Shown here: one piece after another, positions 1 to 64,000 of the stretch | Numbering within the stretch: position 1 is the stretch's first letter | Layout: the number at the start of each line of letters is the position of its first letter | IMG/VR virus record: IMGVR_UViG_3300006153_000386 | Location: 32,438 to 96,437 of that record | Reading direction: 5' to 3' (one strand) | Origin: a virus | Lineage: Duplodnaviria > Caudoviricetes | Length of the DNA stretch: 64,000 nt | The notes under the pieces: generated by a model | What the model was told of the DNA's origin: nothing | The model's input: the letters and a program-made list of their open reading frames with translations, nothing else | Database searches by the model: none | Made by a program: the position numbers and the translations under genes

Positions 1-865
1 GTATTTTCAGATATATCAATTTATAAGCATCTGATTCTGATTTTGCTTTAGCTAAATCCTTCGCATCATCTATATTTAAAATTTCTGTTATAAGACCTAG
101 AAAGGGACTATATAAATATGTAAAATCGTTATGATATTTAATACATAAAGAATTTTCGTATGGAATCATGACCATATTGTTTAATGATATTTCCTTAGAC
201 TGTGTAATTAACTCCTGCAGTTCAGATGGTAATGTTTCATATAAATCATTATCAATTAAACTTCGATTTATTGCAAATCCAAATACATTTCCACCAATAT
301 TTTTCTTTATTTCACAATACATTGGATTTAGGAAATATAAAGAAGTTTCAATATCATTTTCTACAATATATGCAAAACAAGCATCTTCAACAAACAATCT
401 ACGCATAATGTCGGTAATATGATTATCCAACTTAAACTTATTTACTTGTGCAACATATTTATAGTAATTCGTTCTTATTTGTTTTGATAATTTATCATCT
501 GGGGAATATGCTTTTGCGGTTTTTGCTTCTAAATCTACAGTCCAATTTATAATCCCCATATTAGCAAAATAGTCTATAAGTCTTTTGTAATATCCGCTCT
601 TTAAATACATATATCTGGAAAGTCTTACAATATTTTTTCCATATCGTTCAGGATATTGAGACATATTTTGTATCTGATTTCTTGTAAATCCACATATGCG
701 ATTATGCCTAAATGCACCTTTATAAGACAACTCAGACAAAACAAGCCTTTTCAAACTATATACATCAAAAGACGGTGACTTTTTATCTAAGAAATCATTG
801 ACATTTTTTGTGTCCTGTTGAAACTGTTCTTTTATTGCCCCGTTGTTATTTGTATTTTCTTCTAT
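1..865 (-). CDS. Phage portal protein, 5' part (SPbeta YonE-like position); runs off the window
   Basis: Open frame read by hand from an ATA at 865 after RBS AAAGGCGGTG (EENTNNNG...LSRYMYLKSGYYKRLIDYFANMG...); lies directly downstream of terminase large subunit. Confidence 0.7.
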   Translation of the reverse strand, partial: MEENTNNNGAIKEQFQQDTKNVNDFLDKKSPSFDVYSLKRLVLSELSYKGAFRHNRICGFTRNQIQNMSQYPERYGKNIVRLSRYMYLKSGYYKRLIDYFANMGIINWTVDLEAKTAKAYSPDDKLSKQIRTNYYKYVAQVNKFKLDNHITDIMRRLFVEDACFAYIVENDIETSLYFLNPMYCEIKKNIGGNVFGFAINRSLIDNDLYETLPSELQELITQSKEISLNNMVMIPYENSLCIKYHNDFTYLYSPFLGLITEILNIDDAKDLAKAKSESDAYKLIYLKI

Positions 866-882
866 ATTGAATCACCGCCTTT

Positions 883-2634
883 CTAATGAGAATATAATTT
901 GGGTTTTCGTGCAAGAGCAGTGAGAGAGGATACATTGGTATTATTTTTTTTTGACTTAATAGCACTGCAATATTCAGTAATGTAAAATATCAGATAACTT
1001 AATGCAGAAAAGCGGTCTTTATCTACTTTTTTCACGACCTTTTCTACAGATAAAGCACCATTTGTCATATGCTTTAATTTTAAGTTTGCTATTTCCTCAA
1101 ATAATAAATCAGTTTGTATGTAAGGTAATACTCTTAAATCCATATTTTGTTTATCTTTAGGAGAAAAATCTGTGTCTTGCTTTTTCTCAAGCAACTTTAA
1201 TTTGCCACTTTCAACAGCATCTATAAAATCAGCAACTACTTTACTCTGAAAATGCTGTGCTTTCATATCAAACAAACATTTTTCAGCATCTCTAACCTCT
1301 GGTTGGTTATCGGTGTTCATTGTATTCCAACATCCAAGATACTCTCCAGTAATCGGATCATAAGATTCCTTTAACAACTCATCTATCAATCCTGCACCCA
1401 ATCCATTCCCATCTGCAATAACTGCTTTTGCTAGGAAATTCTTTTTGGTCTTTTTCACCAAACATGCCTGTGCTGAAAAGTTCATTGCATTAGATACTGT
1501 CATAATATTTGGAATTTCAATAGATACAATCCTATTCGATTCTTTATTTCTTATAACTCGTCCAATTGCAATAGAAGATTGGTTATTTGTTGCTTTCTGA
1601 CTACGAGCAACGTCTACACCAAGATAAAATTCTTCATCCAATTTATTGAAATTAATCATTGGTGTGGTTAATGTCCGGCAAATCATTAACTTGTTTATAT
1701 CAACTAATGCACCGTCTGAAGAACCAACCCACTCTTGTTCATAGTTTTGCGCAAAAGCAATAGGAGAGGAGGTACTTTTTTTTCTTAATATCTGACTTTT
1801 ATTACTACCTCTGCCATACCAACACGGTAGCATCCAACTTGCACCAAGAACGATTTGTCCTTTCAATTCGCACATATTGTCATACATGTCTATAGAGCGT
1901 TGGTATTCATCGGAGCCACGGAAACCAGATGTTGTGAAGAAATGTATTTGTTGATTTAATTCCTGTGGATCTACGAGAGCCATTTTACCCACAGTATATC
2001 TAGGAACCTCTGTTACAGGTTCAAGAGCATCTTGATATAATTCGTTATTTAAAAGAGCAGCTTCTTCAATTTTTAATCTTCTTCGTCTTTGTCCTTTGGT
2101 TGTCTGCGCATTTGCAATAGCATCTATAGAACTTCCGTTTTTAAACTGAATTAATGCATCACCTTTAATAAATTTAGGTTCTTTTTCTAATTCGTTTTCA
2201 ATAAGAGGGAATTTATTTCGTATTTCATTAAATTTAGACTTTAATAAATCTGCTGCATTTTCTTTCGTCTGAGCTGAAATGGCAAGTTCAATTTGCGGAA
2301 AAAGAATAGCCACTATAACACAAGACAAAACCTCATTGAATGTTTTAGCATATCCACGACTGAATGTACCATACATATTCATAAATCGCACATCTGACCT
2401 CAAAAAAACTCTTTGATCAAAATGCATATTGAAGTTACTTTTTTCAGTGCGCAATAAGTCTATAAACAAATCTGGATACCATCTTGCCCAGCTTATAAAT
2501 TCATAGTAGTTATATAAGTTTTTTCCAAATACAGAATCATCTTGTATAGCAAGTATTCTTTCCTTGATTGACTCATCAGTCATCAGATGAAAATCATTCA
2601 TCTGCATCGTCCTCACTTCCATCTGACAAGTCAT
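883..2634 (-). CDS. Terminase large subunit (likely start ATG 2607)
   Basis: Walker A-like FSRGYAKT, Walker B LKIEEA, motif III TTSG, RNase H-like GVDVAR and C-terminal KDRFSA. Confidence 0.9.
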   Translation of the reverse strand: MTCQMEVRTMQMNDFHLMTDESIKERILAIQDDSVFGKNLYNYYEFISWARWYPDLFIDLLRTEKSNFNMHFDQRVFLRSDVRFMNMYGTFSRGYAKTFNEVLSCVIVAILFPQIELAISAQTKENAADLLKSKFNEIRNKFPLIENELEKEPKFIKGDALIQFKNGSSIDAIANAQTTKGQRRRRLKIEEAALLNNELYQDALEPVTEVPRYTVGKMALVDPQELNQQIHFFTTSGFRGSDEYQRSIDMYDNMCELKGQIVLGASWMLPCWYGRGSNKSQILRKKSTSSPIAFAQNYEQEWVGSSDGALVDINKLMICRTLTTPMINFNKLDEEFYLGVDVARSQKATNNQSSIAIGRVIRNKESNRIVSIEIPNIMTVSNAMNFSAQACLVKKTKKNFLAKAVIADGNGLGAGLIDELLKESYDPITGEYLGCWNTMNTDNQPEVRDAEKCLFDMKAQHFQSKVVADFIDAVESGKLKLLEKKQDTDFSPKDKQNMDLRVLPYIQTDLLFEEIANLKLKHMTNGALSVEKVVKKVDKDRFSALSYLIFYITEYCSAIKSKKNNTNVSSLTALARKPKLYSH

Positions 2635-3772
2635 CGTAATCGCTTGGCAATATAATGAATTTTTCTATATTCGGTCTGTTTTTTAACATAGTGTCATTGG
2701 CTTCTGTAAATACACCGTTTGGATCACCATACTGCCTCAGATATTCTTCCATTTTATCATCATAAAATTTGTAAATATCTTTGTATTCTATTGGTGGTAA
2801 TCCTTTTAGTTTTCGTGCGTAACTTATATAACAATAAATATTAAAATCTGGAGCATCATGTGGTTGAGTCTTATATTTTGGCAATATATTGATTACATCT
2901 GTTGCTTGCTCAATTGCTAATGTTAATTCACTAAAACTATTTACTCCTTTTTGTAGATCGGCGGCAGATAATTGTTTTGGTGTTAATTTCCCGTTTGATG
3001 CTGCGTTCTGTGCTGCGTCATACCATTTTTTAGCTTCATCTACATTACCAGCGGCAGTAGCCATTTCTTCCTTTACCTTAAAACGAACATAAGTTGCAAG
3101 AGCCTCTTGGTGTAAATTTGTTTGTAAGGTGTAATTGAGTTTAAGTTTTTCGTATTTCTCGTACATTTTTTTATACTCAACAGTAGTATATCCGTCTCCA
3201 AACAAATCTTTTATATTATCTGTAACCTCAAAATCTTCAATGCTTGAATAGTGTTTATCCTTTACAGTTTGTTTTACAGTATTTCCAATATTTACGCTTG
3301 CTGCTTGTACACCTTGTTTCCTGACAAATCCTTCTTTTTCGCTATCTCCATATGACTTATTTGCAACCTGTCTAAGCGTATTGAGGTTTTTAAAATACAA
3401 CCCAATAATATCTTCACCATGATATTTAATGTCATTATCTTCAATATATGAATGTTCTTTTTTATATTGTTTTACTGCTGATTGAAGAACATCTTTATAA
3501 TATGGACGATCTATCTGTCGCAGTACAGATTTAAATTTTTCCTCATCTATTTCTCCTGATTTATTTAAACTCAGCCGTTTTATACAATTTTTACACCAAG
3601 GTAATTTTCCATCTTTATGCATAGGATTTTTGCTTAGATAAAAATCTCCTAATGGATGTACATTCTTATTTTCTTCTGGTGGACAAGCCAGACATATTTT
3701 CTTTTGTGTTTCTTTTTTTGCACCTTTAGTAGCCGTACTTACCACCTCCTGTATTTCAAATAAATTAAGCAC
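2594..3772 (-). CDS. Putative terminase small subunit (YonG-like) with N-terminal Zn finger; likely start near 3736
   Basis: CxxC...CKNC; overlaps the start of terL. Confidence 0.55.
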   Translation of the reverse strand: MLNLFEIQEVVSTATKGAKKETQKKICLACPPEENKNVHPLGDFYLSKNPMHKDGKLPWCKNCIKRLSLNKSGEIDEEKFKSVLRQIDRPYYKDVLQSAVKQYKKEHSYIEDNDIKYHGEDIIGLYFKNLNTLRQVANKSYGDSEKEGFVRKQGVQAASVNIGNTVKQTVKDKHYSSIEDFEVTDNIKDLFGDGYTTVEYKKMYEKYEKLKLNYTLQTNLHQEALATYVRFKVKEEMATAAGNVDEAKKWYDAAQNAASNGKLTPKQLSAADLQKGVNSFSELTLAIEQATDVINILPKYKTQPHDAPDFNIYCYISYARKLKGLPPIEYKDIYKFYDDKMEEYLRQYGDPNGVFTEANDTMLKNRPNIEKFIILPSDYDDLSDGSEDDADE

Positions 3773-5006
3773 TAACTTCCGAAGAAGCAGTGCTTTTTAA
3801 ATAATTTTCATAATACATCCATTTTAATTTTTCTTTGGTTATAGGGTGCTTTCCAGCACTTTTAATTTGTCCTATACAACACCCTGAAATATTTTGAATA
3901 CCATAGTGATTTTCGGCATCAACTATTGAATTAAATATTTCGCCAGTATTTAAACACACTACCTTGTGCCTACTAGCACTTCGTCTTGATTCAGTTGGAT
4001 CATAATTGCACAATCCTAAATCATTACATATTTTTAAGTATTTAGATACTGTGGTAGTTTTCTTTGATAAATTTAATTCTTGTTTGATTTCAGAAGTTGT
4101 ATATCCTTGATTCCATAGATTACATATTTGCATCATAATTGATGTCAAACAATCTTTTTCGCATTTATCCCAATCAATAAGAGATAAATCGTATTTTTGA
4201 GATAAAGTAGAATTTATTATAGAATTTTTAATCCATTCTTTATCTGTATATCTTGCATCAATAATTATGTAGGTTATATCTGTAAATCCATTTTCTTTTG
4301 CTAATTTTTCTTTTAAGTAGTCATTATATTTTTCTTCTTCTAATGTTCTTGCGCCAAATTGTTGAAAACCATGTTCATAATGCTGCAACCCGTGTACTTC
4401 ACAAATAATATTATCAAAATAAAAATCATATTTCTTATTTTGTGCCCAATTAAATCTTTTTTGCATTTGAAAATCAAGTCCAAGTTGTAATAAAGCAGAA
4501 CGCATAAATTTTTCGGGCTTACTAAAACCATCATTACACATTTCGCAATATAACCCATTGTGCGTAACACTATGTACTTTTCGTATTTGTGTATGTCCGC
4601 AATCAGGACACTTCCATTTTACTGATTTTCTACTTGTTTTACCAACCTTATATCCATCAGAAGGATTATTTAGTAGTTTTGCAAATTCTGGAGCAGTACT
4701 CCATAAGTCATTCAACCCAATTTTAATAGACGTACTATTACCACCATGTTTGAATCCGGCTTTATGATTAGAACACTTTGGACATCCAGAGCAACCGTTT
4801 AATATTGAATCAGCACGAGGTTCCCATTCATAACCACATTTTATATGTCTTATTAAAATTTTATCTCTTAATTTTGTATATTTCCCTATTGCCTTATATT
4901 CACCATTGCGCTTTTCTAATAATTCTTTTTCAAAATCCTTTTGCGTTTTTCTTTTTGACATTTTCCCTAACCTGCTTTCCCTAACCTCAAAATTCCATTT
5001 AAGCAA
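3765..5006 (-). CDS. Zinc-ribbon homing-endonuclease-like protein
   Basis: Repeated HxxCG..CPxC and WKCPDCGH zinc ribbons, nuclease-like YDF...ICEVHGLQH, C-terminal NUMOD-like VVCLNTGEIFNSI. Confidence 0.65.
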   Translation of the reverse strand: MLKWNFEVRESRLGKMSKRKTQKDFEKELLEKRNGEYKAIGKYTKLRDKILIRHIKCGYEWEPRADSILNGCSGCPKCSNHKAGFKHGGNSTSIKIGLNDLWSTAPEFAKLLNNPSDGYKVGKTSRKSVKWKCPDCGHTQIRKVHSVTHNGLYCEMCNDGFSKPEKFMRSALLQLGLDFQMQKRFNWAQNKKYDFYFDNIICEVHGLQHYEHGFQQFGARTLEEEKYNDYLKEKLAKENGFTDITYIIIDARYTDKEWIKNSIINSTLSQKYDLSLIDWDKCEKDCLTSIMMQICNLWNQGYTTSEIKQELNLSKKTTTVSKYLKICNDLGLCNYDPTESRRSASRHKVVCLNTGEIFNSIVDAENHYGIQNISGCCIGQIKSAGKHPITKEKLKWMYYENYLKSTASSEVSA

Positions 5007-5197
5007 CGAGAGAGTGGGTGAGGTTAGTAACCCATAATCGGTAGCTACTCCGATTATTTCTCTCGCTTGATACGACTAATTGCTATTGAAAGCAAACGAT
5101 CCTCTCATAGCCGTTATTTATTTATTTCTCCATTCACTATTTGATTTTGCTTGTGCCATAAGCACCATCCTTTCATTTTCAAAATTATTTGTTCAAT

Positions 5198-5225
5198 TAA
5201 AAAAGACAGCCATGATGACTGTCTG
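5198..5225 (-). terminator. Intrinsic terminator after tRNA-Pro
   Basis: AGACAGTCAT-C-ATGGCTGTCT hairpin followed by T-run on the minus strand. Confidence 0.7.
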
Positions 5226-5228
5226 AAA

Positions 5229-5301
5229 TTTGAATAGCAGGACTCGAACCTACAACGTCTGGTTTCCAAAACCAGCGGACTACCAATTGTCCTATATTCA
5301 G
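5229..5301 (-). tRNA. tRNA-Pro(UGG), C1:A72 mismatch
   Basis: Cloverleaf: anticodon arm CTGGT-TTTGGAA-ACCAG, T arm GTAGG-TTCGAGT-CCTGC. Confidence 0.85.
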
Positions 5302-5381
5302 TGAAATATTTTATGTATCAATATAAAATTAAAAGGTTTTATGATATAATGTTGTAAAAAATAGAAGGAGTGTTGTGCTAA

Positions 5382-6446
5382 ATGTATATAGAAAGACCCG
5401 AATTATTGGAATCAATAAGGAAATCTATTTTAGAAAATAGAATTACATTTATATATGGAATGGCTGGTGTTGGGAAAACAACAATATGCAGTCAATGTCT
5501 TAGCAAATATTTTAGCAATCAAAATATACATACAATAAGACCATATTCTTCCGACGTATCACTTTTAACACATAAATTTGATGAAGGAATATATGTGTTT
5601 GAAGATTTTAGTCATGAATGGATAAATACAAATATAATATATGAAATATGCAAAATACCATCCTATATAAATTCAAAATTTATATTTATATTAAGAGAAA
5701 GAACTTTAGTAAAGCAAAACCATTTTATTGATGCTATAAAGCCTTATATTCATATGATTGAAGTAACACCGCTTTCACATCAAGAGATGAATAATTTGTT
5801 TGATAATTTTTATTCTCTTCGTAATAATATGTTTTTGGATAAAATATATGATATAACCCAAGGTAACGCATTACTAGCACATGAAATTGGACATTTTCTT
5901 TTACATCAGAAAATTAAAGAGAATAATTTAAGTTTATTATATACACCTTGTATAGTTGATAAGTATGGTAACAAAATTGATGAAATAGACAGCTCAACTA
6001 AAATTATAGTTACAGAAATAAATGATCAATTATTAGATGAATTAGCTAAAAAACCAGAATTACTACATAATCTTTCTTCATATGATTTTGAACGTGTTAT
6101 TGCTAAAATATTTGAAAAACAAGGATTTTCTGTTGAAATCACACCAAGAACCCGTGATGGAGGGAAGGATATTTTTATTGCAAAACAAGGACTTGCATCA
6201 TTTTTATTTTATGTTGAATGTAAAAAATATTCTCCTAATAAACCTGTTGGAATTGATGTTATACAGCGTTTATATGGGGTTATATCTGCTGAAAAAGCAA
6301 ATGGAGGTTTTATTGCAACTACCTCATATTTTACAAAACCAGCAGAAGATTATATTAAAGAGCATAATCTTGAACATCAATTAACATTGCAAGATTACAA
6401 TAAAATTTCAGATATTTTAAAATCACTACAACATAACACACAATGA
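5382..6446 (+). CDS. P-loop NTPase fused to Mrr_cat (type IV-like) restriction endonuclease
   Basis: Walker A GMAGVGKT; C-terminal LSSYDFE...DGGKDI...VECKKY...TTSYFT; opposite orientation to neighbours. Confidence 0.8.
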   Translation: MYIERPELLESIRKSILENRITFIYGMAGVGKTTICSQCLSKYFSNQNIHTIRPYSSDVSLLTHKFDEGIYVFEDFSHEWINTNIIYEICKIPSYINSKFIFILRERTLVKQNHFIDAIKPYIHMIEVTPLSHQEMNNLFDNFYSLRNNMFLDKIYDITQGNALLAHEIGHFLLHQKIKENNLSLLYTPCIVDKYGNKIDEIDSSTKIIVTEINDQLLDELAKKPELLHNLSSYDFERVIAKIFEKQGFSVEITPRTRDGGKDIFIAKQGLASFLFYVECKKYSPNKPVGIDVIQRLYGVISAEKANGGFIATTSYFTKPAEDYIKEHNLEHQLTLQDYNKISDILKSLQHNTQ

Positions 6447-6488
6447 AACAATTCTTCTAAGGATAGAGGAGCAGTAGTTAAGCTGCTC

Positions 6489-7337
6489 CTATTTTGTTAA
6501 ACAGTCCAGTATCTTTTGTCTTTCTCTTAATAGATATTCTCGATCATAATAACTTTGAAGAGGTTTGGCATCTGGATATTTTGTATCGAAGAATGAAATT
6601 AACATATTCACTCTTTGAACAATTGGTAATCCCATTCCAAGTAGCAATATATTTTGTTCTTGAAGAAACGCAATTTTTTCATTGTATTCATTTGTAAGAT
6701 TATCACGAGTTAATTCATTTAAACCAACACCAAGATAAGTTTTTATCTCTAATGCAGAACATCCTGTGGCAATTCTATTAATAATATTTGCCTCTCTTGA
6801 AAAATCAGAATCATCACCAGGACGACCACATGCATTATAAATTGTCTTAGATATTGCCTCACACATAGGTCTATAATTTGCTCGTTGTGGATTTCTTGTA
6901 GACCACCATTTTTCATTATCAACAACTATTCTTTCCATTAAACAGAAGTAATCTCTTAACTCCGTTCCATTTTCATTATTTTGTACCATACATAAATGCT
7001 CAGCCATTCGCAATGTTATGGAATATTCATTTGTTGTAGAACCACCAATTTCTCTCGTTACTTTTTTTTGAGTAACGAGGAAATCTTTATCTTCTGCAAA
7101 ATGATATTTCTTAATTCTTTTAGAAATCCAATCATTAAAACGAGTTGCCTTTTGAATACTCCCATTATCATCAGTTATTAATTGTATATATAATTCTCTT
7201 GCATCAATAGAAAAATCGTTGCTTGATAAATTTTCTTTATCAAATATAGTTGGATACTTCTTTTGACATTTTAGTACTAATTCAATTTCTGATTCAGTGC
7301 AACCTAACCTTTGCAGTTCCTTTTTGTTAAATCTCAT
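6489..7337 (-). CDS. AntA/AntB-type phage antirepressor
   Basis: IDARELY...RFNDWI...MAEHLCM...G..LRDYF signature. Confidence 0.8.
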   Translation of the reverse strand: MRFNKKELQRLGCTESEIELVLKCQKKYPTIFDKENLSSNDFSIDARELYIQLITDDNGSIQKATRFNDWISKRIKKYHFAEDKDFLVTQKKVTREIGGSTTNEYSITLRMAEHLCMVQNNENGTELRDYFCLMERIVVDNEKWWSTRNPQRANYRPMCEAISKTIYNACGRPGDDSDFSREANIINRIATGCSALEIKTYLGVGLNELTRDNLTNEYNEKIAFLQEQNILLLGMGLPIVQRVNMLISFFDTKYPDAKPLQSYYDREYLLRERQKILDCLTK

Positions 7338-7572
7338 ATAAAATTCTCCTTACTTCCACACTAAGCAGTGGATGCTAGTTTTTGTTTATACGTTATTTGC
7401 AGATAACGAATCGTCATCTCATACAGAGTAACCGCTGCAACAGTTACCCAAGTAAGGAGAGGGTAGTAATTACCCTGTATGAAATGGCGAAAACAACACA
7501 AAAGAGCCATGATATTTCACATGACTCTTTCAAAAATCTTATTAAATTTACCCTTTGAAATGCTTATTTAAA

Positions 7573-7661
7573 CGCCGGAGTGAGGTGTCGATCCCCATAC
7601 GATTCATTATCGTACCCACTGTTTTCAAGACAGGTTCAGAAGCCGTTCTGATTACTTCGGC
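7573..7661 (-). tRNA. tRNA-Ser(UGA), atypical, possible 8/4 fold
   Basis: Anticodon loop CTTGAAA, long variable arm TACGAT/ATCGTA, G73, T loop ATCGACA, 6-bp D stem. Confidence 0.75.
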
Positions 7662-7665
7662 AAAA

Positions 7666-7757
7666 CGCAGATATTCGGACTTGAACCGAAACGCCGTCAT
7701 AGGACGACTACTGGAAGATTAGCAGTCTTCTCCCTTACCAATTAGGGTTATATCTGC
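7666..7757 (-). tRNA. tRNA-Ser(GCU)
   Basis: GCAGATA/TATCTGC acceptor, GAAGA-CTGCTAA-TCTTC anticodon arm, long variable arm, G73. Confidence 0.9.
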
Positions 7758-7801
7758 ATATGATTAGGAGAGCAGCAATACTAAACTACTCTCCACATTT
7801 T

Positions 7802-8098
7802 TTAATGTGAATTCTCCCAAACAAGATCCACACCATACTGCAAATTATCAATAAATCTTAATTCACTAAGATTATATGTCCTCAATAATTCAGTACATTT
7901 TTCCTCAAATCTATCCTTGTCTTCCTCTTCATAAATCACGTTTTCAAATTGACCAGTTGGAGTATAAACAATCTTATCAATTAAATTCCCTGAATCATCT
8001 TCAACTTTCTCAACAGTTTCCTTCATAATTTCCTTTTTTACTTGTAAGAAAGAGAAGTGTCCATTGTTCTTCTTATCTTGAATTAATATAGAATACAT
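7802..8098 (-). CDS. Hypothetical phage protein
   Basis: ORF with GGAGG RBS in operon. Confidence 0.6.
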   Translation of the reverse strand: MYSILIQDKKNNGHFSFLQVKKEIMKETVEKVEDDSGNLIDKIVYTPTGQFENVIYEEEDKDRFEEKCTELLRTYNLSELRFIDNLQYGVDLVWENSH

Positions 8099-8109
8099 AA
8101 CAGTGCCTC

Positions 8110-8571
8110 CTACAATGTCTGTTCAATAGTCTCTTCAAAACTGTTAACGTGACTCCTGGCAATCTCCAAAAGTTCTTTAATTCTTGCGATTACCTTTGTC
8201 TCAAAGAGAATTGTCTTTGCCTGAGCCAAGACATGCTTATCTGCAAAAATAGTTCCATCAAGCTCAGAATCAAGAATTTTCTTTGCATCAATAGAAATAG
8301 AAACCTCGAAATTTTCATCAAGCATAAATTCTTTATTATTCAGATCCAGATTTACTTCAACAGCATTTGCCTCAGTAGAAACTACAGGAAGTCCATCAGA
8401 TACAATGAATTTATCTTTAAACTCAATATCCGCATATCTAAGGAGCTGCGGAGTATCCTCCAGCATAGCCAATTCACTTTCAGCGGTCACAGATGCAGTT
8501 CCCCACTCAGATGGTTTAATTACGGTTGTATATGTATCATTTTCAATGCTTCTGATAGGTAAAATTTTCAT
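8110..8571 (-). CDS. Hypothetical phage protein
   Basis: ORF coupled to upstream gene. Confidence 0.6.
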   Translation of the reverse strand: MKILPIRSIENDTYTTVIKPSEWGTASVTAESELAMLEDTPQLLRYADIEFKDKFIVSDGLPVVSTEANAVEVNLDLNNKEFMLDENFEVSISIDAKKILDSELDGTIFADKHVLAQAKTILFETKVIARIKELLEIARSHVNSFEETIEQTL

Positions 8572-8861
8572 TATGTATTGTCCTCACTTTCTTCGTATTC
8601 TAATTCATTATACAAATCACGAAATATAATATAAATATCTCGAATTACTTTTTTGGATAAGGCACAATTCAAATCTTGATATTTGAAGTCCGTATTATCC
8701 ATTAACAAATCTACTTTATTTGTTGTTCTATTTACATTAAATTGTGCAATAGTAGCAGAAGAAAAAAGTAGTTCTGCTTGTTCTAATTTTCTTCCTCCAT
8801 CACTACGAATTGTTCTTACTTCACCTAATCTTAAAGGTCTATCAATATCATAATTTGCCAT
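8571..8861 (-). CDS. Hypothetical phage protein
   Basis: ORF with AGGTG RBS. Confidence 0.6.
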   Translation of the reverse strand: MANYDIDRPLRLGEVRTIRSDGGRKLEQAELLFSSATIAQFNVNRTTNKVDLLMDNTDFKYQDLNCALSKKVIRDIYIIFRDLYNELEYEESEDNT

Positions 8862-8900
8862 TTTATCACCTGCTTTCTTTAGATATTTATAAAATAATAG

Positions 8901-8981
8901 TCGGTGGAGTAGGATTTGAACCTACGAATCAATTGAAACAAATTTACAGTTCGCCCGCTTTAACCACTTGCATATCCACCG
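8901..8981 (-). tRNA. tRNA-Tyr(GUA) with C1-G72
   Basis: CGGTGGA/TCCACCG acceptor, loop CTGTAAA, T arm GTAGG-TTCAAAT-CCTAC, A73. Confidence 0.85.
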
Positions 8982-9435
8982 TTATAGAAAAATGATAGAA
9001 AATAGAATGGGGTAGGAGAGTACAGAAGACTCTCCAGACATGCACATAAAATTTCGAAATGTTCATACTTAATGCATGAATAGACTCCATAATTGGAGAA
9101 AATAGATTTTTCAAAAACTTTTCGTTTAACCTTTCAATACTTACTACGGCAGTTGTCAGCTTATTATAGTTTCGGTTATTACTATTTACTGCCTGTGACA
9201 GTTATACATCCGCAAAGGATATAGGTTGAGTTCCACATTATATAATTGTTTATTAATTTATTATATGATTAATGATTGATTTAGAGGAATTAATTGACAA
9301 TATAGGTGATATTTTACAGAATAATAACAAGCACTGCCTAAGTACGGTAGGACGGTTTGTCCTTCTGCCAAGGGACTGTGACCCTCCATTTACATAGAAT
9401 TCTGAAAGGGAATCTGGGAAAGGAGGGCAGAACAG

Positions 9436-9540
9436 ATGTTGATATTGGAAGGACTTATTGCAGTGTTGGTTTTTGGCCTGACCTGCTTCGGACTTGGATA
9501 TGCCATCGGAAACGATGATAGAAACAATTCACAAAAATAA
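9436..9540 (+). CDS. Small hydrophobic peptide, type I toxin / holin-like toxin candidate (34 aa)
   Basis: MLILEGLIAVLVFGLTCFGLGYAIGNDDRNNSQK; RBS GGAGGG complementary to upstream CCCTCC; TTGACA near 9294; 3' hairpin. Confidence 0.65.
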   Translation: MLILEGLIAVLVFGLTCFGLGYAIGNDDRNNSQK

Positions 9541-9599
9541 CCGCCCAGGCCCTAATCTGATGCGGTTATAATCTTTTATACCTATTCAATTCAATAGGT

Positions 9600-9902
9600 T
9601 TATTTTGTAAAGTTATTTTTCAGAATACATTGTCCACCAGAAAAACTAATTTCATCCCAACCATTAGTTTTTGCTTTCTCTGTGAACCACTCTTGAACTT
9701 TTTGAGTTACTTTTTGCATATCCTCATCATCCCCATGTTCCTGATTATAAATTCCTAAAACTTTTTTACTGTCAACAATTGTATTAGGATCATTTTTAGA
9801 TCTGTCATCTGGATCTGGAAAAACATATTTTCTCGACATTTTCATTTTGCCTCCTTTGAATTTATATAGATGTATTATATAATAAAACTCATATAAATTC
9901 AA
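9600..9902 (-). CDS. Hypothetical protein (likely start about 9845)
   Basis: ORF; GGAGG before MKMSRK. Confidence 0.55.
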   Translation of the reverse strand: MNLYEFYYIIHLYKFKGGKMKMSRKYVFPDPDDRSKNDPNTIVDSKKVLGIYNQEHGDDEDMQKVTQKVQEWFTEKAKTNGWDEISFSGGQCILKNNFTK

Positions 9903-9966
9903 TTATATTTTGTATTTTAGGGTTTTGGGATTGAAATAAATGAAATTGGAGTTTCAAGACAAATAC

Positions 9967-11007
9967 TTACATATCAGACAAAGATTTCTTTTCTATATCT
10001 TTGATACCATCTTCTCCAAAGTATTGAGCAAACTGTTCATCTGCATCTATGTCTTTATAAGTGGCAACCATGTCATTTGATTCCCAACCAACAAGATTTT
10101 TAATTACATCATCTGGTAATCCACTACGAGAACAACTAGTTGTGAAGAAGTGACGTAATGAGTGCCAGTAAAACGGTACACCTAAAATTTTTGTAAATGT
10201 ATCTGCCCAACTATCCATAGTTGTAATTGGTACTTGTTCATCAATATAAACACCATTTTCTTTTCTTGGAATCAACCACTCAGAGGTAATATTGTTTTCT
10301 TCTCTATATTTTAACCATAAATCTAAGTATTTCTGAAAACCATTTTTTAGTGTATAAACTATAAGCTGCTTACCACGTGATCCTCTGCCCTTGGTAGTTA
10401 CAGTCTCAGGTGTCTTATATAAGGAACCATAAATGACATTTTCATTAGTAAAATATGATAACTTCATTCTTGGCAATTCTGCTTTTCTTCTACCATTATT
10501 CATTGCTAATGAAAGCATACACGCCTTATCGTACTGTCCCTTTTCAACTAATTTATCTAATAATTCTTGTAACTGACTTTCTTCAAGAATAGTCTTTTCT
10601 CTAACAGCACAAGCTGCTGGGCTTTCGATTTTTCTGATTATTGGTCTATATCCTTCAAATTCATCATCCATCATATTTTCAATGAAGTTGCTCATAGACG
10701 AGAGGGTAGATTTTACTCTTCGCATTCTTGCAGGACTCCAACCCAAAGTATTCAAACAATAATTCTGATATTTTGCAATTTCACGTTTAGATAAATCCAC
10801 AAAGAATTTATTATTGTTATTATCAAGATTCCAGCACCAGAATATGTTTAAGTCATTGCGATAGGCATCCACTGTAGATTTACTTCGATCAATGGAAGTA
10901 AGATATTCTAAGAAATCGTTTCCCAATTGAAGATTTTCTGGATTGACCTTTGATATTTTTTCTGGTGAAGAAATACTGTTATAGACAGTTTTTCTACCAT
11001 TTCCCAT
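9967..11007 (-). CDS. Tyrosine recombinase/integrase
   Basis: Core-binding domain then R (GRRKAEL), K (KGRG), HSLRH, W (VGW), Y (VATY). Confidence 0.9.
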   Translation of the reverse strand: MGNGRKTVYNSISSPEKISKVNPENLQLGNDFLEYLTSIDRSKSTVDAYRNDLNIFWCWNLDNNNNKFFVDLSKREIAKYQNYCLNTLGWSPARMRRVKSTLSSMSNFIENMMDDEFEGYRPIIRKIESPAACAVREKTILEESQLQELLDKLVEKGQYDKACMLSLAMNNGRRKAELPRMKLSYFTNENVIYGSLYKTPETVTTKGRGSRGKQLIVYTLKNGFQKYLDLWLKYREENNITSEWLIPRKENGVYIDEQVPITTMDSWADTFTKILGVPFYWHSLRHFFTTSCSRSGLPDDVIKNLVGWESNDMVATYKDIDADEQFAQYFGEDGIKDIEKKSLSDM

Positions 11008-11097
11008 AAAATATTCACTTCCTTCCGTTCAATAAGTAACTTGTCACATCACAAGTTGACTGGCTACTTGCACCGCCAATATATCTCTATATGTGAA

Positions 11098-11936
11098 TTA
11101 ATCCGATTTATTATTTAGCAAATCATCAATTTCAACATTATTTTCTCTACATAATGACAAAGCTACACTGATTGCGTTTGCTAATTCTGAATCATCAATC
11201 ATATTCAATGTCTTAGGTTTCTTTCCAGTAGTGTTAATATGATTGGTAATTCTTGAATTTATATTGATACTGTGTTTGTATAAAAGTTCTTTCTTGTAGT
11301 TATTCCATGCTTTACCAAAGTCTCCAATAGAAGAAGCATACGCTCTAACCAAAGAATTAATCAAAGGCCTATCTGCCCATTCAAGATTTTTCTGTGCAAG
11401 AAGATCGTTCTCATTATTTAAAGAAACAATTTTCTTTTGTTTTTCCTCAATATTAACAAGCAATCCTTTAACTAGCGATTTCTGTTCATCTGGAACATCT
11501 GAAAAATATGTATTTACCATTAGTTCAACATTATTAATATAACCACCTGTTTTACGGATTGTAGGTAAAACCTCAGATGTAACCCAATGTTTAAAATCTT
11601 TTGCTGTGTCAAGTTCACTTCCAAATATTAAAGCATATAGTGCAGATTCATTAATTATATATCCACCCCTTTGACCTAATTCTTTGATATCAAACTCAAC
11701 ACCTGTGAGGGGATGAGTTTTATCATAAAGAATATAATCATCTTCGTGACACTGTTGCTTTAATACATCTGAATATCCTTTCTTGTAACCAAGTGCTTCA
11801 ACAACATCTTTTCCTACAAATAAACTTCATTATTTATAAGTATAACTCTTATTTTTCCGAATTTTTTGTTTTGAAAAATTTTAAGGATATTATTAATGTT
11901 AGAAGTTCCTTTATTGTCATCTTTTTTCTTTCTCAT
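11098..11936 (-). pseudogene. BRO-N family antirepressor, frameshifted near the 5' end
   Basis: FVGKDVVEALGY...INESALYALIFGS...WVTSEVLPTIRKTGGY reads in frame with the 11098..11520 ORF; ATG with RBS at 11936 leads to an early stop. Confidence 0.75.
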
Positions 11937-12223
11937 TTTTGTTTTCTCCTTTTAATCAAAAAAAAATTATTTTCAGTAAAAGGAGAGTGGGAGGTAATTA
12001 TCCTCCAAGTCTCTCCATTGTTGGTGTGGTAGAGCATACCCTACACATGCGTACCACCAATGGCTTATCCGTCTAAAGGTAATCAGTCGCTTCACTGATC
12101 GGCAGTTACTTTCACTCACTGCAAATCTCTAAGTTATATTTCTCCAAATAAAAAAGACTTACGCTCAATTTCTGAACGCAAGTCTTTTTTATAAAAAATC
12201 TCATCGAATATCAGATACTATAT

Positions 12224-12868
12224 TTACCAATAAAACCTAAGTGGCTGTGGATGATACTCATAAAGATATTGTCTATATAACATATCAAACATACCAGACA
12301 CTTCTCTCTGAAAATTCTTTCTCATATCACGAATAATCTTTTCTGCTTCATCAGTATCTAAACCGACTTTTACAGTAATACTATATCCAGAATCATCCAA
12401 CTCATCTTCGGGGTCAGTTCCATCTAAATTTGTTTCGACATCATTATCATCTTCGTTGATATCCTCTAATTCCTCATTACCAATAGTAAACCAATCATGC
12501 TCTCCTAATGGCATATACTCATTGTTCTGCATATCAACCATTGCCTTGCTATTCACATCTTCATGAAATAAAATATAACCATCCGTGGAAACGTATTTAT
12601 CCTTTTGGGCAAGATAACATTTTTCTACATTAACGTGCCAATTATCGGATTCTACATCATCAAATAGAGATACAATATATTCTCTATCGTATTCTTCATC
12701 ATAATCAAGTTCACAACTTTCAAGAATTACATTTTTGTAATTAAGTAATTCCACCATAATATCAGTGACCATCTTTTTATTTGCAATTACAGACACAAGA
12801 TTATCTTCGTTATCTAAATTGTCAAACATGTGAGATACTAAATTTTCAATATTTTCAAAGTTCAACAT
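12224..12868 (-). CDS. Hypothetical acidic phage protein
   Basis: ORF with GGAGG RBS. Confidence 0.65.
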   Translation of the reverse strand: MLNFENIENLVSHMFDNLDNEDNLVSVIANKKMVTDIMVELLNYKNVILESCELDYDEEYDREYIVSLFDDVESDNWHVNVEKCYLAQKDKYVSTDGYILFHEDVNSKAMVDMQNNEYMPLGEHDWFTIGNEELEDINEDDNDVETNLDGTDPEDELDDSGYSITVKVGLDTDEAEKIIRDMRKNFQREVSGMFDMLYRQYLYEYHPQPLRFYW

Positions 12869-12886
12869 ATAACTACCTCCAAAAAG

Positions 12887-13162
12887 TTAAGCCTTTACAG
12901 CATCCTTTAATGCTTTACCAGCCTTAAACTTGGGAGATTTAGAAGCTGTAATGGTAATTGTTTCCCCTGTGGCTGGATTCCGCCCCTGACGTTCTGCACG
13001 TTCTACAACCTCAAAAGTTCCGAAACCTGTAATGGAAACTTTATCTCCATCAACCAATGTATCAGCAACAATATTAGTAAAGGCATTCAGTACCTTTTCA
13101 GCATCCTTTTTAGAAATTTCAGCCTTTTCAGCCATACCTGTGATCAATTCTGTTTTATTCAT
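12887..13162 (-). CDS. hup: HU family DNA-binding protein (YonN-like)
   Basis: MNKTELI...GFGTF...GRNPATGE...PKFKAGKALKDAV. Confidence 0.95.
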   Translation of the reverse strand: MNKTELITGMAEKAEISKKDAEKVLNAFTNIVADTLVDGDKVSITGFGTFEVVERAERQGRNPATGETITITASKSPKFKAGKALKDAVKA

Positions 13163-13458
13163 ATAATTTTTTTATTCCTTTCAATTTTCAATCTTTTTTA
13201 AAAGTGAAATAGCGGCATCAACAATTCCCTATCTCCGAGCCGTCTATTAATTTGGGCGTAGTACGGCTAATGACCACCTCTGCTAGTTGGAATTAATATA
13301 ATACGATACAGTAGTGACACTATATCGCTTAATCGAAGCGGACTACTCAAAAGTAGAAGAGTAGTCCTGTTCTCCATAGTCACTTATGCACATATAAAAT
13401 AGAAAAACTGTGTCACTCGTACACAGTCTACTTTGTCATGAAATTAGTATTCTATTTG

Positions 13459-14676
13459 TCAATCTAATGAAACAGGATAACAAGCCTTTATCCCATCGCT
13501 GTCAATTACACAAACCATCTGTGAAGGATTACCACTGAGCCTCTTAGAAATTGTATAATCATCAGTTGTTCCGCTAAAACTGCCACTTCTAATAATTTTT
13601 ACATTTGCGATATCGTCATAAGAACATCGATGCAAATGACCATAAAATATTCCTCTTGGTTTGAAATTGAGCATCATAACCAATTTAGACACACCAGATT
13701 CAGAGTAACTATCCCAATCACCATGTACCATAAGATATTCATTGCCACGAATTATGCAAGTGGCAATAGTGGAATCATAATTTTCATTATCAATAAAAAT
13801 TATATTCTGCAAATGGTTTAATTTTGCTTTCATATACCATGGAATAAGATTATCTAATCTATTTCCTCTGAGAACCTGATCCTTAAATGATGTCCTTGAA
13901 TGATTCCCAGCTACTCCATTTATATACACAGTCCTAAAACGTTTGCTCAATTCATAAATGAATGCAGAAATTAACTCCGCACTTTTTTGGATTTGCTCAG
14001 TGACATTTTCTCTATTTTCTAATTGTGTTGTAAAATGGATTTCGCCATTAAGAATATCACCTAATATACCAACATACGCATTTTCCGACTTGTGTATATT
14101 TTGTATTTCAATTATTTTTGAGAAATACTGAGATAATCTATTAGCAGCAATGTCGGAATTATATTTTCCGAAATAATTATCTGTGTCAATTCCTAAATGA
14201 AAATCAGATAAACAGATAAATAAATCATTGTCAGCAGATGCAATAAAATTATTCACTGGTGGAAGAGTGGTAGAACCATTCTTTTTGATTAGGCGTTCTA
14301 ATTTGGATAAATCTTCTTCAATTCTTGCATTTTCACGTAATGTTTTATTTAGGGCAGTACGCTCATCAAAAAGTTTTTGCTTTTCCTTCCTTATATCTTG
14401 TTTCTGAAGCTGTAACTCTTTAAAATAAGAATCTTCATCTTTACAAGTCTTAAAAGCGTTGGCATCTAAATATCTTTTGGCTTGCTGATAGGGCTTTCTA
14501 TAAGCCGCCTCGCTCCTGTACTCAGATTCGTCAGACCTAAATTCTGAATTTATAATTGCAGCTATTTCTTCCCAGTTCATGTCAAGAGTACCAGCATCTT
14601 TAGCAGAACCAAGTCTAAATATAAACTGTTCCTCATTTTCATTCTCTAAGCTATGTAAGTCAATAATAGTAGTCAC
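13459..14676 (-). CDS. Calcineurin-like metallophosphoesterase (YonJ-like)
   Basis: SDFH, GD, GNH, HGD, GHLH motifs. Confidence 0.85.
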   Translation of the reverse strand: MTTIIDLHSLENENEEQFIFRLGSAKDAGTLDMNWEEIAAIINSEFRSDESEYRSEAAYRKPYQQAKRYLDANAFKTCKDEDSYFKELQLQKQDIRKEKQKLFDERTALNKTLRENARIEEDLSKLERLIKKNGSTTLPPVNNFIASADNDLFICLSDFHLGIDTDNYFGKYNSDIAANRLSQYFSKIIEIQNIHKSENAYVGILGDILNGEIHFTTQLENRENVTEQIQKSAELISAFIYELSKRFRTVYINGVAGNHSRTSFKDQVLRGNRLDNLIPWYMKAKLNHLQNIIFIDNENYDSTIATCIIRGNEYLMVHGDWDSYSESGVSKLVMMLNFKPRGIFYGHLHRCSYDDIANVKIIRSGSFSGTTDDYTISKRLSGNPSQMVCVIDSDGIKACYPVSLD

Positions 14677-14682
14677 CTACTT

Positions 14683-14895
14683 TCATTCTTCATCAAACAT
14701 CGAACTAGAAATTGGAGCAGCTCCACCCAATTTAAGATCAATAGCCTGTCCAACATACTGTTTAAACATATTTACAATACTAATAGGAGCGTCAAATGCT
14801 TCCTCATTCACTAAAACTAATTCGCCATTGATTTCCTCAACTCTTGCACCTACAATATTTTCAATTGTTTGGTGTGTATTATCTAATTTTGCCAT
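14683..14895 (-). CDS. Small phage protein (YonK-like position)
   Basis: ORF with RBS upstream of the phosphoesterase. Confidence 0.5.
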   Translation of the reverse strand: MAKLDNTHQTIENIVGARVEEINGELVLVNEEAFDAPISIVNMFKQYVGQAIDLKLGGAAPISSSMFDEE

Positions 14896-15016
14896 TTAAA
14901 ATCTTCCTTTCATTTATGCTTTTTTATATCTTTTCAACACTTATATTTACAATTTGTGGGCTATTGACGATGAGCCTTGCAACGGAGGACTGTTTTGTAC
15001 TAAACAGACAAAAGAG

Positions 15017-15086
15017 TAGCGGATTCTGACTCGAACAGACCCATTGGGGTATGAACCCAATATGCAACCATTTACACCTTACCGCA
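15017..15086 (-). tRNA. tRNA-Met(CAU), initiator-like, degenerate acceptor stem
   Basis: TTGGG-TTCATAC-CCCAA anticodon arm with three G-C pairs, unpaired 1:72, T loop TTCGAGT. Confidence 0.65.
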
Positions 15087-15088
15087 AA

Positions 15089-15162
15089 TGTACCCAATAG
15101 GATTTGAACCTATGACATTCTGATTAAAAATCAGATGCTCTACCAAACTGAGCTATGGATAC
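15089..15162 (-). tRNA. tRNA-Lys(UUU)
   Basis: Canonical cloverleaf, TCTGA-TTTTTAA-TCAGA. Confidence 0.9.
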
Positions 15163-15554
15163 AAGAACAAATGACGATACTGCTAGAATAGCAGTACCGC
15201 CACCTGTATAAGAAATGAGAAATAAAACTAACTAATAAGAAATAAATCTCAAACACTCTGTATAAACGCCTATATAATTACTTCCAGAGCAACGAATCCG
15301 TACAGTCTTGAATGGGAATCTTAACTGGTTTCATCACGTTTCGCAAGTTTTTAATATGGCATCATCCCAACTAACTTATAACCATATCTTAGACGAAAAA
15401 TAATTTCTACTCATTTAAGAGCTATTTTCAGAACCGGCAACGAATTAGTACCGATGTACTTTTGATAGGTAGTCACAACCTAAATATTTCAAACCACGAC
15501 CTTTATTTCTCCATATCGTGTAGGATAAATCACTGTTCTGTTTTATTATTTCTA

Positions 15555-16316
15555 TTAAGCAGCTTTGAAGTTTTTATCATTTTCAATTAAAAACTCATAA
15601 TTTACAATAATATCATATACTTCATTAGGAATAATATTTTTATATTCATTTGCAACTTTTATTATTTCTTGTTTCTTTTTCTGAGTCTGGTAATAATACG
15701 CCTCTTCGATAGTGTTATATATACCTATAGATTCACCACCATATTTGGCTTGATAACCATTAATACATTTGATTATTCCATTTGGCAAATCTCGTTTATT
15801 TGGTTTGTTAAGAAATAGCATATTGATTTTTTGTGGAACGAGTATACATGTATCTGGCGAATAAACTTTACAACATGGATTTTTAATGTCTTTATCTACA
15901 TGCAGTCTTTCATTTACAACATATTTATGATTTTCAAACCATTGAGCAAAGTTTTGAAAATTTAACCACTCATCACAAACGGAACGTTTATCTAAGTATG
16001 CGTTATTTTTAGCATTTTCTTTTTGATAATAGCATCTTTTTATCATGTTTACCCAAGCAGTATATTCTTGCGTATATTCTCCATTTGTTGTCACTTTAAC
16101 TTTATATTTTCCACTACCAATTGCTCCAACGCCATAAAGACATTTATCATAGGGATTTTTGATTTCGCCTCTTTTAAAGTTTGAATATGTAACATGCTTT
16201 TTAATAAAATGATAATCATCTAAAAATTCTACATCCATATCATCATGTCTTCTATAGAATACAACTTTCATCTTTGTCCCAAACGTATTTATTCGTATTT
16301 CATTTAATCTATTAAT
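15555..16316 (-). CDS. AP2/HNH-type homing-endonuclease-like protein (likely ATT start 16316)
   Basis: WVNMIKRCY...VCDEWLNFQNF...RLHVDKDI...YSPDTC; paralog of 34748..35479. Confidence 0.7.
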   Translation of the reverse strand: MNRLNEIRINTFGTKMKVVFYRRHDDMDVEFLDDYHFIKKHVTYSNFKRGEIKNPYDKCLYGVGAIGSGKYKVKVTTNGEYTQEYTAWVNMIKRCYYQKENAKNNAYLDKRSVCDEWLNFQNFAQWFENHKYVVNERLHVDKDIKNPCCKVYSPDTCILVPQKINMLFLNKPNKRDLPNGIIKCINGYQAKYGGESIGIYNTIEEAYYYQTQKKKQEIIKVANEYKNIIPNEVYDIIVNYEFLIENDKNFKAA

Positions 16317-16349
16317 ATTGATTCCTCCTTACCCAAGGAAAGATAAATT

Positions 16350-16619
16350 TTATTGTTTTAACTTAGAACTGGGAATAAAACGTATATATTTAGCATTGGG
16401 GATTTCTTGAATGGAACCATCACTTATATTTTTCCCCTTTGTCTTTTTTGTGAATGGGTAGAATCTTCCAAGCCCTTCAATTTTAACTACATGTCCATTC
16501 CTTATTTCATTACCAATAATATTTATAAAAGTGTTAATTGTATCTTCAACCCTATTTTTTTCAATATTGCTTTCGACAGTTTTCCATGTCTCGTGAATTA
16601 GTTCAGATTTTACTATCAA
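16350..16619 (-). CDS. Second, divergent HU/IHF-like protein
   Basis: KSELI...VKIEGLGRF...GKNISDG...IRFIPSSKLK. Confidence 0.7.
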   Translation of the reverse strand: MIVKSELIHETWKTVESNIEKNRVEDTINTFINIIGNEIRNGHVVKIEGLGRFYPFTKKTKGKNISDGSIQEIPNAKYIRFIPSSKLKQ

Positions 16620-16701
16620 TTATCACCCTTTCTTATTCCTACCTTAATGCATCCTTATCTGCAAATCCAAATTTTCCGAGTAGTACTCGGAAAATTTGGA
16701 T

Positions 16702-19545
16702 TTATAAAATTGCCTTGGGGGAACTTTTTTTAGAAAATTTAAAACCATACACATCAATTTCTCCGTTTTTATCCTCGCATAAAAATATATTAACCCTATT
16801 ATATTGATTCAATATGTCGGTTAAAATGTCATTCTTATAATTAAACAAAATATAAAATAGTAAGTTTTTAATTGATGAATTATTCTTACTTTCTAAACTT
16901 TTCAATAATCGATACATTGTATGTTGGTTGATCTTCATCCGATTAATTTCATATAATAATTCCATCCTTGCCCGATTCCTATAGTAACAATGATCTTCGT
17001 AAAAAGATGGATTACACGAAACCATTTTTATGTAATTTAAAGTTTCGTTTGTCATATGGATTATTTTTGCGACCTGTTTTTTGTTTACTAAGTTCTTATC
17101 ATAATCTTTTGGTCTAAATATATCTGCCACAGATAAAAAACCACTTCCCATAGATTTTCCAGAGCGGTTTTGATTAATACAGTTGTGCAGGTAATCCATA
17201 CTGGTATTATATTTCTGGTAATCTTTTCTATCTACATTCTTGTAATTCTTTGTTTCTGCAATAAATCCTAGAAAATAGGGAGTACGTTTTCTTCCATCAG
17301 ATGTGGTCAATAAGTTCTCATATTTCTTTCGCATTCGTTTCAATTCCTTTGTGGTATCTACAGGATATTCTTTTTTAGCTTTATCTATTTCAATATTGCT
17401 CATAACATCCAATTGACAAACATCATAATATATTTCTTTTATCTGGTCATATTGTTCTTCTGCGGATTGTCCAGATTTAGATACCATATCCCATAATAAT
17501 GAATTAAGCTCCTGCGACAGATTTACAATTTCGCCAATCTTATTATTACTAGTTTTGTCGTCAAGATCAGTCAAGTCAGTAGGTGTATAGTGTCTTTTTG
17601 ATTTTGGAGGATTTATATTACGTGTTGGAACTTTGAAGATATGATAATTCTTTTTGGCGGAATCAATCAATATCTTATTATCTGTAATAAGCAAAGTATC
17701 GCTGTCAAAATCCGCACCACTTAATCTTTCCAGTATATTTTCTCCAATGCTGTTAATACAAATGATATTTGATGTAAGATTGAAATATCTGTCAATTGTT
17801 TCACACTCTACATTCTTAGTTATTAGAATATTCCCAATCGTGACATGTGGACTACGACTTCCAAGAATATCACATCCATAAGGATACCTTGTATTATGTA
17901 CTGTACCAGATTTAAGAATAGATATTCCGTCAAATTTTCCTATTGATTGTAATAACATTTCATATGGATTACCAAACAGTGTGGCATATGTACCGTTCAG
18001 AAGAATATGTCCCTTTTTCATATTCCTTAAATAAGAACGACACAAATCCTTTTTGAAATCATAATAAACACGAGTCTTATGAAAATCACAGTTATAATTC
18101 AATAACTTATACACAATCTCATTTTTATTCCTCATGATATTATCATCTTCAAATTCTGAATTATCTTCTGTATCACTGAATTTCAAGTGGTATCTCATAA
18201 CATCAACATCAGTATTAATCAAATTGATATAATCCAAACCTTCTTTTACAATATACTTAATATCATCCTGCGATAATTGCAAAGTATTTAGAAGCTGGTA
18301 ATGAGCTTGAACCATACGTCCTCCAAAATAGTGCGTATCCTTGTCATGCTTTACGATTCCGAAAAACGGGTAAATATTTTCCAACCATGTTTTCAAATCT
18401 CCAAATTTATAAAATTTTATACTGGATGGAGTAGTTATAAGTTTTATATCTTTTATATCATTGGCTATTGTTTCCCCTTTTAACTGTGAAACATTCGTTA
18501 TATTGTTATCTTCAAAGAACCTTTGAATATTTGTATTGAAACAACATGACTTAAAAAACTTATTCCTCAATAACAGCATTCCTTTTGAAAGGTATTTACC
18601 CATCAAGGAAAAATCAATCAATGACTGACCATCCCAAATAGAATTAGAAATCTCCATTTCTTTTTCTTCTGTCTTCAACCATCCGTCTTCAAGATCAGTA
18701 CACACGGCATTATCATGAAAAATGCTTGTCCAATCATCAACAACAAGTATATTTTCGGGGCGGATTTCAAGTGTGTCTATAATGCTGCTTGTTGGCAACG
18801 ATATATATGCTTCAAATGCGGCAATGTCCAATTCGTCACCTTTTTTTATATCTAAACCACATTGTTCAGATTTATGCATATCAGGATACAGGCGTTTGTC
18901 AACAAAAAGGCATTTACCAACCCTTGCTGATCCGCTAGACCTCTTAAACCTGCAATAATGAATGCCGTTGCAGATAAATCCGTTTTCATAACACCATTCT
19001 CTCAACCATTTTGCCGACTTTACAGTTTTTATTGTCTTTACCAACAAATATATATATGTCATTTTCTCTTTATCATAAGTGCACGCAAAATAAGAGGGTA
19101 GGAGAGTAGTGTCTACAGAATTGTAAAAGGGTTCATCTGTTTTTAATGCCACCAGAATCTTTTCACCATTACTATCTATATCTACAGCATATCCATCAGT
19201 TAAATCATAATCCCTTAAATTATATCCATTTCTAACATAAGTATTTTTGGCGGTTTTATTAAACTCTTTGACTGCATATTTAAAAGTTACGTTTATAACT
19301 TTTGATGAATATTTTTTCCCTTTATATTCAAATGACAAAGAATCTTTTTTACCATATACCTTTGTTGCTACATCTCTCAACTCTATTAAATCCAAACTGT
19401 AATCAAAGCTATTAATATATTTCCCTAAATTATCAGTACCATCCTTACGGGTAAGTTTATACCCATAAGGAGTGCTTTTGATAAAATTATTGGATAAGTA
19501 CAAATCCTTGGCATCAATTGATGGGATGTATAAATTATTTCTCAT
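16702..19545 (-). CDS. YonO-like single-subunit RNA polymerase (double-psi beta-barrel, RdRP-homologous)
   Basis: RSSGSARVGK, SIWDGQSLI, RSPH, catalytic-loop LSGADFDSD, IDKAKK; neighbours match the SPbeta yonN/yonO region. Confidence 0.85.
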   Translation of the reverse strand: MRNNLYIPSIDAKDLYLSNNFIKSTPYGYKLTRKDGTDNLGKYINSFDYSLDLIELRDVATKVYGKKDSLSFEYKGKKYSSKVINVTFKYAVKEFNKTAKNTYVRNGYNLRDYDLTDGYAVDIDSNGEKILVALKTDEPFYNSVDTTLLPSYFACTYDKEKMTYIYLLVKTIKTVKSAKWLREWCYENGFICNGIHYCRFKRSSGSARVGKCLFVDKRLYPDMHKSEQCGLDIKKGDELDIAAFEAYISLPTSSIIDTLEIRPENILVVDDWTSIFHDNAVCTDLEDGWLKTEEKEMEISNSIWDGQSLIDFSLMGKYLSKGMLLLRNKFFKSCCFNTNIQRFFEDNNITNVSQLKGETIANDIKDIKLITTPSSIKFYKFGDLKTWLENIYPFFGIVKHDKDTHYFGGRMVQAHYQLLNTLQLSQDDIKYIVKEGLDYINLINTDVDVMRYHLKFSDTEDNSEFEDDNIMRNKNEIVYKLLNYNCDFHKTRVYYDFKKDLCRSYLRNMKKGHILLNGTYATLFGNPYEMLLQSIGKFDGISILKSGTVHNTRYPYGCDILGSRSPHVTIGNILITKNVECETIDRYFNLTSNIICINSIGENILERLSGADFDSDTLLITDNKILIDSAKKNYHIFKVPTRNINPPKSKRHYTPTDLTDLDDKTSNNKIGEIVNLSQELNSLLWDMVSKSGQSAEEQYDQIKEIYYDVCQLDVMSNIEIDKAKKEYPVDTTKELKRMRKKYENLLTTSDGRKRTPYFLGFIAETKNYKNVDRKDYQKYNTSMDYLHNCINQNRSGKSMGSGFLSVADIFRPKDYDKNLVNKKQVAKIIHMTNETLNYIKMVSCNPSFYEDHCYYRNRARMELLYEINRMKINQHTMYRLLKSLESKNNSSIKNLLFYILFNYKNDILTDILNQYNRVNIFLCEDKNGEIDVYGFKFSKKSSPKAIL

Positions 19546-21401
19546 TACTGACGCACCTCCATTACACGATATCCGTATTTCTCCATATTTTTCATTACTA
19601 TTTTCATTTTGTTTACTAAAGCATTCTGAAATCTTTTGTCAGAAGATAAGTATCCTTCTGATAAATCAATATGTTCTTTTGTTAGATGCCACTCAGAATG
19701 ATCAATATATACTTGATCTATTTCCAATCGTAGAACGCCAATACAATTAAAAATTAACGCTGCTTTCCAAAAACCATTTTTACAATTATTTATCTTAAAT
19801 ACTAAATCAATGACATTATTGTATTTTTCTATAAAGTTATCAATTTTTTGTTTTGCAGATTCTATGACATCTAAAAATTTATCTTTATTAAGAGTAAGTT
19901 TCTCGCTATAAATCGTGCCATTATAAATTTCCAAATCGAAATATATACCATAATCTTGCTCATTATTGTAATTTTTCTTGTACCCAACACGAACTTTAGC
20001 ATCAATATTATTATAATTTTGTAAATCGGAAATAAGTGTTTGTGCTTCCTCCCCTTTTATATAATTCTCTAAAAAGTCTTTCTCAGCTCTATCCTGTAAT
20101 TCATATTGAATTTCCTGAGATAATAAATCAATATCAAGTTTTTCTATATATTGTCCTTCCAAGATTGGTTTAAGTTTATTATTTTCTGTTTGTCTTAAAA
20201 CAGTATAATAATTATTATTAAATCTGACCTTATATCCCTTATCTTCAAATCTTGACAATTCTTCTTCATAATTCAGTAGCAGTTTTTTATATTCAACAGT
20301 TTTATCAAATATATCTTTCAGTTCTGAAATTTTATTTTTTGGTATTTTTATTTCTTCAAGACTAAATATATTTCTCTTAAAAATTATCTTAGGATAGCCT
20401 GTGGACTTTTCAAAGTTCCAACCATTGTGCTTACATTTTAAATAAAAATCATTATATTTAATATGCTCAGTTTGAATATTCAACCTAATGCCAACTTCAT
20501 ATGTCCTCCCTTTATAATGCCTGACATCAAAATAAATATCCTCATCAAACGGAAGATTAATAGAGTTCCCGATATTATCTATTACCTTTTTATTAATCGT
20601 GTCCAATATATATTTCTTTAAATGAGAAACACATTGTTTTCTTTTTATAATCTCATAACATGAAACCATATCTTCATATGGCATAGCATCAATACATTTT
20701 AATATATCTTCTTTCGAACTGTTTTCAATAACCTTTTGCCAGAACCAGTCTAATTTTTTTATCCTTGCTTTATAATCAAGAACTTTTTGTCTTGTCAGTT
20801 CATTCTTTATCTTTGCAATTGTTGTAGCATATAAATCTTTCTTAATATATGTCTTTGAATAACAAATACCTTCATGGTACAAATATGTAAACTTTGGGAT
20901 GACGCTTTCATCAGTTTTGCACATGTATTCTCTTACATTAATTTCTATGACAGCGTTTCCAAGGTAACTCCATTTACAAAAATAATCATCACCAGTTTTT
21001 CTGTTGGAAAAGAAAATCTCGAAATAAATAGTTTCTCCAGAGGATGTGTATACTGTAATATCTGGTTTATATTTACCAAAAGGCGTATCCCATGGTATTT
21101 CAATGTCTATAGAATCGACTTCAAACAAATTGTCATCTATATAAAATTTACTTCCCTTTTCAAACAGCCAATTTTTACAAAAAAAATGTAATTGGCTCTC
21201 TTTCGTACATTTCCCTGTTACATGATAATAATGCGATTGCTCTTTTGTACTATCTAAAGCTCTTGGCTTTACAATCCCTCCACAGCACGGACAATAATAA
21301 TTCATATTTTGCTTTGATTTTTTAACATGAATAAGATTGGCAAATTCATCATTGTCATCATAGGCAACAATCAGTTGCGGCAAATATTCAAAAACATCCA
21401 T
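19545..21401 (-). CDS. CoiA-like Zn-finger / PD-(D/E)xK nuclease
   Basis: YYCPCCG...HYYH...ESQLH...KPDI...YFEI. Confidence 0.6.
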   Translation of the reverse strand: MDVFEYLPQLIVAYDDNDEFANLIHVKKSKQNMNYYCPCCGGIVKPRALDSTKEQSHYYHVTGKCTKESQLHFFCKNWLFEKGSKFYIDDNLFEVDSIDIEIPWDTPFGKYKPDITVYTSSGETIYFEIFFSNRKTGDDYFCKWSYLGNAVIEINVREYMCKTDESVIPKFTYLYHEGICYSKTYIKKDLYATTIAKIKNELTRQKVLDYKARIKKLDWFWQKVIENSSKEDILKCIDAMPYEDMVSCYEIIKRKQCVSHLKKYILDTINKKVIDNIGNSINLPFDEDIYFDVRHYKGRTYEVGIRLNIQTEHIKYNDFYLKCKHNGWNFEKSTGYPKIIFKRNIFSLEEIKIPKNKISELKDIFDKTVEYKKLLLNYEEELSRFEDKGYKVRFNNNYYTVLRQTENNKLKPILEGQYIEKLDIDLLSQEIQYELQDRAEKDFLENYIKGEEAQTLISDLQNYNNIDAKVRVGYKKNYNNEQDYGIYFDLEIYNGTIYSEKLTLNKDKFLDVIESAKQKIDNFIEKYNNVIDLVFKINNCKNGFWKAALIFNCIGVLRLEIDQVYIDHSEWHLTKEHIDLSEGYLSSDKRFQNALVNKMKIVMKNMEKYGYRVMEVRQ

Positions 21402-21590
21402 ATAGATCCTCCTCGTATAATAATAAGTTTTATATTTATTACTTCTCTATCACATCATTAAAATTTCTATTTAATCCACCAATTCCAATTTTTCTTATCA
21501 ATAAACCACTCGCTATTCCACCAACATATATAAATACATTGTGGTAGATTATGTATTATTGGAATAATCCATTTTGGTTTCATCATGACT

Positions 21591-21791
21591 TTATTCTCCC
21601 ATAGTCTTAATATCAAATCCTAGCCACTCTAATAAATCCCTCATACCATGAAAACATTCATAGTGACGATACTCGCCGTCCAAGTTTTTAATATATTCTT
21701 CTCCATCGTAAATTCCATCACCACAAGAAGAACAGTAGTGTAATGTTTTTCTAGGTGTGTAATTTGGGCACATGGAATGACAAGGATTCAT
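21591..21791 (-). CDS. Small Cys-rich (Zn-finger) protein
   Basis: CxxC and HxxC motifs. Confidence 0.5.
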   Translation of the reverse strand: MNPCHSMCPNYTPRKTLHYCSSCGDGIYDGEEYIKNLDGEYRHYECFHGMRDLLEWLGFDIKTMGE

Positions 21792-21808
21792 TTTACATAT
21801 CTCACAGA

Positions 21809-22243
21809 TTAAGCAACACCTCCCACACCATATTTCTCTATTCTTTCATATACATATCCGCCATTTGTTGTGTAGTAAATATCTTTGATGCCTAAATCTT
21901 TTATAGCTGCCATGCAGGAAGGGCATGGATGAGACAATCCAAATGGCTGATCCTTGCGAATTCTATATATGTATAATTTCACTTTTGAAAAGTTAATATC
22001 TAAATTTCTGATAGAATTTATACAGTTAATTTCTGCGTGTAGCTTTGGTAACATAGTATCTGATGGTTTACGGTATCTATTATATTTCTTCTGTATTGGA
22101 TGGGTTTTATTACAGTTGCAACCGATGCCAATAATACTACCTTGATAAACAGCTACACATCCAATATGAGTCTTATAATAATCAGATATTGTAGCTGTCT
22201 GCCTTGCCTTATCAAAATATCTGTAATCACTCTTTGTCAGCAT
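21809..22243 (-). CDS. Cytidine/dCMP-type zinc deaminase
   Basis: HAE ... PCPSC motif. Confidence 0.8.
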   Translation of the reverse strand: MLTKSDYRYFDKARQTATISDYYKTHIGCVAVYQGSIIGIGCNCNKTHPIQKKYNRYRKPSDTMLPKLHAEINCINSIRNLDINFSKVKLYIYRIRKDQPFGLSHPCPSCMAAIKDLGIKDIYYTTNGGYVYERIEKYGVGGVA

Positions 22244-22678
22244 TTATCCTGCCAGTCTTTCCTGTTCAAATAACTCATTACCACGATCAAAACACGCAAG
22301 TTCATATTCGTATCTTTCTACAAAGTAATCAAAATATTTTTTGCCGTTTCCCTTATCGGTGACAGTGGCACAATGATGTACAATTCGGCAGATATTCTCT
22401 ATAATGGATTCTCTAGTTCCTGATATGTATTGTGTATCAACCTTCTTAGAAGATAACTTCATCCGATCCTCCAAATCGGTACGATTTAACCACATAGAAA
22501 GAGCATATTTATCTTCATGTTTATCAAAGTGATACGCACATTCAACAATATAGTTCTCATATCCAAAATCAGATAATTCAATCGTAATTGTGTTGCCTTT
22601 AAATTGGGGTTGCATCAGTTCTTTTAAGCTTCTCTTCATTAACATTTTTAAACATCCTCCATATTTTAAGTTGTACAT
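22244..22678 (-). CDS. Hypothetical protein
   Basis: ORF in operon, GGAGG RBS. Confidence 0.55.
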   Translation of the reverse strand: MYNLKYGGCLKMLMKRSLKELMQPQFKGNTITIELSDFGYENYIVECAYHFDKHEDKYALSMWLNRTDLEDRMKLSSKKVDTQYISGTRESIIENICRIVHHCATVTDKGNGKKYFDYFVERYEYELACFDRGNELFEQERLAG

Positions 22679-22783
22679 TAGATTTTTTAGTATAAAATTT
22701 CACAGTCGATAATTTTATCAATAAGTACATTAGAATTTTCTACGCTAATGTACACCATTTGATTTCTGACAAATAACGGTATC

Positions 22784-23161
22784 TCAGTTGTGTTTACTTG
22801 CTTGGTATTTCCTCATTCGCTCACCAGCAGCAATTTTCTGTTCTTCAGATAGTTCTCTTTTCTTTGCTCTGAAACTGATCAGAGTCTTATCTTCAACACG
22901 ATATGTTTTTCCTCTACCTGTATCTGCGATAAGAGAGTACATATCTGGACTTGTCTTGCATAGTTTATCTAACTTTGTCATATATGTAGTATCAGAAGTA
23001 TAGATTGTGGCATAATCTTCATCTCTCATAAAATTGATACATACTTCCTGTTCTGAAATTGTAACTGAGTTTGACAGTTTTGGCTCTTCAATAGTTATTT
23101 CTTCATTTTCATCAATATTTATGTATCCAGATTTATTTGCCATAATTTTTATTCCTTTCAA
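22784..23161 (-). CDS. Hypothetical protein
   Basis: ORF in operon. Confidence 0.55.
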   Translation of the reverse strand: MKGIKIMANKSGYINIDENEEITIEEPKLSNSVTISEQEVCINFMRDEDYATIYTSDTTYMTKLDKLCKTSPDMYSLIADTGRGKTYRVEDKTLISFRAKKRELSEEQKIAAGERMRKYQASKHN

Positions 23162-23351
23162 TACCTTCTCGATTTTTCTTCCAAAGTTTTTCTTCTCTTT
23201 GCTTATCTGCTTCTATACGACTTGCTATTTGAGATCCGTTTGTATTATCTTTTCCTCTATAATCTGTATTGAAATCGGAAGGGTAAATTAGTCCTCCAAA
23301 TTTTGTGTGATCTACTTCATAAATTCCATATCTGTTAGTTGTTCCTGTCAT
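23133..23351 (-). CDS. Hypothetical protein
   Basis: ORF with AAGGAG upstream. Confidence 0.5.
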   Translation of the reverse strand: MTGTTNRYGIYEVDHTKFGGLIYPSDFNTDYRGKDNTNGSQIASRIEADKQREEKLWKKNREGIERNKNYGK

Positions 23352-23465
23352 TAGTTACTGTGATTTCTCCTTTTCTGTTTGATAAAATTTTTAATGTAAT
23401 ATGCATGATGATTCTCCTTTTGATTAAAATATTTGTGTTAACATTGTGATATCTACAATATATTT

Positions 23466-24272
23466 CTACATTTTCTTTTGTGATTCTTCTAAAATATCAA
23501 GCTGTTTTTGAATTTCTATTTTGTAATCATAAGCATAATCTATTATCTGATTTCCATTTTCATCTTTTACAAAATGTCTATAATCAGCAAACGCCTTTGG
23601 AGTAGTAAGAAATCCATATTTATCATCCTGCTTTTTATATCTGATCCGTTTACCTTCTTGAAACTTGATAATATCCATAACATCTAACATTTCTACAATC
23701 CGAGATATGTAACGTTCAGATAATCCGATATCCTCTGTAATTTTTTGATACAGTCGGTAACAGCATAATGGTTTATCTGGATTACGATTCATATTTACAC
23801 GAAGATAGGAGAGGAGTAATAGGATATAAGAAGATGACATTCTGGTTACATCAATTATTTCTCCATTTACTTTGATATCTTTTAGTTCTTCTTTGAAATT
23901 CAAAATCTTTCCTAATTCGTCAAAGTAGATAATTCCAAAATTATCAGGTATATCAAATTTTTCTGTGTTGATTTGGATATTGTAATAATCTGTAGAATTT
24001 TTCTTCTCTTTTGCTAACTTCTCAAAATCAGGATAAGATTTAAAATAATCATAGTGGGAGAGTAGTGATAATATTTCCAGATATTTATGATTTATCTTTC
24101 CATCATGATAGTTTGGTTTTAGATGTGACCAGTGGCACAGCTCCGAAATACTGAATGCCACTGTATCATCTAAGGCTCTACGAGAACACAGGTAGGAGAA
24201 TATGATTACCCGCTTATCACCAAGTTCTTTATTGTAGATTATTTCTCGTGGTATCTTTACATAGTTAGGCAA
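23466..24272 (-). CDS. Winged-HTH protein, putative replication initiator-like
   Basis: N-terminal YVKIP; HTH YQKITEDIGLSERYISRIVEML; similar layout to 24582..25457. Confidence 0.5.
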   Translation of the reverse strand: MPNYVKIPREIIYNKELGDKRVIIFSYLCSRRALDDTVAFSISELCHWSHLKPNYHDGKINHKYLEILSLLSHYDYFKSYPDFEKLAKEKKNSTDYYNIQINTEKFDIPDNFGIIYFDELGKILNFKEELKDIKVNGEIIDVTRMSSSYILLLLSYLRVNMNRNPDKPLCCYRLYQKITEDIGLSERYISRIVEMLDVMDIIKFQEGKRIRYKKQDDKYGFLTTPKAFADYRHFVKDENGNQIIDYAYDYKIEIQKQLDILEESQKKM

Positions 24273-24284
24273 GTTATCACCTGC

Positions 24285-24473
24285 CTATGCTACAAACAAT
24301 TCACAAGCGATCTTTAACAATATATCTCCATCACCAGCTTCTTTAACTAAATACATAATTCTACTTGGCTTATCATATTTATAATTAGGATGTTCCTGTA
24401 AAAACTTTTCAGTCCATAAATCATATTTTTTTAGCCAATCTTTGTGGTCATCTTCATATCGCTTATAAATCAT
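24285..24473 (-). CDS. Hypothetical protein (frame probably extends upstream)
   Basis: ORF between the two wHTH genes. Confidence 0.4.
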   Translation of the reverse strand: MIYKRYEDDHKDWLKKYDLWTEKFLQEHPNYKYDKPSRIMYLVKEAGDGDILLKIACELFVA

Positions 24474-24581
24474 TCTCCACTTATTTTTGTCATACTTATC
24501 ACCAACTCCACAAATTTGACCAATTTCTTTTTGAAAGTTTTTAATTTCAACTTCAGATAAATGCTGTTTTGATTCATTAAA

Positions 24582-25457
24582 CTATTTTTCCTTTCTTTCA
24601 TATCTGTAATTTCCGCTTTTAGATGGATAAAATTCGTCCACTTTATATAATTCCAACATTTTACTTAAAGCCCATTCTATTTCCTGTTGATATCCCTCCT
24701 TATTCAATACATATATATTTGGTACATTTTTTGGTGGTTTTGATTTGTCTGGTTGTACACTACCTACTTCTCTTTTTATTAGGAGAGCAGGTGTGCTATC
24801 AAATGATTTAGTTAAATATTCTATACATTGATTAATAGTATCTTTTGACATAGATAATTCTTCAGCCATATGTTTAATACTTCTATAAAATGCTTCTGGA
24901 TTATCTTTGGCATTTTCATATTCGGATCCATCATTTTGTCTAAGACGACAGCCTATGTATGAATTAATGTAAAGAAAAGCTACAAGTATATTTTCTCTAT
25001 TCAAAGAGCTATCAGCCATCATAATTGTGTCAAACTGAGAAGATGTAAGTTTTGCAAATTTTTCTGTTGAATCAAAATTTTTTGGGATAATTTTTATCTC
25101 AATACCAGTATCATAAGATAATGAATCTAAATCTTGTTTTACTTCAATCATTTGATTATTTATCATATATTCCAAGACATCTAATATTTCTTTAAATGCT
25201 TTTGGCTTATTTCTGTGTGTTTTATATCCATAAAAATCCAATACTTTACGGATGGTAATCCAACTGTAATCCTCATATGAGCGATATTTGTCAATGAGAA
25301 TATAAGTGATATAAAATTTTCTGCTTACTCCAAATTTTGTTTTAATATTTCCTTGAATATATTCATTAGGAAATCTTGTAAAATATTCTTTCTTTGTTTT
25401 GTTATTGATAATGTATTCTCCTTTCTGCGAGAGTTCAGTAAACGTGAAAAAATGCAC
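24582..25457 (-). CDS. Winged-HTH protein, putative replication initiator-like (likely start about 25412)
   Basis: FTRFPN; HTH SIKHMAEELSMSKDTINQCIEYL; PNIY wing. Confidence 0.5.
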   Translation of the reverse strand: MHFFTFTELSQKGEYIINNKTKKEYFTRFPNEYIQGNIKTKFGVSRKFYITYILIDKYRSYEDYSWITIRKVLDFYGYKTHRNKPKAFKEILDVLEYMINNQMIEVKQDLDSLSYDTGIEIKIIPKNFDSTEKFAKLTSSQFDTIMMADSSLNRENILVAFLYINSYIGCRLRQNDGSEYENAKDNPEAFYRSIKHMAEELSMSKDTINQCIEYLTKSFDSTPALLIKREVGSVQPDKSKPPKNVPNIYVLNKEGYQQEIEWALSKMLELYKVDEFYPSKSGNYRYERKEK

Positions 25458-25725
25458 ATAATTTTTTTTAAAGTCTTATTTTCCATGTGCAAAAATACAC
25501 ATAAACTGAACAGAATTAAAATATAACCTTATTAATAAAGACAGACATATTCGTGATTGTTTGCCTAACGCAAAAATCACTCTCTTAAAAACTTTTTGAT
25601 TGTTGATGGTTAATGCTATAAGTGTAGAACTGATATAAAATATATTTCTCTTTCTGAAATCACTGTTTATAGTGAAATCTATTAGTAGTAAAATAATTCT
25701 TAAAAATGTAAGGTGGTTATATATC

Positions 25726-26268
25726 ATGGAATTATCTACTTCTGACTTGATTCAATTAATTGGTATTATGGTTGCAATTATTACTGGAATAACTTCAATT
25801 GCTATTTCTATAATTACTTTGCGACAAAATTCAAAAATGGTTAAAGAAAGCAATAAGGCTCAAATTGAAATATTTCCTTATAAAGTGTATGGTGATATAT
25901 ATCCTAAAATCCGTATTCAAAACTTTGGTCAAACAACAGGAATTATAATTAATGTAAAAACTATTCCTGAAATGCCAGTAGAGCAAATGGTTATTAATCC
26001 ATTTGATTTTTATAAGGATTTATCGCTTGCTCCAAACCAATCTTTTACCACAACATTCTGTAAAAAGGATTCAAATGATCCAGATGTTCCTGTTGAAGTA
26101 TTTGACGTAATACTTACATATAAAACCTTAGATAATATTGTAAAATCTACATTTCATATAAATTACAATTTCTTAAATGGTTACACAGAAACTAAATCAT
26201 CATCCAAGACAACAGAAAGTGCACTTGATAAAATCAATCAAAGTATTCAAGGACTTCAGCAAAAATAG
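25726..26268 (+). CDS. Membrane-anchored hypothetical protein (moron-like)
   Basis: N-terminal TM segment LIQLIGIMVAIITGITSIAISIITL; opposite strand to neighbours. Confidence 0.65.
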   Translation: MELSTSDLIQLIGIMVAIITGITSIAISIITLRQNSKMVKESNKAQIEIFPYKVYGDIYPKIRIQNFGQTTGIIINVKTIPEMPVEQMVINPFDFYKDLSLAPNQSFTTTFCKKDSNDPDVPVEVFDVILTYKTLDNIVKSTFHINYNFLNGYTETKSSSKTTESALDKINQSIQGLQQK

Positions 26269-26422
26269 CTGTTAAATCCTTTTTAATTTCTGCTTTGTCA
26301 GCTTTAAAGGCATCTATATCTATGGTTACACTGATTCCATGAGATATTGTTTCACCTTTACCATTTTTGATGGTTGGTTTTTCAAATGAAAATTTCTGAG
26401 GTATGATATTCAATTTTGTCAT
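26234..26422 (-). CDS. Hypothetical protein
   Basis: ORF with GAAGGAG RBS. Confidence 0.5.
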   Translation of the reverse strand: MTKLNIIPQKFSFEKPTIKNGKGETISHGISVTIDIDAFKADKAEIKKDLTAIFAEVLEYFD

Positions 26423-27782
26423 AATATATTTATCTCCTTCATTCTTAATTTGGTATTGATATGTGTTCTTCTTATTACTTCTACATTCCGATGTGAAATA
26501 ACTTATAAGTTTTCAAGTTATATTTGTTGGTAGTAGGGTAGTAGATATCTGATAAATCCTAAATAATGTAAAATATACCCCATTATCTAAATACTGTTTG
26601 AGGAAAATGATTTTTTATATTGGGATGGATATTTACTATTTCTCCATTTAATTGCTTTTTACATAAAAATAAGACAGATGAGAAATCGTCTGTCTTAGTA
26701 GAAAATAATATTTTGCATCGTAATCATCAGATTGTGAGTATGTAGGATTCTGAAAATCATATAATTTGATTTTTGCATTTGTATGGCTTCTTGATCTGAA
26801 TTGGCAAATACACATATCCAATCCCATTTTTTTTCAGTTCTGTGGTCAATTTGTATCTGGTATTTGTTCATTAATATAACCTCCGTTTGTGTTTGTGTGA
26901 ATCAATTGGTACAAGAATATATTCTCTTTCTGGTTGGAAATATTATTGAAAAATGAGGTGATGTGTATGAGATTAATTTATGAGTTCGGTGGGAGAGTAG
27001 TTTTGATGGAACAATAGAATGTAAAAGTATTGATTTTACAGGATATTTTAAGATTTTGATGAATGATTTTTAAGTGTGATTTTGTATATGATTTCTTTTC
27101 TTGAGTGCAATTTTAGAGTAAGTTCGGAATAATGCTTATTTTTCAAGGGTTTTGGAAGATTTTTGTATTGAATTTTGTGGTTTGGGGAGTAGATTTGAAT
27201 TGTCAGAAAATTTATTTTGTATTGATTTATAAGAATTTTGAGAAATGACACCGAATAGTATTCCGAATTGTTTTTGTGAATTGTTTATGTTTCGGACACA
27301 ATTTTTAGGGGTGATGTATGGTTGGAATAGATAGGTGGTTTCTGGAGGAAAATAATCTTTTTTAAAATGTAAACCTACCCCTTATACATATAATCCGTTA
27401 ATAAAACCGCTTATTTCCTGTATTTTTCAGTTGCAGTTTTTGGTGATTCATAACTTTTTTGTTTGCTCTAATTTGACTATTTCTATAACTTAATACAAAC
27501 GTATGTATTATATTAATCTGTATAAATTAATATGATTAAACATCAATACTGTATTATTCGAATAATACAATTTGTTCGGTACAAATATCAAGTTTGTTTA
27601 CTATAACTAAACAATTAGTTTGTATATTCTATACAAATCATACCTGAAAAATAAAAATGAAATCACCAATACTATACTTTTTGTTTAATAAAACTAAACA
27701 ACATTTATTCTCATATTTCTATCAATCAATGCTCACACATATTCGTTGAAACTCTTATATCCTTTTCCGGTGAACCATTTTT

Positions 27783-27986
27783 CTATTGATTCTCTTTTAT
27801 ATATCCATCTCTTTCCAACTTTTCCACAATAGCGGTAGTAGTCCATCTATTCCGGTTCATTACACTATCAACCATAGCTTTTTCAACAACCTCATAAATT
27901 GACTTCTGATATTTTACAGTGTATGCAACCATGTTTTCTTTATCGTATTTATCATTAGCTTTTCTTTTCGCTTCATTGTAAGCCAT
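27783..27986 (-). CDS. Ribbon-helix-helix / Arc-like regulator
   Basis: MAYNEAKRKANDKYDKEN..., same family as 39475 and 40607 ORFs. Confidence 0.65.
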   Translation of the reverse strand: MAYNEAKRKANDKYDKENMVAYTVKYQKSIYEVVEKAMVDSVMNRNRWTTTAIVEKLERDGYIKENQ

Positions 27987-28280
27987 CTATAAAAATACCT
28001 CCACAAGCCCATATTTTCGATTTTAAGGCACGTTATACGTGTTTATATATAAATGTATCATACAACAATTTTTCTGTCAATCTGGGCAAAATACAACACT
28101 ATTTTACCATGATTCATATTGTGCAATATGTATAAAAAACAACATTAAAATTTATGCAAAAATAAAGTTAAAATACACGTATTCCGTGAAAAAATAGGTG
28201 CTTGCATTAGATTACATTTTGAAGATGGTAAAACAGCTACGTTTTCTAAAAAGTCAAAATTAGATTATGAAGTATTATAA

Positions 28281-28339
28281 ATCCCCTGATGAGCAACGGT
28301 GAGAGCCGACGAAACTACCCAAACAAGGGTAGTCGGGAT
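28281..28339 (+). ncRNA. Type I hammerhead ribozyme
   Basis: Stem I ATCCC/GGGAT; core CTGATGA; stem II containing CGGT-GAGA-GCCG; GAAA; stem III ACTACCC/GGGTAGT; GTC cleavage triplet ending at 28334. Confidence 0.9.
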
Positions 28340-28470
28340 AGTAACACGATCCTACACAAAGCACCACAAGCACATTGATAATTTAATAGACTTTGCATCT
28401 AAGTTGTGATATACTATCTATATAACAGTATCAGCAATATATACAATCACAACGAAAAGGCGGTGATAAT

Positions 28471-28731
28471 ATGTCATTATCCAACGATGATTTAAAAGCG
28501 ATTGAATCAATGTTAGAACCGATAAAGCGAGACATAAGAAGTATACAGTTGACGCTTGAAAACGAGACTAACCGCAATATTAAGATTATTGCCGAAGGAC
28601 ACCTTGATTTAAGTCGTAAACTCAATGACGCTTTAAAGGTTGACAATGAAAAAGAAATGCTTTTAATCCGTGTCAATACACTTGAAAATGAATTGCGCAG
28701 AATAAAAGAACGTATTGAACACATAGCATAA
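28471..28731 (+). CDS. Coiled-coil hypothetical protein with own promoter and terminator
   Basis: RBS AAGGCGGTG; TTGCAT / TGATATACT upstream. Confidence 0.7.
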   Translation: MSLSNDDLKAIESMLEPIKRDIRSIQLTLENETNRNIKIIAEGHLDLSRKLNDALKVDNEKEMLLIRVNTLENELRRIKERIEHIA

Positions 28732-28761
28732 GCAGCTACATAATAAAATATCACAATCCAC

Positions 28762-28802
28762 GGTGTAAAGTCTATTGAATTATTAAGGCTTTACACCTTT
28801 TT
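28762..28802 (+). terminator. Intrinsic terminator
   Basis: GGTGTAAAG...CTTTACACC followed by T-run. Confidence 0.75.
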
Positions 28803-28821
28803 AACTTATGTATCAATAAAA

Positions 28822-29034
28822 TTAAAATTCTCTATAAGCAATGCAATTTGATGAACCAGTGCATTTTGATATTTTCTTATTATATGTACAAGTTTTATTT
28901 GACTTGTCATAAAAAATACATCGTCTTTTATCTGGTCTATCTGTTTTTCTTTGATATGGTATATTTTCAATATGCCATCCTTGAACACCTTCCAATAATG
29001 CGCTTGCTTTATCAATATCTTTATGTTTTGCCAT
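28822..29034 (-). CDS. Small Cys-containing hypothetical protein
   Basis: ORF with AAGG RBS. Confidence 0.45.
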   Translation of the reverse strand: MAKHKDIDKASALLEGVQGWHIENIPYQRKTDRPDKRRCIFYDKSNKTCTYNKKISKCTGSSNCIAYREF

Positions 29035-29070
29035 ATGATCACAACCTTTCTTTTGTTACGTTTGATAATA

Positions 29071-29268
29071 TTACAATGGTTTTATAGCATAGTCGATTTT
29101 GTAGCCAATTACTGACAAAATACGGTTAGCGTCATCAATATTAAAGTTTTTCTTCCTGAATAATTGATATAACGCTTGTCGTGATATATCCAATTTATCA
29201 GCAATAAAATTATATTTAATTCCTTTATTATTTATAAAATCATCAACAAGTATTGCTAATTCGTTCAT
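29071..29268 (-). CDS. XRE/Cro HTH regulator (paralog 1)
   Basis: IADKLDISRQAL...KKNFNIDDANRILSVIGY. Confidence 0.8.
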   Translation of the reverse strand: MNELAILVDDFINNKGIKYNFIADKLDISRQALYQLFRKKNFNIDDANRILSVIGYKIDYAIKPL

Positions 29269-29466
29269 GAATAATACACCTTCTTTCTTTGAAGAAATAG
29301 CATATCAGAAAAAGTATCTACTTGCAAAACTGCAATCCCTTGGAGTACCAACTGAAGAAATAGTTAAACATTAATAATTAAATTCAATCAAAAATAAAGA
29401 GTGTAAATCCTATTGAGTTTTCAAAAAGGGTTACACTCTTTATTAGTACCTTGAAAAGTCAATACT

Positions 29467-29736
29467 TTATTCCGGTTTATGATCTGCTTGATTGTCTGGG
29501 ATATGCTCCATTATATCTCCAGGCTGACAATGTAATTCATTACATATTTTGTCTATAACTTCCATACTGACATATTCATGTTTGGACAGTTTGGCAATAG
29601 TGGCAGACGATATATTTATACGTTGTCGAAATTCTTCCTTGCCTATTTCACGGCGGTTAAGTAAATCTAATAATCTATAATATTTAATCATTATATCACG
29701 TCCTTTATTGTTTGGTAATTGATTATAGCATATCAT
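29467..29736 (-). CDS. XRE HTH regulator (HTH_26-like)
   Basis: ISSATIAKLSK...IDKICNELHCQPGDIME. Confidence 0.85.
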   Translation of the reverse strand: MICYNQLPNNKGRDIMIKYYRLLDLLNRREIGKEEFRQRINISSATIAKLSKHEYVSMEVIDKICNELHCQPGDIMEHIPDNQADHKPE

Positions 29737-29866
29737 AAAAGAAAAGTAAATAAATCTTTAAAAATATGAATAAAAAAGTATTGACAAGCAAAGATGAATT
29801 TGATACAATATCTTTAGAAAGTTAAAGATAAAACAAATAAAAATAAAGAAAGGAGACAACCACAAA

Positions 29867-30127
29867 ATGAAAAAATCAAAAAAGCAGTCACGCAAGAAAA
29901 CAATCATTTATTTTCTGGACAGGGCAAAATACTACAACAACGCTGGTAAATACGATAAAGCCGTTGAAAAAATCAAAATTGCATATTCGCTCTGGGAAGG
30001 TTACAAGAATTGGGAATCTAAGAAAGCTCAAAAGATGTTAGACAAGATCATAGATGCAAGAGAGATAGTAATACATAATTACTTGACAGTAGAAGAAAGA
30101 AAAATTCGTGCAATAATAGGAGATTAA
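29867..30127 (+). CDS. Hypothetical basic protein
   Basis: Promoter TTGACA 29780 / TGATACAAT; RBS AAGGAG. Confidence 0.6.
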   Translation: MKKSKKQSRKKTIIYFLDRAKYYNNAGKYDKAVEKIKIAYSLWEGYKNWESKKAQKMLDKIIDAREIVIHNYLTVEERKIRAIIGD

Positions 30128-30415
30128 AGCATTCAGGCAAGCGGTAAAGCCGTGGGATTCAATTCTAACTTGCCATTTGGTAGAAATACCGAAAAAGAAA
30201 AGTCCAGTGTTACCAGCACCAGACTTTTCAGGGAAAACAAGTAAATGTTTCCTCACTTCTAAACAATTTGAGGTTATCACATTTTCTTGTATCTGTCAAT
30301 CGGCAGATCAATTTCCCAAAAATAGAAGTAAGGATTGTACCTTGACAACTGAAGAAATGGGTATAATAGAGTGTAGCAAAATGTATCTGATTTTGGTATA
30401 CTATATGTATCAAAG

Positions 30416-30652
30416 ATGAAAGGCGGTTACAATATGAGTAATAAAGAACGTGTATTACAGTTGATTGATGATATACCAGATCAAAAACTGATTTATGTTG
30501 TTGATATGCTGAATAGCATTAAAAATCTGCTTGTTGAAGAAGTTGATCCAGACGAATGGGACTTGCAAATGATTAATCAGGCACAAGAAGAGAATGACGG
30601 TACAACAATTTCGTTTGAAAAATTGGCTGATGAATTAGGGGTTACATTATGA
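30416..30652 (+). CDS. Antitoxin paired with RelE-like toxin
   Basis: Small acidic ORF overlapping the toxin start; similar to 48499..48717. Confidence 0.7.
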   Translation: MKGGYNMSNKERVLQLIDDIPDQKLIYVVDMLNSIKNLLVEEVDPDEWDLQMINQAQEENDGTTISFEKLADELGVTL

Positions 30653-30903
30653 GCAAATATACAATAACCTTTGAAAAGGCAGCCGAAAAGTTTTTGAAAA
30701 AGCAAACACAAAAATTACAATCAAACATATTAACAGCAATATATAAACTTCCTGATGGTACAGATATTAAACGGTTAAGGGGTTATGATCTTTATAGAAT
30801 GCGTGTTGGAAATGTTAGAATAATTTATTCCATACATGAAGAAGTAAGGATTATAAACATTGAAAATATAGACAACCGTGGAGATGTGTACAAAAGATTA
30901 TAA
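30649..30903 (+). CDS. relE: RelE/ParE family toxin
   Basis: YRMRVGNVRIIY...IDNRGDVYK. Confidence 0.85.
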   Translation: MSKYTITFEKAAEKFLKKQTQKLQSNILTAIYKLPDGTDIKRLRGYDLYRMRVGNVRIIYSIHEEVRIINIENIDNRGDVYKRL

Positions 30904-30917
30904 GGAAGGATGATAAT

Positions 30918-31139
30918 ATGGTGATTAAGACAAATCAGGAACTTGCACTGGCGATCGAAAAAATCATTGATGATAATGGTATTAAAAAAATATGGTTGTC
31001 TGAAAAGATGGGAATTTCAAATCAAAATTTCAATCGTTTAATGAGTAAAAAAAATTTTTCGCTTGACGATGCTAACAGAATTTTAAATATTATCGGTTAC
31101 GATGCGAAAATAATAATCGAAAATAATTTGAAAAAATAA
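30918..31139 (+). CDS. XRE/Cro HTH regulator (paralog 2)
   Basis: KKNFSLDDANRILNIIGY. Confidence 0.8.
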   Translation: MVIKTNQELALAIEKIIDDNGIKKIWLSEKMGISNQNFNRLMSKKNFSLDDANRILNIIGYDAKIIIENNLKK

Positions 31140-31150
31140 ACAAAAAACGA

Positions 31151-31180
31151 TTGACAGACTTCCCGATACATGATATACTT
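31151..31180 (+). promoter_or_regulatory. Sigma-A-type promoter
   Basis: TTGACA-17 nt-TATACT with extended -10 TG. Confidence 0.75.
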
Positions 31181-31460
31181 AATACAAGTTAAGGGAAGTA
31201 AGAGAAAACAAAAAGAGAGATTGAGCACCGTCCAAAGTTTTCAATCTCTCTAACCACAAGATAAGTTTTCACTTACCATTGATACATTCTATTATATCCA
31301 TTTCTTTAGAAAAGTCAATGAAATTTCCCAAAACGAAAAGGAATAGTGTACCTTGAAAAGTGAATATTGAAGTGTTAGAAAACTGATAGACTTTACTGCC
31401 TAGTTATGGTATACTAAGGTTGATACAATAGTATGATTCCTAATTGGGAGGTGAAGGCAT

Positions 31461-31637
31461 ATGCCAAACAATGAAAAAGAATATAATGGTTATCTTTTTG
31501 ATCAGTTATCAGCAGTTGAACGAATTGAGAAACAAGTTCTAACTGGCGATATGGAAAAAGTAAAAGAAGAAATTGAAACGCTGAAAAGGGAAATTAACCG
31601 TAAACTGTATCAAAGACCACCATTAACTGAAAATTAA
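31461..31637 (+). CDS. Hypothetical protein (58 aa, not in ORF track)
   Basis: RBS GGGAGGTG; MPNNEKEYNGYLFDQL...; followed by terminator GGGTGC...GCACCC-TTTT. Confidence 0.65.
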   Translation: MPNNEKEYNGYLFDQLSAVERIEKQVLTGDMEKVKEEIETLKREINRKLYQRPPLTEN

Positions 31638-31704
31638 ATAGTAATAAATAAAATGGGTGCAGAGTCTATCAGTTAAGCACCCTTTTATGATGTAGGGGGA
31701 AAAG

Positions 31705-31911
31705 ATGACAAATAAAGATTTAGCCAATCTTGTTGATGATACTATAAAAAACACTGGTGTAACTAAAATGCATATTGCAAATAAATTAGGTATAAGTAGA
31801 CAGGCATTTGATAAGTTACTTGACAAAAAACAATTTTCTGTTGACGATGCAAACAAAATTTTAAATATTATTGGATATAATATAGAAAATGTAGTAATAA
31901 AAAAAATATGA
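31705..31911 (+). CDS. XRE/Cro HTH regulator (paralog 3)
   Basis: IANKLGISRQAF...KKQFSVDDANKILNIIGY. Confidence 0.8.
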   Translation: MTNKDLANLVDDTIKNTGVTKMHIANKLGISRQAFDKLLDKKQFSVDDANKILNIIGYNIENVVIKKI

Positions 31912-31930
31912 TAAAATTAATAAAAAATGG

Positions 31931-31964
31931 TTGACAGATTTAAAAATCTATGATATAGTATAAT
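31931..31964 (+). promoter_or_regulatory. Sigma-A-type promoter with palindromic spacer (AGATTT/AAATCT)
   Basis: TTGACA-17 nt-TATAGT with TG extension. Confidence 0.7.
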
Positions 31965-32824
31965 CACAGTAAGGAAATACGAAACGGCAGCCTGCCGCTA
32001 CCAACGAAAAAGCTACCGTTTCACCCAACCACTTAAAAGTGATTGTGTTAATATTCTAACATTTCAATATTCACTTTTCAAGTGTTTTCACACAAATTTC
32101 CTTAAAGTTGCAAAAAGCGTTTTATAAGTGGCGTGCTTATAAAATAACAGCCAAGACAATGATTGAGATTGTAAACGAGGTCAAAGAAACCATAATTGAT
32201 AATATAAATTATCCTTCAAAAGGAAAACGTGCGAGGTAACAGCGTAAAAATGTTTCTTATGTAATCTGAACATACTGGCTGCATCCAGGATTATATGGAG
32301 CGAAAGCGGAAGTTAAATAACAAAAGAACCATATATAGACGCAGTAAGGAAAGCCATCCTTAAACCAGAACAAATACATATGCAGCAAAGCTATGTCATA
32401 GATTCTTTTCTGATTCTTCCTTTTAAGGGTTTTACGAAAAGGATCATATTACAGACAAGTGTTAAGGCGCTGTCTGGTGAGGTTTTTATGGGTTTTGGTA
32501 ATCAAAAATCCAAACAGCCCGGAACGGTATCCGAGGAATGTGCGAGAGACTGTAATGGAGTTATGTTGTGATCAATTTGTTGTGAAAACATTGCGACAAG
32601 AAGTAATGATACAGACAGTTGATAAGACCTTTAAAAGCATATCTTATGTGAGTGGAATAAGAAGGAGATAGGACTGAAGCGTATCTGTATAATGGCAGAG
32701 TTGCAGACATGACGATGTTGCAGTAAACCGTGAAAAGAAAATGTATAGTAATAAAAAATAAATTATGTTACAATATAGACATTATATAATTTTCATGTAC
32801 AAAAATAGGAGGAGGTGAATTAGT

Positions 32825-33013
32825 ATGCCAAGTTTAGATATAGCAAGAGATGCAATTGTAGAGTTTTCCCGCATTCAGAATTGGATGTTGTCAGCAAAAA
32901 AGAATGGAGATGAGGAAACATACAATATGATGTTAGATCGTTACATTGAATTAAAAGCGATTCTTTTAACGGCTTGTGTAAACATTACAGAACTTGATAA
33001 ATTAAATAAGTGA
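32825..33013 (+). CDS. Hypothetical protein with own promoter and terminator
   Basis: RBS GGAGGAGGTG; hairpin AAGAGGATGC...GTGTCCTCTT plus T-run. Confidence 0.65.
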   Translation: MPSLDIARDAIVEFSRIQNWMLSAKKNGDEETYNMMLDRYIELKAILLTACVNITELDKLNK

Positions 33014-33128
33014 TCTATAAGAGGATGCTAAAATGGTGTCCTCTTTTTATTTTAGAAAGAGAACAGATCAAGGCTTGCATCCGTCAAAAGTTGCAAGCTC
33101 ATTTCAATAAAATGTAGAAAGTGAGGAT

Positions 33129-33350
33129 ATGAGAATGGATAGAATTACTATATCAAGATATAAAGGTTCTAATATGGACAAAGAAATGATTCAAATTTGT
33201 ATTCAGCCTGGATGTTTTAAAGGATTGGGGCCGATGCCGATTTATGAAGGTATTATGGAACTGCAAGAATTTGCAAAATGTATCACTAATTTAAGTCAGT
33301 GTGAAATTAAAACACAAAAAATAAGAGAAATACCAATAGAAAGCCAATGA
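33129..33350 (+). CDS. Hypothetical protein
   Basis: ORF; stop codon lies inside a palindromic junction site. Confidence 0.55.
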   Translation: MRMDRITISRYKGSNMDKEMIQICIQPGCFKGLGPMPIYEGIMELQEFAKCITNLSQCEIKTQKIREIPIESQ

Positions 33351-33380
33351 AATAATGATTTTAAGTGGAGGAAAAATGTT

Positions 33381-33731
33381 ATGACACTTATTGAATTGAA
33401 TGAAACTATTTTTGCTTTGGAAAAACAAATTGAAATGCTTAATGTTCAGATGATTGGAATTTGTGATAATAGGGACATGAAAATATCTGTAATGCCTAAA
33501 GAATATTATGGATTATTAAAAGAAAGACAGTGTATAGAAGCTGAATTAAGACCACTTTGGAACGAACAAAGCAGATTGAGACGTGAAATGCAAAAAAATA
33601 GTACACGTACACAAAAGAAAACATTTGTAAATTCCTATGGAGAAGCCACAAAAAGAGAAATTACAAATGTAACATACCAGAGAGCACAAAAAAGAATGGA
33701 AAAATCATTATTGGTATTTGTTGGAAAGTGA
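33381..33731 (+). CDS. Hypothetical protein
   Basis: RBS GGAGG; flanked by junction sites. Confidence 0.65.
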   Translation: MTLIELNETIFALEKQIEMLNVQMIGICDNRDMKISVMPKEYYGLLKERQCIEAELRPLWNEQSRLRREMQKNSTRTQKKTFVNSYGEATKREITNVTYQRAQKRMEKSLLVFVGK

Positions 33732-33784
33732 ATTAAACGGCAATGAAATCGGAATTTCATCCAGAGAAGGAGGCAATATAATAT

Positions 33785-34048
33785 ATGACAATAGATAGAG
33801 AACATAGATGTATTTATGAATGTAATATAGGAATTAAGTGTGAATGCAATGATTGTAGTATTTGTCAATATAATCCAAAAAAAACAACACTTAAACAGTA
33901 TTATGCATCAGGAATGACGTTAATTGAAGGCAGATGGCAAAGTTGTGGTTGGACAATCGAAGCTAATTCATTTGTTGAGGCTGCTAAAATTGCGGAAGCA
34001 GATGAAAAATTTAGAATACATTCGTTAAGCGATAATGTAATGTATTAG
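33785..34048 (+). CDS. Hypothetical Cys-rich protein
   Basis: RBS AAGGAGG; flanked by junction sites. Confidence 0.6.
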   Translation: MTIDREHRCIYECNIGIKCECNDCSICQYNPKKTTLKQYYASGMTLIEGRWQSCGWTIEANSFVEAAKIAEADEKFRIHSLSDNVMY

Positions 34049-34078
34049 TATTTGAAACTCGTATTTTAACTTGGTAGA

Positions 34079-34381
34079 TTGGAGGAAATGGTTATGAAGA
34101 TTACAGAAGATATGGTAACAGTTTTTAATCAAACTTTGGAAAATTTGAATTGCAGTTTCAGATTAAAGTTTGAAAGTGGAATGTGTGGGAATGGACAGTG
34201 TAAAGTTGTTCCATCCAATGATATGTTTATTCATAGTTCAATCATTAATCTTACAGAAGAATTTTACAAAGTTTTGGAAGACTTCTTTAGCAAAAGAGAT
34301 ATAGAGTTGTCTTATAATAATGACGGTTCAATATTTTGGAGCAAAGATGGTTGGAAAGATATTGTGGAAAAAATGCAATGA
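34079..34381 (+). CDS. Hypothetical protein
   Basis: RBS GGAGG; flanked by junction sites. Confidence 0.6.
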   Translation: MEEMVMKITEDMVTVFNQTLENLNCSFRLKFESGMCGNGQCKVVPSNDMFIHSSIINLTEEFYKVLEDFFSKRDIELSYNNDGSIFWSKDGWKDIVEKMQ

Positions 34382-34415
34382 ATTTCGCATTTCAAGGAAG
34401 AAATGAGGTGAAGAT

Positions 34416-34730
34416 ATGGCAAAAATAGATGTTATCAATAATAAAATGGCAATGTTTATGGTGTGTGAAGCAATAGGACAAGATAGGGATGTAATAGATA
34501 TCCAAGCAGATGAAAATGGATTATATGATGTGAAAATTCTGTTCAATGATCAAGAGTTAAATGTAGAAAGATTCATTGAAAATTTACAGAGAAATTATCA
34601 AGAAGCAGTTAAAAAGCAAGCTGCTGATTTGCTGAGTGTAGAGTATGATAAGATGCTTGGCAAAATTTATGAGATACAAGAGGCGTTAGAACATCATAAT
34701 AAGATTTTTGAAGAAAAAGTTTATGGTTAG
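34416..34730 (+). CDS. Hypothetical protein
   Basis: RBS GAGGTG. Confidence 0.6.
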   Translation: MAKIDVINNKMAMFMVCEAIGQDRDVIDIQADENGLYDVKILFNDQELNVERFIENLQRNYQEAVKKQAADLLSVEYDKMLGKIYEIQEALEHHNKIFEEKVYG

Positions 34731-34747
34731 TAGAGGGTGGTGAAAAA

Positions 34748-35479
34748 TTGAACAATATAAATTCAAGAGTGGGAGAAATTGAAAATAATCGTTTTGGAAC
34801 TGAAATGAAAATTGTTAAGTATGATGGTTATAATGATGTAATTGTTGAATTTCAGGATGAGCATCATTATAGATTACATACAACATATACCAATTTCAAA
34901 CGCCACCAAGCATTAAATCCGTATGACAGATCAGTATTTGGAGTAGGATATTTAGGAGAAGGCAACCATAGTACAGGTACTTCAAAGAAAAGAACACAAG
35001 AGCATAGAGTATGGAGAGGTATGTTGGAACGCTGCTATTCTGAAAAATATAAAGAAGATAATAAATCCTACTATGGCATTGCTACAGTATGCGATGAATG
35101 GAAGTGTTTTCAGAAATTTGCAGAATGGTATAACAACAATAAATATGAAGTAGATGGAAGACTGCATTTGGATAAGGATATATTATATCCAGAAAACAAA
35201 ATATATTCTCCGCAAACGTGTTTGCTGGTTCCACAGAGAATAAATATGTTATTCATGACAAGACCTAATAAAAGTGGATTACCTAATGGTGTTAGGAAAG
35301 AAAGTAAAGGAACATTTTCGGCAGTCTATAATGGAAAAAATCTTGGTAAGTTTGATTCTATAAAAGATGCTGAAACGGCACATTATAAAGCCAAATTGGA
35401 AGCTATAAAACAAGTTGCGGAAGAGTACAAAGAAATTATACCTCAAAAAGTATATGATGCTTTGATAAATTGGTCTTAA
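34748..35479 (+). CDS. AP2/HNH-type homing-endonuclease-like protein
   Basis: WRGMLERCY...VCDEW...RLHLDKDI...YSPQTC; paralog of 15555..16316. Confidence 0.7.
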   Translation: MNNINSRVGEIENNRFGTEMKIVKYDGYNDVIVEFQDEHHYRLHTTYTNFKRHQALNPYDRSVFGVGYLGEGNHSTGTSKKRTQEHRVWRGMLERCYSEKYKEDNKSYYGIATVCDEWKCFQKFAEWYNNNKYEVDGRLHLDKDILYPENKIYSPQTCLLVPQRINMLFMTRPNKSGLPNGVRKESKGTFSAVYNGKNLGKFDSIKDAETAHYKAKLEAIKQVAEEYKEIIPQKVYDALINWS

Positions 35480-35580
35480 AATGTACCTTTCCAGTCCTTT
35501 TAATTGGACACAAACAATAGTATAATGGAAACATAAAAAACAGAGTTAAAGTCCTACACAGTAGGCAGAAAGGAAAATAT

Positions 35581-35784
35581 ATGGAAACTTTAATTGGATT
35601 GGCTGTTATCTTTTGTGTATGCTTTTTACCTGGAATCATTACGAATGTTAAATTTGACAATCGGATGCCACCAGCAGGATATAAAACAGATTACGGTGCA
35701 ATGAGCCATGATTTAGCAATGGGAAAATCTAAGAATGAAGTGATGAGTAAAGCTAATCGAGGCGGTTATGATATTAAAAAGTGA
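35581..35784 (+). CDS. Small membrane protein with own promoter and terminator
   Basis: N-terminal TM helix; TATAAT at 35521; hairpin AGCCACTGG...CTGGTGGCT plus T-run. Confidence 0.6.
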   Translation: METLIGLAVIFCVCFLPGIITNVKFDNRMPPAGYKTDYGAMSHDLAMGKSKNEVMSKANRGGYDIKK

Positions 35785-35850
35785 ATATAGGGATGAGTAA
35801 AGCCACTGGAAAATAATCTGGTGGCTTTTATGATGAAGAAATGATATAAT

Positions 35851-36072
35851 ATGGAGGACATAAGTATGAGTGATGATTTTAAAGTGATTTCTGAATTTTG
35901 TTGTCACGGGAAACAGATGGTGGCTGTCAGAATTGGAAATGCTGCACATGTGATGAGTTTAGAGGAATGGCATAAGGTTTATGGTAGGAACCATCAGGAG
36001 AAGTGGAAAACCAAGGTTGATTGGAATAGATTTAGTCCGCAAATTGAATATAATAAGAAAGATGTATCTTAA
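35851..36072 (+). CDS. Hypothetical protein
   Basis: RBS GGAGG. Confidence 0.55.
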   Translation: MEDISMSDDFKVISEFCCHGKQMVAVRIGNAAHVMSLEEWHKVYGRNHQEKWKTKVDWNRFSPQIEYNKKDVS

Positions 36073-36086
36073 AATGGGAGGATTTT

Positions 36087-36716
36087 ATGCTTACAAGGCA
36101 GCAAAATATTTTTTTGGCAAAAAAAACATTTACAGAACTTGTATTTAATACCGCATATATAGAAGGGTGTAATGTGACTTTTCCACAAACACAGACTATT
36201 ATTGATGGGGCTGTGGTAAGTGGCATATCTGTGGATGATATACAAACAGTTTTAAACTTGCGTGATGGATGGAAATTTGTCATAAATTCAGTGGATACGA
36301 CTTTAACGTTGGAATATATTTGTAAGATAAACGAGTATGTATCAAGAAATGAAAGTCTTGAATGGGGAGTGTTAAGAAAAGGAACTGTAGGAGTTGGTGA
36401 TTTTGTACCGAGTATTCCGATTAAAGAGAATGTTCTAAAAGAAATTGAACGGATAAAGGGGATAAATAATCCTATTGATAAAGCGTTAGAATATTTTGCA
36501 TATGCTTGTAAGCAACAGTTATTTTGGGATGGAAACAAGAGAACTTCTACAATGGTAGCCAGTAAAATATTAATAGAAAATGGCGAGGGCATCTTGACAA
36601 TTGGAAAAGATAATGCAGAAGAATTTAATGTAACCCTAAATAATTGGTATTTAAAAAATGAATTGCAACCATTAAAGGATTGTTTAAGAAAATGTATTAG
36701 AACGTTGGAGATATAG
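36087..36716 (+). CDS. Fic/Doc family protein with non-canonical motif
   Basis: QLFWDGNKRTS in place of HPFxDGNGRxxR. Confidence 0.8.
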   Translation: MLTRQQNIFLAKKTFTELVFNTAYIEGCNVTFPQTQTIIDGAVVSGISVDDIQTVLNLRDGWKFVINSVDTTLTLEYICKINEYVSRNESLEWGVLRKGTVGVGDFVPSIPIKENVLKEIERIKGINNPIDKALEYFAYACKQQLFWDGNKRTSTMVASKILIENGEGILTIGKDNAEEFNVTLNNWYLKNELQPLKDCLRKCIRTLEI

Positions 36717-36755
36717 TTAAAAGGATTATTTCATGGTGTGATTGGAGGATGAGAT

Positions 36756-37043
36756 ATGGAATGGAAGAATTTAAGTGATAAAGCAAAAGGAATTTTGGAA
36801 TGGGTAGAAAATCCATATACAAAAAATCGAGAGACAATAGAAATTAAAATTGGAGAAGTTTTTTATAGAAAATGTCCTAAACTTTGTGGAGATTTTGGAG
36901 AGCCATTGGATGATGTAAATATTTTAGTGACTAAGAAATTATATCAAGAGATATTGTGTTATGTAACAAAATCAGAAGATATGCTATATGAACAATTAGC
37001 GGATGGTATAGTTTTTAGATTGAAAGATGGAGTGGAAATTTAA
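36756..37043 (+). CDS. Hypothetical protein
   Basis: RBS GGAGG; flanked by junction sites. Confidence 0.6.
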   Translation: MEWKNLSDKAKGILEWVENPYTKNRETIEIKIGEVFYRKCPKLCGDFGEPLDDVNILVTKKLYQEILCYVTKSEDMLYEQLADGIVFRLKDGVEI

Positions 37044-37077
37044 GTCTTGAAATGATTGTTTTATTGGGAGGTAGTTT

Positions 37078-37254
37078 ATGAGGGAACAAGAAGTAAAGGA
37101 AATTATTTCAGTAGAAATATTAAAAAGAATGCAAGATCAGTCTGCAGCACACGCTTTGAGAGAGATTTTATTCAGCAAGGATAATAAGATTAATTGGGAG
37201 AAGGCAAGATTTAGTATTATTGAAAATATGCCAGAGCTAAAAATGTTTGAATAA
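37078..37254 (+). CDS. Hypothetical protein (58 aa, not in ORF track)
   Basis: RBS GGGAGG right after junction site 37048. Confidence 0.55.
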   Translation: MREQEVKEIISVEILKRMQDQSAAHALREILFSKDNKINWEKARFSIIENMPELKMFE

Positions 37255-37390
37255 TTTGTGTGTATTTATAGGGCATTAATGGTATAAATTAGTGCCTTTC
37301 ATAATATGCACAAGTAGCAACTAGAAATAGTCGCATATTTCTTCTATAAATGGTATACTATAATAAAGATAATAGAAGGAGAAACACAAA

Positions 37391-37642
37391 ATGCCTGAAA
37401 TAAGTAGATTTTATGGAATAGTTATTAAGATGTTCTTTAAACCTAAAGAGCATGAACCAAGTCATATACATGCTTTGTATGGTGAGCATATAGGAATTTT
37501 TGATTTGCGAACTATGGAAATGACAGAAGGCGATCTTCCAAAGAAAGCACAGGAACTTGTAAAAGAATGGATGAAAAGCAATCAGAAAGAACTACTTGAA
37601 ATGTGGGATAGTCAAAATTTGAGAAAGTTACCACCTTTATAA
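37391..37642 (+). CDS. DUF4160 protein (putative TA component)
   Basis: MPEISRFYGIVIKMF...HEPSHIHALY. Confidence 0.85.
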   Translation: MPEISRFYGIVIKMFFKPKEHEPSHIHALYGEHIGIFDLRTMEMTEGDLPKKAQELVKEWMKSNQKELLEMWDSQNLRKLPPL

Positions 37643-37656
37643 ATATATTTTTATGT

Positions 37657-37923
37657 ATGTTGGGAGGTATTTATATGATACCACGTATAAAGAGTATTAA
37701 ACCTTTAAAAGGATATTTGTTGCATGTGATTTTTGATGATGGGAAAGATTGTATTTATGATGTCAATGATGATATAAATGCTATAAAAGAATATGAGGAC
37801 TTAAAAAATGTTTATGGATTATTTGAACAAGTGCAATTAGATGAAAGTCGTACATGTGTTTTTTGGAATGATTATATTGATTTGGCAAGTGATACAATAT
37901 ATGAATATGGAATGGAGAAATAA
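37657..37923 (+). CDS. DUF2442 protein (partner of DUF4160)
   Basis: IKSIKPL.GY.L.V.FDDG...W...IDLA.D. Confidence 0.8.
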   Translation: MLGGIYMIPRIKSIKPLKGYLLHVIFDDGKDCIYDVNDDINAIKEYEDLKNVYGLFEQVQLDESRTCVFWNDYIDLASDTIYEYGMEK

Positions 37924-37925
37924 AT

Positions 37926-38261
37926 TTGAGTGATTTATTATCATATAAAAATTACAACGGTACAGTAGAATATTCAAAAGAGGATAGCTGCCTTTTTGGA
38001 AAGGTGGTTGGAATAAAATCTTTATTGTCTTATGAAGGTGGTTCTGTACAGGAGTTAGAGCAGGATTTTCAGAATGTGATTGACGAATATTTGGCTGATT
38101 GTAAAGAGCGGAGTGTGGAGCCTGAACAACCATACAAGGGTACATTCAATGTTAGGATCAGTCCAGAGCTTCATCGAAACATCGCTGTATATGCTATTGA
38201 GCATGGAAAAAGTTTGAATGCTGCTGTTGAAGAAGCTATTGGGAATATGGTTAGAGCATAG
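37926..38261 (+). CDS. hicB: HicB family antitoxin (orphan)
   Basis: LSYKNYNGTVEYS...PYKGTFNVRISPELH...SLN. Confidence 0.85.
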   Translation: MSDLLSYKNYNGTVEYSKEDSCLFGKVVGIKSLLSYEGGSVQELEQDFQNVIDEYLADCKERSVEPEQPYKGTFNVRISPELHRNIAVYAIEHGKSLNAAVEEAIGNMVRA

Positions 38262-38475
38262 GGAGGATTTTTGTATGAATGAATATTTATTTGTTAATGG
38301 GACGTTTGAGGTAAATCGTATTTTTGTAATTAAGGCAGAAACAGAGGAACAGGCATATGATATATTGTGTGAAAAGCAAAATATAACTGGAAGTGATAAA
38401 GAAAATGCAAGAAAGTATCATAAGGGCATTTTGATAGAATATACTAATGGATATTTTGAAACAGATGATTTTTAG
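38218..38475 (+). CDS. Hypothetical protein (likely start about 38275)
   Basis: RBS GGGAGG before MNEYLF. Confidence 0.5.
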   Translation: MLLLKKLLGIWLEHREDFCMNEYLFVNGTFEVNRIFVIKAETEEQAYDILCEKQNITGSDKENARKYHKGILIEYTNGYFETDDF

Positions 38476-38885
38476 ACTTGAAATAATAGTTTTATCTAAG
38501 AAATATGCGTTATCTAAAAGAGAGAATCCCATAAACATATTAATAATTGATTGTAATTGCTTTGCTTCTATAATTATGTTAATATTGAATTATAATATTA
38601 GACTTTAGGAGAAATACATATGAAACTAAAGCAATTAATTCAATTAGAATTAAACGTTTTTTGATAATGCTTGAAAAAATCGGGAATATTGTATATAATA
38701 TAGGTATCAATATGAAGGAAGGTCTTGTATATGAGCGATAGAGAAAGAGTGTATCAGCTTTTAGACGTTGTACCTGATTATAAACTTCCTTATGTTATTG
38801 GTTTCATACAAGGATTATTAATAGTAGATATACCAGAAGTAGTAAATTTCTGCATTGATAAAAATAAGTCGGAGGGAGAGCAAAA

Positions 38886-39151
38886 ATGCCAGAAATAAGC
38901 AGATTTTACGGAATTGTAATAAAATGATATTTAAAGACAATGAAAAACATCATAAGCCACATGTTCATGTTTATTATGGTGAATATGAAGCCTCCGTATC
39001 ACTCGATGGTGAAGTATTAGAAGGTAAGTTACCATTAAAGCAGTATAGAATGATATCTGGATGGATGGTATTACATGAAGATGAATTGTATGCAGCTTGG
39101 AATAATGCAGTAAGAGAAAAACCATTTTCTAAAATAGAACCTTTGAAGTAG
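38886..39151 (+). pseudogene. DUF4160 protein, frameshifted
   Basis: ATG 38886 gives MPEISRFYGIVIK then stop; one extra A in ATAAAATG would join it to MIFKDNEKHHKPHVHVYYG. Confidence 0.75.
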
Positions 39152-39164
39152 GGAGGTATTATAC

Positions 39165-39455
39165 ATGTATATTATGAATGGTATTGTATATGGTGGAGAA
39201 CCTGTTACAAGTGTAGAAATTTCCAGTGTAAAAGTATTAGATGATATGATTATGTTAGTATCCTTTTCGACAGGTGAAACACGGTTGTTTGACGCTACGA
39301 TTTTACAAGGAGAAGTATTTGAGCCATTGAAAAGGGAAGAAATATTTAAAAATCCTATTGTAGATCATGGTGTTGTTACTTGGAATGATGGAAATATTGA
39401 TTGCGCGCCAGAATTTATGTATGAAAATAGTTATGAATATTCAATGGTAATATAA
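39165..39455 (+). CDS. DUF2442 protein
   Basis: VKVLDD..MLVSFSTGE...W.DG.IDCAPE. Confidence 0.8.
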   Translation: MYIMNGIVYGGEPVTSVEISSVKVLDDMIMLVSFSTGETRLFDATILQGEVFEPLKREEIFKNPIVDHGVVTWNDGNIDCAPEFMYENSYEYSMVI

Positions 39456-39474
39456 GAATAAGGGGGCGGTAAAG

Positions 39475-39651
39475 ATTACAGTTAGTAAAGCTGCACAAAG
39501 AGCTACGGCAAAATATAAAAAAGAAAATTATGATAATGTTTCTATTATGCTACCAAAAGGGACTAAAGATAAAATAAAGGAAACTGGAGAAAGCGTAAAC
39601 AGCTTCATTAATAAAGCAGTAGCAGAAAAGTTTGAGCGAGATGAAAAATAG
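39475..39651 (+). CDS. RHH/Arc-like regulator, ATT start
   Basis: (M)TVSKAAQRATAKYKKENYDNVSIMLPKGTKDKIK...; no canonical start after in-frame stop at 39448. Confidence 0.7.
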   Translation: MTVSKAAQRATAKYKKENYDNVSIMLPKGTKDKIKETGESVNSFINKAVAEKFERDEK

Positions 39652-39677
39652 ATTCATCTCGTTTTTTCTGGTCGAAA

Positions 39678-39778
39678 ATATATGCAATGCATATACAGTT
39701 TGCACAAAACACATTATATGCATTGCATATATTTTTGTCACTTATTACAGCTTGAATTATATATGCAATACATATATA
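39678..39778. promoter_or_regulatory. Three palindromic operators ATATGCA(A/T)TGCATAT overlapping a promoter
   Basis: Copies near 39680, 39716 and 39760; TTGAAT...TATAAT. Confidence 0.7.
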
Positions 39779-40105
39779 ATATCCTTAACAAGTTGAGAAA
39801 CACCTAAACAAATCAACTTGCCATTCATATAAATAAGGTTTAAATATCCGAATAACCAAACGGTGTGTTATATGAGTTCCAACCTTGACAACATAGCTTC
39901 CCAACTACTTGCATCTAATCGGACGGAAAGAAGTAGAAAACGTATAAGGATAATCGAAGCGTTTGGCGGTTTGGGTAAAAGGTAATTAGATGTAGAAATT
40001 ATTATGAGAGTTTATATTTTTTTGATGTGTAGGTTGTCATAATATTTTTGGGTTGAAAATGAGGAATAATCTGATATAATATAGTATAGATGGGAGGTTG
40101 GCAAC

Positions 40106-40366
40106 GTGAAAATTGAATATGCTAAAAGAGCAGTAAAATATATTGAATCGTTGGATAAACCGACAAAACAGCGAATTAAAGCAGGTATCGAAGGATTAGC
40201 AGAAAATCCACCCAAAGGCGATATAAGGACAATGCAAGGCTATTCAGATGGCAGAAAACGGTTAAGAATTGGAAAGTATAGAATAATATATAATTATGGT
40301 CTGAATGGAGAAATTAAAGTATTATATATAATGGATGTTGATACAAGGGGCGATATTTATAAATAG
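40106..40366 (+). CDS. relE: RelE/ParE family toxin
   Basis: RLRIGKYRIIY...VDTRGDIYK. Confidence 0.85.
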   Translation: MKIEYAKRAVKYIESLDKPTKQRIKAGIEGLAENPPKGDIRTMQGYSDGRKRLRIGKYRIIYNYGLNGEIKVLYIMDVDTRGDIYK

Positions 40367-40381
40367 AAAGGAAGTGTTTGC

Positions 40382-40594
40382 ATGAGTGCAGCAACGAAGG
40401 AAGCTATAAATCTTATGGAAATCTTGCCAGAAAGCGATCAAAACTTTGCACTTGAATTTATAAAGAAACTTGTTCTTGCGTGGGACCCGGACTATACAAA
40501 GGTTACACCAGTAGAAAGAAAAGCATTAGAAGAAGCGGAAAAAGATATAGCAGAGAATGGAACAATATCACATGATGCTATAAATTGGGATTAG
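40382..40594 (+). CDS. Antitoxin downstream of RelE
   Basis: WDPDYTKVTP...ISHDAINWD. Confidence 0.7.
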   Translation: MSAATKEAINLMEILPESDQNFALEFIKKLVLAWDPDYTKVTPVERKALEEAEKDIAENGTISHDAINWD

Positions 40595-40606
40595 GAGGCG
40601 AGAGAG

Positions 40607-40792
40607 ATTACAGTTAGCAAAGCACAGCAGAAAGCTACTAAAGAATGGGAAAAACGTAACTATGATAGTGTTAATCTAAGACTTCCCAAAGGTACTAAAG
40701 AAAGAATAAAAAATGTAAGCGAAACAGTAAATGGATTTATAGTTACAGCAACGTTGGAAAAATTAGAAAAGGAAGAAAGCGAGGAAAAATGA
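40607..40792 (+). CDS. RHH/Arc-like regulator, ATT start
   Basis: GGAGG-8 nt-ATT; (M)TVSKAQQKATKEWEKRNYDSVNLRLPKGTKERIK... Confidence 0.7.
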   Translation: MTVSKAQQKATKEWEKRNYDSVNLRLPKGTKERIKNVSETVNGFIVTATLEKLEKEESEEK

Positions 40793-40817
40793 ACCTTGCT
40801 TTTTTATTGCCCTTAAA

Positions 40818-40920
40818 TATAACGGTACCGTTATACAATATACATAAATTAAGCGTGATATGGTACCGTTATATTTGTTACATTTTCCGATATTGCATAT
40901 ATAACGGTACCGATATATAA
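40818..40920. promoter_or_regulatory. Three palindromic operators TATAACGGTACCGTTATA overlapping a promoter
   Basis: Copies near 40818, 40859 and 40900; TTGCAT...TATAAT. Confidence 0.75.
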
Positions 40921-41199
40921 TAAAGACAGTTAAAGAAAAGCAACAAACTTTTAACAGCTCATATATCTAGGGTTTAAATATCCGAATAACCTAACGGTGT
41001 GTTTATGGATTCATAGTACATTGACAACATAAAAACAAAACGGGCAGTTGCAGACCGCTCCTAGAATAAATGAGATAGGGGAAAGTAACGGGGCAGAGCC
41101 GTCCCAAGGGAATGCGTAAGAAACAGTTTCCGGCTCCAATAAATTTTAGGATTTGCATCAGTCAAATGATGTAGATTCTTTTCTAAAACAATAGCAGTT

Positions 41200-41436
41200 A
41201 TGGAGGTAATTATGGTCGAGATAAAAGAAGGATATAAATATTCTTGCTGTAATTCATGCGGAAGAGTTAATATAAATGATATTGTTATTTGGCGTGTGGA
41301 AGCTGGTATGGATGATTTAGCCGGAAGAATATCTTTAGGTTTTTGTAATGAATGTTTAAAAAAGCTACATAATGAAATGAATAAATTTTTTGATTGTGAA
41401 GGGAGAATAAGGGTGAAAGAAAAAGTGGATTTTTGA
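41200..41436 (+). CDS. Cys-rich protein, 3' end probably altered by IS110
   Basis: CxxC motifs; ends within IS flank. Confidence 0.5.
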   Translation: MEVIMVEIKEGYKYSCCNSCGRVNINDIVIWRVEAGMDDLAGRISLGFCNECLKKLHNEMNKFFDCEGRIRVKEKVDF

Positions 41437-43059
41437 GCGCACTTCACTAAGGAGTCAAAAAACTCCTCCAAAAACAAATATATGTTCTGGTTCAATGTTA
41501 GTTATCGTTGCATTTAACTAATTGAGAGGTATCATAGCCTTGGGCGGCGAGAAATGCCAAAGCATTTTCTTCGTTTAAAACAACCCGCTTGTTCTGTTCA
41601 CGGCTATCCATTAATTCTTCATAGTCCGTTGGCGCAAATGGTTTCTTTTCAGAGATCATATGGTAAATACAGACCATCATCATGCGGGCTGTGGCAATAA
41701 TAGCTTTTTTGTGTCCGCGACGCTTTTTGATTGCATTATATTTCACTGCAAAATAAGGCTGTTTCTTGCTCCTTACGGCAGAAAGGGCACACTGTACCAT
41801 TACGGGTTTCAGGTATTCGCCAGCTTTTGTAATGCGGACAGATTTTTTCTTTCCTGCGGATTCATTATTAGCAGGGGCGAGCCCGCACCAGGAACAGAGA
41901 TGTCCGGCATCGTCAAAGATTTCCATATTGACTCCGGTTTCAGCCAGGACAATGGTTGTACTCAATTCTGTCATACCGGGCATTGTGCTTACGAATTCTA
42001 CAAATTCGTAATAAGGCTTTATGCGGACATAGAGTTCGACTTCCGTCTGGGTGATCATATTTTCAAGGTAATCCAGATGATTACGGGCAAGTTCCAGTTT
42101 TTTGGCCTGATCGGTTTCAATGTTATAGCCTTTGATCGCCTCAATGATTTCGTTTGATGTGGCTTTTGTCCCTTTTTTGATCAGTCTGCGGACAGCCTTT
42201 TCATCAATCGTGTCTGAGGTATGTTCCAGCAGATAGGACATGATCTCAGTGGCTGTTTTACAGAAGGGGTCTTTGAGGACGCTTGCGATCCCAATGTTGG
42301 AAACTGTCATACAATTCTGGATGCGGTTCTTTTCCGAGGATTTCATGCAGACCAGTTTAAAACGGTATCTGGCAAGTTCCCGAAGCTGCCGGAAATCTTT
42401 TGGAGGGATAAAAGAGCATCTGACCAGATCAAACTTGTAGAGGTCGGCAATCCATTTGGAATCCTTTTTGTCGGTTTTTTTGCCCTTGATAGCTTTCACA
42501 TATTTGGGGTGCGTGAGGCAGACATCAATGTCTTTTTCGAGATAATTAAAAATAGGAATCCAATACTTCCCTGTGGATTCCATACAGACATGATAGCAAT
42601 TATTCTCGATAAGCCAGTCGTGAAACTTTTGGATGTCCGAGTTGATGGTGGAAAAAGATTTCCGGGTATACTCGGAAATGCCCTCTTTGTTGGTAGTTAC
42701 GATGGTTGCAACGATAATATTTTTATGGACATCAAGTCCACAGCAGATGGAGTATTTTAACTTCATCATAAGTATCACCACCTTAAAAATGGATAGCAAC
42801 ATTGACTGTCATCCTGTGACTAAATAAATATGGTTTATTACCAATGATAAGGGTCCGGGCTCAAAGTCCCACTTGTTTGTGCTTGAAAGGATGACGGCAC
42901 ATATAACCATGCGGGGTCGGAAATGCATCCGCCACTCATCTCCCCGTGCTCTGTAGTGTATTGCTATCCTGAATTTATTATAAACCAAACAACAACGTTG
43001 CACAACTAGCTCTTTCATGACTTGTTTGTGCCTTGAGCGAAGCGAAAGGAATGATGAAA
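41414..43059 (-). mobile_element. IS110-family insertion sequence (ends approximate)
   Basis: Higher GC than flanks, no terminal inverted repeats seen, TGAAA at both junctions, long 5' non-coding end. Confidence 0.75.
41498..42802 (-). CDS. IS110 family transposase/recombinase
   Basis: DEDD RuvC-like GLDVHK, MESTG, KTDKKD; C-terminal WCGLAP..ESAG. Confidence 0.95.
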   Translation of the reverse strand: MLLSIFKVVILMMKLKYSICCGLDVHKNIIVATIVTTNKEGISEYTRKSFSTINSDIQKFHDWLIENNCYHVCMESTGKYWIPIFNYLEKDIDVCLTHPKYVKAIKGKKTDKKDSKWIADLYKFDLVRCSFIPPKDFRQLRELARYRFKLVCMKSSEKNRIQNCMTVSNIGIASVLKDPFCKTATEIMSYLLEHTSDTIDEKAVRRLIKKGTKATSNEIIEAIKGYNIETDQAKKLELARNHLDYLENMITQTEVELYVRIKPYYEFVEFVSTMPGMTELSTTIVLAETGVNMEIFDDAGHLCSWCGLAPANNESAGKKKSVRITKAGEYLKPVMVQCALSAVRSKKQPYFAVKYNAIKKRRGHKKAIIATARMMMVCIYHMISEKKPFAPTDYEELMDSREQNKRVVLNEENALAFLAAQGYDTSQLVKCNDN

Positions 43060-43680
43060 ATCATGAGCAAAAAAGCAATAGATTTTACACAGATAAATGA
43101 AACAGCATTAGTACATCTTCAGAATTTTGCAGCAGCAAGAATTGCGATCGCCAAAGAAGATCAGAGACATAAGGCAGAAAAGAAATCATTAAATGCGCAG
43201 CTGGATGCCCTACATGAAAACAGAGAAATTAATATAAAAGCAGGGATGCCACGGGATGAGGTTCTTATCAAGTTCTCTACTCTGGAGATTGATAATGCAA
43301 TTCGTAAAGAAGACGACAAACACAAAGAAATCATGAAACCTCTGAATGAAGATCTGAAAAGTACATATACATTTATTCCAAAGAATATGTATGATGGCTA
43401 TATGCGAAAGATTGAATTGCAGAAGCGGGGCGAATACATAAATTATTTAAGTGAATTTTTAGGAAACCTGGGTATCAAAGAAACTTCCCAGTCAGCGTTG
43501 TGCAAGCTGGCAGAGCAGATTTCAGATTATCTTGGAGTAACAGTGAGCAAATCCGGGAAACTATTAAAAGAACACAAGTTTTCATGCGTGATGCACAAAA
43601 CACAGTTCAATAGATTATTTATGAGTGTGTTCTGTGATATTTTAGCAGAGAAGGGTGTTATTAATTTTTGTTTTGATTGA
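43033..43680 (+). CDS. Hypothetical protein
   Basis: 215-aa ORF. Confidence 0.6.
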   Translation: MSEAKGMMKIMSKKAIDFTQINETALVHLQNFAAARIAIAKEDQRHKAEKKSLNAQLDALHENREINIKAGMPRDEVLIKFSTLEIDNAIRKEDDKHKEIMKPLNEDLKSTYTFIPKNMYDGYMRKIELQKRGEYINYLSEFLGNLGIKETSQSALCKLAEQISDYLGVTVSKSGKLLKEHKFSCVMHKTQFNRLFMSVFCDILAEKGVINFCFD

Positions 43681-43944
43681 TAAAGGAAGGTACATAATTA
43701 TTTATCATCTGATTATATATTTTTTAAGTAATTAGTTTACATAATCATTATTATGTAAATAAATTGGAGGAATGAATATATGAAAAGAGTATCATATTTA
43801 GAATATCAGGTAGCAAAAGCAATTTACAATAAAGTAGTTTTGATAAGTGCTTCCGATAATGAGGCACTTATTTTTATAAGAAAGTAAAAAGAAAAGTAGA
43901 AGATAAGGTTATACATACAAATTCAAATAAGAAAGGTTAGAACG

Positions 43945-45630
43945 GTGGAAGTTATGTCAAATTATTATGATTATAGAGAAGTGAAAGTTATGATTGCTCA
44001 CAAACTTATGAGCATGGAAGGCTGGAAGGTTTACGGCTATAAAGAAGACAGAAGCGACAGTATGACAGATTATTGGGATCCTGCTAATTGGGATGGAGTA
44101 GCAGAAAAGAATGGTTATATCTTATGCGTGGATGTTTACGGCGCAGCAGAACCGCAGGAAATCAGAAAATATAATTACTCTGGTTTTACATATGATCACA
44201 GCATTTCAGAAAAAATTAAAAAGTTGGAAGCTATGACCGTTGAACGGGGAGCATCAGAAACAGAAGAAGCAAGCGCAAAATTATCTATTGAACGTTTGCA
44301 GAAAAAAGCAGAAGAAACAACGGAAAACGCAAGTAAATATATTGTTGTTGGTACAGTTCCCGGACATATGGCACACCCTCCAAAAATGAACTGGCATATT
44401 GAAAAAGATGGGATCATCATTGCAAAGGGTAACGGCATTTTGAAATTTGCCCATATCTGGAAATATTACAATTATAACCGTGATATGGAATGGTTGAACG
44501 AATATAAGAAGGATAAAAAATCATACGCCAACAAGCACACACAAGACCTTGTAAACCATGGATATTATAACAGTGAAGAAGATGCAAGGAAAAGCACAGA
44601 AAGACATGTTGAGGATTTAGAGGAAGATATTAAGTTGATAGATAAATTTGAGGCTTTTATCAATAAACTTGATACAACTTGTGGTGGCTTACTTGGAGAA
44701 GGTGATGGTACTATTTACGAAAAAGTAACCGTTACAGAGTACAAAAAAGAGAATAAAGTTGTTGAGGACTCAACCGGAAGCATTAAAGAGGGACAACTTT
44801 TTATTTTGAAATCTAATTTCAATTATGGATGTTATAAAGGGCTTGTATATCGTATTCATGAAACAGAGAGAAACGGACAGAAACATTTTCATGCTTATAA
44901 ACTAAATGGAAAACTTACAAAGGAATGTACAGGAAACGCAAGCCGTAATAACTATTGGTTTGTTGGTAGTGGTGATTCTGAATGCCTCACAAAATGGATT
45001 GAAAAGGGTGCTATTGCATGGTGTCATATTGAAGAGGTAAAAACGCCATATGAGGTGGAAAAGGTTGTAAAAAAGACTATTAAAGCAGAAAAGAAAAATA
45101 CGACATCTACCACAACGGAAACGGCACAGACAGAGGAAACAGACGTAAACGCCTATGCATATGAAGTATCAGAAGACACGGACACACGTACAGGAGAAAA
45201 AATATATCTTGTAAAGGTTGCGGAAAAATTGAGCCGTGAAGAGTATATAACCGTAAACAAGTATATTAAATCTTTGGGTGGTTATTACTCAAAATTTAAA
45301 CATGCGTTTTTATTCAAGGAAAATCCATCGGAGAAATTAAATATATCTATAACGGAAATTGCAACACAGACAGCAGAACCGGCACAGGAAGCACAAAGCA
45401 CAAAGGAAGAACCAGAAGCGAAAAAAACAAGTATTTCCTATACAATTACAGAGGATCAGCACACGCAAACACACGCGAAAATCTGGATTGTGAAGCCTGA
45501 AAAGGAATTAAACAAGTCAGACTTTGCGGAGGTTAAGCGGAAACTTGCAACGCTACAAGGCTATTATAGCAGTTTTAAACGTGGTTTTATTTTTAAATAC
45601 AATCCAACGGAAGCATTGCAAACAGGATAA
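43945..45630 (+). CDS. Large hypothetical protein with duplicated C-terminal domain
   Basis: Two repeats: I(Y/W)(L/I)VK..KL...GYYS.FK..F.FK.NP. Confidence 0.7.
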   Translation: MEVMSNYYDYREVKVMIAHKLMSMEGWKVYGYKEDRSDSMTDYWDPANWDGVAEKNGYILCVDVYGAAEPQEIRKYNYSGFTYDHSISEKIKKLEAMTVERGASETEEASAKLSIERLQKKAEETTENASKYIVVGTVPGHMAHPPKMNWHIEKDGIIIAKGNGILKFAHIWKYYNYNRDMEWLNEYKKDKKSYANKHTQDLVNHGYYNSEEDARKSTERHVEDLEEDIKLIDKFEAFINKLDTTCGGLLGEGDGTIYEKVTVTEYKKENKVVEDSTGSIKEGQLFILKSNFNYGCYKGLVYRIHETERNGQKHFHAYKLNGKLTKECTGNASRNNYWFVGSGDSECLTKWIEKGAIAWCHIEEVKTPYEVEKVVKKTIKAEKKNTTSTTTETAQTEETDVNAYAYEVSEDTDTRTGEKIYLVKVAEKLSREEYITVNKYIKSLGGYYSKFKHAFLFKENPSEKLNISITEIATQTAEPAQEAQSTKEEPEAKKTSISYTITEDQHTQTHAKIWIVKPEKELNKSDFAEVKRKLATLQGYYSSFKRGFIFKYNPTEALQTG

Positions 45631-45663
45631 TATAAAGGCGGTTGAAATATACTGCCTTATAAA

Positions 45664-47313
45664 ATGGAGGAAATGATAATGTTACCAAAAGAGTTTTATC
45701 CTACACCACAAAATATTATTGACAAGATGCTTTTTGATTTAGATTTTACAATGATAAAAAGTATTTTGGAACCATCGGCGGGTAAGGGGGATATAGTTGA
45801 GGCATTAAAGAAGAAAGAAGGAAACCATAATAAATATTATGGCAAACAATACTATCAGTTTGATATTGATTGTATAGAAGCTGATCAGAATCTGCAGCAT
45901 ATTCTTAAAGGGAAAAATTTCCGTGTTGTTTATAATGATTTTCTTACATATAACACGATGAAGGAATACGACCTAATTATTATGAATCCGCCTTTTTCTA
46001 ACGGTTGCAAACATCTTTTAAAGGCTTTAGAAATGCAGCAGAGAAACGGCGGAGCGGTTGTATGCCTGCTCAATGCGGAAACTTTTAAAAATCCGTGTAC
46101 AAATGATAGGCAGTATTTACAGCGTAAACTTACAGAATATAACGCAAAAATTGAGTTTATACAAAATGCTTTTCTGGATGCAGAACGGAAAACGGCGGTT
46201 GAAATTGTGCTTGTAAAGGTTCAGCTTCCAGAGGTGCAAAGAGAATCTTTTATATTGGAAGGATTAAGAAAAGCAAAAGATCAAAAAGAATTTCAGGCAG
46301 AAGAAAACACAAAACTAATTGATAGTGATTTTTTCAAGGCTATTGTAAAACAATATCAGTTAGAAGTGGAAGCAGGAATAAAATTGATTAAAGAATATTA
46401 TGCAATGCAGCCGTTTATTTTGTCACAGTTTGGAAAAGACGAAAAGACAGGGGAAACGATACAAAAAGGCGGCTGTATTATCTCCATGACTTGTAGTAAA
46501 AATGGGCTTTCTGTTAATGAATATATAAAAATGGTGCGGAGTAAATATTGGAATGCACTTTTTGAAAATAAAAAATTTATAGGGCAGCTTACAAATAATC
46601 TGCAAAGAGATTTTTATAATAAAGTGGAAGAATTAAGTAACTATGATTTTTCACTTTATAATATCTACCAGTTAAAAATTGATACGCAGAAAAAAGTTAT
46701 AAAAGGTATAGAGGATACCATAATAGATCTTTTTGATGAATTAAGTTATAAATACCATTGGCTTGATGAAACGTCAAAAAACATTCACTATTACAATGGA
46801 TGGAAAACAAACAAGGGATGGATAATCAATAAAAAAGTGATTATTCCTTTAAATGGTTTTTATGACCTTAATTATTCATGGGGAGGATTCAGACCATCAA
46901 GGCATGATGTTGTAAGTAAATTACAGGATATAGAAAAATGTTTTAACTATCTTGATGGAGGGCTAACAGAAGCGGTTGATCTGGAAGAATCCCTAAAGTT
47001 TGCAGAGGAATATGAAGAGACAAAGAATATACAGTTAAAGTATTTTACTGTCACATTCTACAAAAAAGGTACATGTCATATTGTATTTAACAATGACGAG
47101 TTACTGAAAAAATTTAATATTTTCGGAAGTCAGCACAAAGGATGGTTGCCGCCTTCTTACGGCAAGAAAACTTATAAGGATATGACAGCAGAAGAAAAAG
47201 CAGTTGTAAATGAGTTTGAAGGAGAAAAAGAGTATAGCAAAGTTATTTCTAATAAAGAGTATTACTTGTTTGATGGAAATAATCTGAATTTACTGGAAGA
47301 GAAAACGGCATAA
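45664..47313 (+). CDS. Class I SAM-dependent DNA methyltransferase (DUF4942-like)
   Basis: FYPTP, LEPSAGKG, MNPPF; C-terminal YKKGTCHIVF. Confidence 0.85.
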   Translation: MEEMIMLPKEFYPTPQNIIDKMLFDLDFTMIKSILEPSAGKGDIVEALKKKEGNHNKYYGKQYYQFDIDCIEADQNLQHILKGKNFRVVYNDFLTYNTMKEYDLIIMNPPFSNGCKHLLKALEMQQRNGGAVVCLLNAETFKNPCTNDRQYLQRKLTEYNAKIEFIQNAFLDAERKTAVEIVLVKVQLPEVQRESFILEGLRKAKDQKEFQAEENTKLIDSDFFKAIVKQYQLEVEAGIKLIKEYYAMQPFILSQFGKDEKTGETIQKGGCIISMTCSKNGLSVNEYIKMVRSKYWNALFENKKFIGQLTNNLQRDFYNKVEELSNYDFSLYNIYQLKIDTQKKVIKGIEDTIIDLFDELSYKYHWLDETSKNIHYYNGWKTNKGWIINKKVIIPLNGFYDLNYSWGGFRPSRHDVVSKLQDIEKCFNYLDGGLTEAVDLEESLKFAEEYEETKNIQLKYFTVTFYKKGTCHIVFNNDELLKKFNIFGSQHKGWLPPSYGKKTYKDMTAEEKAVVNEFEGEKEYSKVISNKEYYLFDGNNLNLLEEKTA

Positions 47314-47331
47314 AGCCGATGAAATTGTAAT

Positions 47332-47550
47332 TTGAAGGAAGGGAAATACATGAACACAATACCACGATACATGAAAGAGTATGCCAATGCACAGCGGAAA
47401 AGTTATGTAGATAATGAATTGATGCAGAAAAAGTACAAAGATATGGCACTGGAAACCATAGAGCGTATTTTGAAAAATACAGAACACGGATTAATTACAA
47501 TTAATGAAGGAATGAAAGCGTTGTGTAATCCGCTTGATGGAATTTTGTAG
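47332..47550 (+). CDS. Hypothetical protein
   Basis: ORF after junction site. Confidence 0.5.
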   Translation: MKEGKYMNTIPRYMKEYANAQRKSYVDNELMQKKYKDMALETIERILKNTEHGLITINEGMKALCNPLDGIL

Positions 47551-47596
47551 GCAGTTAGAACGGCTATGGAGAATATAAGGCTATAGCCGTTTTATA

Positions 47597-48040
47597 GTGC
47601 TTATAAAGGCAAATAAAGTGTTGGAAGGAGTAAAAACAATGAATGATATTAGAATAAATTATAAGATAGCTTTGAAACTTGAAATGTATATGGAGAAAGA
47701 AATTGAAGAGATTGCTCAGGATTTTCAAAGTTTATCATGGAATTATAATGAAACTTGTAAATATAAAGAAGATATAAAGGAAGGTAGACGATCTTTTCAT
47801 ACTGATTATGGAATTGATAAAGCATCTTATGATAGTAGGGTGAAAAATTTAAGAATCCGTCAGTACGAATTGTATCTTGAATTGGAAAATTTAATAAAGG
47901 ATTGCAAAGAACAGAATGACGGAAAGCCATATCTTCCATACAGTATGCATTTAAAAAGACAATTAATATGTTTTAATCCGTCTTATGATAATATAGCTGA
48001 GGAATTAAGTAGATTAAAAGGAACGGAGGAAAAATCATGA
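47597..48040 (+). CDS. Hypothetical protein
   Basis: RBS GAAGGAG before MNDIR. Confidence 0.55.
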   Translation: MLIKANKVLEGVKTMNDIRINYKIALKLEMYMEKEIEEIAQDFQSLSWNYNETCKYKEDIKEGRRSFHTDYGIDKASYDSRVKNLRIRQYELYLELENLIKDCKEQNDGKPYLPYSMHLKRQLICFNPSYDNIAEELSRLKGTEEKS

Positions 48041-48327
48041 TGATAACATATAGTAGCGGATCTGAAGCCATAGAAACAGTATATACCTATGACGAATGGT
48101 TAAGGGAATATAACCGCCGGGAAACAAAGCGAAGAATCAAACAGAGGGCAGAACGCCTTTATTATATAAAACAACGTTTATCAGGGGTAATAATGGCAAC
48201 TATCGGAATCATAACGCCATTTGTATTGGATGGAGATGCAACAGTGTCATTGTTTGCGCTGCCTTTGGGAATGTTTTTGATGATGACAAAAGAAAAGGTT
48301 ATGACATTTTATAAGTATGTGGCATAA
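48037..48327 (+). CDS. Membrane protein (2 TM)
   Basis: Two hydrophobic C-terminal segments. Confidence 0.6.
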   Translation: MMITYSSGSEAIETVYTYDEWLREYNRRETKRRIKQRAERLYYIKQRLSGVIMATIGIITPFVLDGDATVSLFALPLGMFLMMTKEKVMTFYKYVA

Positions 48328-48498
48328 ATCGTGTATTTCATTGGCTATTGTCCATAGTAAAGGAATACCGCTTATAATGCCGTATTTTAACCATATAGGC
48401 GGTATTTCTCATAGTGTGGATAAAATAGGCAGATACGACTTGAAATTGTGCTAGAATCTGCTATAATTAGTCTATAAGCTAAGAAAGAAGGTATATAT

Positions 48499-48717
48499 AT
48501 GAGTGAAAGAGAACAGGCAAAACAAATTATTGATCAGCTTCCAGAATACAAAATAGGAAATTTACTTTATTTTTTAAAAGGAATACAATTTGATGATGAG
48601 ATAGAAGATGAAATATATTGTCAAAAATTGTATGAAGATTACTTGAATGATCCCGATCCTGAAAAGGATAAAACTTATACTCTTGAAGAGTGTAAAAAGG
48701 AATGGGGGATTGATTGA
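48499..48717 (+). CDS. Antitoxin paired with RelE
   Basis: MSEREQAKQIIDQLPE...; overlaps toxin start. Confidence 0.7.
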   Translation: MSEREQAKQIIDQLPEYKIGNLLYFLKGIQFDDEIEDEIYCQKLYEDYLNDPDPEKDKTYTLEECKKEWGID

Positions 48718-48971
48718 TGTATCAAATTATTATCAAAAAGAAAGCTAAAAAATTTATTGATAAGTTACCAGTAAATGAAAGAAAATGGGTAGTATCAGCA
48801 ATAGAACAGCTTCCCAATGGTGAAGATATAAAGAAAATGCAAGGATATGATGAATTATTAAGGCTTCGTGTTGGTGATTATCGAATTATCTATTCAGTGG
48901 ATAATGGAGAATTAATTGTTTATGTTGTGGATGCTGGGAACCGTGGAGACATATACAAAAGGTATAAGTAG
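48714..48971 (+). CDS. relE: RelE/ParE family toxin
   Basis: RLRVGDYRIIY...AGNRGDIYK. Confidence 0.9.
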   Translation: MMYQIIIKKKAKKFIDKLPVNERKWVVSAIEQLPNGEDIKKMQGYDELLRLRVGDYRIIYSVDNGELIVYVVDAGNRGDIYKRYK

Positions 48972-48983
48972 GAGGCGATAACA

Positions 48984-49214
48984 ATTATAAGCACAAGTGA
49001 AAAAATGAATATTATTCTTTCCAGAGAAGGAAAAACTAAAAAATGGCTTGCGGATCAGTGGGGAATATCGCAGCCATCCATAACAAAGAAATTTCAAGAC
49101 AACAACTGGAAAGAATCGGATATAAGAAAATTCTGTGATATTATGAATATGAATTATGAAATTGTATTCACAAGTAAAGGAAGTGGTCAAGATAACTATA
49201 CAACAGAAAATTGA
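48984..49214 (+). CDS. XRE HTH regulator
   Basis: WLADQWGISQPSITKKF; GGAGG precedes ATT 48984. Confidence 0.7.
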   Translation: MISTSEKMNIILSREGKTKKWLADQWGISQPSITKKFQDNNWKESDIRKFCDIMNMNYEIVFTSKGSGQDNYTTEN

Positions 49215-49404
49215 TATGGCGTTGGCGTATTCTAAAAATGTCACAAAAAAGGATATAGCTGATAAATTAGGTGTTACACCTTCAGCATTTGGGCAGCGTC
49301 TTAAAACGGGAAAATTTACACAAGAAGAACTTAAGACAATAGCAAGCGTTTTAGATGCGGAATATATTTCATATTTCAAATTTAAGGATGGAAAAGAGAT
49401 TTAA
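49156..49404 (+). CDS. XRE HTH regulator
   Basis: IADKLGVTPSAFGQRLKTGKFT.EEL..IA. Confidence 0.75.
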   Translation: MKLYSQVKEVVKITIQQKIDMALAYSKNVTKKDIADKLGVTPSAFGQRLKTGKFTQEELKTIASVLDAEYISYFKFKDGKEI

Positions 49405-49501
49405 AGCAATCGTTTAAAAATATGGTTGCTTTTTATATACAATAAAAATGTAGAATAATCTACATAAATAACGAAAAACCTATTGACATATTGTCTAATA
49501 G

Positions 49502-49777
49502 GTGTTATATTATAATCAAGAAATGAAGAAAAATCTAAATAAATTAAGGTTATGCTACAAAATGGAGGTAATGAAAATGGATAGCTTGAAATGGCATGAT
49601 GGATGTATTGATCAATATTCTCATCAAGGATTCACAAAGGAAGAATTAATAAAACTTATTGAGAAAAATTTTCCCGACAATAATACTATGGAAAACATTG
49701 CAGTAATTCAGGAAGTAAGGAGTAACAAAGGAGTATTCCAGACATTCATATTTGGGAAACCTTTAAAATGGTTTTAA
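49502..49777 (+). CDS. Hypothetical protein (likely start about 49577)
   Basis: Promoter TTGACA 49483; RBS GGAGG. Confidence 0.5.
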   Translation: MLYYNQEMKKNLNKLRLCYKMEVMKMDSLKWHDGCIDQYSHQGFTKEELIKLIEKNFPDNNTMENIAVIQEVRSNKGVFQTFIFGKPLKWF

Positions 49778-50044
49778 TTCTAATCGCCTGGATGGTTCAA
49801 GTATCATACATAGGGTTCAATTCCCTATTCAGGCACTAAAGCCACTGGAAAAGGCTTGTAAAAAGGTTTTCAGAGCGGAGATGGAACCGCTAAACAATAC
49901 CGTCCTTATTAGTCGGAGCTGTAGCCAAGTCAGTGAAGTGCAGTATTGCGAAAAAGGGTAGTAAGGAAAAAGAATGTATAGTTATAACGTGCCTATGCCG
50001 TGTTGCAAGTCACGGAGGAAGAAAACGGAGCATAACAAAAGGCA

Positions 50045-50311
50045 ATGAAACTACTGTTTTTTTGGATAGAAAGTAAAGGTGATACAATGAAAAATTTTAT
50101 ACAGATTGAAAACAACGGATATACGATTAAAATTAGTTTACAGAATATCCAGTATTCAGATACAGGAGAAATATTAAAAGAAATAATAGATGGTCTTAGC
50201 TGGAATTGGAATAGTTTTTATACTAATGATAAGTTGTGGTATTGTGATGGAAGTAAATACTTAAATTGTGAAGCAGTAAATTATGAAGAAAAAATAATTA
50301 TTTTTGGATAA
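50045..50311 (+). CDS. Hypothetical protein (likely start about 50087)
   Basis: RBS AAGGTG. Confidence 0.5.
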   Translation: MKLLFFWIESKGDTMKNFIQIENNGYTIKISLQNIQYSDTGEILKEIIDGLSWNWNSFYTNDKLWYCDGSKYLNCEAVNYEEKIIIFG

Positions 50312-50483
50312 TATAAGTCTATACAAGCCCATTTAAAGCCTTAAATCAGCGTATATACAAATGTATGTGCGTTGCATTAAGTCCTTAAATAAGGCAAATC
50401 AACGGCATAGAAAGAGAAGTATTAAGCAAGTGACAAGTAGAAATGTTACTTGCTTTTATTATTGGAAAAATGGAGGATCTAAC

Positions 50484-51573
50484 ATGGAAATTAAAAGATA
50501 TTTAGGTTTTACGGATAGCATAAAGGAACCACGGAAAACAAAAGTTGAAAATGAATTAGATCGTTTGTATAAATATAACGGAAACATTTACAATGCAACT
50601 ACTTTTTTATGCGTCAAGCTATTAGAAGGCTGCTATCCAGATAAAGAGGAAAATTATCAGTATTACAAGCGCAATAGAGAACTAAGTAAGCCTAAAACAT
50701 TATATATATATATACATGAATCCAGACGGAAAACAGTATTTTGAATTAAATAAAACTCAATATGATTTTGTGTGCTATTTGCTGGAAAAAGGATTAAATA
50801 CAGAGGAATCTATACTTGCATATGATAAGGCAGATATAGAAAATATAGAAACTTTACAACAAGCAGAGCAGGAAGAAAAAGCACGTCAGGAAGCAGAAGA
50901 ACAGAGAAAAGCAGAGGAAAAGAAAAAATTTAAAATCTGGATGCATAAAGAATCTGAAAAAATACCTGATTTTCAGAAGGAAATTATTGATTCTATTTTC
51001 TTTGCGATTTACGGACAACAAAACACATGGAATTATACACTTGCGGTTTGTATCAATAACTATAACAATCCTTTATGTAAGGAAGAAGTGATTGCAAGGC
51101 TGCATAATGATAATAAGGCAAGTATAAAGATTTTTGAATGTTTGACGGGTTTAAAATTGCCAAAAGGATATAAGGAAAGAAAAACTTATCTTGAAAGTAT
51201 TTCCGTATCGGATTTTAAAGAAGCAGTTGACTATAATCCACGAAAAAAGAGAGAAGAAAAGGAAGTGCAGAAGGAAGAATTTTATATTAATGAACGTACA
51301 CCAGAAGGGTTGAGATGGACAAAAGTTATTGCAGAGCCGTTTACAGAATATGGTGTGGATATGTTTATTAGATACAATAATGGAAGTTATTCTATTTCCC
51401 TTGCGGAAGCTGGAATGAAAGTATGTGACGGAAAAACAAAAACAGAATGTCTAAATAAGCTGAAAAAGTTTGTTAATGACAGAGGGAAGGAAACATTCTT
51501 GCAGATGGTAAAGGATGCCACAGAGAAAATGTATAAAGCTACTAAAATAAATCCACGTTATAAAGTGGCGTAA
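50484..51573 (+). pseudogene. Hypothetical gene split at a (TA)7 tract
   Basis: MEIKRYLG... from 50484 changes frame at 50701-50714 and continues as MNPDGK... Confidence 0.55.
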
Positions 51574-51591
51574 GGAGGGGAGAGAAATTTT

Positions 51592-52353
51592 ATGAGTTAT
51601 GAAATCGTATATAATAAGCAGTTTTTAAAGATTGATGGAAAAATTATTCCGTTAACTTTATGCGGAAGTAGCAATGTCTATGAACCGCTTCCAAACGGAA
51701 GACAGAGACGGGAAAGAGAATGGAGTGCAATATACATAGGTGGAAGCAATAGGCAAATAGCAGCTACAGAAACAGAAATCATGAAAGAAATTGAATCATG
51801 TTGTGATGGTGGAGAATATCAGGAACATTTCATGCAAAATGGAAAATGGGTTGATGATAAAGGTTTGATCCGTTTCTTTCAGAGTGGGATAAAAAATGCA
51901 AAAACCATAGAGGAATTAAAAAAGGATTATTTCTTTATGGGTATGTATGGATATTTCAGTATATGGAAAGAAATGGATAACACTATAGAAAATCGTGTTG
52001 AAATAAATTCAAGTGACAATTTGAGGGATTTTTTGGAAGTTGCTCAGAGACGGATTAAGAATAGGACAGAAAAAGAAGGAATTTATATTTGCCTGAAATA
52101 TTACAATGAAAAGTTTGAATTCAGAGTAAAACCAGAAAAGAAAACAAAGGAACAATTGACCGATTATTTTGCTATTAAGATTGGAAATCGAGACAGTTAT
52201 TTAGTCAAATTAACAAGTAGAAGAATAAAACATACTTCACTTTGCAATCTTACAAAGCAATTTAAAACGGAAAGAGAAGCTAATAAATATGTGGAAAAAC
52301 TGATTGAAAGAGGTTTTAAAATTGATTTTACAGTGGAACATATAGTTGTATAG
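51592..52353 (+). CDS. Hypothetical protein
   Basis: RBS GGAGGGG. Confidence 0.65.
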   Translation: MSYEIVYNKQFLKIDGKIIPLTLCGSSNVYEPLPNGRQRREREWSAIYIGGSNRQIAATETEIMKEIESCCDGGEYQEHFMQNGKWVDDKGLIRFFQSGIKNAKTIEELKKDYFFMGMYGYFSIWKEMDNTIENRVEINSSDNLRDFLEVAQRRIKNRTEKEGIYICLKYYNEKFEFRVKPEKKTKEQLTDYFAIKIGNRDSYLVKLTSRRIKHTSLCNLTKQFKTEREANKYVEKLIERGFKIDFTVEHIVV

Positions 52354-52380
52354 AGGCAATGAAAGAATCGTTTCAAGAAT

Positions 52381-53391
52381 ATGTTTAGAAAAATAAATAT
52401 CTACAAAAGTATATTTACTATGATAAATGCATATGATATAATTAAGGGGTGGAAAGGATGTGAAAAAATGAAGATTTCTTACAGTAAACTATTTGGGATA
52501 TTGGAACAAAGGAATATTACAAAAACAGAGTTAAGAGAAAATATAAAAGTTTCTACTGCCACCCTTGCAAAATTATCAAAAAATGAACCGATAGCTATGA
52601 AAGTGATTGAGGATATTTGTAATTTTCTAAACTGTCAACCGGGAGATATTATGGAGATGGAAAAAGAAGTTGATAAAACTACATTATTGTACCGATTGCA
52701 GGAGGAGAAACAAATTAGATTAAAGGGTGGAATCTATCACCAGACACAAGTAAAACTTGCATATAATTCTAATCATATGGAGGGAAGTAAACTCACAGAG
52801 GATCAGACAAGATATATTTATGAAACAAATACTATAGGATTAGAGAAAGAGCCTGCTAATATAGATGATATTATAGAAACAGTAAACCATTTTCAGTGCT
52901 TTGATTATATTTTAGACTGTGCAGAAGATGTATTAACTGAAAATGTAATAAAGAAAATTCATCAGATATTGAAATCTAATACATCAGATAGCCGTTTGGA
53001 ATGGTTTAATGTTGGAGACTATAAACAACGTTCTAATATGGTAGGTGATTCAAAAACCACTCCACCTAGTAGAGTAAAAAAGGAAATGCAACGATTACTA
53101 TTTGAGTATCAACAGAAGGAAACTGTTACTTTTGAGGATATTGTAGAATTTCATTATCATTTTGAAAAAATACATCCGTTTCAGGATGGTAATGGCAGAG
53201 TAGGACGTTTAATAATATTTAAAGAATGTTTGAAATATAGCATAATTCCATTCATTGTTGATGAACGGCATAAACTTTATTATTACAGAGGATTAAAAGA
53301 GTTTGAGAATGAGCGTGGATATTTGATAGATACTTGTTTATCTGCACAGGATATGTATATTGAATTACTCAAGTATTTTACAGAAGAATAA
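52381..53391 (+). CDS. XRE-HTH plus Fic domain protein (likely start 52468)
   Basis: HTH ...CQPGDIME; Fic HPFQDGNGRVGR. Confidence 0.9.
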   Translation: MFRKINIYKSIFTMINAYDIIKGWKGCEKMKISYSKLFGILEQRNITKTELRENIKVSTATLAKLSKNEPIAMKVIEDICNFLNCQPGDIMEMEKEVDKTTLLYRLQEEKQIRLKGGIYHQTQVKLAYNSNHMEGSKLTEDQTRYIYETNTIGLEKEPANIDDIIETVNHFQCFDYILDCAEDVLTENVIKKIHQILKSNTSDSRLEWFNVGDYKQRSNMVGDSKTTPPSRVKKEMQRLLFEYQQKETVTFEDIVEFHYHFEKIHPFQDGNGRVGRLIIFKECLKYSIIPFIVDERHKLYYYRGLKEFENERGYLIDTCLSAQDMYIELLKYFTEE

Positions 53392-53549
53392 ATTTAAAAC
53401 AAATATCGCTAGTTAGAAGGCATTAGCGGAAATATTCGTTAGTGCCTTTTATAGTGACTATAAATATTTTTAAACAAAATATAGAAATCTAGTTGACAAT
53501 CATATATCTATTTAGTATAATGGATATATCAAGAGAGGAGATAAAGTAA

Positions 53550-53729
53550 ATGGCAAAAAAAACTTTTGGAACCTCTATTGATGAAAACATCATACAGGAT
53601 TTCAAAGTTGCTTGTGCTAAAAATAATATTCCTATGAATACCGTAATGGAATTATTTATGAAAGCATACGCAGATGGAAGATTCAAAACGGAAATCCAAT
53701 ATGAAAAAAATCAATCAGAGGAAAAGTAA
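53550..53729 (+). CDS. RHH-like regulator (59 aa, not in ORF track)
   Basis: TTGACA 53494 / TATAAT promoter; MAKKTFGTSIDENIIQDFKVAC... Confidence 0.65.
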   Translation: MAKKTFGTSIDENIIQDFKVACAKNNIPMNTVMELFMKAYADGRFKTEIQYEKNQSEEK

Positions 53730-54535
53730 GAATAGCAGCTCCTACCCTGAGAAAGTAATAAGCTGCCATTCAAGCCACTTGGAAAATCCATAGTGTTATT
53801 ATATTCTACAACACTTTCTGGACTATTTCAAGTCAATTTTCCTTAAAACAAGAAAACTAAATAGAAACAGGTGGTGATCATAAAATAGTCTCGTTTACGG
53901 AATATGATTGAAAGAAGACCGAATCTGATTATATCATAGCATATAATCAGCAGACTGGTATAAGCTGGACACCACGGCTTGTATCCCTGGGTATCATATA
54001 TCTTTATCAATTTGAGACGAATCCGAATTAGAAATTGATCGTGAATTAGGACACGTTACAAATTCCTATACATAGAGAATGATATTCTCCGGTTTATATG
54101 GTTTTGTCGGATAAAACCTACTCCACGGAATTAGACCAGTCGGGAACACGGCGCAGTAGTGCGACTTGATGGAGACGTGCAGCTTATACAGTGCATTAGA
54201 GGCTAGAAAAGTGCCTGGTATAGCATAGGAATTACTCTTTAAAATCTGCTATGGGATGCAATGTAAAGAATAATAACCGCTAGATTGAAACAAAATCAAT
54301 CAGAAAAACTTTTCCGACCGCTAATACAGGCAACAGGGATCTGTGAGAAAAAGCGGGATAATAAGTACATATTGAAGTAAAAAAGTTTTAACACGGACGG
54401 TATTCAGTCAAATGATACCGTTTGATTTATTGGAACGCTGTATATGCGATTTCACTTGTCTTATACTTTTCAAGTCAAAGAAAGTAGTGTATAATATATG
54501 CATCAGATAATAATTTAATTTGGAGGATAAATATT

Positions 54536-54808
54536 ATGATGTATCCATATATGACGCTTAATGATGATACAGAAATTACACATTCTGAAATGAAACCAGA
54601 TGGATCAGTTAAAGTATATATTGAAACACCAGATGAAAAAGTTTGTTTCCGTCATGCGACATGCTGGTTGCCAGAATACAAATGGGAAGATATATATGCT
54701 TATTCTGATGCTGAGATAGAATATTTTAAGAAATTAGTTCACAACAATGCACATTTAATCATTGAATTTTCTCAAGAAGGAGGTATTACAAATGCCTCAA
54801 ATTTTTAG
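54536..54808 (+). CDS. Partner protein of DUF4160 (putative TA)
   Basis: Overlaps the downstream DUF4160 gene. Confidence 0.6.
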   Translation: MMYPYMTLNDDTEITHSEMKPDGSVKVYIETPDEKVCFRHATCWLPEYKWEDIYAYSDAEIEYFKKLVHNNAHLIIEFSQEGGITNASNF

Positions 54809-55070
54809 GATTGGCTCTTTTGTGATTTATTTTTGGTCTAACGAAAACAATCCAACAGAACCTATCCATGTCCATGTTTCTGAAGGTAAAGCATCTGCTA
54901 ATTCAACAAAAATATGGATAACTGCAACTGGAAAGACTTTGTTGTGCAATAATAATTCTAAAATTCCAAACAAGATGCTGAAAAATATTATGAGACATAT
55001 CGAAGCCAATGGCGATTTGATTATTGATAAATGGTGTGAACAGTTTGGGGAAATCAGGTATTATTGTTAA
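54792..55070 (+). CDS. DUF4160-type protein
   Basis: MPQIFRIGSFVIYFWSNE..PTEPIHVHV. Confidence 0.75.
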   Translation: MPQIFRIGSFVIYFWSNENNPTEPIHVHVSEGKASANSTKIWITATGKTLLCNNNSKIPNKMLKNIMRHIEANGDLIIDKWCEQFGEIRYYC

Positions 55071-55646
55071 ATGTACTTGAAATCTAAGTTTCAAGTTGTT
55101 CTATATGGAGGATGTAGAATGAAATATTATTTGTTTAATTATGATGATGTAAGTTTGATGTATTGTGATCGTATTGTTCCTAAAGAAGAGATTATATGTG
55201 AATTTGAATTTAATGGATTTACATATTTTTTAAGTGATAAAGAAATCATTAATGTAAGTGCCACTCAACGGAGAAAATGCGTTGAACAATTTTCAAAATG
55301 GATAAGAAAATTTAATTTGAACAGAAAATATATTTTAAGATATAGTAATATTTGGCTATATGAGAGAGACTGTTATGACTTATTATCAGATTATTTAACT
55401 TGGGAAGCAAATAAAAATGGGGAGACTTATGCTGAAGTTATCTGTAAATCGGATGATTTGGAGAAAACTATTAATGAAATAATAAAATCTTTAGCAAAAG
55501 AGCGATTAGATGTACAGAGTAGGGATTTAATTATTGAAATAGAAAAAGGAATGAATGAAGATAAACTTGATGTTGAAAAAATAAGGGAAGAGGTACAGGA
55601 AGTAACCCAAAAAATTTATAATAAAACTTTTGAATGGATTGATTAG
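55071..55646 (+). CDS. Hypothetical protein (likely start about 55119)
   Basis: RBS GGAGG; flanked by junction sites. Confidence 0.6.
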   Translation: MYLKSKFQVVLYGGCRMKYYLFNYDDVSLMYCDRIVPKEEIICEFEFNGFTYFLSDKEIINVSATQRRKCVEQFSKWIRKFNLNRKYILRYSNIWLYERDCYDLLSDYLTWEANKNGETYAEVICKSDDLEKTINEIIKSLAKERLDVQSRDLIIEIEKGMNEDKLDVEKIREEVQEVTQKIYNKTFEWID

Positions 55647-55692
55647 GCAATAAAATTAGATATTCAAGTAAGAAGAAGCGATTGTTATTTCT

Positions 55693-56268
55693 ATGAATAT
55701 TGTTTATAATAGAAACAAGAACGGAGGTGTAATGATGGATACATTGAGAAAAGAGGAAATTTATACGATAGATGATATTTATGCGCTACCAGATGGGGAA
55801 CGAGCTGAGTTGATTGATGGAAAAATTTATTATATGGCTCCGCCAAGTAGGACACATCAGCAGTTATTGCTTTCGTTAAGTAGAAAAATCGCAGATTATA
55901 TAGACTCTAACAACGGAGATTGCGAGGTCAATATTGCTCCGTTCGCTGTTTTTTTGAATGAAGATGATACAAATTATTTAGAGCCTGATATTTCAATAAC
56001 TTGTGATTCTTCTAAATTGGATGACAAAGGATGTCATGGTGCTCCAGATTGGATTATTGAAATTGTTTCTCCTGGGAATAAACCCATGGACTATTTTACA
56101 AAGTTGTTTAAATATCGGACAGCAGGTGTCAGAGAGTATTGGATTGTAGATCCCACAAGAGAGATGATCACAGTGTATAGATTTGAAAAAGAAACTATGG
56201 AACAATATTCTTTTGGCGAGGATGTGTCGGCTGGAATTTATGATGATTTTTCAATATGTATTCGGTAA
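55693..56268 (+). CDS. Uma2 family endonuclease
   Basis: ELIDG.IYYMAPP...EPDI...PDWIIEIVSP...GVREYWIVDP. Confidence 0.9.
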   Translation: MNIVYNRNKNGGVMMDTLRKEEIYTIDDIYALPDGERAELIDGKIYYMAPPSRTHQQLLLSLSRKIADYIDSNNGDCEVNIAPFAVFLNEDDTNYLEPDISITCDSSKLDDKGCHGAPDWIIEIVSPGNKPMDYFTKLFKYRTAGVREYWIVDPTREMITVYRFEKETMEQYSFGEDVSAGIYDDFSICIR

Positions 56269-56286
56269 TTTGGATTAGAAAGTTAG

Positions 56287-56493
56287 GTGAGGGTTATGAA
56301 ACGTCAAAAAAGAGAATTTGCATCTGGCGATATTGAAAATTTACCTGGATTCTTAAGGATTGAGGTTTTTGATGGCGAAATATATACTGATGATTGGACT
56401 GTATTAGAGATTGATGAGGATGTATTTAGGATACCAGCAACAGAGAATAGGCGCATTAAATATAAATTATCTATCGTAGAAATTGAAGAATAG
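56287..56493 (+). CDS. Hypothetical protein
   Basis: ORF with AGGTG RBS. Confidence 0.5.
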   Translation: MRVMKRQKREFASGDIENLPGFLRIEVFDGEIYTDDWTVLEIDEDVFRIPATENRRIKYKLSIVEIEE

Positions 56494-56590
56494 ATAAGTG
56501 AATAAGTGGTTGATAATGAAGCATTTGGAAAATAAAAAATCCAGATGCTTTTTATTATATAAAAAATTACATATTTAAGGAGGTTTCAGT

Positions 56591-56920
56591 ATGAGTGCAG
56601 TAGTGGCAATGAACGAGGAAACAAGGAGGATGGAACAATTTAATGACATAGTGGCAAATATCAAGCCACTTATGACTGTTGGAAAAGGAAAGAATCAAAG
56701 AGTAATTACAGTGAGTGCAGTTGTTCCGTTGTCTCTATGCTTTGTGGACGCCAGATATCAAGGGATGAGGACACATAAACATTTAAACAGATTGAGAAAC
56801 AAATGGGATGAGAGGAAACTAACACCGATAATTCTTGTATGGCATCTGGATGAACATAGATTGGTTTATCAGGTGGAAGGAAACAATTTAATAGTATTTG
56901 CTTGTAGATATCATTATTGA
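56591..56920 (+). pseudogene. Chimeric ORF: phage-protein N-terminus fused to YoeB/Txe toxin C-terminus
   Basis: ...VDARYQGMR...PIILVWH then DEHRLVYQVEGNNLIVFACRYHY. Confidence 0.6.
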
Positions 56921-57026
56921 TAATTTGGAGTGGTTTGAGAAGCATTGGCGGAAATCGTTAGTGCTTTTTCTTTTTGAATGTAGAAATATAGTATAAAGGA
57001 AATTTTTTGAAAGAGAGGATTAAGAT

Positions 57027-57887
57027 ATGGGAAACAAGACTAAACAAACAGGTAAGACAGAAGTTTATCCGTTTTGGTATATGGAAGATATCAAAAATAT
57101 GATGGATTATTTTAAGATGAAGGGGCAGTGGCACTGGTATTTAGTGTTTAATTTCGGGTTGCTTCTTGGAAGACGTATAAGCGATACACTTTATTTGAAA
57201 TGGTCTGATTTTTATTATGAGAATGGAAGAATGAAGGATGAAACAGATATTGTTGAATGGAAAACAGGAAAGACTGTTAGATTGTATATTTGTCCAGCTT
57301 GTCAAGAAGCATTAAAACTATATATTGACAAAACAGGTGTTGACCCAATGAAAAATTATAATGGTTTTGTTTATGGAACAGCTCAAATGTCACAGTTATT
57401 AGAAAATAAAGAAGAGTATCCTGAAGAAGATTGGAAGGAACTAATGATGAAAGCAATACAAAGTCATGCTGCAGCATTTAGAAAACAGTTTAAGTTAGCG
57501 GCAGATGCCTGTAATATACAATATGCGACTTCGACTCATAGTCTTAGGAAAAATTTTGGATACTGGTCAGTTAAACTTCATCCATATGATGTGACAACTG
57601 TAGACAAATTGCAAGGGATATTTTCACATTCTGATCGCAATACAACTCTTCACTATATCGGAATTTCAAGAGAAGATGAAAAGAAATTATATTGTGATAT
57701 GGGAGATTTTATCACTGATATTTCTAACGGGAAGAAGCCAGTAATAAAAAATAGTCCTGTAATTCCACTCAAAGCAGAAGATTTTCGAGAGATTCTTAGT
57801 AAGTGTTGGGATATGGCACAGAATGGCGAAGATAAATTTGACGGGATTAATAATCTGATTGGTATGGCAGAGAAGTGTATGGTATAA
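57027..57887 (+). CDS. Tyrosine recombinase, catalytic-domain-only type
   Basis: GRRISD (R), KTGK (K), HSLRK, FSHS (H), TLHY (Y). Confidence 0.9.
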   Translation: MGNKTKQTGKTEVYPFWYMEDIKNMMDYFKMKGQWHWYLVFNFGLLLGRRISDTLYLKWSDFYYENGRMKDETDIVEWKTGKTVRLYICPACQEALKLYIDKTGVDPMKNYNGFVYGTAQMSQLLENKEEYPEEDWKELMMKAIQSHAAAFRKQFKLAADACNIQYATSTHSLRKNFGYWSVKLHPYDVTTVDKLQGIFSHSDRNTTLHYIGISREDEKKLYCDMGDFITDISNGKKPVIKNSPVIPLKAEDFREILSKCWDMAQNGEDKFDGINNLIGMAEKCMV

Positions 57888-57912
57888 TGATAATCATGGG
57901 AGAGAAGTATAG

Positions 57913-58143
57913 ATGAACCTTGCAACATATCAAACAACACCAGAAAAGCATGGAGAGGGAACCTTTTTCTTTACAGATTGTGGACATAATATGTATTCTA
58001 TAAGAGATAGTATGGCATATCATGGTTGCTTGTGTCCTGGCTGTTTTTATAAAGGAATATATACAACATTGTACATTAGAGGTTCAGAAGAAGTAAATAA
58101 GTACTGGAATGAGAAACAGAAGAAAATGGAAATGAATGATTGA
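57913..58143 (+). CDS. Small Cys-containing protein
   Basis: CGH...CPGC. Confidence 0.55.
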   Translation: MNLATYQTTPEKHGEGTFFFTDCGHNMYSIRDSMAYHGCLCPGCFYKGIYTTLYIRGSEEVNKYWNEKQKKMEMND

Positions 58144-58225
58144 TTTCATTGTGTAAAATTTGTGTATAAACATATTGACTGTTGTGTAATTAGTGTGTAT
58201 AATGAAGCTATGGGGAGGTACACTA

Positions 58226-58402
58226 ATGAAACAAAGAGATTTGATTAAGAAACTTGAAGCTGGAGGTTTTGTTTTCGATCATCATGGAAGTAATCACGAT
58301 ATCTATAAGTATGAGGAGGACGAATTTAAAACAGTTGAAAGACATAAGGAAATACCAGAGAGGTTAGCAAAGGCAATTTTAAAGAGGCGAGGACTAAAAT
58401 AA
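58226..58402 (+). CDS. hicA: HicA family toxin
   Basis: MKQRDLIKKLE.GGF...GSNHDIY...RHKEI.E.LAKAILK. Confidence 0.85.
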   Translation: MKQRDLIKKLEAGGFVFDHHGSNHDIYKYEEDEFKTVERHKEIPERLAKAILKRRGLK

Positions 58403-58450
58403 TCATCTGTCTCATTCATATAAGAAATAGATAATAGGAGGGGAAATGAC

Positions 58451-58864
58451 ATGCAAGCAGTATATCCGGTTTTGTTTACGAAAACAAAAGATTGTATATT
58501 AGTTGAAGTTCCTGATTTAGAGGTTTTAACTGAAGGAAAAGATATGAAAAATGCTATAGAAATGGCAAGAGATGCAATGGAATTAATGTGTGTTACATTG
58601 GAAGATCATAAAAAGGAAATCCCAGAACCGTCTGATACATTAGATATTACAAAAGGAACTTTTTCAGAAGATGGAGAAACTATTTTATCCTACGTTGATA
58701 TTGATTCGGGAGAATACAGAAGAAAAATAGATACAAAAACTGTTAGGAGAAATGTGGCACTTCCTAGTTGGCTCAATTATGAAGCTGAACATGCTGGAAT
58801 TAATGTTTCAAGAGTGTTACAAGAAGCGTTAATGAATGTGTTGAATGTAAAGAGAAATATATAG
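58451..58864 (+). CDS. hicB: HicB family antitoxin
   Basis: YPVLF...VPDL..LTEG...MARDA...VRRNVALPSWL...INVSRVLQEAL. Confidence 0.9.
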   Translation: MQAVYPVLFTKTKDCILVEVPDLEVLTEGKDMKNAIEMARDAMELMCVTLEDHKKEIPEPSDTLDITKGTFSEDGETILSYVDIDSGEYRRKIDTKTVRRNVALPSWLNYEAEHAGINVSRVLQEALMNVLNVKRNI

Positions 58865-58871
58865 TGTATGA

Positions 58872-59117
58872 TTGGTGGATTGGTTTTGCCAGTCTATCAG
58901 TTGTATTATGGAGAAAAATATAATGCGAGAAGTAATGGAATATGAATTGGAAACAAAGAAGAAGCATTTATCAAAACTTCAAGATTATTTTCGTACATAT
59001 ATAAAGGATATTGATTTACCGAAATATGAAGATAATGCGATAAATGCGTTGCTGGAAATGAAGAAAGTTAAGACAGAGATTGAGCAGTTGGAATATTATT
59101 TGCAGTTGAAAACTTGA
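58872..59117 (+). CDS. Hypothetical protein
   Basis: ORF whose stop lies in junction site 59107. Confidence 0.5.
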   Translation: MVDWFCQSISCIMEKNIMREVMEYELETKKKHLSKLQDYFRTYIKDIDLPKYEDNAINALLEMKKVKTEIEQLEYYLQLKT

Positions 59118-59133
59118 TTTTATCGGAGGGCAT

Positions 59134-59679
59134 ATGGGAAAGTTAGATAAAATAAGTGTGTTTATCAGTCTTGTATTAAGACATAAGCCAGACGCAGCAG
59201 GGATTACTCTTGATGAACATGGATGGGCAAATGTTGAAGAACTTATTGGTGGTATAAATAGCACTGGGCGTAAGATGGATATGAAAATATTAGAAGAAAT
59301 TGTTAGAACTGATTGTAAACAGAGATATAGTTTTAATGAAGACAAGACGCTGATTCGAGCAAATCAGGGGCATAGTGTTCCAGTAGATGTAGAACTGAAA
59401 GAGAAGAAACCACCAGAATTTTTGTATCATGGAACTGCAGATAGATTTATAAAAGCTATTATGGAAGAAGGCTTGAAGCCAATGAGTCGCTTATATGTAC
59501 ATCTTTCAAAGGACATTGAAACTGCAAATAAAGTTGGGAAACGTCATGGAAACCCAGTGATTCTGAAAGTATATAGTGGACAGATGTATCAAGATGGGAT
59601 TAAGTTTTATCTTTCTGAAAATGGTGTTTGGTTAGTGTCAAAAGTCGATGCAAAATATATAGAGCAAATAAATGTCTGA
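59134..59679 (+). CDS. kptA: RNA 2'-phosphotransferase (Tpt1/KptA)
   Basis: LRH, KQRY, IRANQGHS, LYHGT, YVHLS, NGVWL. Confidence 0.95.
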   Translation: MGKLDKISVFISLVLRHKPDAAGITLDEHGWANVEELIGGINSTGRKMDMKILEEIVRTDCKQRYSFNEDKTLIRANQGHSVPVDVELKEKKPPEFLYHGTADRFIKAIMEEGLKPMSRLYVHLSKDIETANKVGKRHGNPVILKVYSGQMYQDGIKFYLSENGVWLVSKVDAKYIEQINV

Positions 59680-59918
59680 TTTCAAAAGAGGTCAAGAATA
59701 ATATGGAAACTATTTTAATGGGAGAACATAATGTTTGGAAGATTTTAAAAAAGGATAGATATACAGAAGAAGGAATTAAGAAAATGGAACAAATTTATGA
59801 TTTCTTATCCGTTATGAAAAATACACTTGGTGATTTGACCATACAAGAATTTTTTAATATGTTGAATGAAAATAACGATGAAGTATTTTTCATTTTATCT
59901 ACTATGGCACGAGAATAA
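59628..59918 (+). CDS. Hypothetical protein (likely start about 59703)
   Basis: ORF after junction site. Confidence 0.45.
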   Translation: MVSVKSRCKIYRANKCLISKEVKNNMETILMGEHNVWKILKKDRYTEEGIKKMEQIYDFLSVMKNTLGDLTIQEFFNMLNENNDEVFFILSTMARE

Positions 59919-60228
59919 TAAAGATGCAAGGTATGGATTTTGTATGAATAAATTGTATAGTTGGGATTTATATGATAAAAGCAAAATTGATTCACGAAGA
60001 CTTGCAACGACAATACATGAAGCATGGATAACTTCTGGATATGTAATTGCTGAAAATATTGATGAAGCAAAAGAAAAGATAGGTATGAGTTTTGATTTGG
60101 CAAATGGAAAATATGTCCTGAACTTTGATTTAGGTGAATCATTTATGAACAAATATTATATACAGGATGATAAGAATTCCGATGTTTTTATAGAAGAATT
60201 TTTATTAGAAGAAGATGAGAAACAGTAA
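59866..60228 (+). CDS. Hypothetical protein (likely start about 59944)
   Basis: ORF in operon. Confidence 0.45.
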   Translation: MKITMKYFSFYLLWHENNKDARYGFCMNKLYSWDLYDKSKIDSRRLATTIHEAWITSGYVIAENIDEAKEKIGMSFDLANGKYVLNFDLGESFMNKYYIQDDKNSDVFIEEFLLEEDEKQ

Positions 60229-60261
60229 CTTGAAATTCGATATTCATTTGGAGGGAAAGAT

Positions 60262-60438
60262 TTGACTAGAGTAGAAGCATTGGATACTGCAAGAGATTTA
60301 CTCATGGACTATTTGGGTGGCAGTCCAGATGCGGATAAGCAGTTTATAGAGGCGTATAATGTATTAACAAGCATGAGAAACAGTATGCAAAAACAGAGTT
60401 TTAAAAATAAGATGAAAAATAATATAAAAGCAACTTGA
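60262..60438 (+). CDS. Hypothetical protein (58 aa, TTG start, not in ORF track)
   Basis: RBS GGAGGG; flanked by sites 60231 and 60436. Confidence 0.55.
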   Translation: MTRVEALDTARDLLMDYLGGSPDADKQFIEAYNVLTSMRNSMQKQSFKNKMKNNIKAT

Positions 60439-60451
60439 AATCCGGTTTTTA

Positions 60452-60646
60452 TTGATATATTTTGGAGGTGTAACAATGACAGAACGAGAAATTTTAAATG
60501 ATATTGAATTTTTGATAGGAAGCTGGTTTTCTGCACTGGAAGATGAAGGTTGTGATCCTTGGGAAGATGAGGTATGTATGAGTATGGCAAACAAATATGA
60601 ATATACAAGGGAAGATTATCAGAAATATTGTAGTAAAATTTATTGA
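60452..60646 (+). CDS. Hypothetical protein
   Basis: RBS GGAGGTG; flanked by junction sites. Confidence 0.55.
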   Translation: MIYFGGVTMTEREILNDIEFLIGSWFSALEDEGCDPWEDEVCMSMANKYEYTREDYQKYCSKIY

Positions 60647-60686
60647 TAATTTAGCAATAAAATGTTGCTTTTAAGAGGAAAACGAT

Positions 60687-60953
60687 ATGAGCAGAAGTTA
60701 TAAGAGGGTTCCATGTTGTAAGGATTATAATCGTGGGATGAAAAAACGTGCAAATAGACATTTGAGGAGGAATTATTTGGATATTCCATCTGGAAGAGCA
60801 TATAAAAAACTGTTTTGCTCCTATGATATTTGTGATTACAGATTTTTGAAAACATTCAGTTCTTATAAAAAGTGGATATCTAAACACATTCATGAAAGAT
60901 GTCTAGATGACGAATTGTATAGAAGATGGTATAAATATTATAAAATGAAATAG
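60687..60953 (+). CDS. Basic hypothetical phage protein
   Basis: MSRSYKRVP...YKKLF.SYDICDY. Confidence 0.6.
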   Translation: MSRSYKRVPCCKDYNRGMKKRANRHLRRNYLDIPSGRAYKKLFCSYDICDYRFLKTFSSYKKWISKHIHERCLDDELYRRWYKYYKMK

Positions 60954-61012
60954 ATGAAATCTATTATACAACATAAATTCCGAATAATCTTCATATAATA
61001 AAGTGTACATTC

Positions 61013-61492
61013 TTGACATTGTGTACACTTTTTGCTATGATGGAGGTATCGAAGGAGATGATAGATATGTTGATGGAACAGGCTACTACTGTACGAAAAG
61101 AATGGAGTGCAGTTTGTGATAGTGTTATTCATGAAAAACCTAAATTTATCAAGCGCACGCGAGATAAAATGTGGTTTTCAAATTTGGAAACAATATCTGA
61201 GATTTTAGAAGCATATTATTTTACTGCCACGAAATATATTGAAGGCGATAATTCTGTTACTTTATCGCTTAATGAAATTGATCTTGTAGAGAATGGTAAA
61301 GATGAGAAGGAAGCACGTTTGAATATGGGCATGGCTATATTAGAATATGCTTTGGATTATTATAATGAATATGAAATGTATTCACATAGTCCCAGTAGAA
61401 AGAAACATATCCCTTATATTTTTAAAGCATTGATTATAGATAATCCGGAAAAGATAGGAGATATGTTACAATGCCAAGATGGAAAGAACTAA
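61013..61492 (+). CDS. Putative antitoxin upstream of HicA-like toxin
   Basis: ATTVRKEWS N-terminus; overlaps the HicA-like gene. Confidence 0.6.
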   Translation: MTLCTLFAMMEVSKEMIDMLMEQATTVRKEWSAVCDSVIHEKPKFIKRTRDKMWFSNLETISEILEAYYFTATKYIEGDNSVTLSLNEIDLVENGKDEKEARLNMGMAILEYALDYYNEYEMYSHSPSRKKHIPYIFKALIIDNPEKIGDMLQCQDGKN

Positions 61493-61689
61493 AGAGATTT
61501 TGCGATAGAGATGGATGGGAACTGTATAAAGATACGGATCATTATTTCTATCGAAAAATAGATGATGATGGAAATATCAAATTGACGAAAGTTTCAAAAG
61601 GTTCAGGAGAAATTCGTCCTCATATGTGGAGGGAAATATTAAAGAAGCAGTTACAAGTTACACAAGAATATTTTAACAGTAAAATATGA
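61471..61689 (+). CDS. HicA-like toxin
   Basis: MPRWKELKRFCDRDGW...DHYFY...ILKKQL. Confidence 0.7.
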   Translation: MPRWKELKRFCDRDGWELYKDTDHYFYRKIDDDGNIKLTKVSKGSGEIRPHMWREILKKQLQVTQEYFNSKI

Positions 61690-61782
61690 AAACAAGCATA
61701 AGGCATTTGGAGAATAGTTATCCAGATGCTTTAAAAATATTGTGCGTTTTCAAAATGAAATGCTGTTTTTATAGGTGTTAGA

Positions 61783-62406
61783 ATGGATAAAATATTAGAG
61801 AAGTTAGGAATATATGATCTAATGGTACTATTGCTTACCGGAATGATTATATTGCTTATTACTATTAAAATTTTTCCGATTTTTAATTTTCATATTAAAA
61901 TAGATGCTGATGATTCATTACAATTTTTAATAATCAGTTATTTTATTGGAATGGTTTTTCAAGAATTAGGTTCAAAATTTAGTGGAAGAAAATTATTAAA
62001 ACCAGTGTTTAAAGTATCAAATGATTTACATATTTCTTTATCACAAAAAGAAATAGATTTTATTACAAATACCGTTTGTGATAAACTGGATATTGTCTTT
62101 ACGGACGATTCTGTTTCAGAAATATATAATTATTGTAAATCATGTTATATAAAATCAAATAAAACCACAATAGAAATAGATAAGCAACAATCAGTTGGAG
62201 GTATGGCAAGAAGTTTATCAATATATTTTGTTTTGATTTTTTTAATTTCAGTGATAAAGTTTTTAATTTGCATAAATAGTACATATTTTTTTATGCCTAT
62301 CATAAGTTGCTTTATGGCATACATTTTTTATAATAGGTATGTTAGATTCTTTAAAATGAGATATGTGCTTATACTAAGAGCATTTTATTATGAGAATAAC
62401 AGATAA
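61783..62406 (+). CDS. Multi-pass membrane protein
   Basis: Four hydrophobic segments; flanked by junction sites. Confidence 0.65.
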   Translation: MDKILEKLGIYDLMVLLLTGMIILLITIKIFPIFNFHIKIDADDSLQFLIISYFIGMVFQELGSKFSGRKLLKPVFKVSNDLHISLSQKEIDFITNTVCDKLDIVFTDDSVSEIYNYCKSCYIKSNKTTIEIDKQQSVGGMARSLSIYFVLIFLISVIKFLICINSTYFFMPIISCFMAYIFYNRYVRFFKMRYVLILRAFYYENNR

Positions 62407-62470
62407 TAGATCTTTTTATGTGAAAAAGTCAATAAAAGGCTGGATTTATAGATAGGAGTAAAATTGAAAA

Positions 62471-62692
62471 ATGGCTGATTTAAAAGAAAATGTTAAAAGT
62501 GCAATATTAATTCATCCTGGATTAAAAATATTTTGCGAGGGTGAACGTGCTTGTTTAAAATTAGAGAAAGAATTGGTCACAAAAGGGATTAAGGTAAGAA
62601 TAGGGTGTAATGAGTGTAACATGTGGAGTGTGTATATTATATCAGTACCAGATATGGAAGATGTTTTTCCAGATATAATAGACATGAGATGA
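62471..62692 (+). CDS. Hypothetical protein
   Basis: RBS AGGAG; flanked by junction sites. Confidence 0.55.
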   Translation: MADLKENVKSAILIHPGLKIFCEGERACLKLEKELVTKGIKVRIGCNECNMWSVYIISVPDMEDVFPDIIDMR

Positions 62693-62723
62693 AATTCTAG
62701 TTTGATGGATTCGACCAAGAACG

Positions 62724-63467
62724 GTGAGTATTATGAATAAAGGGAAAAAGTTTTTAGATTTTCTTTTGGAAAGATTCAAAATAGAAAGAGAGAAGTTTGA
62801 CAGATCAGGTGTGTATGCATACACGCAGCGTCTGCTTGCCTATAACTCAAATAAGATTGAGGGAAGTACACTTACTGAGGAGCAGACAGCTTCTTTGTTT
62901 GATAATGGAACTTTACCAAAGTCGGACGATTACTATAGAGCAAAGGATGTTGAGGAAATGAATGGTCATTTCCTGATGTTTAATAAAATGTTGGATACGT
63001 TGGATGAAGCATTATCGCAAGATTTGATAAAGCAATTTCATTATGAGTTAAAGTCTGGAGTATTTGAGGATAGGGCTAATGGATATGCAATTGGTGATTA
63101 TAAGCAGCGTCCTAATATGATAGGTATGTATCAAACTGTCAGACCAGAAGATGTTGAGAAAGAGATGGATGTTCTTATGGAATGGTATTTTAGACAGAAA
63201 GCAAATATTTCTGTATTGGCTGAGTTTCATGCAAGATACGAAAGTATTCATCCATTTCAAGATGGGAACGGTAGGACGGGAAGATTGATTCTCTTTAGGG
63301 AGTGCTTGAAGAATGGTGTTGTGCCAGTTGTGATTGAAGATGCAAATAGAAATGAGTATCTGGAGGCATTGAAAGAATATAGAGAAGAAAAAAGTCTGGA
63401 TAAATTGATTACACTTTTTGAAAAAGAGCAGCAGTTTTATTTTGAGAAGTGCAAATATTTTATGTAG
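62724..63467 (+). CDS. Fic family protein
   Basis: YNSNKIEGSTL; HPFQDGNGRTGR. Confidence 0.9.
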   Translation: MSIMNKGKKFLDFLLERFKIEREKFDRSGVYAYTQRLLAYNSNKIEGSTLTEEQTASLFDNGTLPKSDDYYRAKDVEEMNGHFLMFNKMLDTLDEALSQDLIKQFHYELKSGVFEDRANGYAIGDYKQRPNMIGMYQTVRPEDVEKEMDVLMEWYFRQKANISVLAEFHARYESIHPFQDGNGRTGRLILFRECLKNGVVPVVIEDANRNEYLEALKEYREEKSLDKLITLFEKEQQFYFEKCKYFM

Positions 63468-63505
63468 GGTATGAATGTGCAGTTTCATTTTGGAGATAAA
63501 TTATT

Positions 63506-64000
63506 ATGGAAAAAGAGATAGGAACAATTGAAGAATTTATAAGAGAATCATTTAAGATACAAGAAGATATAGAAGTATATAATAATGGGTGGAAAGCTAC
63601 TCATCATAAAGGATTAGCTTTTAGAGGGCATTCAAACAAGTATTACGAATTAATTCCGTCTATTGGGAGAGGTAGAAAATTTTCTTGTGATGTTTCTATT
63701 CTGGATCAGGAGCGTAATTTGATAGAAATGGCAAAATATAAATTACCCCATATATTTCGATCAGATATGTTGCCGATTGCCTTGTTATCTTTGTTACAAC
63801 ATTATGGAGTACCTACAAGATTATTAGACGTAACTTCAAACCCATTAGTATCTTTGTATTTTGCGTCTATAGATGATAATGAAGATGGAGAGGTGTTTGT
63901 TTTTGAGTATAATGATAGCGATAAAGCTAATTATCCAATTATAAATGCGATATCCGAATCGTATAAATTTGCATTTGGAACATTTAATTCCCTTTCTTTA
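63506..64000 (+). CDS. FRG domain protein (3'-partial)
   Basis: AFRGHS...LQHYGVPTRLLDVTSNPLVSLYFA. Confidence 0.85.
   Translation, partial: MEKEIGTIEEFIRESFKIQEDIEVYNNGWKATHHKGLAFRGHSNKYYELIPSIGRGRKFSCDVSILDQERNLIEMAKYKLPHIFRSDMLPIALLSLLQHYGVPTRLLDVTSNPLVSLYFASIDDNEDGEVFVFEYNDSDKANYPIINAISESYKFAFGTFNSLSL

Follow-up and report, generated by a model that had tools for sequence, protein, structure and literature searches.

A type I hammerhead ribozyme family in phages of gut Lachnospiraceae, with a copy probably orphaned by deletion in a 96-kb phage contig

Hammerhead ribozymes have been known in phages since 2011 and their role is still unproven. The window considered here, a stretch of 64,000 nt lying within a 96-kb IMG/VR phage contig, raises the question at a single locus, where the initial annotation described a complete type I hammerhead (CUGAUGA, GAAA and GUC with three stems), placed it at the start of the rightward arm and proposed that cleavage fixes the 5' end of the early transcript or shields it. 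Is this motif a genuine ribozyme, and does it head a transcript or act elsewhere in the phage RNA?

Structure of the motif

The hammerhead was confirmed at exactly the positions first assigned to it, with the layout AUCCC-CUGAUGA-(18-nt stem II)-GAA-(A-CUACCC-AAACAA-GGGUAG-U)-C-GGGAU. Its parts are as follows:

28281..28339, + strand: type I hammerhead ribozyme, recognised by core, stems, folding, shuffles and a leave-out covariance model
28281-28285 / 28335-28339, + strand: stem I, AUCCC/GGGAU, 5 bp
28286-28292, + strand: hammerhead core CUGAUGA
28293-28310, + strand: stem II, 18 nt
28294..28309, + strand: stem II pair 10.2/11.2, a C.A mismatch (C28294, A28309) beside an AA bulge (28295-96)
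28311-28313, + strand: G12A13A14 (GAA)
28314-28333, + strand: stem III, 7 bp with loop AAACAA
28334, + strand: C17, with predicted cleavage between 28334 and 28335

All conserved core positions are present (C3 U4 G5 A6 N7 G8 A9, G12 A13 A14, the A15.1-U16.1 pair formed by A28314 and U28333, and H17, here C28334). The three core-adjacent pairs, 1.1-2.1, 10.1-11.1 and 15.1-16.1, are all Watson-Crick (C28285-G28335, G28293-C28310 and A28314-U28333), and pairing at these positions served as a rejection criterion in Perreault et al. 2011 (PMC3088659). Stem I is open while stems II and III are closed by loops, and the topology is therefore that of type I. The minimum free energy structure given by RNAfold (-20.4 kcal/mol, z -3.4) comprises stems I and III together with the four inner pairs of stem II. 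A descriptor search of the 64-kb window returned this site alone, and dinucleotide shuffles yielded 0.032 loose matches per 64-kb window, with equally good matches in 0 of 500.

The description of the hammerhead as complete holds for the core and the three stems but not for the second pair of stem II. This stem consists of a G-C pair, a C-G position occupied by C.A, the AA bulge, CGGU/GCCG and a GAGA loop. Among 21 copies with the same stem II architecture the window stands alone in carrying a mismatch at 10.2/11.2, the pair being C-G or U-A in all of the other 20, and L017, L019, L020 and L021 have GCCGGC at the place of GCCGAC in the window. Apart from the mismatched base, the window hammerhead is identical to copies in relatives, and an exact search for its stem II gave no match. 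Within this architecture the inner pairs covary (CGG/CCG, CAC/GUG, CGC/GCG), and a sister version of stem II (GUAC...GAC) covaries at every pair. Activity is not necessarily lost through a lone C.A mismatch when the adjoining G10.1-C11.1 pair is intact.

Stem I has 5 bp and neither loop nor bulge, and no consistent contact partner for loop II, nor any consistent extension of stem I or pseudoknot with the flanks, was found. With so short a stem I and no evident partner for loop II, fast cleavage at cellular Mg2+ is not assured. Three A residues immediately 5' of stem I are strongly conserved in related copies (1.3-1.7 bits per position) and these, together with the conserved loop II types, may supply a tertiary contact. 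We conclude that 28281-28339 is a genuine type I hammerhead, its self-cleavage being predicted from the sequence.

The family and its gene context

The window copy is, by sequence, a member of a large UCCC-GGGA type I hammerhead family, which occurs in the phages, prophages and other mobile elements of gut Lachnospiraceae. About 130 distinct copies were found in IMG/VR phage contigs and in genomes of gut Lachnospiraceae, in addition to a branch in the Nitrosopumilaceae. A pattern fixing stem I and the core alone matched 63 IMG/VR stretches and, among GTDB genomes, another 73, the genome matches deriving mostly from mouse and human gut Lachnospiraceae (Roseburia, Acetatifactor, Dorea, Lacrimispora and Hungatella), with the Nitrosopumilaceae forming a separate group. 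Among 55 distinct sequences, 95.8% of the cells expected to pair were paired, compared with 33-43% when the partners were slid, and double-sided changes occurred in 107 cells compared with 27 in shuffles. Such changes were seen at 8 of 15 pairs, stem III pairs showing four to five pair types, and the fifth pair of stem I, which was unconstrained in the search, also covaries (A-U, U-A, C-G and G-C).

A covariance model (R1) trained on 49 members, with the window copy and its close relatives left out, scored the window copy at 41.1 bits (E 9e-10) and found no other match in the 96-kb contig. Seed members scored 46-77 bits and the left-out close relatives of the window 40-43 bits, and the model also picked up further copies with other stem I sequences. 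Moreover, syntenic loci located through two neighbouring genes carry a hammerhead at the same place. One of these (L004) has wholly different stems II and III that are still paired, and another (L018) has a different stem II together with the same stem III. Position N7 varies freely, being U or A in the syntenic L004, L018 and L020 and U, A or C across relatives, and two interchangeable stem II modules occur in the family.

None of the hammerhead models of Rfam reaches its gathering cut-off for the window copy. RAGATH-1 (RF03152), the only one to respond, gave 31.5 bits in a permissive local search of 331 nt, compared with a cut-off of 56.3, and its upstream hairpin was mispaired; Hammerhead_1 (RF00163, cut-off 34 bits) gave no match at E<=10 either there or over the whole contig. 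A scan at gathering thresholds of the whole contig, window included, and of 29 related loci never called the family; it returned only tRNAs, one pistol and one RAGATH-1, all elsewhere. The Rfam hammerhead models thus overlook, at their thresholds, an abundant family of phages and Lachnospiraceae. A search of the phage GenBank collection yielded no DNA match to window positions 27700-29200.

Some members occur in unusual settings. One IMG/VR contig carries eight type I hammerheads within 4.3 kb, approximately one per gene junction (L069:2360-6636, - strand). Two phages mix ribozyme classes: in one, a pistol ribozyme (L031:11753-11820, - strand) lies about 300 nt from a family hammerhead on the same strand (11396-11455) and, in the other, a bona fide RAGATH-1 hammerhead (L071:5600-5672, - strand) lies 1.3 kb from a family hammerhead. 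At two loci (L067:190-640 and L101:6900-7349) a single 98-aa gene has family hammerheads on both sides, and cutting at both would release a monocistronic RNA that begins with a 5'-OH and ends in a 2',3'-cyclic phosphate. In the archaeal branch (Nitrosopumilaceae; L088, L089, L094, L098, L113, L117, L119, L120, L122 and others) stem I and the core are identical to those of the family, stem II is GUCCG-UGAAAYU-CGGAC, and GGAGGUGAAA usually follows less than about 10 nt after the ribozyme with a start codon a few bases further on.

The position of the family relative to genes is regular. In 84 of 123 non-redundant copies an ORF of at least 40 aa on the same strand ends no more than 15 nt before stem I, compared with 6% of random positions, and its stop usually abuts stem I, most commonly as TAA-A-UCCC. 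A ribosome-binding site and start codon follow within 150 nt downstream in 92 of 123 copies, at a median of 38 nt, such that the typical site lies directly past a stop codon and about 20-45 nt ahead of the next ribosome-binding site. On this arrangement, the ribozyme would be transcribed within a multi-gene or read-through RNA, starting a few bases past the upstream stop. Self-cleavage after C17 would leave an upstream message whose 3' end consists of the folded ribozyme with a terminal 2',3'-cyclic phosphate, and a downstream RNA beginning with a 5'-OH on GGGAU; here the chemistry given in the initial annotation is right, for a site that is itself predicted. The net effect would be transcript processing, or insulation, between cistrons. 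In close relatives of the window no intrinsic terminator is present, and the ribozyme would therefore most likely form the 3' end of the small-gene message and uncouple it from the next unit. Judged by its position, the most likely role of the family is intercistronic processing, 3'-end formation or insulation and, at the family level, the general idea of a phage hammerhead that defines RNA ends is reasonable.

In close relatives (alignment of L017-L021), whose layout is taken as ancestral, a divergent 67-aa gene is followed by operator repeats, a promoter (TTGACA-17-TATAAT in L018-L021 and TTGCAT-17-TATAAT in L017), a leader with a ribosome-binding site, a small gene, a hammerhead at the stop of that gene, a spacer of about 35 nt, a conserved promoter module and further genes. 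The small gene upstream of the hammerhead varies between phages, in the range 57-86 aa. The corresponding region of the window contains:

27783..27986, - strand: divergent 67-aa gene, likely a DNA-binding regulator
28029..28041, no strand assigned: ACGTTATACGTG, a palindrome resembling an operator, within the divergent control region; conserved in L017
28174..28188, + strand: operator-like TACACGTATTCCGTG, with the deletion junction right after it, from alignment with relatives
28188..28280, + strand: 5'-truncated remnant of a 74-aa gene, its last 30 codons and stop with no start, from translation and ORF comparison
28335..28353, + strand: GGGAU...AUCCU, which may form a hairpin at the 5' terminus of the 3' cleavage product (-4.6 kcal/mol, z -1.9)
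28372..28415, + strand: conserved promoter module, comprising a CATTGATAATTTAATA block, -35 TAGACT (28387-92), a 17-nt spacer, TGa and -10 TATACT (28410-15)
28471..28731, + strand: 86-aa coiled-coil-like gene served by the downstream promoter, with homologues in related loci

On its left side the window matches L017 up to TACACGTATTCCGTG and then jumps into the last 30 codons of a 74-aa gene of the L019/L021 type, which is present as a full ORF in L019, L021, L112 and L150 and nowhere in the window. The start-less remnant, which takes the place of the family's usual upstream ORF, reads EKIG...DYEVL and ends EKIGACIRLHFEDGKTATFSKKSKLDYEVL before its stop, and its TAA abuts the hammerhead. The deletion has removed the upstream promoter, the leader and codons 1-44 of the small gene, and searches of IMG/VR and the JGI metagenomes did not find the junction sequence. 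Upstream of the window ribozyme there are weak promoter-like sites alone, for example TTAAAA-18-TAAAAT at 28145-28174, and no intrinsic terminator is predicted between the units, from the control region to the downstream promoter.

Our best explanation, to which we assign a probability of about 0.6, is that the motif is a genuine hammerhead of this family, intercistronic in its relatives, that has been orphaned and has acquired a mismatch in the window. On sequence grounds the copy is probably an orphan left by the deletion, weakly transcribed or not at all and with little function in this phage, although the weak site at 28145-28174 or a phage-encoded RNA polymerase could still transcribe it. 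As a single base separates this hammerhead from copies in relatives, the deletion may date from recent times and be neutral, or may even have been selected.

Promoters, neighbouring genes and alternative readings

The promoter at 28387-28415, of the sigma-A type (TAGACT-17-TGa-TATACT), lies downstream of the ribozyme, and transcripts from it would begin near 28420 and so would not include the ribozyme. The module is conserved at L004, L017-L021, L049, L093, L099, L112, L121, L129 and L150, and a sister module, TTTACA-17-TATAAT, is found at L097, L125, L127, L130, L148 and L151. The hexamers are retained and the spacer is variable, and the module is therefore best taken as a promoter that has an upstream element. 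The boxA-like motif reported about 30 nt beyond the ribozyme does exist, as CATTGATAAT at about 28372, but it forms the upstream part of this conserved promoter module; in read-through transcripts the block may also act as RNA. Boxes of the type ACCTTGAMAA occur at window positions 28371, 29447, 30338, 31349, 39881 and 41017. Those at 28371 and 31349 constitute the upstream part of a module ending TAGACT-17-TGn-TATACT, and those at 29447 and 30338 are followed, at different distances, by TATACT-like -10 sequences. All six have the look of elements upstream of one type of phage promoter, and are not proven nut sites.

The gene order small ORF, hammerhead, promoter and 86-aa-gene homologue is retained in L004. 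At loci with an 86-aa homologue and no hammerhead (L005-L016) no known ribozyme was found at the equivalent spot, and replacement by a pistol ribozyme was not supported. The divergent gene annotated as RHH is present, encoding the 67-aa protein, but it has no Pfam RHH match and sub-threshold winged-helix matches only; PHROGs and Pfam searches returned nothing above threshold for either the 67-aa or the 86-aa protein, and the RHH assignment is accordingly not confirmed. Operator-like sites of the (C)ACGTATWMCGTG type (28029-28041 and 28174-28188) are shared by the window and L017, whose 67-aa proteins are 91% identical, while L018-L021, with 67-aa proteins 65-77% identical, carry CTAGGTATTACGT-type sites that overlap a consensus TTGACA-17-TATAAT promoter. 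That the repeats differ in step with the protein suggests, from sequence comparison, that the 67-aa protein is their cognate repressor. Further along the window, at 30416-30903, a RelE/ParE-type toxin gene (PF05016, phrog_1213) follows a small gene whose antitoxin-like match to DUF6290 is sub-threshold, and the two likely form a toxin-antitoxin pair of the early region. Leftward helix-turn-helix genes lie between the rightward units at 29071-29268 (- strand; borderline HTH_3, 22.8 bits with a cut-off of 23) and 29467-29736 (- strand; clearly of the Cro/CI type, HTH_26, E 9e-18).

These surroundings bear directly on the reading in which the hammerhead heads the early rightward transcript, with cleavage trimming the leader and setting or protecting a 5'-OH end ahead of the boxA-like site, an end that is perhaps folded into the GGGAU...AUCCU hairpin. 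The -10-like element proposed for it, TATTATAA (28274-28281), is present but constitutes the Val-Leu-stop (GTA TTA TAA) end of the gene remnant, and in relatives it is likewise the end of an ORF. A start 7 nt past it lies within the ribozyme and leaves out the 5' strand of stem I, and the hammerhead could therefore not form. The native upstream promoter is deleted in the window, the well-conserved promoter sits downstream such that the main rightward transcripts would lack the ribozyme and, in relatives, the ribozyme trails a gene rather than heading a transcript. What speaks for this reading is the cleavage chemistry, which leaves a 5'-OH, the weak promoter-like site at 28145-28174, a CTTTGAYAA block 25-40 nt downstream that resembles the Firmicutes rrn boxA and recurs in many members, the precedent of the halovirus HF1/HF2 hammerhead (PMC3088659), and the capacity of the 3' product to form a 5'-terminal hairpin. 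This hairpin, in which GGGAU pairs with AUCCU 10 nt downstream, is mutually exclusive with stem I, and the complementary YCC is enriched just past stem I across the family (66 of 125 copies, compared with 11 of 59 in a control region). After clustering related flanks the values are 16 of 36 and 6 of 36 clusters (p 0.02), amounting to less than half of the lineages, and for the family we consider the 5' hairpin a weak lead. Overall we regard the reading as unlikely. In the window's phage the ribozyme probably does not start or protect an early transcript and, the copy being most likely an orphan of the deletion, the function first proposed for it is largely unsupported.

A second possibility is that the copy is fully functional and insulates the downstream unit from read-through out of the divergent control region, with RNase J degrading the 5'-OH product so that expression would depend on the downstream promoter alone. 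The lack of an intrinsic terminator between the control region and that promoter would fit, as would a hammerhead equal to those of the relatives bar one base and intact in its core and adjacent pairs. RNase J1, moreover, reportedly degrades 5'-OH RNA (Collins et al. 2007), as it does in Bacillus subtilis with the product of the glmS ribozyme. The loss of the strong upstream promoter, however, leaves little that would call for insulation, the stem II mismatch is peculiar to this copy, and the frequent 5' hairpin would argue for protection rather than decay. We consider full function doubtful.

A more elaborate scheme, to which we give similarly little credence, starts from the upstream stop. 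Since this abuts stem I, both stem I and the core would be hidden under a ribosome that is terminating, and in part of the family the GGGA end of the 3' product can refold into a 5'-terminal hairpin which excludes stem I. In combination, these two features could render cleavage gated by translation and irreversible, and could leave the downstream message 5'-protected. The conserved ribozyme with its 3' flank would also constitute a portable boundary for gene exchange. Were the portable boundary real, small accessory genes would be swapped between Lachnospiraceae phages at such sites, and the window would represent a boundary after deletion.

It is very improbable that stem II (CGGU-GAGA-GCCG) serves as a hairpin for protein binding in common with CGGT-AAA-GCCG at 30142. 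The latter hairpin is indeed present, and the window contains two CGGT-N3-5-GCCG sites where 0.21 are expected. Two syntenic relatives (L018 and L004), however, have exchanged the whole of stem II for an unrelated GUCUU-UGAAAAUU-AAGAC, with pairing alone being kept, and the likeness to 30142 is therefore no sign of a shared protein site; the covariation of the inner pairs also fits an RNA helix and not a sequence-specific site. Finally, a chance match to the hammerhead consensus, for which only the sub-threshold Rfam scores could speak, is practically eliminated, having been refuted by the 500 shuffles, the compensatory changes in syntenic homologues and the E value of the leave-out model.

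Comparison with known systems

The window locus alone adds little, and its relatives are useful through a clean architecture, found repeatedly, in which a consensus promoter under operator control is followed by a small variable gene, a hammerhead at its stop and a second conserved promoter. This architecture is intact in two isolates cultured from the mouse gut, Roseburia sp. 1XD42-69 and 'Bacterium 1xD42-87', represented by loci L112 and L150, and the window provides a natural deletion variant for comparison.

The glmS ribozyme and RNase J1 of Bacillus subtilis offer, purely by analogy, another case of a downstream RNA with a 5'-OH in a Firmicute and of decay dependent on the 5' end, although that ribozyme is of another class, ligand-dependent and located in a 5' UTR. 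RAGATH-1 (RF03152) is the best Rfam match and shares the type I topology, the short stem I, an A/U-rich 5' stretch and a phage context; in contrast to it, the window copy stays below the cut-off, lacks the defining upstream hairpin and has a stem II of 18 nt instead of about 7.

The HHphage hammerhead of the haloviruses HF1 and HF2 (PMC3088659) likewise lies in an early region just upstream of genes, and its cleavage site is no more than 3 nt from the mapped 5' end of the major early transcript. It sits 13 nt before a start codon on that mapped transcript, whereas in the window a promoter intervenes between ribozyme and gene and no upstream promoter is left.

The closest parallel is provided by the prophage hammerheads of Perreault et al. 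2011 (PMC3088659). That paper describes hammerheads flanking single, non-constant genes in prophages, type II being as frequent in bacteria as types I and III, with in vitro cleavage demonstrated for clusters in the Lachnospiraceae member Clostridium scindens; the passages considered here make no mention of a stop abutting stem I, of AAA 5' of stem I or of two stem II modules. The window copy differs in being single within its 96-kb contig, in preceding a promoter rather than a ribosome-binding site, and in having lost its upstream gene and promoter. Common to both are the consensus core, an intergenic site beside small non-constant genes, hosts among the Lachnospiraceae and a proposed role in cutting long phage RNAs into gene-length messages.

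Follow-up and report, generated by a model that had tools for sequence, protein, structure and literature searches.

Conserved long-range complementarity of leader sequences to downstream terminators and antisense-RNA promoters in the early region of a gut Lachnospiraceae phage

The early region studied here carries short leader sequences that are nearly perfectly complementary to an element downstream of them. Assembled from small cassettes, it belongs to a large gut Lachnospiraceae phage or phage-plasmid, whose rightward early arm it forms. The region lies in a stretch of 64,000 nucleotides of viral DNA (IMGVR_UViG_3300006153_000386:32438-96437), which is referred to as the window. The complementary element is a terminator in the pairings termed class 1 and an antisense-RNA promoter in those termed class 2. 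Genes for a tyrosine recombinase and IS110 are found elsewhere in the window. The features of the region are the following.

28145-28174, plus strand: candidate upstream early promoter TTAAAA-18-TAAAAT, a weak match (9/12 in the promoter scan), with palindromic operator-like sites around it
28281-28339, plus strand: type I hammerhead ribozyme (31.5 bits and E 0.026 with Rfam RAGATH-1-hammerhead, under the gathering score)
28371-28399, plus strand: class 1 5' arm (P arm), from base recount, inverted-repeat search, and homologue alignment
28387-28415, plus strand: internal promoter TAGACT-17-TATACT, TG-extended (promoter scan), with its predicted start site downstream of the arm
28471-28731, plus strand: 86-aa cargo gene (gene call), without a Pfam family
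28762-28802, plus strand: intrinsic terminator with a 9-12-bp stem, a 12-18-nt loop, and five T (hairpin 28762-28797)
30197-30299, minus strand: first antisense-RNA cassette, with a terminator at 30229 to 30197 (scan) and a candidate promoter at 30299 to 30271, TTGACA-17-TAACCT, read by eye
30349-30379, plus strand: class 2 5' arm (B+), which repeats the antisense promoter core but has a spacer of 14 nt
30416-31139, plus strand: genes of module B, for a DUF6290-like antitoxin, a ParE toxin, and a small HTH protein (Pfam)
31151-31179, plus strand: strong sense promoter TTGACA-17-TATACT (promoter scan, 11/12 with TG)
31203-31284, minus strand: antisense RNA 2, about 80 nt, ending at hairpin 31250 to 31213 and a T run
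31279-31318, minus strand: antisense promoter TTGACT-16-TATAAT, core 31318 to 31291, the best promoter match of the region (11/12)
31352-31380, plus strand: class 2 5' arm (C+), which repeats the following antisense promoter but has TAGAAA as its -10
31381-31394, plus strand: degenerate arm of class 1 (D+), lying directly within C+ (base recount)
31387-31415, plus strand: second internal promoter TAGACT-17-TATACT with TG extension (promoter scan)
31655-31686, plus strand: terminator after a 58-aa gene, hairpin 31655-31682 with a 6-bp stem and a 16-nt loop, then four T
31931-31959, plus strand: strong sense promoter TTGACA-17-TATAGT (promoter scan, 11/12 with TG)
31975-32046, minus strand: antisense RNA 3, about 70 nt, with a terminator at 32003 to 31985
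32053-32082, minus strand: antisense promoter TTGAAA-17-TAGAAT, TG-extended (promoter scan), which is the class 2 3' arm (C-)

Four pairings had been proposed in an earlier sequence-only reading of this DNA, and all four exist as described. A base-by-base recount gives 21 Watson-Crick and 4 G-U pairs out of 25 for 28375-28399 with 28762-28786, and 27 Watson-Crick pairs, 3 G-U pairs, and one mismatch out of 31 for 30349-30379 with 31279-31309. The pairing of 31353-31380 with 32054-32081 has 27 Watson-Crick pairs and 1 G-U pair (of 28), and that of 31381-31394 with 31661-31674 has 13 and 1 (of 14). Three of the four, at 28375, 30349, and 31353, were also returned by an independent inverted-repeat search. 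The calculated duplex energies are -28.7, -37.4, -39.1, and -17.8 kcal/mol for the pairs at 28375, 30349, 31353, and 31381, with z-scores of -5 to -10 relative to shuffled arms. For each pairing an energy scan of the 1.5 kb downstream ranks the proposed partner first. The long pairings are non-random. When all inverted repeats with arms 100-1500 nt from each other were collected over the 64-kb window and compared with 30 dinucleotide shuffles, the 31352/32054 pair scored 27 and the 30349/31279 pair scored 22, while the top scores of the shuffles were 14-18. For the 28375 pair (score 17) and the 14-nt pair, length by itself gives no significance, and it is their conservation in relatives that rescues both.

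The class 1 arms are found upstream of a predicted internal promoter, and each is complementary to an oversized-loop terminator behind a small cargo gene. The P arm lies about 40 nt downstream of the hammerhead and overlaps the promoter at 28387-28415 at its -35 box and spacer. Its partner, the class 1 3' arm, consists of the 5' strand and loop of the terminator at 28762-28802. The arm duplex covers this strand and loop and is more stable than the terminator hairpin (-28.7 versus -16.3 kcal/mol), so that the two form a thermodynamic switch. In the second case the partner of D+ is the 16-nt loop of the terminator at 31655, and the 14-nt pairing covers the loop only. The D+ pair has three compensatory differences from the 28375 pair. 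In both terminator cases the complement lies upstream of the gene's own predicted start, as had been proposed, with the promoters placed at 28387-28415 and 31387-31415. Homologues of the 86-aa cargo gene are also found in other contexts.

The class 1 design is widespread and highly conserved, while its cargo is not. There are 66 distinct oriented pairs in Lachnospiraceae phage and genome contigs. Matches are found at 32 IMG/VR loci and in more than 120 GTDB species representatives, nearly all of them Lachnospiraceae, showing that class 1 is not an isolated case. Within a large group of plasmid-like elements and gut Lachnospiraceae phages, few non-coding sequences are as highly conserved as the pair of arm and terminator, which has no Rfam entry. 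The same intrinsic-terminator design, a stem followed by a U tract, is present in the 66 relatives, and 47 of 62 homologous cassettes have a TAGACT/TATACT-type promoter with a spacing of exactly 17 nt. Upstream of the arm these cassettes have a second promoter or a hammerhead. The hammerhead occupies the same place in eight to nine relatives, and its stem II sequences differ yet still pair. Starting from the terminators, 51 of 61 of the class 1 type have an arm at most 1.3 kb upstream and five more have a weaker match, where background sequence matches at 14-15 of 24 positions. The cargo consists of unrelated small proteins of varied kinds (ORFs of 46-309 aa). The cargo ORF is on the arm-to-terminator strand in 59 of the 66 pairs, and the remaining seven are duplicates or chance ORFs. 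A ribosome binding site and start codon follow the terminator within 45 nt in 25 of the 66.

Covariation of the two class 1 arms supports pairing between them. Across the 66 pairs compensatory change keeps the arms complementary, in line with the sequence-only reading. For example, one column is U-A in 44 pairs and C-G in 15, and a second is C-G in 23 and U-A in 29. Three columns in the promoter spacer of the 5' arm vary only by transitions that keep wobble pairing (35 cells, no transversions), and one variant has a 2-nt insertion common to both arms. True partners match at 23.0 of 27 positions and permuted partners at 21.85, and none of 5000 permutations reaches the observed value, in a test that leaves in relatedness and gene conversion between arms. 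The differences between arms had been described as nearly all G-U compatible. This holds in the window but not in the homologous pairs, where 108 G-U, 48 A-C, and 108 transversion cells are found. A central G-G mismatch is conserved in 37 of the 66 duplexes, and an A-C mismatch is present in 16. The excess of G-U over A-C could reflect a bias toward C-to-T and A-to-G changes on the non-template strand, given a GC skew of +0.2 to +0.4 here. In minimum-energy folds of the long RNAs, 63 of 66 have the 5' strand of the terminator paired with the arm, and of the short RNAs 63 of 66 form the terminator hairpin.

The sequences suggest that class 1 is probably a cis-acting antiterminator, by which RNAs started upstream would ignore a stop that halts RNAs started locally. 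An RNA begun upstream, near 28145-28174 in the window, would carry the arm, and the hammerhead would trim it about 40 nt before the arm. The arm would then capture the 5' strand and loop of the terminator as they emerge, with the large loop acting as a toehold and a time buffer. Formation of the hairpin would be blocked and transcription would read through. An RNA from the internal promoter would lack the arm and stop at the terminator. Since the arm is predicted to be present only in RNAs started upstream, the terminator would insulate downstream genes from the cassette promoter while the long phage transcript passes unblocked. If this is correct, class 1 is a simple, protein-free terminator that is conditional on the promoter that started the RNA, and it would resolve how a long phage operon can accommodate accessory genes that are expressed on their own. 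The same design could be used in synthetic biology as an addressable terminator bypass. To our knowledge the ribozymes of such regions have lacked a known role for more than ten years; the position of the hammerhead just before the arm suggests a role in freeing or insulating it.

Class 1 has features in common with several known systems. In trp-type leaders, riboswitch expression platforms, and the pT181 repC preemptor, antiterminator and terminator hairpins compete. As in attenuation, a segment of the same RNA is predicted to pair with the 5' strand of the terminator, and the two structures are mutually exclusive. In contrast to attenuators, where the competitor is within about 100 nt, the class 1 competitor is 260-1050 nt upstream, across a translated gene. 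It has no evident ligand, ribosome, or tRNA sensor, and its pairing takes in the terminator loop, which is enlarged. The competitor overlaps the internal promoter, so the decision seems to be set by which promoter started the RNA. Class 1 cassettes also resemble phage morons, which are promoter-gene-terminator units inserted between phage genes, in having their own promoter, a single small accessory gene, their own terminator, variable cargo, and a conserved position. We know of no morons with built-in complementarity between promoter region and terminator.

Promoter-specific antitermination is known from lambdoid phages, where it depends on lambda N/nut and Q/qut. The put RNA of HK022 carries out antitermination without a protein (PMC9378689). 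In these systems, as proposed for class 1, a cis element is present only in RNAs from a given upstream promoter, and like put the class 1 arm is proposed to act as RNA alone. The lambda and HK022 elements modify the polymerase and are processive over many terminators, whereas a class 1 arm matches one terminator by pairing. No boxA/boxB or put-like fold was found for class 1, an Rfam search gave none, and no N-like or Q-like protein was noticed in the gene annotation. The motif that had been called boxA-like begins with CCTTGA and may resemble the Firmicute boxA consensus. It appears to be the 5' end of the pairing arm, varies together with the downstream partner, and gives no pointer to Nus factors.

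The class 2 pairings involve antisense promoters instead of terminators. The partners at 31279-31309 and 32054-32082 had been regarded as leaders or attenuators, but they are minus-strand promoter cores (TTGACT-16-TATAAT and TTGAAA-17-TAGAAT) for conserved antisense RNAs of 75-95 nt. The proposal that a long transcript disables a downstream terminator in cis is supported for the two terminator cases. The 3' arms span the -35 to -10 cores, and B- (31279-31309) is contained in the antisense promoter at 31279-31318. These promoters (31318 to 31291 and 32081 to 32053) are convergent with the sense promoters at 31151-31179 and 31931-31959. The 5' arms are copies of the same cores with a short spacer or an altered -10, and they have the position and first bases of a class 1 arm. 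Antisense RNA 2 matches ctRNA_pT181 over its full length but weakly, at 31.4 bits (E 0.25) where the gathering score is 56.

Class 2 is conserved in L129 and about ten C-type loci, with lineage-specific changes that are common to both arms. The B+ homologue of L129 has an altered -10 (TGTAAT), and the HTH gene alone lies between the same arms. The TAGAAT of the minus copy is kept in eight of ten related C loci. The terminator of the antisense RNA has a stem of 11 pairs, five of them with compensatory changes, and a U-rich tail (RNAalifold, 13 sequences). A search for a terminator, and for a conserved sequence downstream that could pair with the 3' arm, gave neither, and the sense leader has no conserved hairpin and U tract after the antisense target that would indicate an antisense-induced attenuator. 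Long and short RNAs differ only modestly in the predicted accessibility of the target.

Modules B and C resemble known copy control regions. Plasmid pIP501 (Inc18) controls its copy number with CopR and antisense RNAIII, made from convergent promoters pII and pIII (PMC4981023). Like pIP501, whose control is related to that by the pT181 ctRNA, modules B and C have a small HTH gene, a sense promoter, a leader, and a convergent short antisense RNA. They differ in that no antisense-dependent attenuator was found and no rep gene follows, while pIP501 is without an upstream copy of the antisense promoter core. No description of an antisense-RNA promoter region as a partner was found in the literature searched, and class 2 would add this second partner type. 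In the plus-strand RNA the 3' arm would be the stretch across the convergent antisense promoter, immediately 3' of the antisense target, and a long transcript would fold differently from a locally started one at this checkpoint. Class 2 may follow the logic of class 1 at an antisense checkpoint. Overall we conclude with moderate confidence that the four pairings are conserved long-range complementarities within the rightward (plus-strand) RNA, with antiterminator logic in class 1 and an analogous logic in class 2.

The alternative that the arms are DNA-level repeats is rather unlikely, and it applies mainly to class 2. Here the arms would be two copies of one promoter or operator core, to which RNA polymerase or a common DNA-binding protein binds, and two bound sites could loop or be co-repressed. 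The inverted orientation would follow from the use of one copy by a rightward promoter and of the other by a leftward one. The class 2 homology spans exactly -35 to -10, and a 3' arm that coincides with a promoter core is predicted by this explanation and not by pairing of RNA. In addition, the 3' copies are the best promoter matches of the region, the 5' copies overlap the -35 of the module's own promoter, and the C arms hold an internal direct repeat with a spacing of about 10-11 nt. A small HTH gene is always found between the arms, but these genes belong to at least three families while the arms stay unchanged (about 80-100% alike across those loci), suggesting that the enclosed protein is not the specific binder. 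The differences between class 2 arms are mostly wobble-compatible on the plus RNA. In class 1 the terminator-side copy usually lacks a -10 box, and complementarity continues through promoter-spacer positions that a promoter does not constrain.

It is quite unlikely that the helices are simply RNase III processing stalks, cleaved to give module-sized messages with paired and protected ends. Their length of 25-31 bp fits the size of bacterial RNase III substrates. They enclose whole modules head to tail, and 31352-31380 begins 43 nt after 31279-31309. Self-cleaving ribozymes (hammerhead, pistol, and twister) are abundant both here and in the relatives, so the biology of these elements evidently includes RNA processing. 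However, the class 1 helix excludes the terminator, which is already a sufficient role, and processing offers no obvious role for the internal mismatches that are conserved. The 16S and 23S rRNAs are also flanked by long-range processing stalks, and as in those, complementary segments hundreds of nucleotides apart close a unit within a long primary transcript, although the units here are protein-coding modules.

The pairing of RNA can be extended, more doubtfully, to the whole early polycistronic transcript. This would be a chain of modules, each shut by a helix of 25-31 bp, and would act as a protein-free, sequence-addressed relay of antitermination and anti-antisense control. Such an RNA would keep a memory of its promoter of origin, with long transcripts overriding terminators (class 1) and antisense control points (class 2) that local transcripts obey. 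The earlier idea that each module unlocks the next is not supported. Every pairing closes its own module.

A role of the arms as recombination sites, whether invertible segments, IS or MITE ends, or cassette-exchange linkers, is very improbable: inverted repeats do flank gene modules, the tyrosine recombinase and IS110 genes are in the same window, and arms that are highly conserved across phages around differing cargo suit homologous cassette swapping, but swapping explains the conservation of each arm and not the complementarity between them. The check for inversion and IS ends agrees with the sequence-only reading. The orientation of class 1 is fixed, and only varied cargo ORFs, with no recombinase or transposase, are found between its arms. 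The arms also keep fixed differences that span lineages, showing that they are not being homogenized.

The four pairings proposed in the sequence-only reading are confirmed, and they fall into two kinds once both strands are read: pairs with terminators (class 1) and pairs with promoters (class 2).

28375-28399 with 28762-28786: class 1, leader arm and downstream terminator
31381-31394 with 31661-31674: class 1, leader arm and downstream terminator
30349-30379 with 31279-31309: class 2, B type
31352-31380 with 32054-32082: class 2, C type

All four are present exactly as first written, three were recovered by an independent repeat search, and no other site in the 1.5 kb downstream of any arm pairs better than the partner given for it. 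Duplex energies range from -17.8 to -39.1 kcal/mol, with z values of -5 to -10 against shuffled arms. Of all inverted repeats in the window with arms 100-1500 nt apart, the class 2 pairs (31352/32054 and 30349/31279) rank first and second, scoring 27 and 22, while the top repeat in each of 30 dinucleotide shuffles of the window scored 14-18. The 25-nt and 14-nt pairs are without significance by length alone and belong to the strongly conserved class 1 family. Chance is therefore ruled out by the shuffles for the two long pairs and by conservation for the other two. The interpretation placed on the pairings is partly supported; the tests agree with the proposed design and fall short of proof of function.

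The class 1 pairs appear to belong to a generic expression cassette that recurs in viral and bacterial sequences. In both pairs the downstream partner belongs to an intrinsic terminator on the plus strand, of which it takes in the 5' strand and/or loop; each of these terminators comes after a small gene, as had been claimed. A degenerate arm pattern matches 32 IMG/VR loci, and in 21 of these a plus copy and a minus copy are separated by 262-567 nt. Among GTDB species representatives it matches more than 120 stretches, nearly all from Lachnospiraceae; named isolates carrying the motif include Mediterraneibacter hominis NSJ-55, Faecalicatena contorta JCM 6483, Blautia glucerasea, and Parablautia muri. 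For comparison, 66 distinct oriented pairs were extracted. The genes between the arms encode unrelated small proteins of 46-309 aa, and 59 of the 66 have the open reading frame on the arm-to-terminator strand. Ahead of these unrelated genes, the 5' UTR and the ribosome-binding context leading up to the start codon are conserved, suggesting that promoter, UTR, and terminator form the cassette. Conversely, an arm is found no more than 1.3 kb upstream of 51 of 61 class 1-type terminators, with a weaker match in five more; the background for this search is 14-15 of 24 matches. A ribosome-binding site and start codon follow within 45 nt of 25 of the 66 terminators, which indicates that the terminator stands before further genes. 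Near the first pair, a bidirectional-looking terminator at 29393-29444 resembles the class 1 terminator arm; as a partner for the 28375 arm it ranks second (-17.5 kcal/mol). A further copy of the arm-start motif, without a partner, occurs at 29446.

The paired block of about 26 nt covaries between its arms. Among the 66 pairs there are columns that switch between U-A and C-G in step (44 versus 15 at one, 29 versus 23 at another). At three promoter-spacer positions, which promoter function leaves unconstrained, every change is a wobble-preserving transition (35 cells, without a single transversion). A variant with a 2-nt insertion has it in both arms, and the second class 1 copy in the window differs from the first by three compensatory changes. 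True partners are complementary at 23.0 of 27 positions, versus 21.85 of 27 for partners swapped between genomes, and none of 5000 permutations reaches the observed value, a result also compatible with gene conversion. Frequent gene conversion is disfavored, because differences between the arms persist across lineages. The earlier observation that differences are nearly all of the G-U type holds within the window and breaks down across the 66 pairs, which have 108 G-U, 48 A-C, and 108 transversion-mismatch cells. An excess of G-U is also what a bias toward C-to-T and A-to-G changes on the non-template strand would give, and GC skew is strongly positive here. A central G-G mismatch occurs in 37 of the 66 pairs. 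An A-C mismatch occurs in 16, at a site held on the terminator side by its own stem and on the promoter side by the -35 box. Convergent promoter copies are rejected as an explanation of class 1, since the terminator-side copy has no -10 box in most relatives. Invertons, IS ends, and MITEs are ruled out by the fixed orientation, the fixed differences between arms, and the absence of a recombinase.

The position of promoters relative to the arm suggests two types of transcript. The arm contains a TAGACT box that, in 47 of 62 cassettes, has a TAnnnT -10 element, usually TG-extended, at a spacing of exactly 17 nt. RNAs from this predicted internal promoter would start downstream of the arm. Upstream of the arm, a promoter matching at 10 or more of 12 positions is found in 12 of 62 loci, its -10 element lying as a rule 28-35 nt ahead of the arm. 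Operator-like palindromes often overlap this promoter, and a C/A-rich leader follows it. In eight or nine loci, including the window, a hammerhead ribozyme takes the place of this promoter, with the cleavage site about 40 nt before the arm.

28281-28339: type I hammerhead, preceding the class 1 arm by about 40 nt; Rfam match below the gathering score

Hammerheads at the same position were found in related loci L008, L032, L038, L041, L053, L092, L097, and L131. Stem II has two different sequences among the relatives, with pairing kept. For hammerheads in prophage-like gene neighborhoods of bacteria, Clostridium scindens among them, in vitro cleavage of polycistronic RNAs is known (PMC3088659). 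Predicted pistol ribozymes are present in L097 (6991-7060 and 7549-7620; 66 and 57 bits), and a twister-P5 ribozyme in L189 (1256-1324; 49 bits). Judged by such matches, the early regions of relatives are ribozyme-rich.

Predicted folds differ between the two transcripts. In minimum-energy structures of long RNAs, those started upstream, the arm captures the terminator 5' strand in 63 of 66 cases, and the terminator hairpin is formed in 63 of 66 RNAs starting at the internal promoter. The odd conserved terminator loop of 12-18 nt would act as a toehold, being made before the 3' strand of the stem. Covariation, promoter overlap, and the in-silico fold switch support the proposal that an upstream-started RNA would disable the terminator, and the promoters, cassette context, and fold switch together fit an antitermination model for the terminator cases. 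The logic of competing helices is that of classical attenuation, the promoter specificity is like lambdoid antitermination, and the cassettes are moron-like. In contrast to classical attenuation, the distance spans a translated gene, the competitor arm overlaps an internal promoter, and the terminator loop takes part in the pairing. No Rfam family for the arm-terminator design was found in the window, the region, or the relatives, the region giving only sub-threshold hammerhead and ctRNA matches, and no prior description of the pairing was found in the literature searched.

The class 2 pairs involve promoters of predicted antisense RNAs. In both, the -35 to -10 core of a promoter on the minus strand is also the 3' partner; pairing with an antisense promoter region is unusual.

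31318 to 31291, minus: predicted antisense promoter TTGACT-16-TATAAT, best promoter match of the region
32081 to 32053, minus: predicted antisense promoter TTGAAA-17-TAGAAT, TG-extended, from the promoter scan
31151-31179 and 31931-31959, plus: facing sense promoters, both 11/12
30197-30299, 31203-31318, and 31975-32082, minus: three tandem antisense cassettes, each comprising a predicted short antisense RNA with a terminator of its own and a promoter that converges on a strong sense promoter

Leftward of each antisense promoter are about 70-80 nt and then a minus-strand hairpin with a T run, a layout that predicts short antisense RNAs (31203-31284 and 31975-32046) against the first 80 nt or so of the sense leaders. 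The Rfam family ctRNA_pT181 matches 31202-31285 (minus) at full length and below threshold (31.4 bits, E 0.25). The antisense terminator stem is kept in 13 homologous copies, with compensatory changes at 5 of 11 pairs. Two of the three tandem cassettes come after a small HTH gene. Class 2 has the same gene and promoter order as pIP501 copy control by CopR and RNAIII, in which there is a small HTH gene, a sense promoter, a leader, and a convergent antisense promoter (PMC4981023). After the third cassette there is a long non-coding, GC-richer stretch (32105-32750). A sense RNA whose 5' end is the target of a predicted antisense RNA is reminiscent of ColE1 RNA II and RNA I. Short conserved blocks downstream of the C-type 3' arm are common to L031, L189, and L194.

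The class 2 5' arms are plus-strand copies of the antisense promoter cores, each departing from promoter form: the B-type copy by a 14-nt spacer (30342-30367) and the C-type copy by its -10 sequence, TAGAAA (31376-31381). In pattern scans the motif preceding the arms matched three loci and the B-type arm pattern one. The B type in related locus L129 has 27 Watson-Crick pairs, 5 G-U, and 1 A-C, and its 5' copy has an altered -10, TGTAAT. Only an HTH gene lies between the arms there; this module lacks the window's ParDE pair (a DUF6290-like antitoxin with a ParE toxin, 30416-30903), which makes the pair a recent insertion into the cassette. The C type is found in about ten viral and metagenome loci. 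Its minus copy keeps TAGAAT in 8 of 10, and variation in the plus copy's -10 is at the last two positions. Both arms carry the same lineage-specific spacer changes, and where the arms differ, the plus RNA mostly retains a wobble pair. The enclosed gene always encodes a small HTH protein, from at least three different families; the arms stay alike, which argues against their being operators of that protein, a reading rejected for the C type.

These comparisons lead us to favor the view that class 2, like class 1, acts at the RNA level, with action of the arms at the DNA level a possible alternative. The 5' arms start with the same bases as class 1 arms, and in relatives a conserved element precedes them, in much the way that the hammerhead precedes class 1 arms. 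No antisense-dependent terminator was found in the class 2 leaders, and a search for a conserved downstream partner of the 3' arm found none. After the 3' arm, a predicted hairpin followed by four U occurs only in the window and is not conserved. Adding the 5' arm has only a modest effect on how accessible the antisense target is predicted to be. At the hammerhead's position, 35-350 nt upstream of the 5' arms, relatives have a conserved stem enclosing an invariant 16-nt core.

L012 4330-4375, L129 3000-3065, L184 130-200, L192 3200-3260, and also L062, L188, L189, and L194: stem with 16-nt core

This stem has no Rfam family match, is absent from the window, and may be a hammerhead variant or another processing element.

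Two further parts of the sequence-only reading are not supported. The motif taken as boxA-like is the first 10-12 nt of each 5' arm and covaries with its partner; nothing links it to Nus factors, and its TTGA is the -35 box in the minus-strand copies. The relay, in which each module unlocks the next, is without support, because each helix closes its own module and no pairing joins one module to another. The helices lie head to tail or nested, with 31381-31394/31661-31674 inside 31352-31380/32054-32082.

The pairings sit at the beginning of a rightward gene arm. The virus record totals 96 kb, with a CheckV completeness of 40%; the window covers bases 32438-96437 of it and has a GC content of about 31%. 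A DNA-level search of the phage collection with the window gave no similar phage record. Strand skew changes sign near 27-28 kb, with leftward genes to the left and rightward genes to the right. The start of the rightward arm is dense in very small genes, including several HTH proteins, a DUF6290/ParE toxin-antitoxin pair, and family-less small proteins. At the strand switch, near-palindromes of the CACG...CGTG type (28031-28043 and 28175-28188) occur between divergent promoters.

28080 to 28052, minus: divergent promoter
28145-28174, plus: divergent promoter

This arrangement looks like the operator region of a phage genetic switch, and a comparable promoter and operator pair is present in L032 and L038. 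Directly after the first terminator (28762-28802) are three leftward genes (28806-29736, minus), two of them encoding HTH proteins. Read-through past this terminator would run antisense to these possible repressor genes. Farther along the rightward arm there is an IS110-family transposase gene (41498-42802, minus).

Follow-up and report, generated by a model that had tools for sequence, protein, structure and literature searches.

Palindromic sites with private 6-bp centres at the gene junctions of an SPbeta-like prophage look like numbered crossover points

What are the short palindromes that recur at the gene junctions of one arm of this phage genome, and why does the centre differ from copy to copy? 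The window, the whole 64,000-nt stretch analysed here, comes from an SPbeta-like mouse-gut prophage whose relatives (given G numbers below) are Lachnospiraceae prophages. It encodes a 947-aa YonO-type single-subunit RNA polymerase, with matches to annotated homologues and to the yonO region of SPbeta, as well as a homologue of YomM. The layout is also SPbeta-like: the late arm and the arm with its many small early genes lie on opposite strands, with the switch at ~28 kb.

The first-pass annotation had described about 24 inverted repeats. The observation is confirmed: we counted 23 sites at the junctions of + strand genes from 33348 to 63487 and one more at 9941, and the three palindromes quoted at 33743, 52359 and 55075 are present. 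The consensus is W-TRAAA-N6-TTTYA-W, 16–18 bases long. In many copies the upstream gene uses the T[GA]A of the left arm as its stop codon or stops a few bases before it, and a Shine-Dalgarno sequence follows 0–12 nt downstream of the right arm; in long intergenic regions the site adjoins either the upstream stop or the downstream start. All 11 genes that had been described as bracketed by sites are so (33381, 33785, 34079/34094, 36756, 55119, kptA at 59134, 60262, 60476, 61783, 62471 and the Fic gene at 62724). The sites are as follows.

33348–33363, + strand: junction site TGAAATAATGATTTTA, whose TGA terminates ORF 33129–33350; the same 16-mer lies in G2 at 149090
33744–33759, + strand: junction site, spacer TCGGAA, which also occurs in G1 with unrelated flanks
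34053–34068, + strand: junction site, spacer CTCGTA, also in G1 and G7 with unrelated flanks
34379–34394, + strand: junction site, spacer TTCGCA; TGA is the upstream gene's stop, and a G2 homology block stops exactly at the right arm
36718–36733, + strand: junction site, spacer GGATTA, a family also found in G1, G5 and G9
37048–37063, + strand: junction site, spacer TGATTG, also in G1, G5 and G7 with unrelated flanks
38479–38494, + strand: site 6 nt past the stop of ORF 38218–38475, followed by ~250 nt of non-coding DNA
47320–47335, + strand: junction site, spacer TTGTAA, following a methyltransferase gene; the identical 16-mer comes after the same upstream gene in G1 and before the same downstream gene in G9
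48325–48340, + strand: weaker site TAAATCGTGTATTTCA, matching 9/10 arm positions; TAA is a stop codon
50046–50061, + strand: junction site, spacer CTACTG, the sole address out of order relative to G1
52360–52375, + strand: exact palindrome after ORF 51592–52353; a G7 homology block begins 6 nt past it
55078–55093, + strand: exact palindrome with 8-bp arms ACTTGAAA/TTTCAAGT; metagenome joints at 55096 and 55099
55651–55666, + strand: junction site TAAAATTAGATATTCA; metagenome joint end at 55674
58133–58148, + strand: site TGAATGATTGATTTCA, 27 nt upstream of the −35 element of a strong promoter (58175); metagenome joint at 58134, and a homology block with G1 stops 3 nt past the site
59107–59122, + strand: junction site, spacer ACTTGA, upstream of kptA; metagenome joint at 59106, loose end at 59125
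59669–59684, + strand: junction site, spacer GTCTGA, at the kptA end
60231–60246, + strand: junction site, spacer TTCGAT
60436–60451, + strand: junction site, spacer TCCGGT; TGA is a stop codon
60658–60673, + strand: junction site, spacer TGTTGC; contigs of three runs diverge at 60679
61756–61771, + strand: junction site, spacer TGCTGT; metagenome joint at 61772 in three runs
62433–62448, + strand: junction site, spacer GGCTGG, also in G1 and G5; metagenome joint end at 62430
62690–62705, + strand: junction site, spacer TTCTAG; TGA is a stop, and a joint at 62703 has 609 other letters inserted
63472–63487, + strand: junction site after the Fic gene (62724–63467)
9941–9956, no strand assigned: exact palindrome in the − strand arm, shortly after the stop codon of the gene for the YomM-like recombinase

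The exact form TGAAA-N6-TTTCA occurs 4 times in the window against 0.6 expected. Allowing one mismatch raises the count to 34, a number attained in none of the shuffles (expectation 13.1 ± 3.4). The spacing is specific too. In the + strand arm TRAAA and TTTYA are separated by 6 bp in 13 copies, compared with 1–3 copies at the other spacings from 2 to 10 and 8 copies at a spacing of 11, and in intergenic DNA there are 16 copies at N6 versus 0–5 at N4, N5, N7 and N8. As the first reading had it, the spacers are different in every copy (18 of 18 within this genome). The strict 18-mer has 23 matches in the 6.7-Mb host genome, 12 of them on the prophage contig; the 11 in the 6.5 Mb outside that contig are near background (control, 4). 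The motif is therefore phage-specific and scarce in the host chromosome.

The same motif was recovered in the relatives, with counts of 18/23 in G001 against 3/2 for a reversed-pattern control and 32 against 7 in G003, and a de novo search returned it as the top gapped palindrome in G1 and G3. Spacers recur between genomes, giving 69 same-spacer pairs where 8.1 ± 2.9 are expected. In 62 of the 69 there is no flanking protein homology on either side, and identity within same-spacer pairs is at background by positions −2 and +18. The shared spacers also keep their order: G1 and G9 have 15 in common with a tau of 1.0 (p = 1.5e-12), and tau was 1.0 in four further genome pairs. The DNA in the slots between neighbouring addresses is unrelated and differs in length; the slot from TCCGGT to TGTTGC, for instance, measures 206, 961, 1935 and 386 bp in four phages. 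Bacillus phages provide a replicate, since SPbeta has 36 sites and phi3T 34, with 24 spacers identical (0.87 expected), a tau of 1.0, and one or both flanks non-homologous at 15 of the 24. Given shared centres in a fixed order with unrelated genes between them, the copies resemble numbered points of crossover at which accessory genes would be swapped slot by slot.

If so, gains, losses and replacements of genes should break at the sites, which was the first-pass annotation's own test, and both the homology blocks of relatives and the metagenome joints do end at site edges. Block ends cluster at −4 to +3 and at +15 to +23 relative to the site. The arm beside the non-homologous flank differs in 19 of 40 pairs and the arm beside the homologous flank in 9 of 40; in syntenic pairs arms differ in 5–6 of 78. 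In mouse-gut metagenome contigs, 8 of 14 joint ends fall ≤8 nt from a site edge, against a background of 4.5% of the stretch occupied by sites ±8 nt. Judged by these alignments, the breakpoints are at the sites or within them. Roughly half of the homologous genes are preceded by different spacers, and at least one metagenome joint, from 58134 to 59106, connects sites with different addresses; exchange therefore does not appear to be strictly address-bound. In laboratory SPbeta × phi3Ts hybrids, 15 of 16 junctions lie in long homology (preprint 10.1101/2020.05.06.055103). Site-specific and short-homology recombination yield the same sequence outcomes and are inseparable by them.

We put at roughly 0.5 the probability that the palindromes are position-coded crossover sites for exchange between copies with the same centre, with a phage tyrosine recombinase as the presumed catalyst. 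A dimeric protein would recognise two symmetric half-sites around a 6-bp centre private to each junction, and the sites would serve as fixed, position-coded crossover points between same-centre sites of related SPbeta-like prophages. Exchange between same centres would replace the accessory gene or few genes in a slot with unrelated DNA, thereby leaving gene order undisturbed. The recombinase would require identical 6-bp overlaps for strand exchange, as with heterospecific lox/FRT sites; such a requirement would account both for the different centres within a genome, which avoid internal deletions, and for the matching centres between genomes. In recombinase-mediated cassette exchange by Cre or FLP, an engineered system with 13-bp arms and an 8-bp spacer, same-spacer sites recombine, unlike spacers do not, and the segment between unlike sites is swapped in register. 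The palindromes likewise have identical inverted arms flanking a short asymmetric spacer, but their arms are 6–7 bp and their spacer 6 bp, and dozens of them occur naturally in a fixed order. The conserved spacers argue against a Tn916-type tolerance of any overlap, which the annotation had invoked, and favour spacer-matched exchange.

Two tyrosine recombinases had been reported as intact, and both keep their catalytic residues; the one at 9967 measures 346 aa rather than 252 aa.

9967–11007, − strand: tyrosine recombinase of the YomM family, 346 aa, with catalytic R, HxxR, W and Y present; conserved in relatives
57027–57887, + strand: tyrosine recombinase, 286 aa, without the N-terminal core-binding domain; catalytic residues present

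Recombinase genes were profiled with the general PF00589 model. Every relative encodes tyrosine recombinases with intact catalytic residues, and no serine recombinases were found in the relatives. The product of the gene at 9967, a homologue of SPbeta YomM, is the best candidate for the enzyme, a link to the sites that we infer. In G1, G2, G3 and G5 a recombinase from a different family fills the 57027 slot; not being conserved in array-bearing relatives, this recombinase looks like cargo, itself a variable cassette. The arm-spacer-arm arrangement with its strict 6-bp spacing agrees with the core-site geometry of tyrosine recombinases noted earlier, as in lox, FRT and dif, where inverted arms surround a 6–8 bp overlap; the arms of ~11–13 bp found there are absent. 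Indeed, the short conserved arms (6–7 bp versus 11–13 bp in Cre, FLP and Xer sites) count against a recombinase, as do the array-embedded recombinases, whose family varies from phage to phage, and G4, in which YomM-like and 57027-like genes are both present and the motif is not enriched.

It is possible, if doubtful, that the palindrome is primarily the binding site of a regulatory or architectural phage protein (an operator, a roadblock or an insulator between cistrons), and that ordinary or relaxed homologous recombination, through RecA or a phage annealing protein, takes place within it. Crossovers would then fall in the palindrome for want of any other conserved sequence at the junctions, and spacers would match between phages because recombination needs the full 16–18 bp of identity, an outcome that would look the same in sequence; Botstein's linker idea proposes crossing over of this kind, and the promoter-early stem-loops of T4-type phages recombine in this manner. 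Dimeric DNA-binding proteins typically have symmetric half-sites, none of the recombinases co-varies with the arrays, and the SPbeta annotation includes a Sak4-like annealing protein. The placement is also like that of the stoperators of mycobacteriophages L5 and Bxb1, a short protein-binding site whose 24–34 copies are spread over the genome in short gaps between genes, often across a stop codon (PMC3029335). Stoperators, however, are 13 bp, asymmetric, oriented with transcription, all alike and repressor-bound (PMC3029335), whereas the sites here are symmetric, have private centres and mark exchange breakpoints. Moreover, the spacers are better kept than the degenerate arm positions 2 and 15 (identical in 0.64 and 0.57 of same-spacer pairs), the opposite of an operator with a free spacer, and the strong promoters at 48440, 49483, 53493, 58175 and 61013 are not overlapped by sites. 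The SPbeta master repressor MrpR, which has a tyrosine-recombinase fold, gave only 10 ChAP-seq peaks, at SPBRE, another repeated intergenic element of this lineage (PMC10516654). SPBRE is an asymmetric 15-bp motif at ~10 promoters, its deduced sequence ACAAAWAATATGTATA is unlike the palindrome, and the 36 palindromes of SPbeta are separate from it; the known repressor therefore does not account for them.

We consider it improbable that the sites form an integron-like system, in which a recombinase would excise single cassettes as circles and reinsert them at any site, unlike 6-bp overlaps being tolerated. Integron attC sites are imperfect palindromes of 57–141 bp with paired R/L boxes and recombine as folded single strands, with reordering next to attI/IntI. 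The sites here resemble them in that single promoterless genes, arranged in arrays, carry them at the 3′ end, and the bracketing of single genes, the presence of tyrosine recombinases and the joint between two sites of different spacers would all fit. They differ in being 16–18 bp long and in having no single-strand fold, as covariation and folding tests indicate; the shared spacers are collinear in five genome pairs and in SPbeta/phi3T, an order that free reinsertion would scramble. No attI/IntI platform was noted, with recombinases profiled by the general PF00589 model, and no circular junctions were seen in metagenome contigs, which show circles unreliably. What survives of the earlier proposal of cassette capture and shuffling is that the sites mark exchange points; the fixed order (tau 1.0) and the lack of attC-like hairpins do not agree with the rest.

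Position-coded crossover sites would also differ from the other modular systems that we compared, and we found no published description of such address-coded junction sites. The pdif sites of Acinetobacter plasmids similarly are many short sites with a 6-bp centre that flank adaptive modules in the accessory regions of different replicons, but they measure 28 bp, have separate arms for XerC and XerD and are similar to host dif (PMC6449649); those here are symmetric, short, near-absent from the host chromosome and carry position-specific centres in order. Promoter-early stem-loops (PeSLs) of T4-type phages are short repeated intergenic elements on either side of small, non-essential genes of hyperplastic regions, where recombination between the elements drives modular replacement; they are composites of promoter and terminator, recombine by homology and form mini-circles (PMC2839356, PMC4122927). 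No site here, in contrast, contains a strong sigma70-type promoter or a stable terminator stem-loop, and the centre is private to each copy.

Across 56 sites, arm covariation is absent at every position pair: positions 2/15 give 21 Watson-Crick pairs against 23 expected, positions 6/11 give 16 against 17, and positions 0/17 are both W and unpaired. The predicted folding energy of the 22-nt site averages −1.35 kcal/mol, with 69% of sites weaker than −2, and no terminator-like hairpins were found at the sites. Least probable of all, therefore, is the RNA-processing hairpin that had been listed as an alternative, an intercistronic element of the + strand transcript acting in processing, mRNA stability or translation of the next gene, with the breakpoints a by-product of junction position: most sites are sense-transcribed just ahead of Shine-Dalgarno sequences and G-T combinations are frequent at 2/15, but unpairable A..C combinations there number 12/56, as independence predicts, site position varies in long intergenic regions, and this model would not explain why loops between unrelated genes are conserved and collinear. 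Conservation is limited to positions 0–6 and 11–17, and the lack of both covariation and a stable hairpin points to a double-stranded DNA site, in which a dimeric protein would bind two symmetric W-T-R-A-A-A half-sites.

The palindrome at gene junctions proposed by the first-pass annotation is borne out by its enrichment, its spacing specificity and its intergenic location. In the window the exact palindrome occurs in 4 copies versus 0.6 expected, and the degenerate form TRAAA-N6-TTTYA shows strong specificity for a spacing of 6 and for intergenic DNA. We counted 23 junction sites between 33348 and 63487, and one more at 9941; all of the single genes originally listed as bracketed by sites are indeed bracketed. 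Often the upstream gene has the left-arm T[GA]A as its stop codon, and the right arm lies 0-12 nt upstream of the Shine-Dalgarno sequence. In long intergenic regions the site may adjoin either the upstream stop or the downstream start, so it has no fixed link to translation initiation. Hits with only 8/10 or 9/10 matching arm positions are mostly chance in this AT-rich DNA (window G+C ~31%), and lists relying on them, such as that of tandem sites, were discarded.

The window makes up the final 64 kb of one 96,437-bp virus contig (CheckV completeness about 40%). Its close relatives comprise IMG/VR contigs of 130-170 kb and prophages of mouse-gut Lachnospiraceae (Acetatifactor muris, 90%; Lachnospiraceae isolates, 78-87%; Eubacterium plexicaudatum ASF492, 75%), with more distant ones (about 47%) in Oscillospiraceae. 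Megablast of the window against phage records gave no matches, nor did an IMG/VR query with one small cassette protein. The motif characterizes the phage clade. Compared with the reversed pattern, it was enriched in the relatives G1 (18/23 versus 3/2) and G3 (32 versus 7), in both of which it ranked top in a de novo gapped-palindrome scan. Two other relatives showed no enrichment over the reversed pattern (G4, 16 versus 15; G6, 11 versus 10), and a crude scan with exact 5-mer arms revealed no alternative palindrome in them. In the 6.7-Mb ASF492 genome, 12 of the 23 matches to the strict 18-mer fall within the prophage contig, and a host regulon is therefore unlikely.

The sites form a conserved, ordered framework: short symmetric elements, each with a centre of its own, mark the points where accessory DNA is replaced. 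We compared the six-base spacers of 215 junction sites collected from the whole sequences of six relatives. Spacers are distinct inside each genome, with one exception among 181. Across genomes, 69 pairs have identical 6-nt spacers, versus 8.1±2.9 (maximum 16) in column shuffles. For 62 of these 69 pairs there is no protein-level homology in either flanking ORF, and nucleotide identity is down to background by -2 and +18. Inside the arms, the two members of a same-spacer pair have the same base at degenerate position 2 in only 64% of cases and at position 15 in only 57%, so the spacer is kept better than the arms. Common spacers also keep their order: G1 and G9 have 15 in the same order (tau 1.0, p = 1.5e-12), and tau is likewise 1.0 for the window phage, G0, with G9 (7 spacers) and G7 (6), and for G1 with G7 (8) and G5 (6). 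Between G0 and G1, 10 common spacers give a tau of 0.87, one address (CTACTG) being displaced. Slots between adjacent shared addresses contain unrelated DNA of differing lengths. That from TCCGGT to TGTTGC measures 206, 961, 1935 and 386 bp in G0, G1, G9 and G7, respectively, and between ACTTGA and GTCTGA lies kptA in G0 and G7, where G1 and G9 carry other genes. The 31 sites of G3 share these arms but have a spacer set of their own. At reverse-strand position 28618 of G9 (contig C4), only 4 nt and no gene separate the sites with spacers GAATTA and TTCGAT; the pair may represent an empty slot.

The same pattern is found in Bacillus phages. SPbeta (NC_001884) has 36 TRAAA-N6-TTTYA sites, with 34 copies of TAAAA-N6-TTTTA versus 1.8 at other spacings, and phi3T has 34 sites. 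The two phages have 24 identical spacers, versus 0.87 expected, in perfect order (tau 1.0); the flanks of these are syntenic on both sides in 9 cases, upstream only in 4, downstream only in 5 and on neither side in 6. The pattern is thus directly testable by standard Bacillus subtilis genetics. Of 16 junctions in hybrids of SPbeta and phi3Ts made in the laboratory, 15 lie in long homology, and the single non-homologous one is near yosA (10.1101/2020.05.06.055103); an assignment of the latter to the SPbeta site at 116415 was not adopted. An SPbeta review and a comparative-genomics preprint make no mention of the palindromes or of YomM.

The informative breakpoint result is the nucleotide-level offsets, not the enrichment of block ends at motif junctions (21% versus 9.7% at other junctions), which is only ~2-fold and confounded by region. 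BLAST blocks that keep the upstream gene end at +15 to +23 from the site start, and those that keep the downstream gene begin at -4 to +3. At the 47320 site, for example, G1 has the identical 16-mer after the same methyltransferase gene but with a different gene downstream, and G9 has it before the same downstream gene but with a different gene upstream. Among 40 same-spacer pairs with one homologous flank, the arm facing the non-homologous flank differs in 19 and the arm facing the homologous flank in 9 (p = 0.034; the class scored '--' was discarded from this comparison), while in fully syntenic pairs 5-6 of 78 arms differ. This places many crossovers within the site itself, between spacer and far arm.

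Metagenomes gave an independent view of the segment 55000-63500, which is common in mouse-gut samples. Its sampled words occur in 22 runs from 16 studies; at least half of them were present in 20 runs, mostly mouse-gut. Slot variants of the segment occur among these samples. Contigs from four runs that contain the segment in part have 14 joint ends, 8 of them no more than 8 nt from a site edge (55096, 55099, 55674, 58134, 59106, 61772, 62430 and 62703); sites with 8 nt on either side make up just 4.5% of the stretch. These contig joints, with a shorter side of mostly 20-23 nt, mark where homology ends, not how the variants arose, and circles are not visible in contigs. Contigs of three runs part from the window at 60679, 6 nt past the site at 60658-60673. 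Several others break at 56519-56567, in a ~320-bp segment (56519-56838, a terminator and the start of ORF 56591) that is present in G1, G2 and G9 at 71-86% identity with differing neighbours.

Every genome examined has at least two tyrosine recombinase genes, and none has a serine recombinase. Those of the window are as follows.

Tyrosine recombinases of the window
9967-11007, minus strand: 346 aa, with R, HxxR, W and Y kept
57027-57887, plus strand: catalytic residues kept, without the N-terminal core-binding domain, with a 75-aa C-terminal tail

The family of the first is present in G1, G2, G4, G5 and G9 and is homologous to SPbeta YomM (E-values 3e-19 to 3e-55 across the family). The second has homologues in G7 (81% identity) and G4 (35%) and fragments in G9. 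In G1, G2, G3 and G5 an unrelated full-length XerC-like family (322-334 aa) occupies the syntenic slot, and the array-embedded recombinase therefore behaves like cargo. No single recombinase co-occurring with the arrays was found among the genomes compared; G4 has both types and no motif enrichment. A phmmer search of both proteins against PDB sequences gave nothing useful.

We favour, with a probability of about 0.5, the reading that the framework is position-coded and that a tyrosine recombinase, active only where the 6-bp overlaps match, carries out site-specific exchange at it. A candidate recombinase would catalyse crossover between sites of the same centre, and unlike overlaps within one genome would spare it internal deletion and keep gene order while slots are traded. 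Overlap-matched recombination would account together for four features: arms common to all sites, a spacing of exactly 6 bp, and centres that are unique within a genome yet conserved from one genome to another. In the main rival, a minority view to be taken seriously, the palindrome would be the site of some other protein and would do no more than offer 16-18 bp of identity to relaxed homologous recombination, from which the same sequence outcomes are expected. A true integron-like system, as the first-pass annotation proposed, is very unlikely: accessory DNA is replaced at the sites, but shared spacers are kept in order and not shuffled.

A function of the palindrome in RNA is very unlikely, and a hairpin was rejected, since 56 junction sites from five genomes show no arm-arm covariation (positions 2/15, 21 Watson-Crick pairs versus 23 expected, with non-pairing A..C 12 times; positions 6/11, 16 versus 17 expected; positions 0/17, both A or T, unpaired) and fold weakly as 22-nt sequences (mean -1.35 kcal/mol; 69% weaker than -2 kcal/mol), which also argues against a single-strand DNA hairpin. 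Their consensus, W-T-R-A-A-A-Y-N4-R-T-T-T-Y-A-W, is symmetric even at degenerate positions. The sequences argue for a double-stranded DNA element, probably read by a two-fold symmetric protein. A promoter for host or phage RNA polymerase was rejected, because a -10 element and leader would not fit between the right arm and the adjoining Shine-Dalgarno sequence, and because strong promoters lie elsewhere, without overlapping the sites. Boxes of host global regulators (cre, CodY, Rex, CRP-type) were rejected too, since they differ from the palindrome in spacing and the motif hardly occurs outside the prophage. The SPBRE element of MrpR, for which ChAP-seq in SPbeta gave only ten peaks (PMC10516654), was ruled out as well; its motif, derived from the ten published target regions, is ACAAAWAATATGTATA and differs from the palindrome. 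At SPbeta aimR, an SPBRE lies ~15 nt downstream of the junction palindrome at 76171.

The gene-precision of phage mosaicism is a long-standing question, and linker sequences of the Botstein type have, to our knowledge, seldom been found. In the present case it is the junctions that a widespread family of large temperate phages has in common, conserved and numbered, and the cargo between them turns over (in the window, Fic, KptA, HicB and PHD-like antitoxins, Uma2 nuclease and methyltransferase). If an enzyme reads the 6-bp centres, the array would be nature's equivalent of engineered cassette exchange, and would give accessory and defence-related genes a new way to move. We tentatively suggest, at somewhat less than even odds, that SPbeta-like phages from B. 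subtilis to Lachnospiraceae perform natural recombinase-mediated cassette exchange, in which a YomM-family enzyme would act on ordered heterospecific sites whose overlaps must match, and co-resident phages and prophages would swap accessory, defence and counter-defence genes one slot at a time.

Window genes lie on the minus strand up to ~28 kb and on the plus strand thereafter. Accessory genes of the plus-strand arm, which also has host-type promoters and terminators, comprise three Fic, KptA/Tpt1, two HicB, a PHD-like antitoxin, Uma2, FRG, a methyltransferase and a tyrosine recombinase.

Further features of the window
5229-15163: four tRNA genes (Pro, Ser, Tyr, Lys), near the next gene
5382-6446, plus strand, in the minus-strand arm: STAND/NACHT-like NTPase fused to an Mrr-type restriction endonuclease domain, likely a defence gene
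16702-19545, minus strand: YonO-type single-subunit RNA polymerase, 947 aa, matching the yonO region of SPbeta-type Bacillus phages
36087-36716, 52381-53391 and 62724-63467: three different Fic-domain proteins in separate array slots, one fused to HTH_26
37926 and 58451: HicB, single-cassette genes
56591: YoeB-like fragment, single-cassette gene
61013: PHD-like antitoxin, single-cassette gene

The layout parallels that of SPbeta, including the YomM-like recombinase among the late genes, and the polymerase gene is located in the late arm. The 947-aa protein also matches Enterocloster and Thomasclavelia phage genes annotated 'RNA-dependent RNA polymerase'. In G1, the closest large relative, the YonO-like polymerase gene is interrupted by ~1 kb (positions 11842-12884) that contains a 236-aa ORF and probably represents an intron or the insertion of a homing endonuclease; yonO of phi3T is likewise annotated in two pieces, phi3T_59 and phi3T_60.
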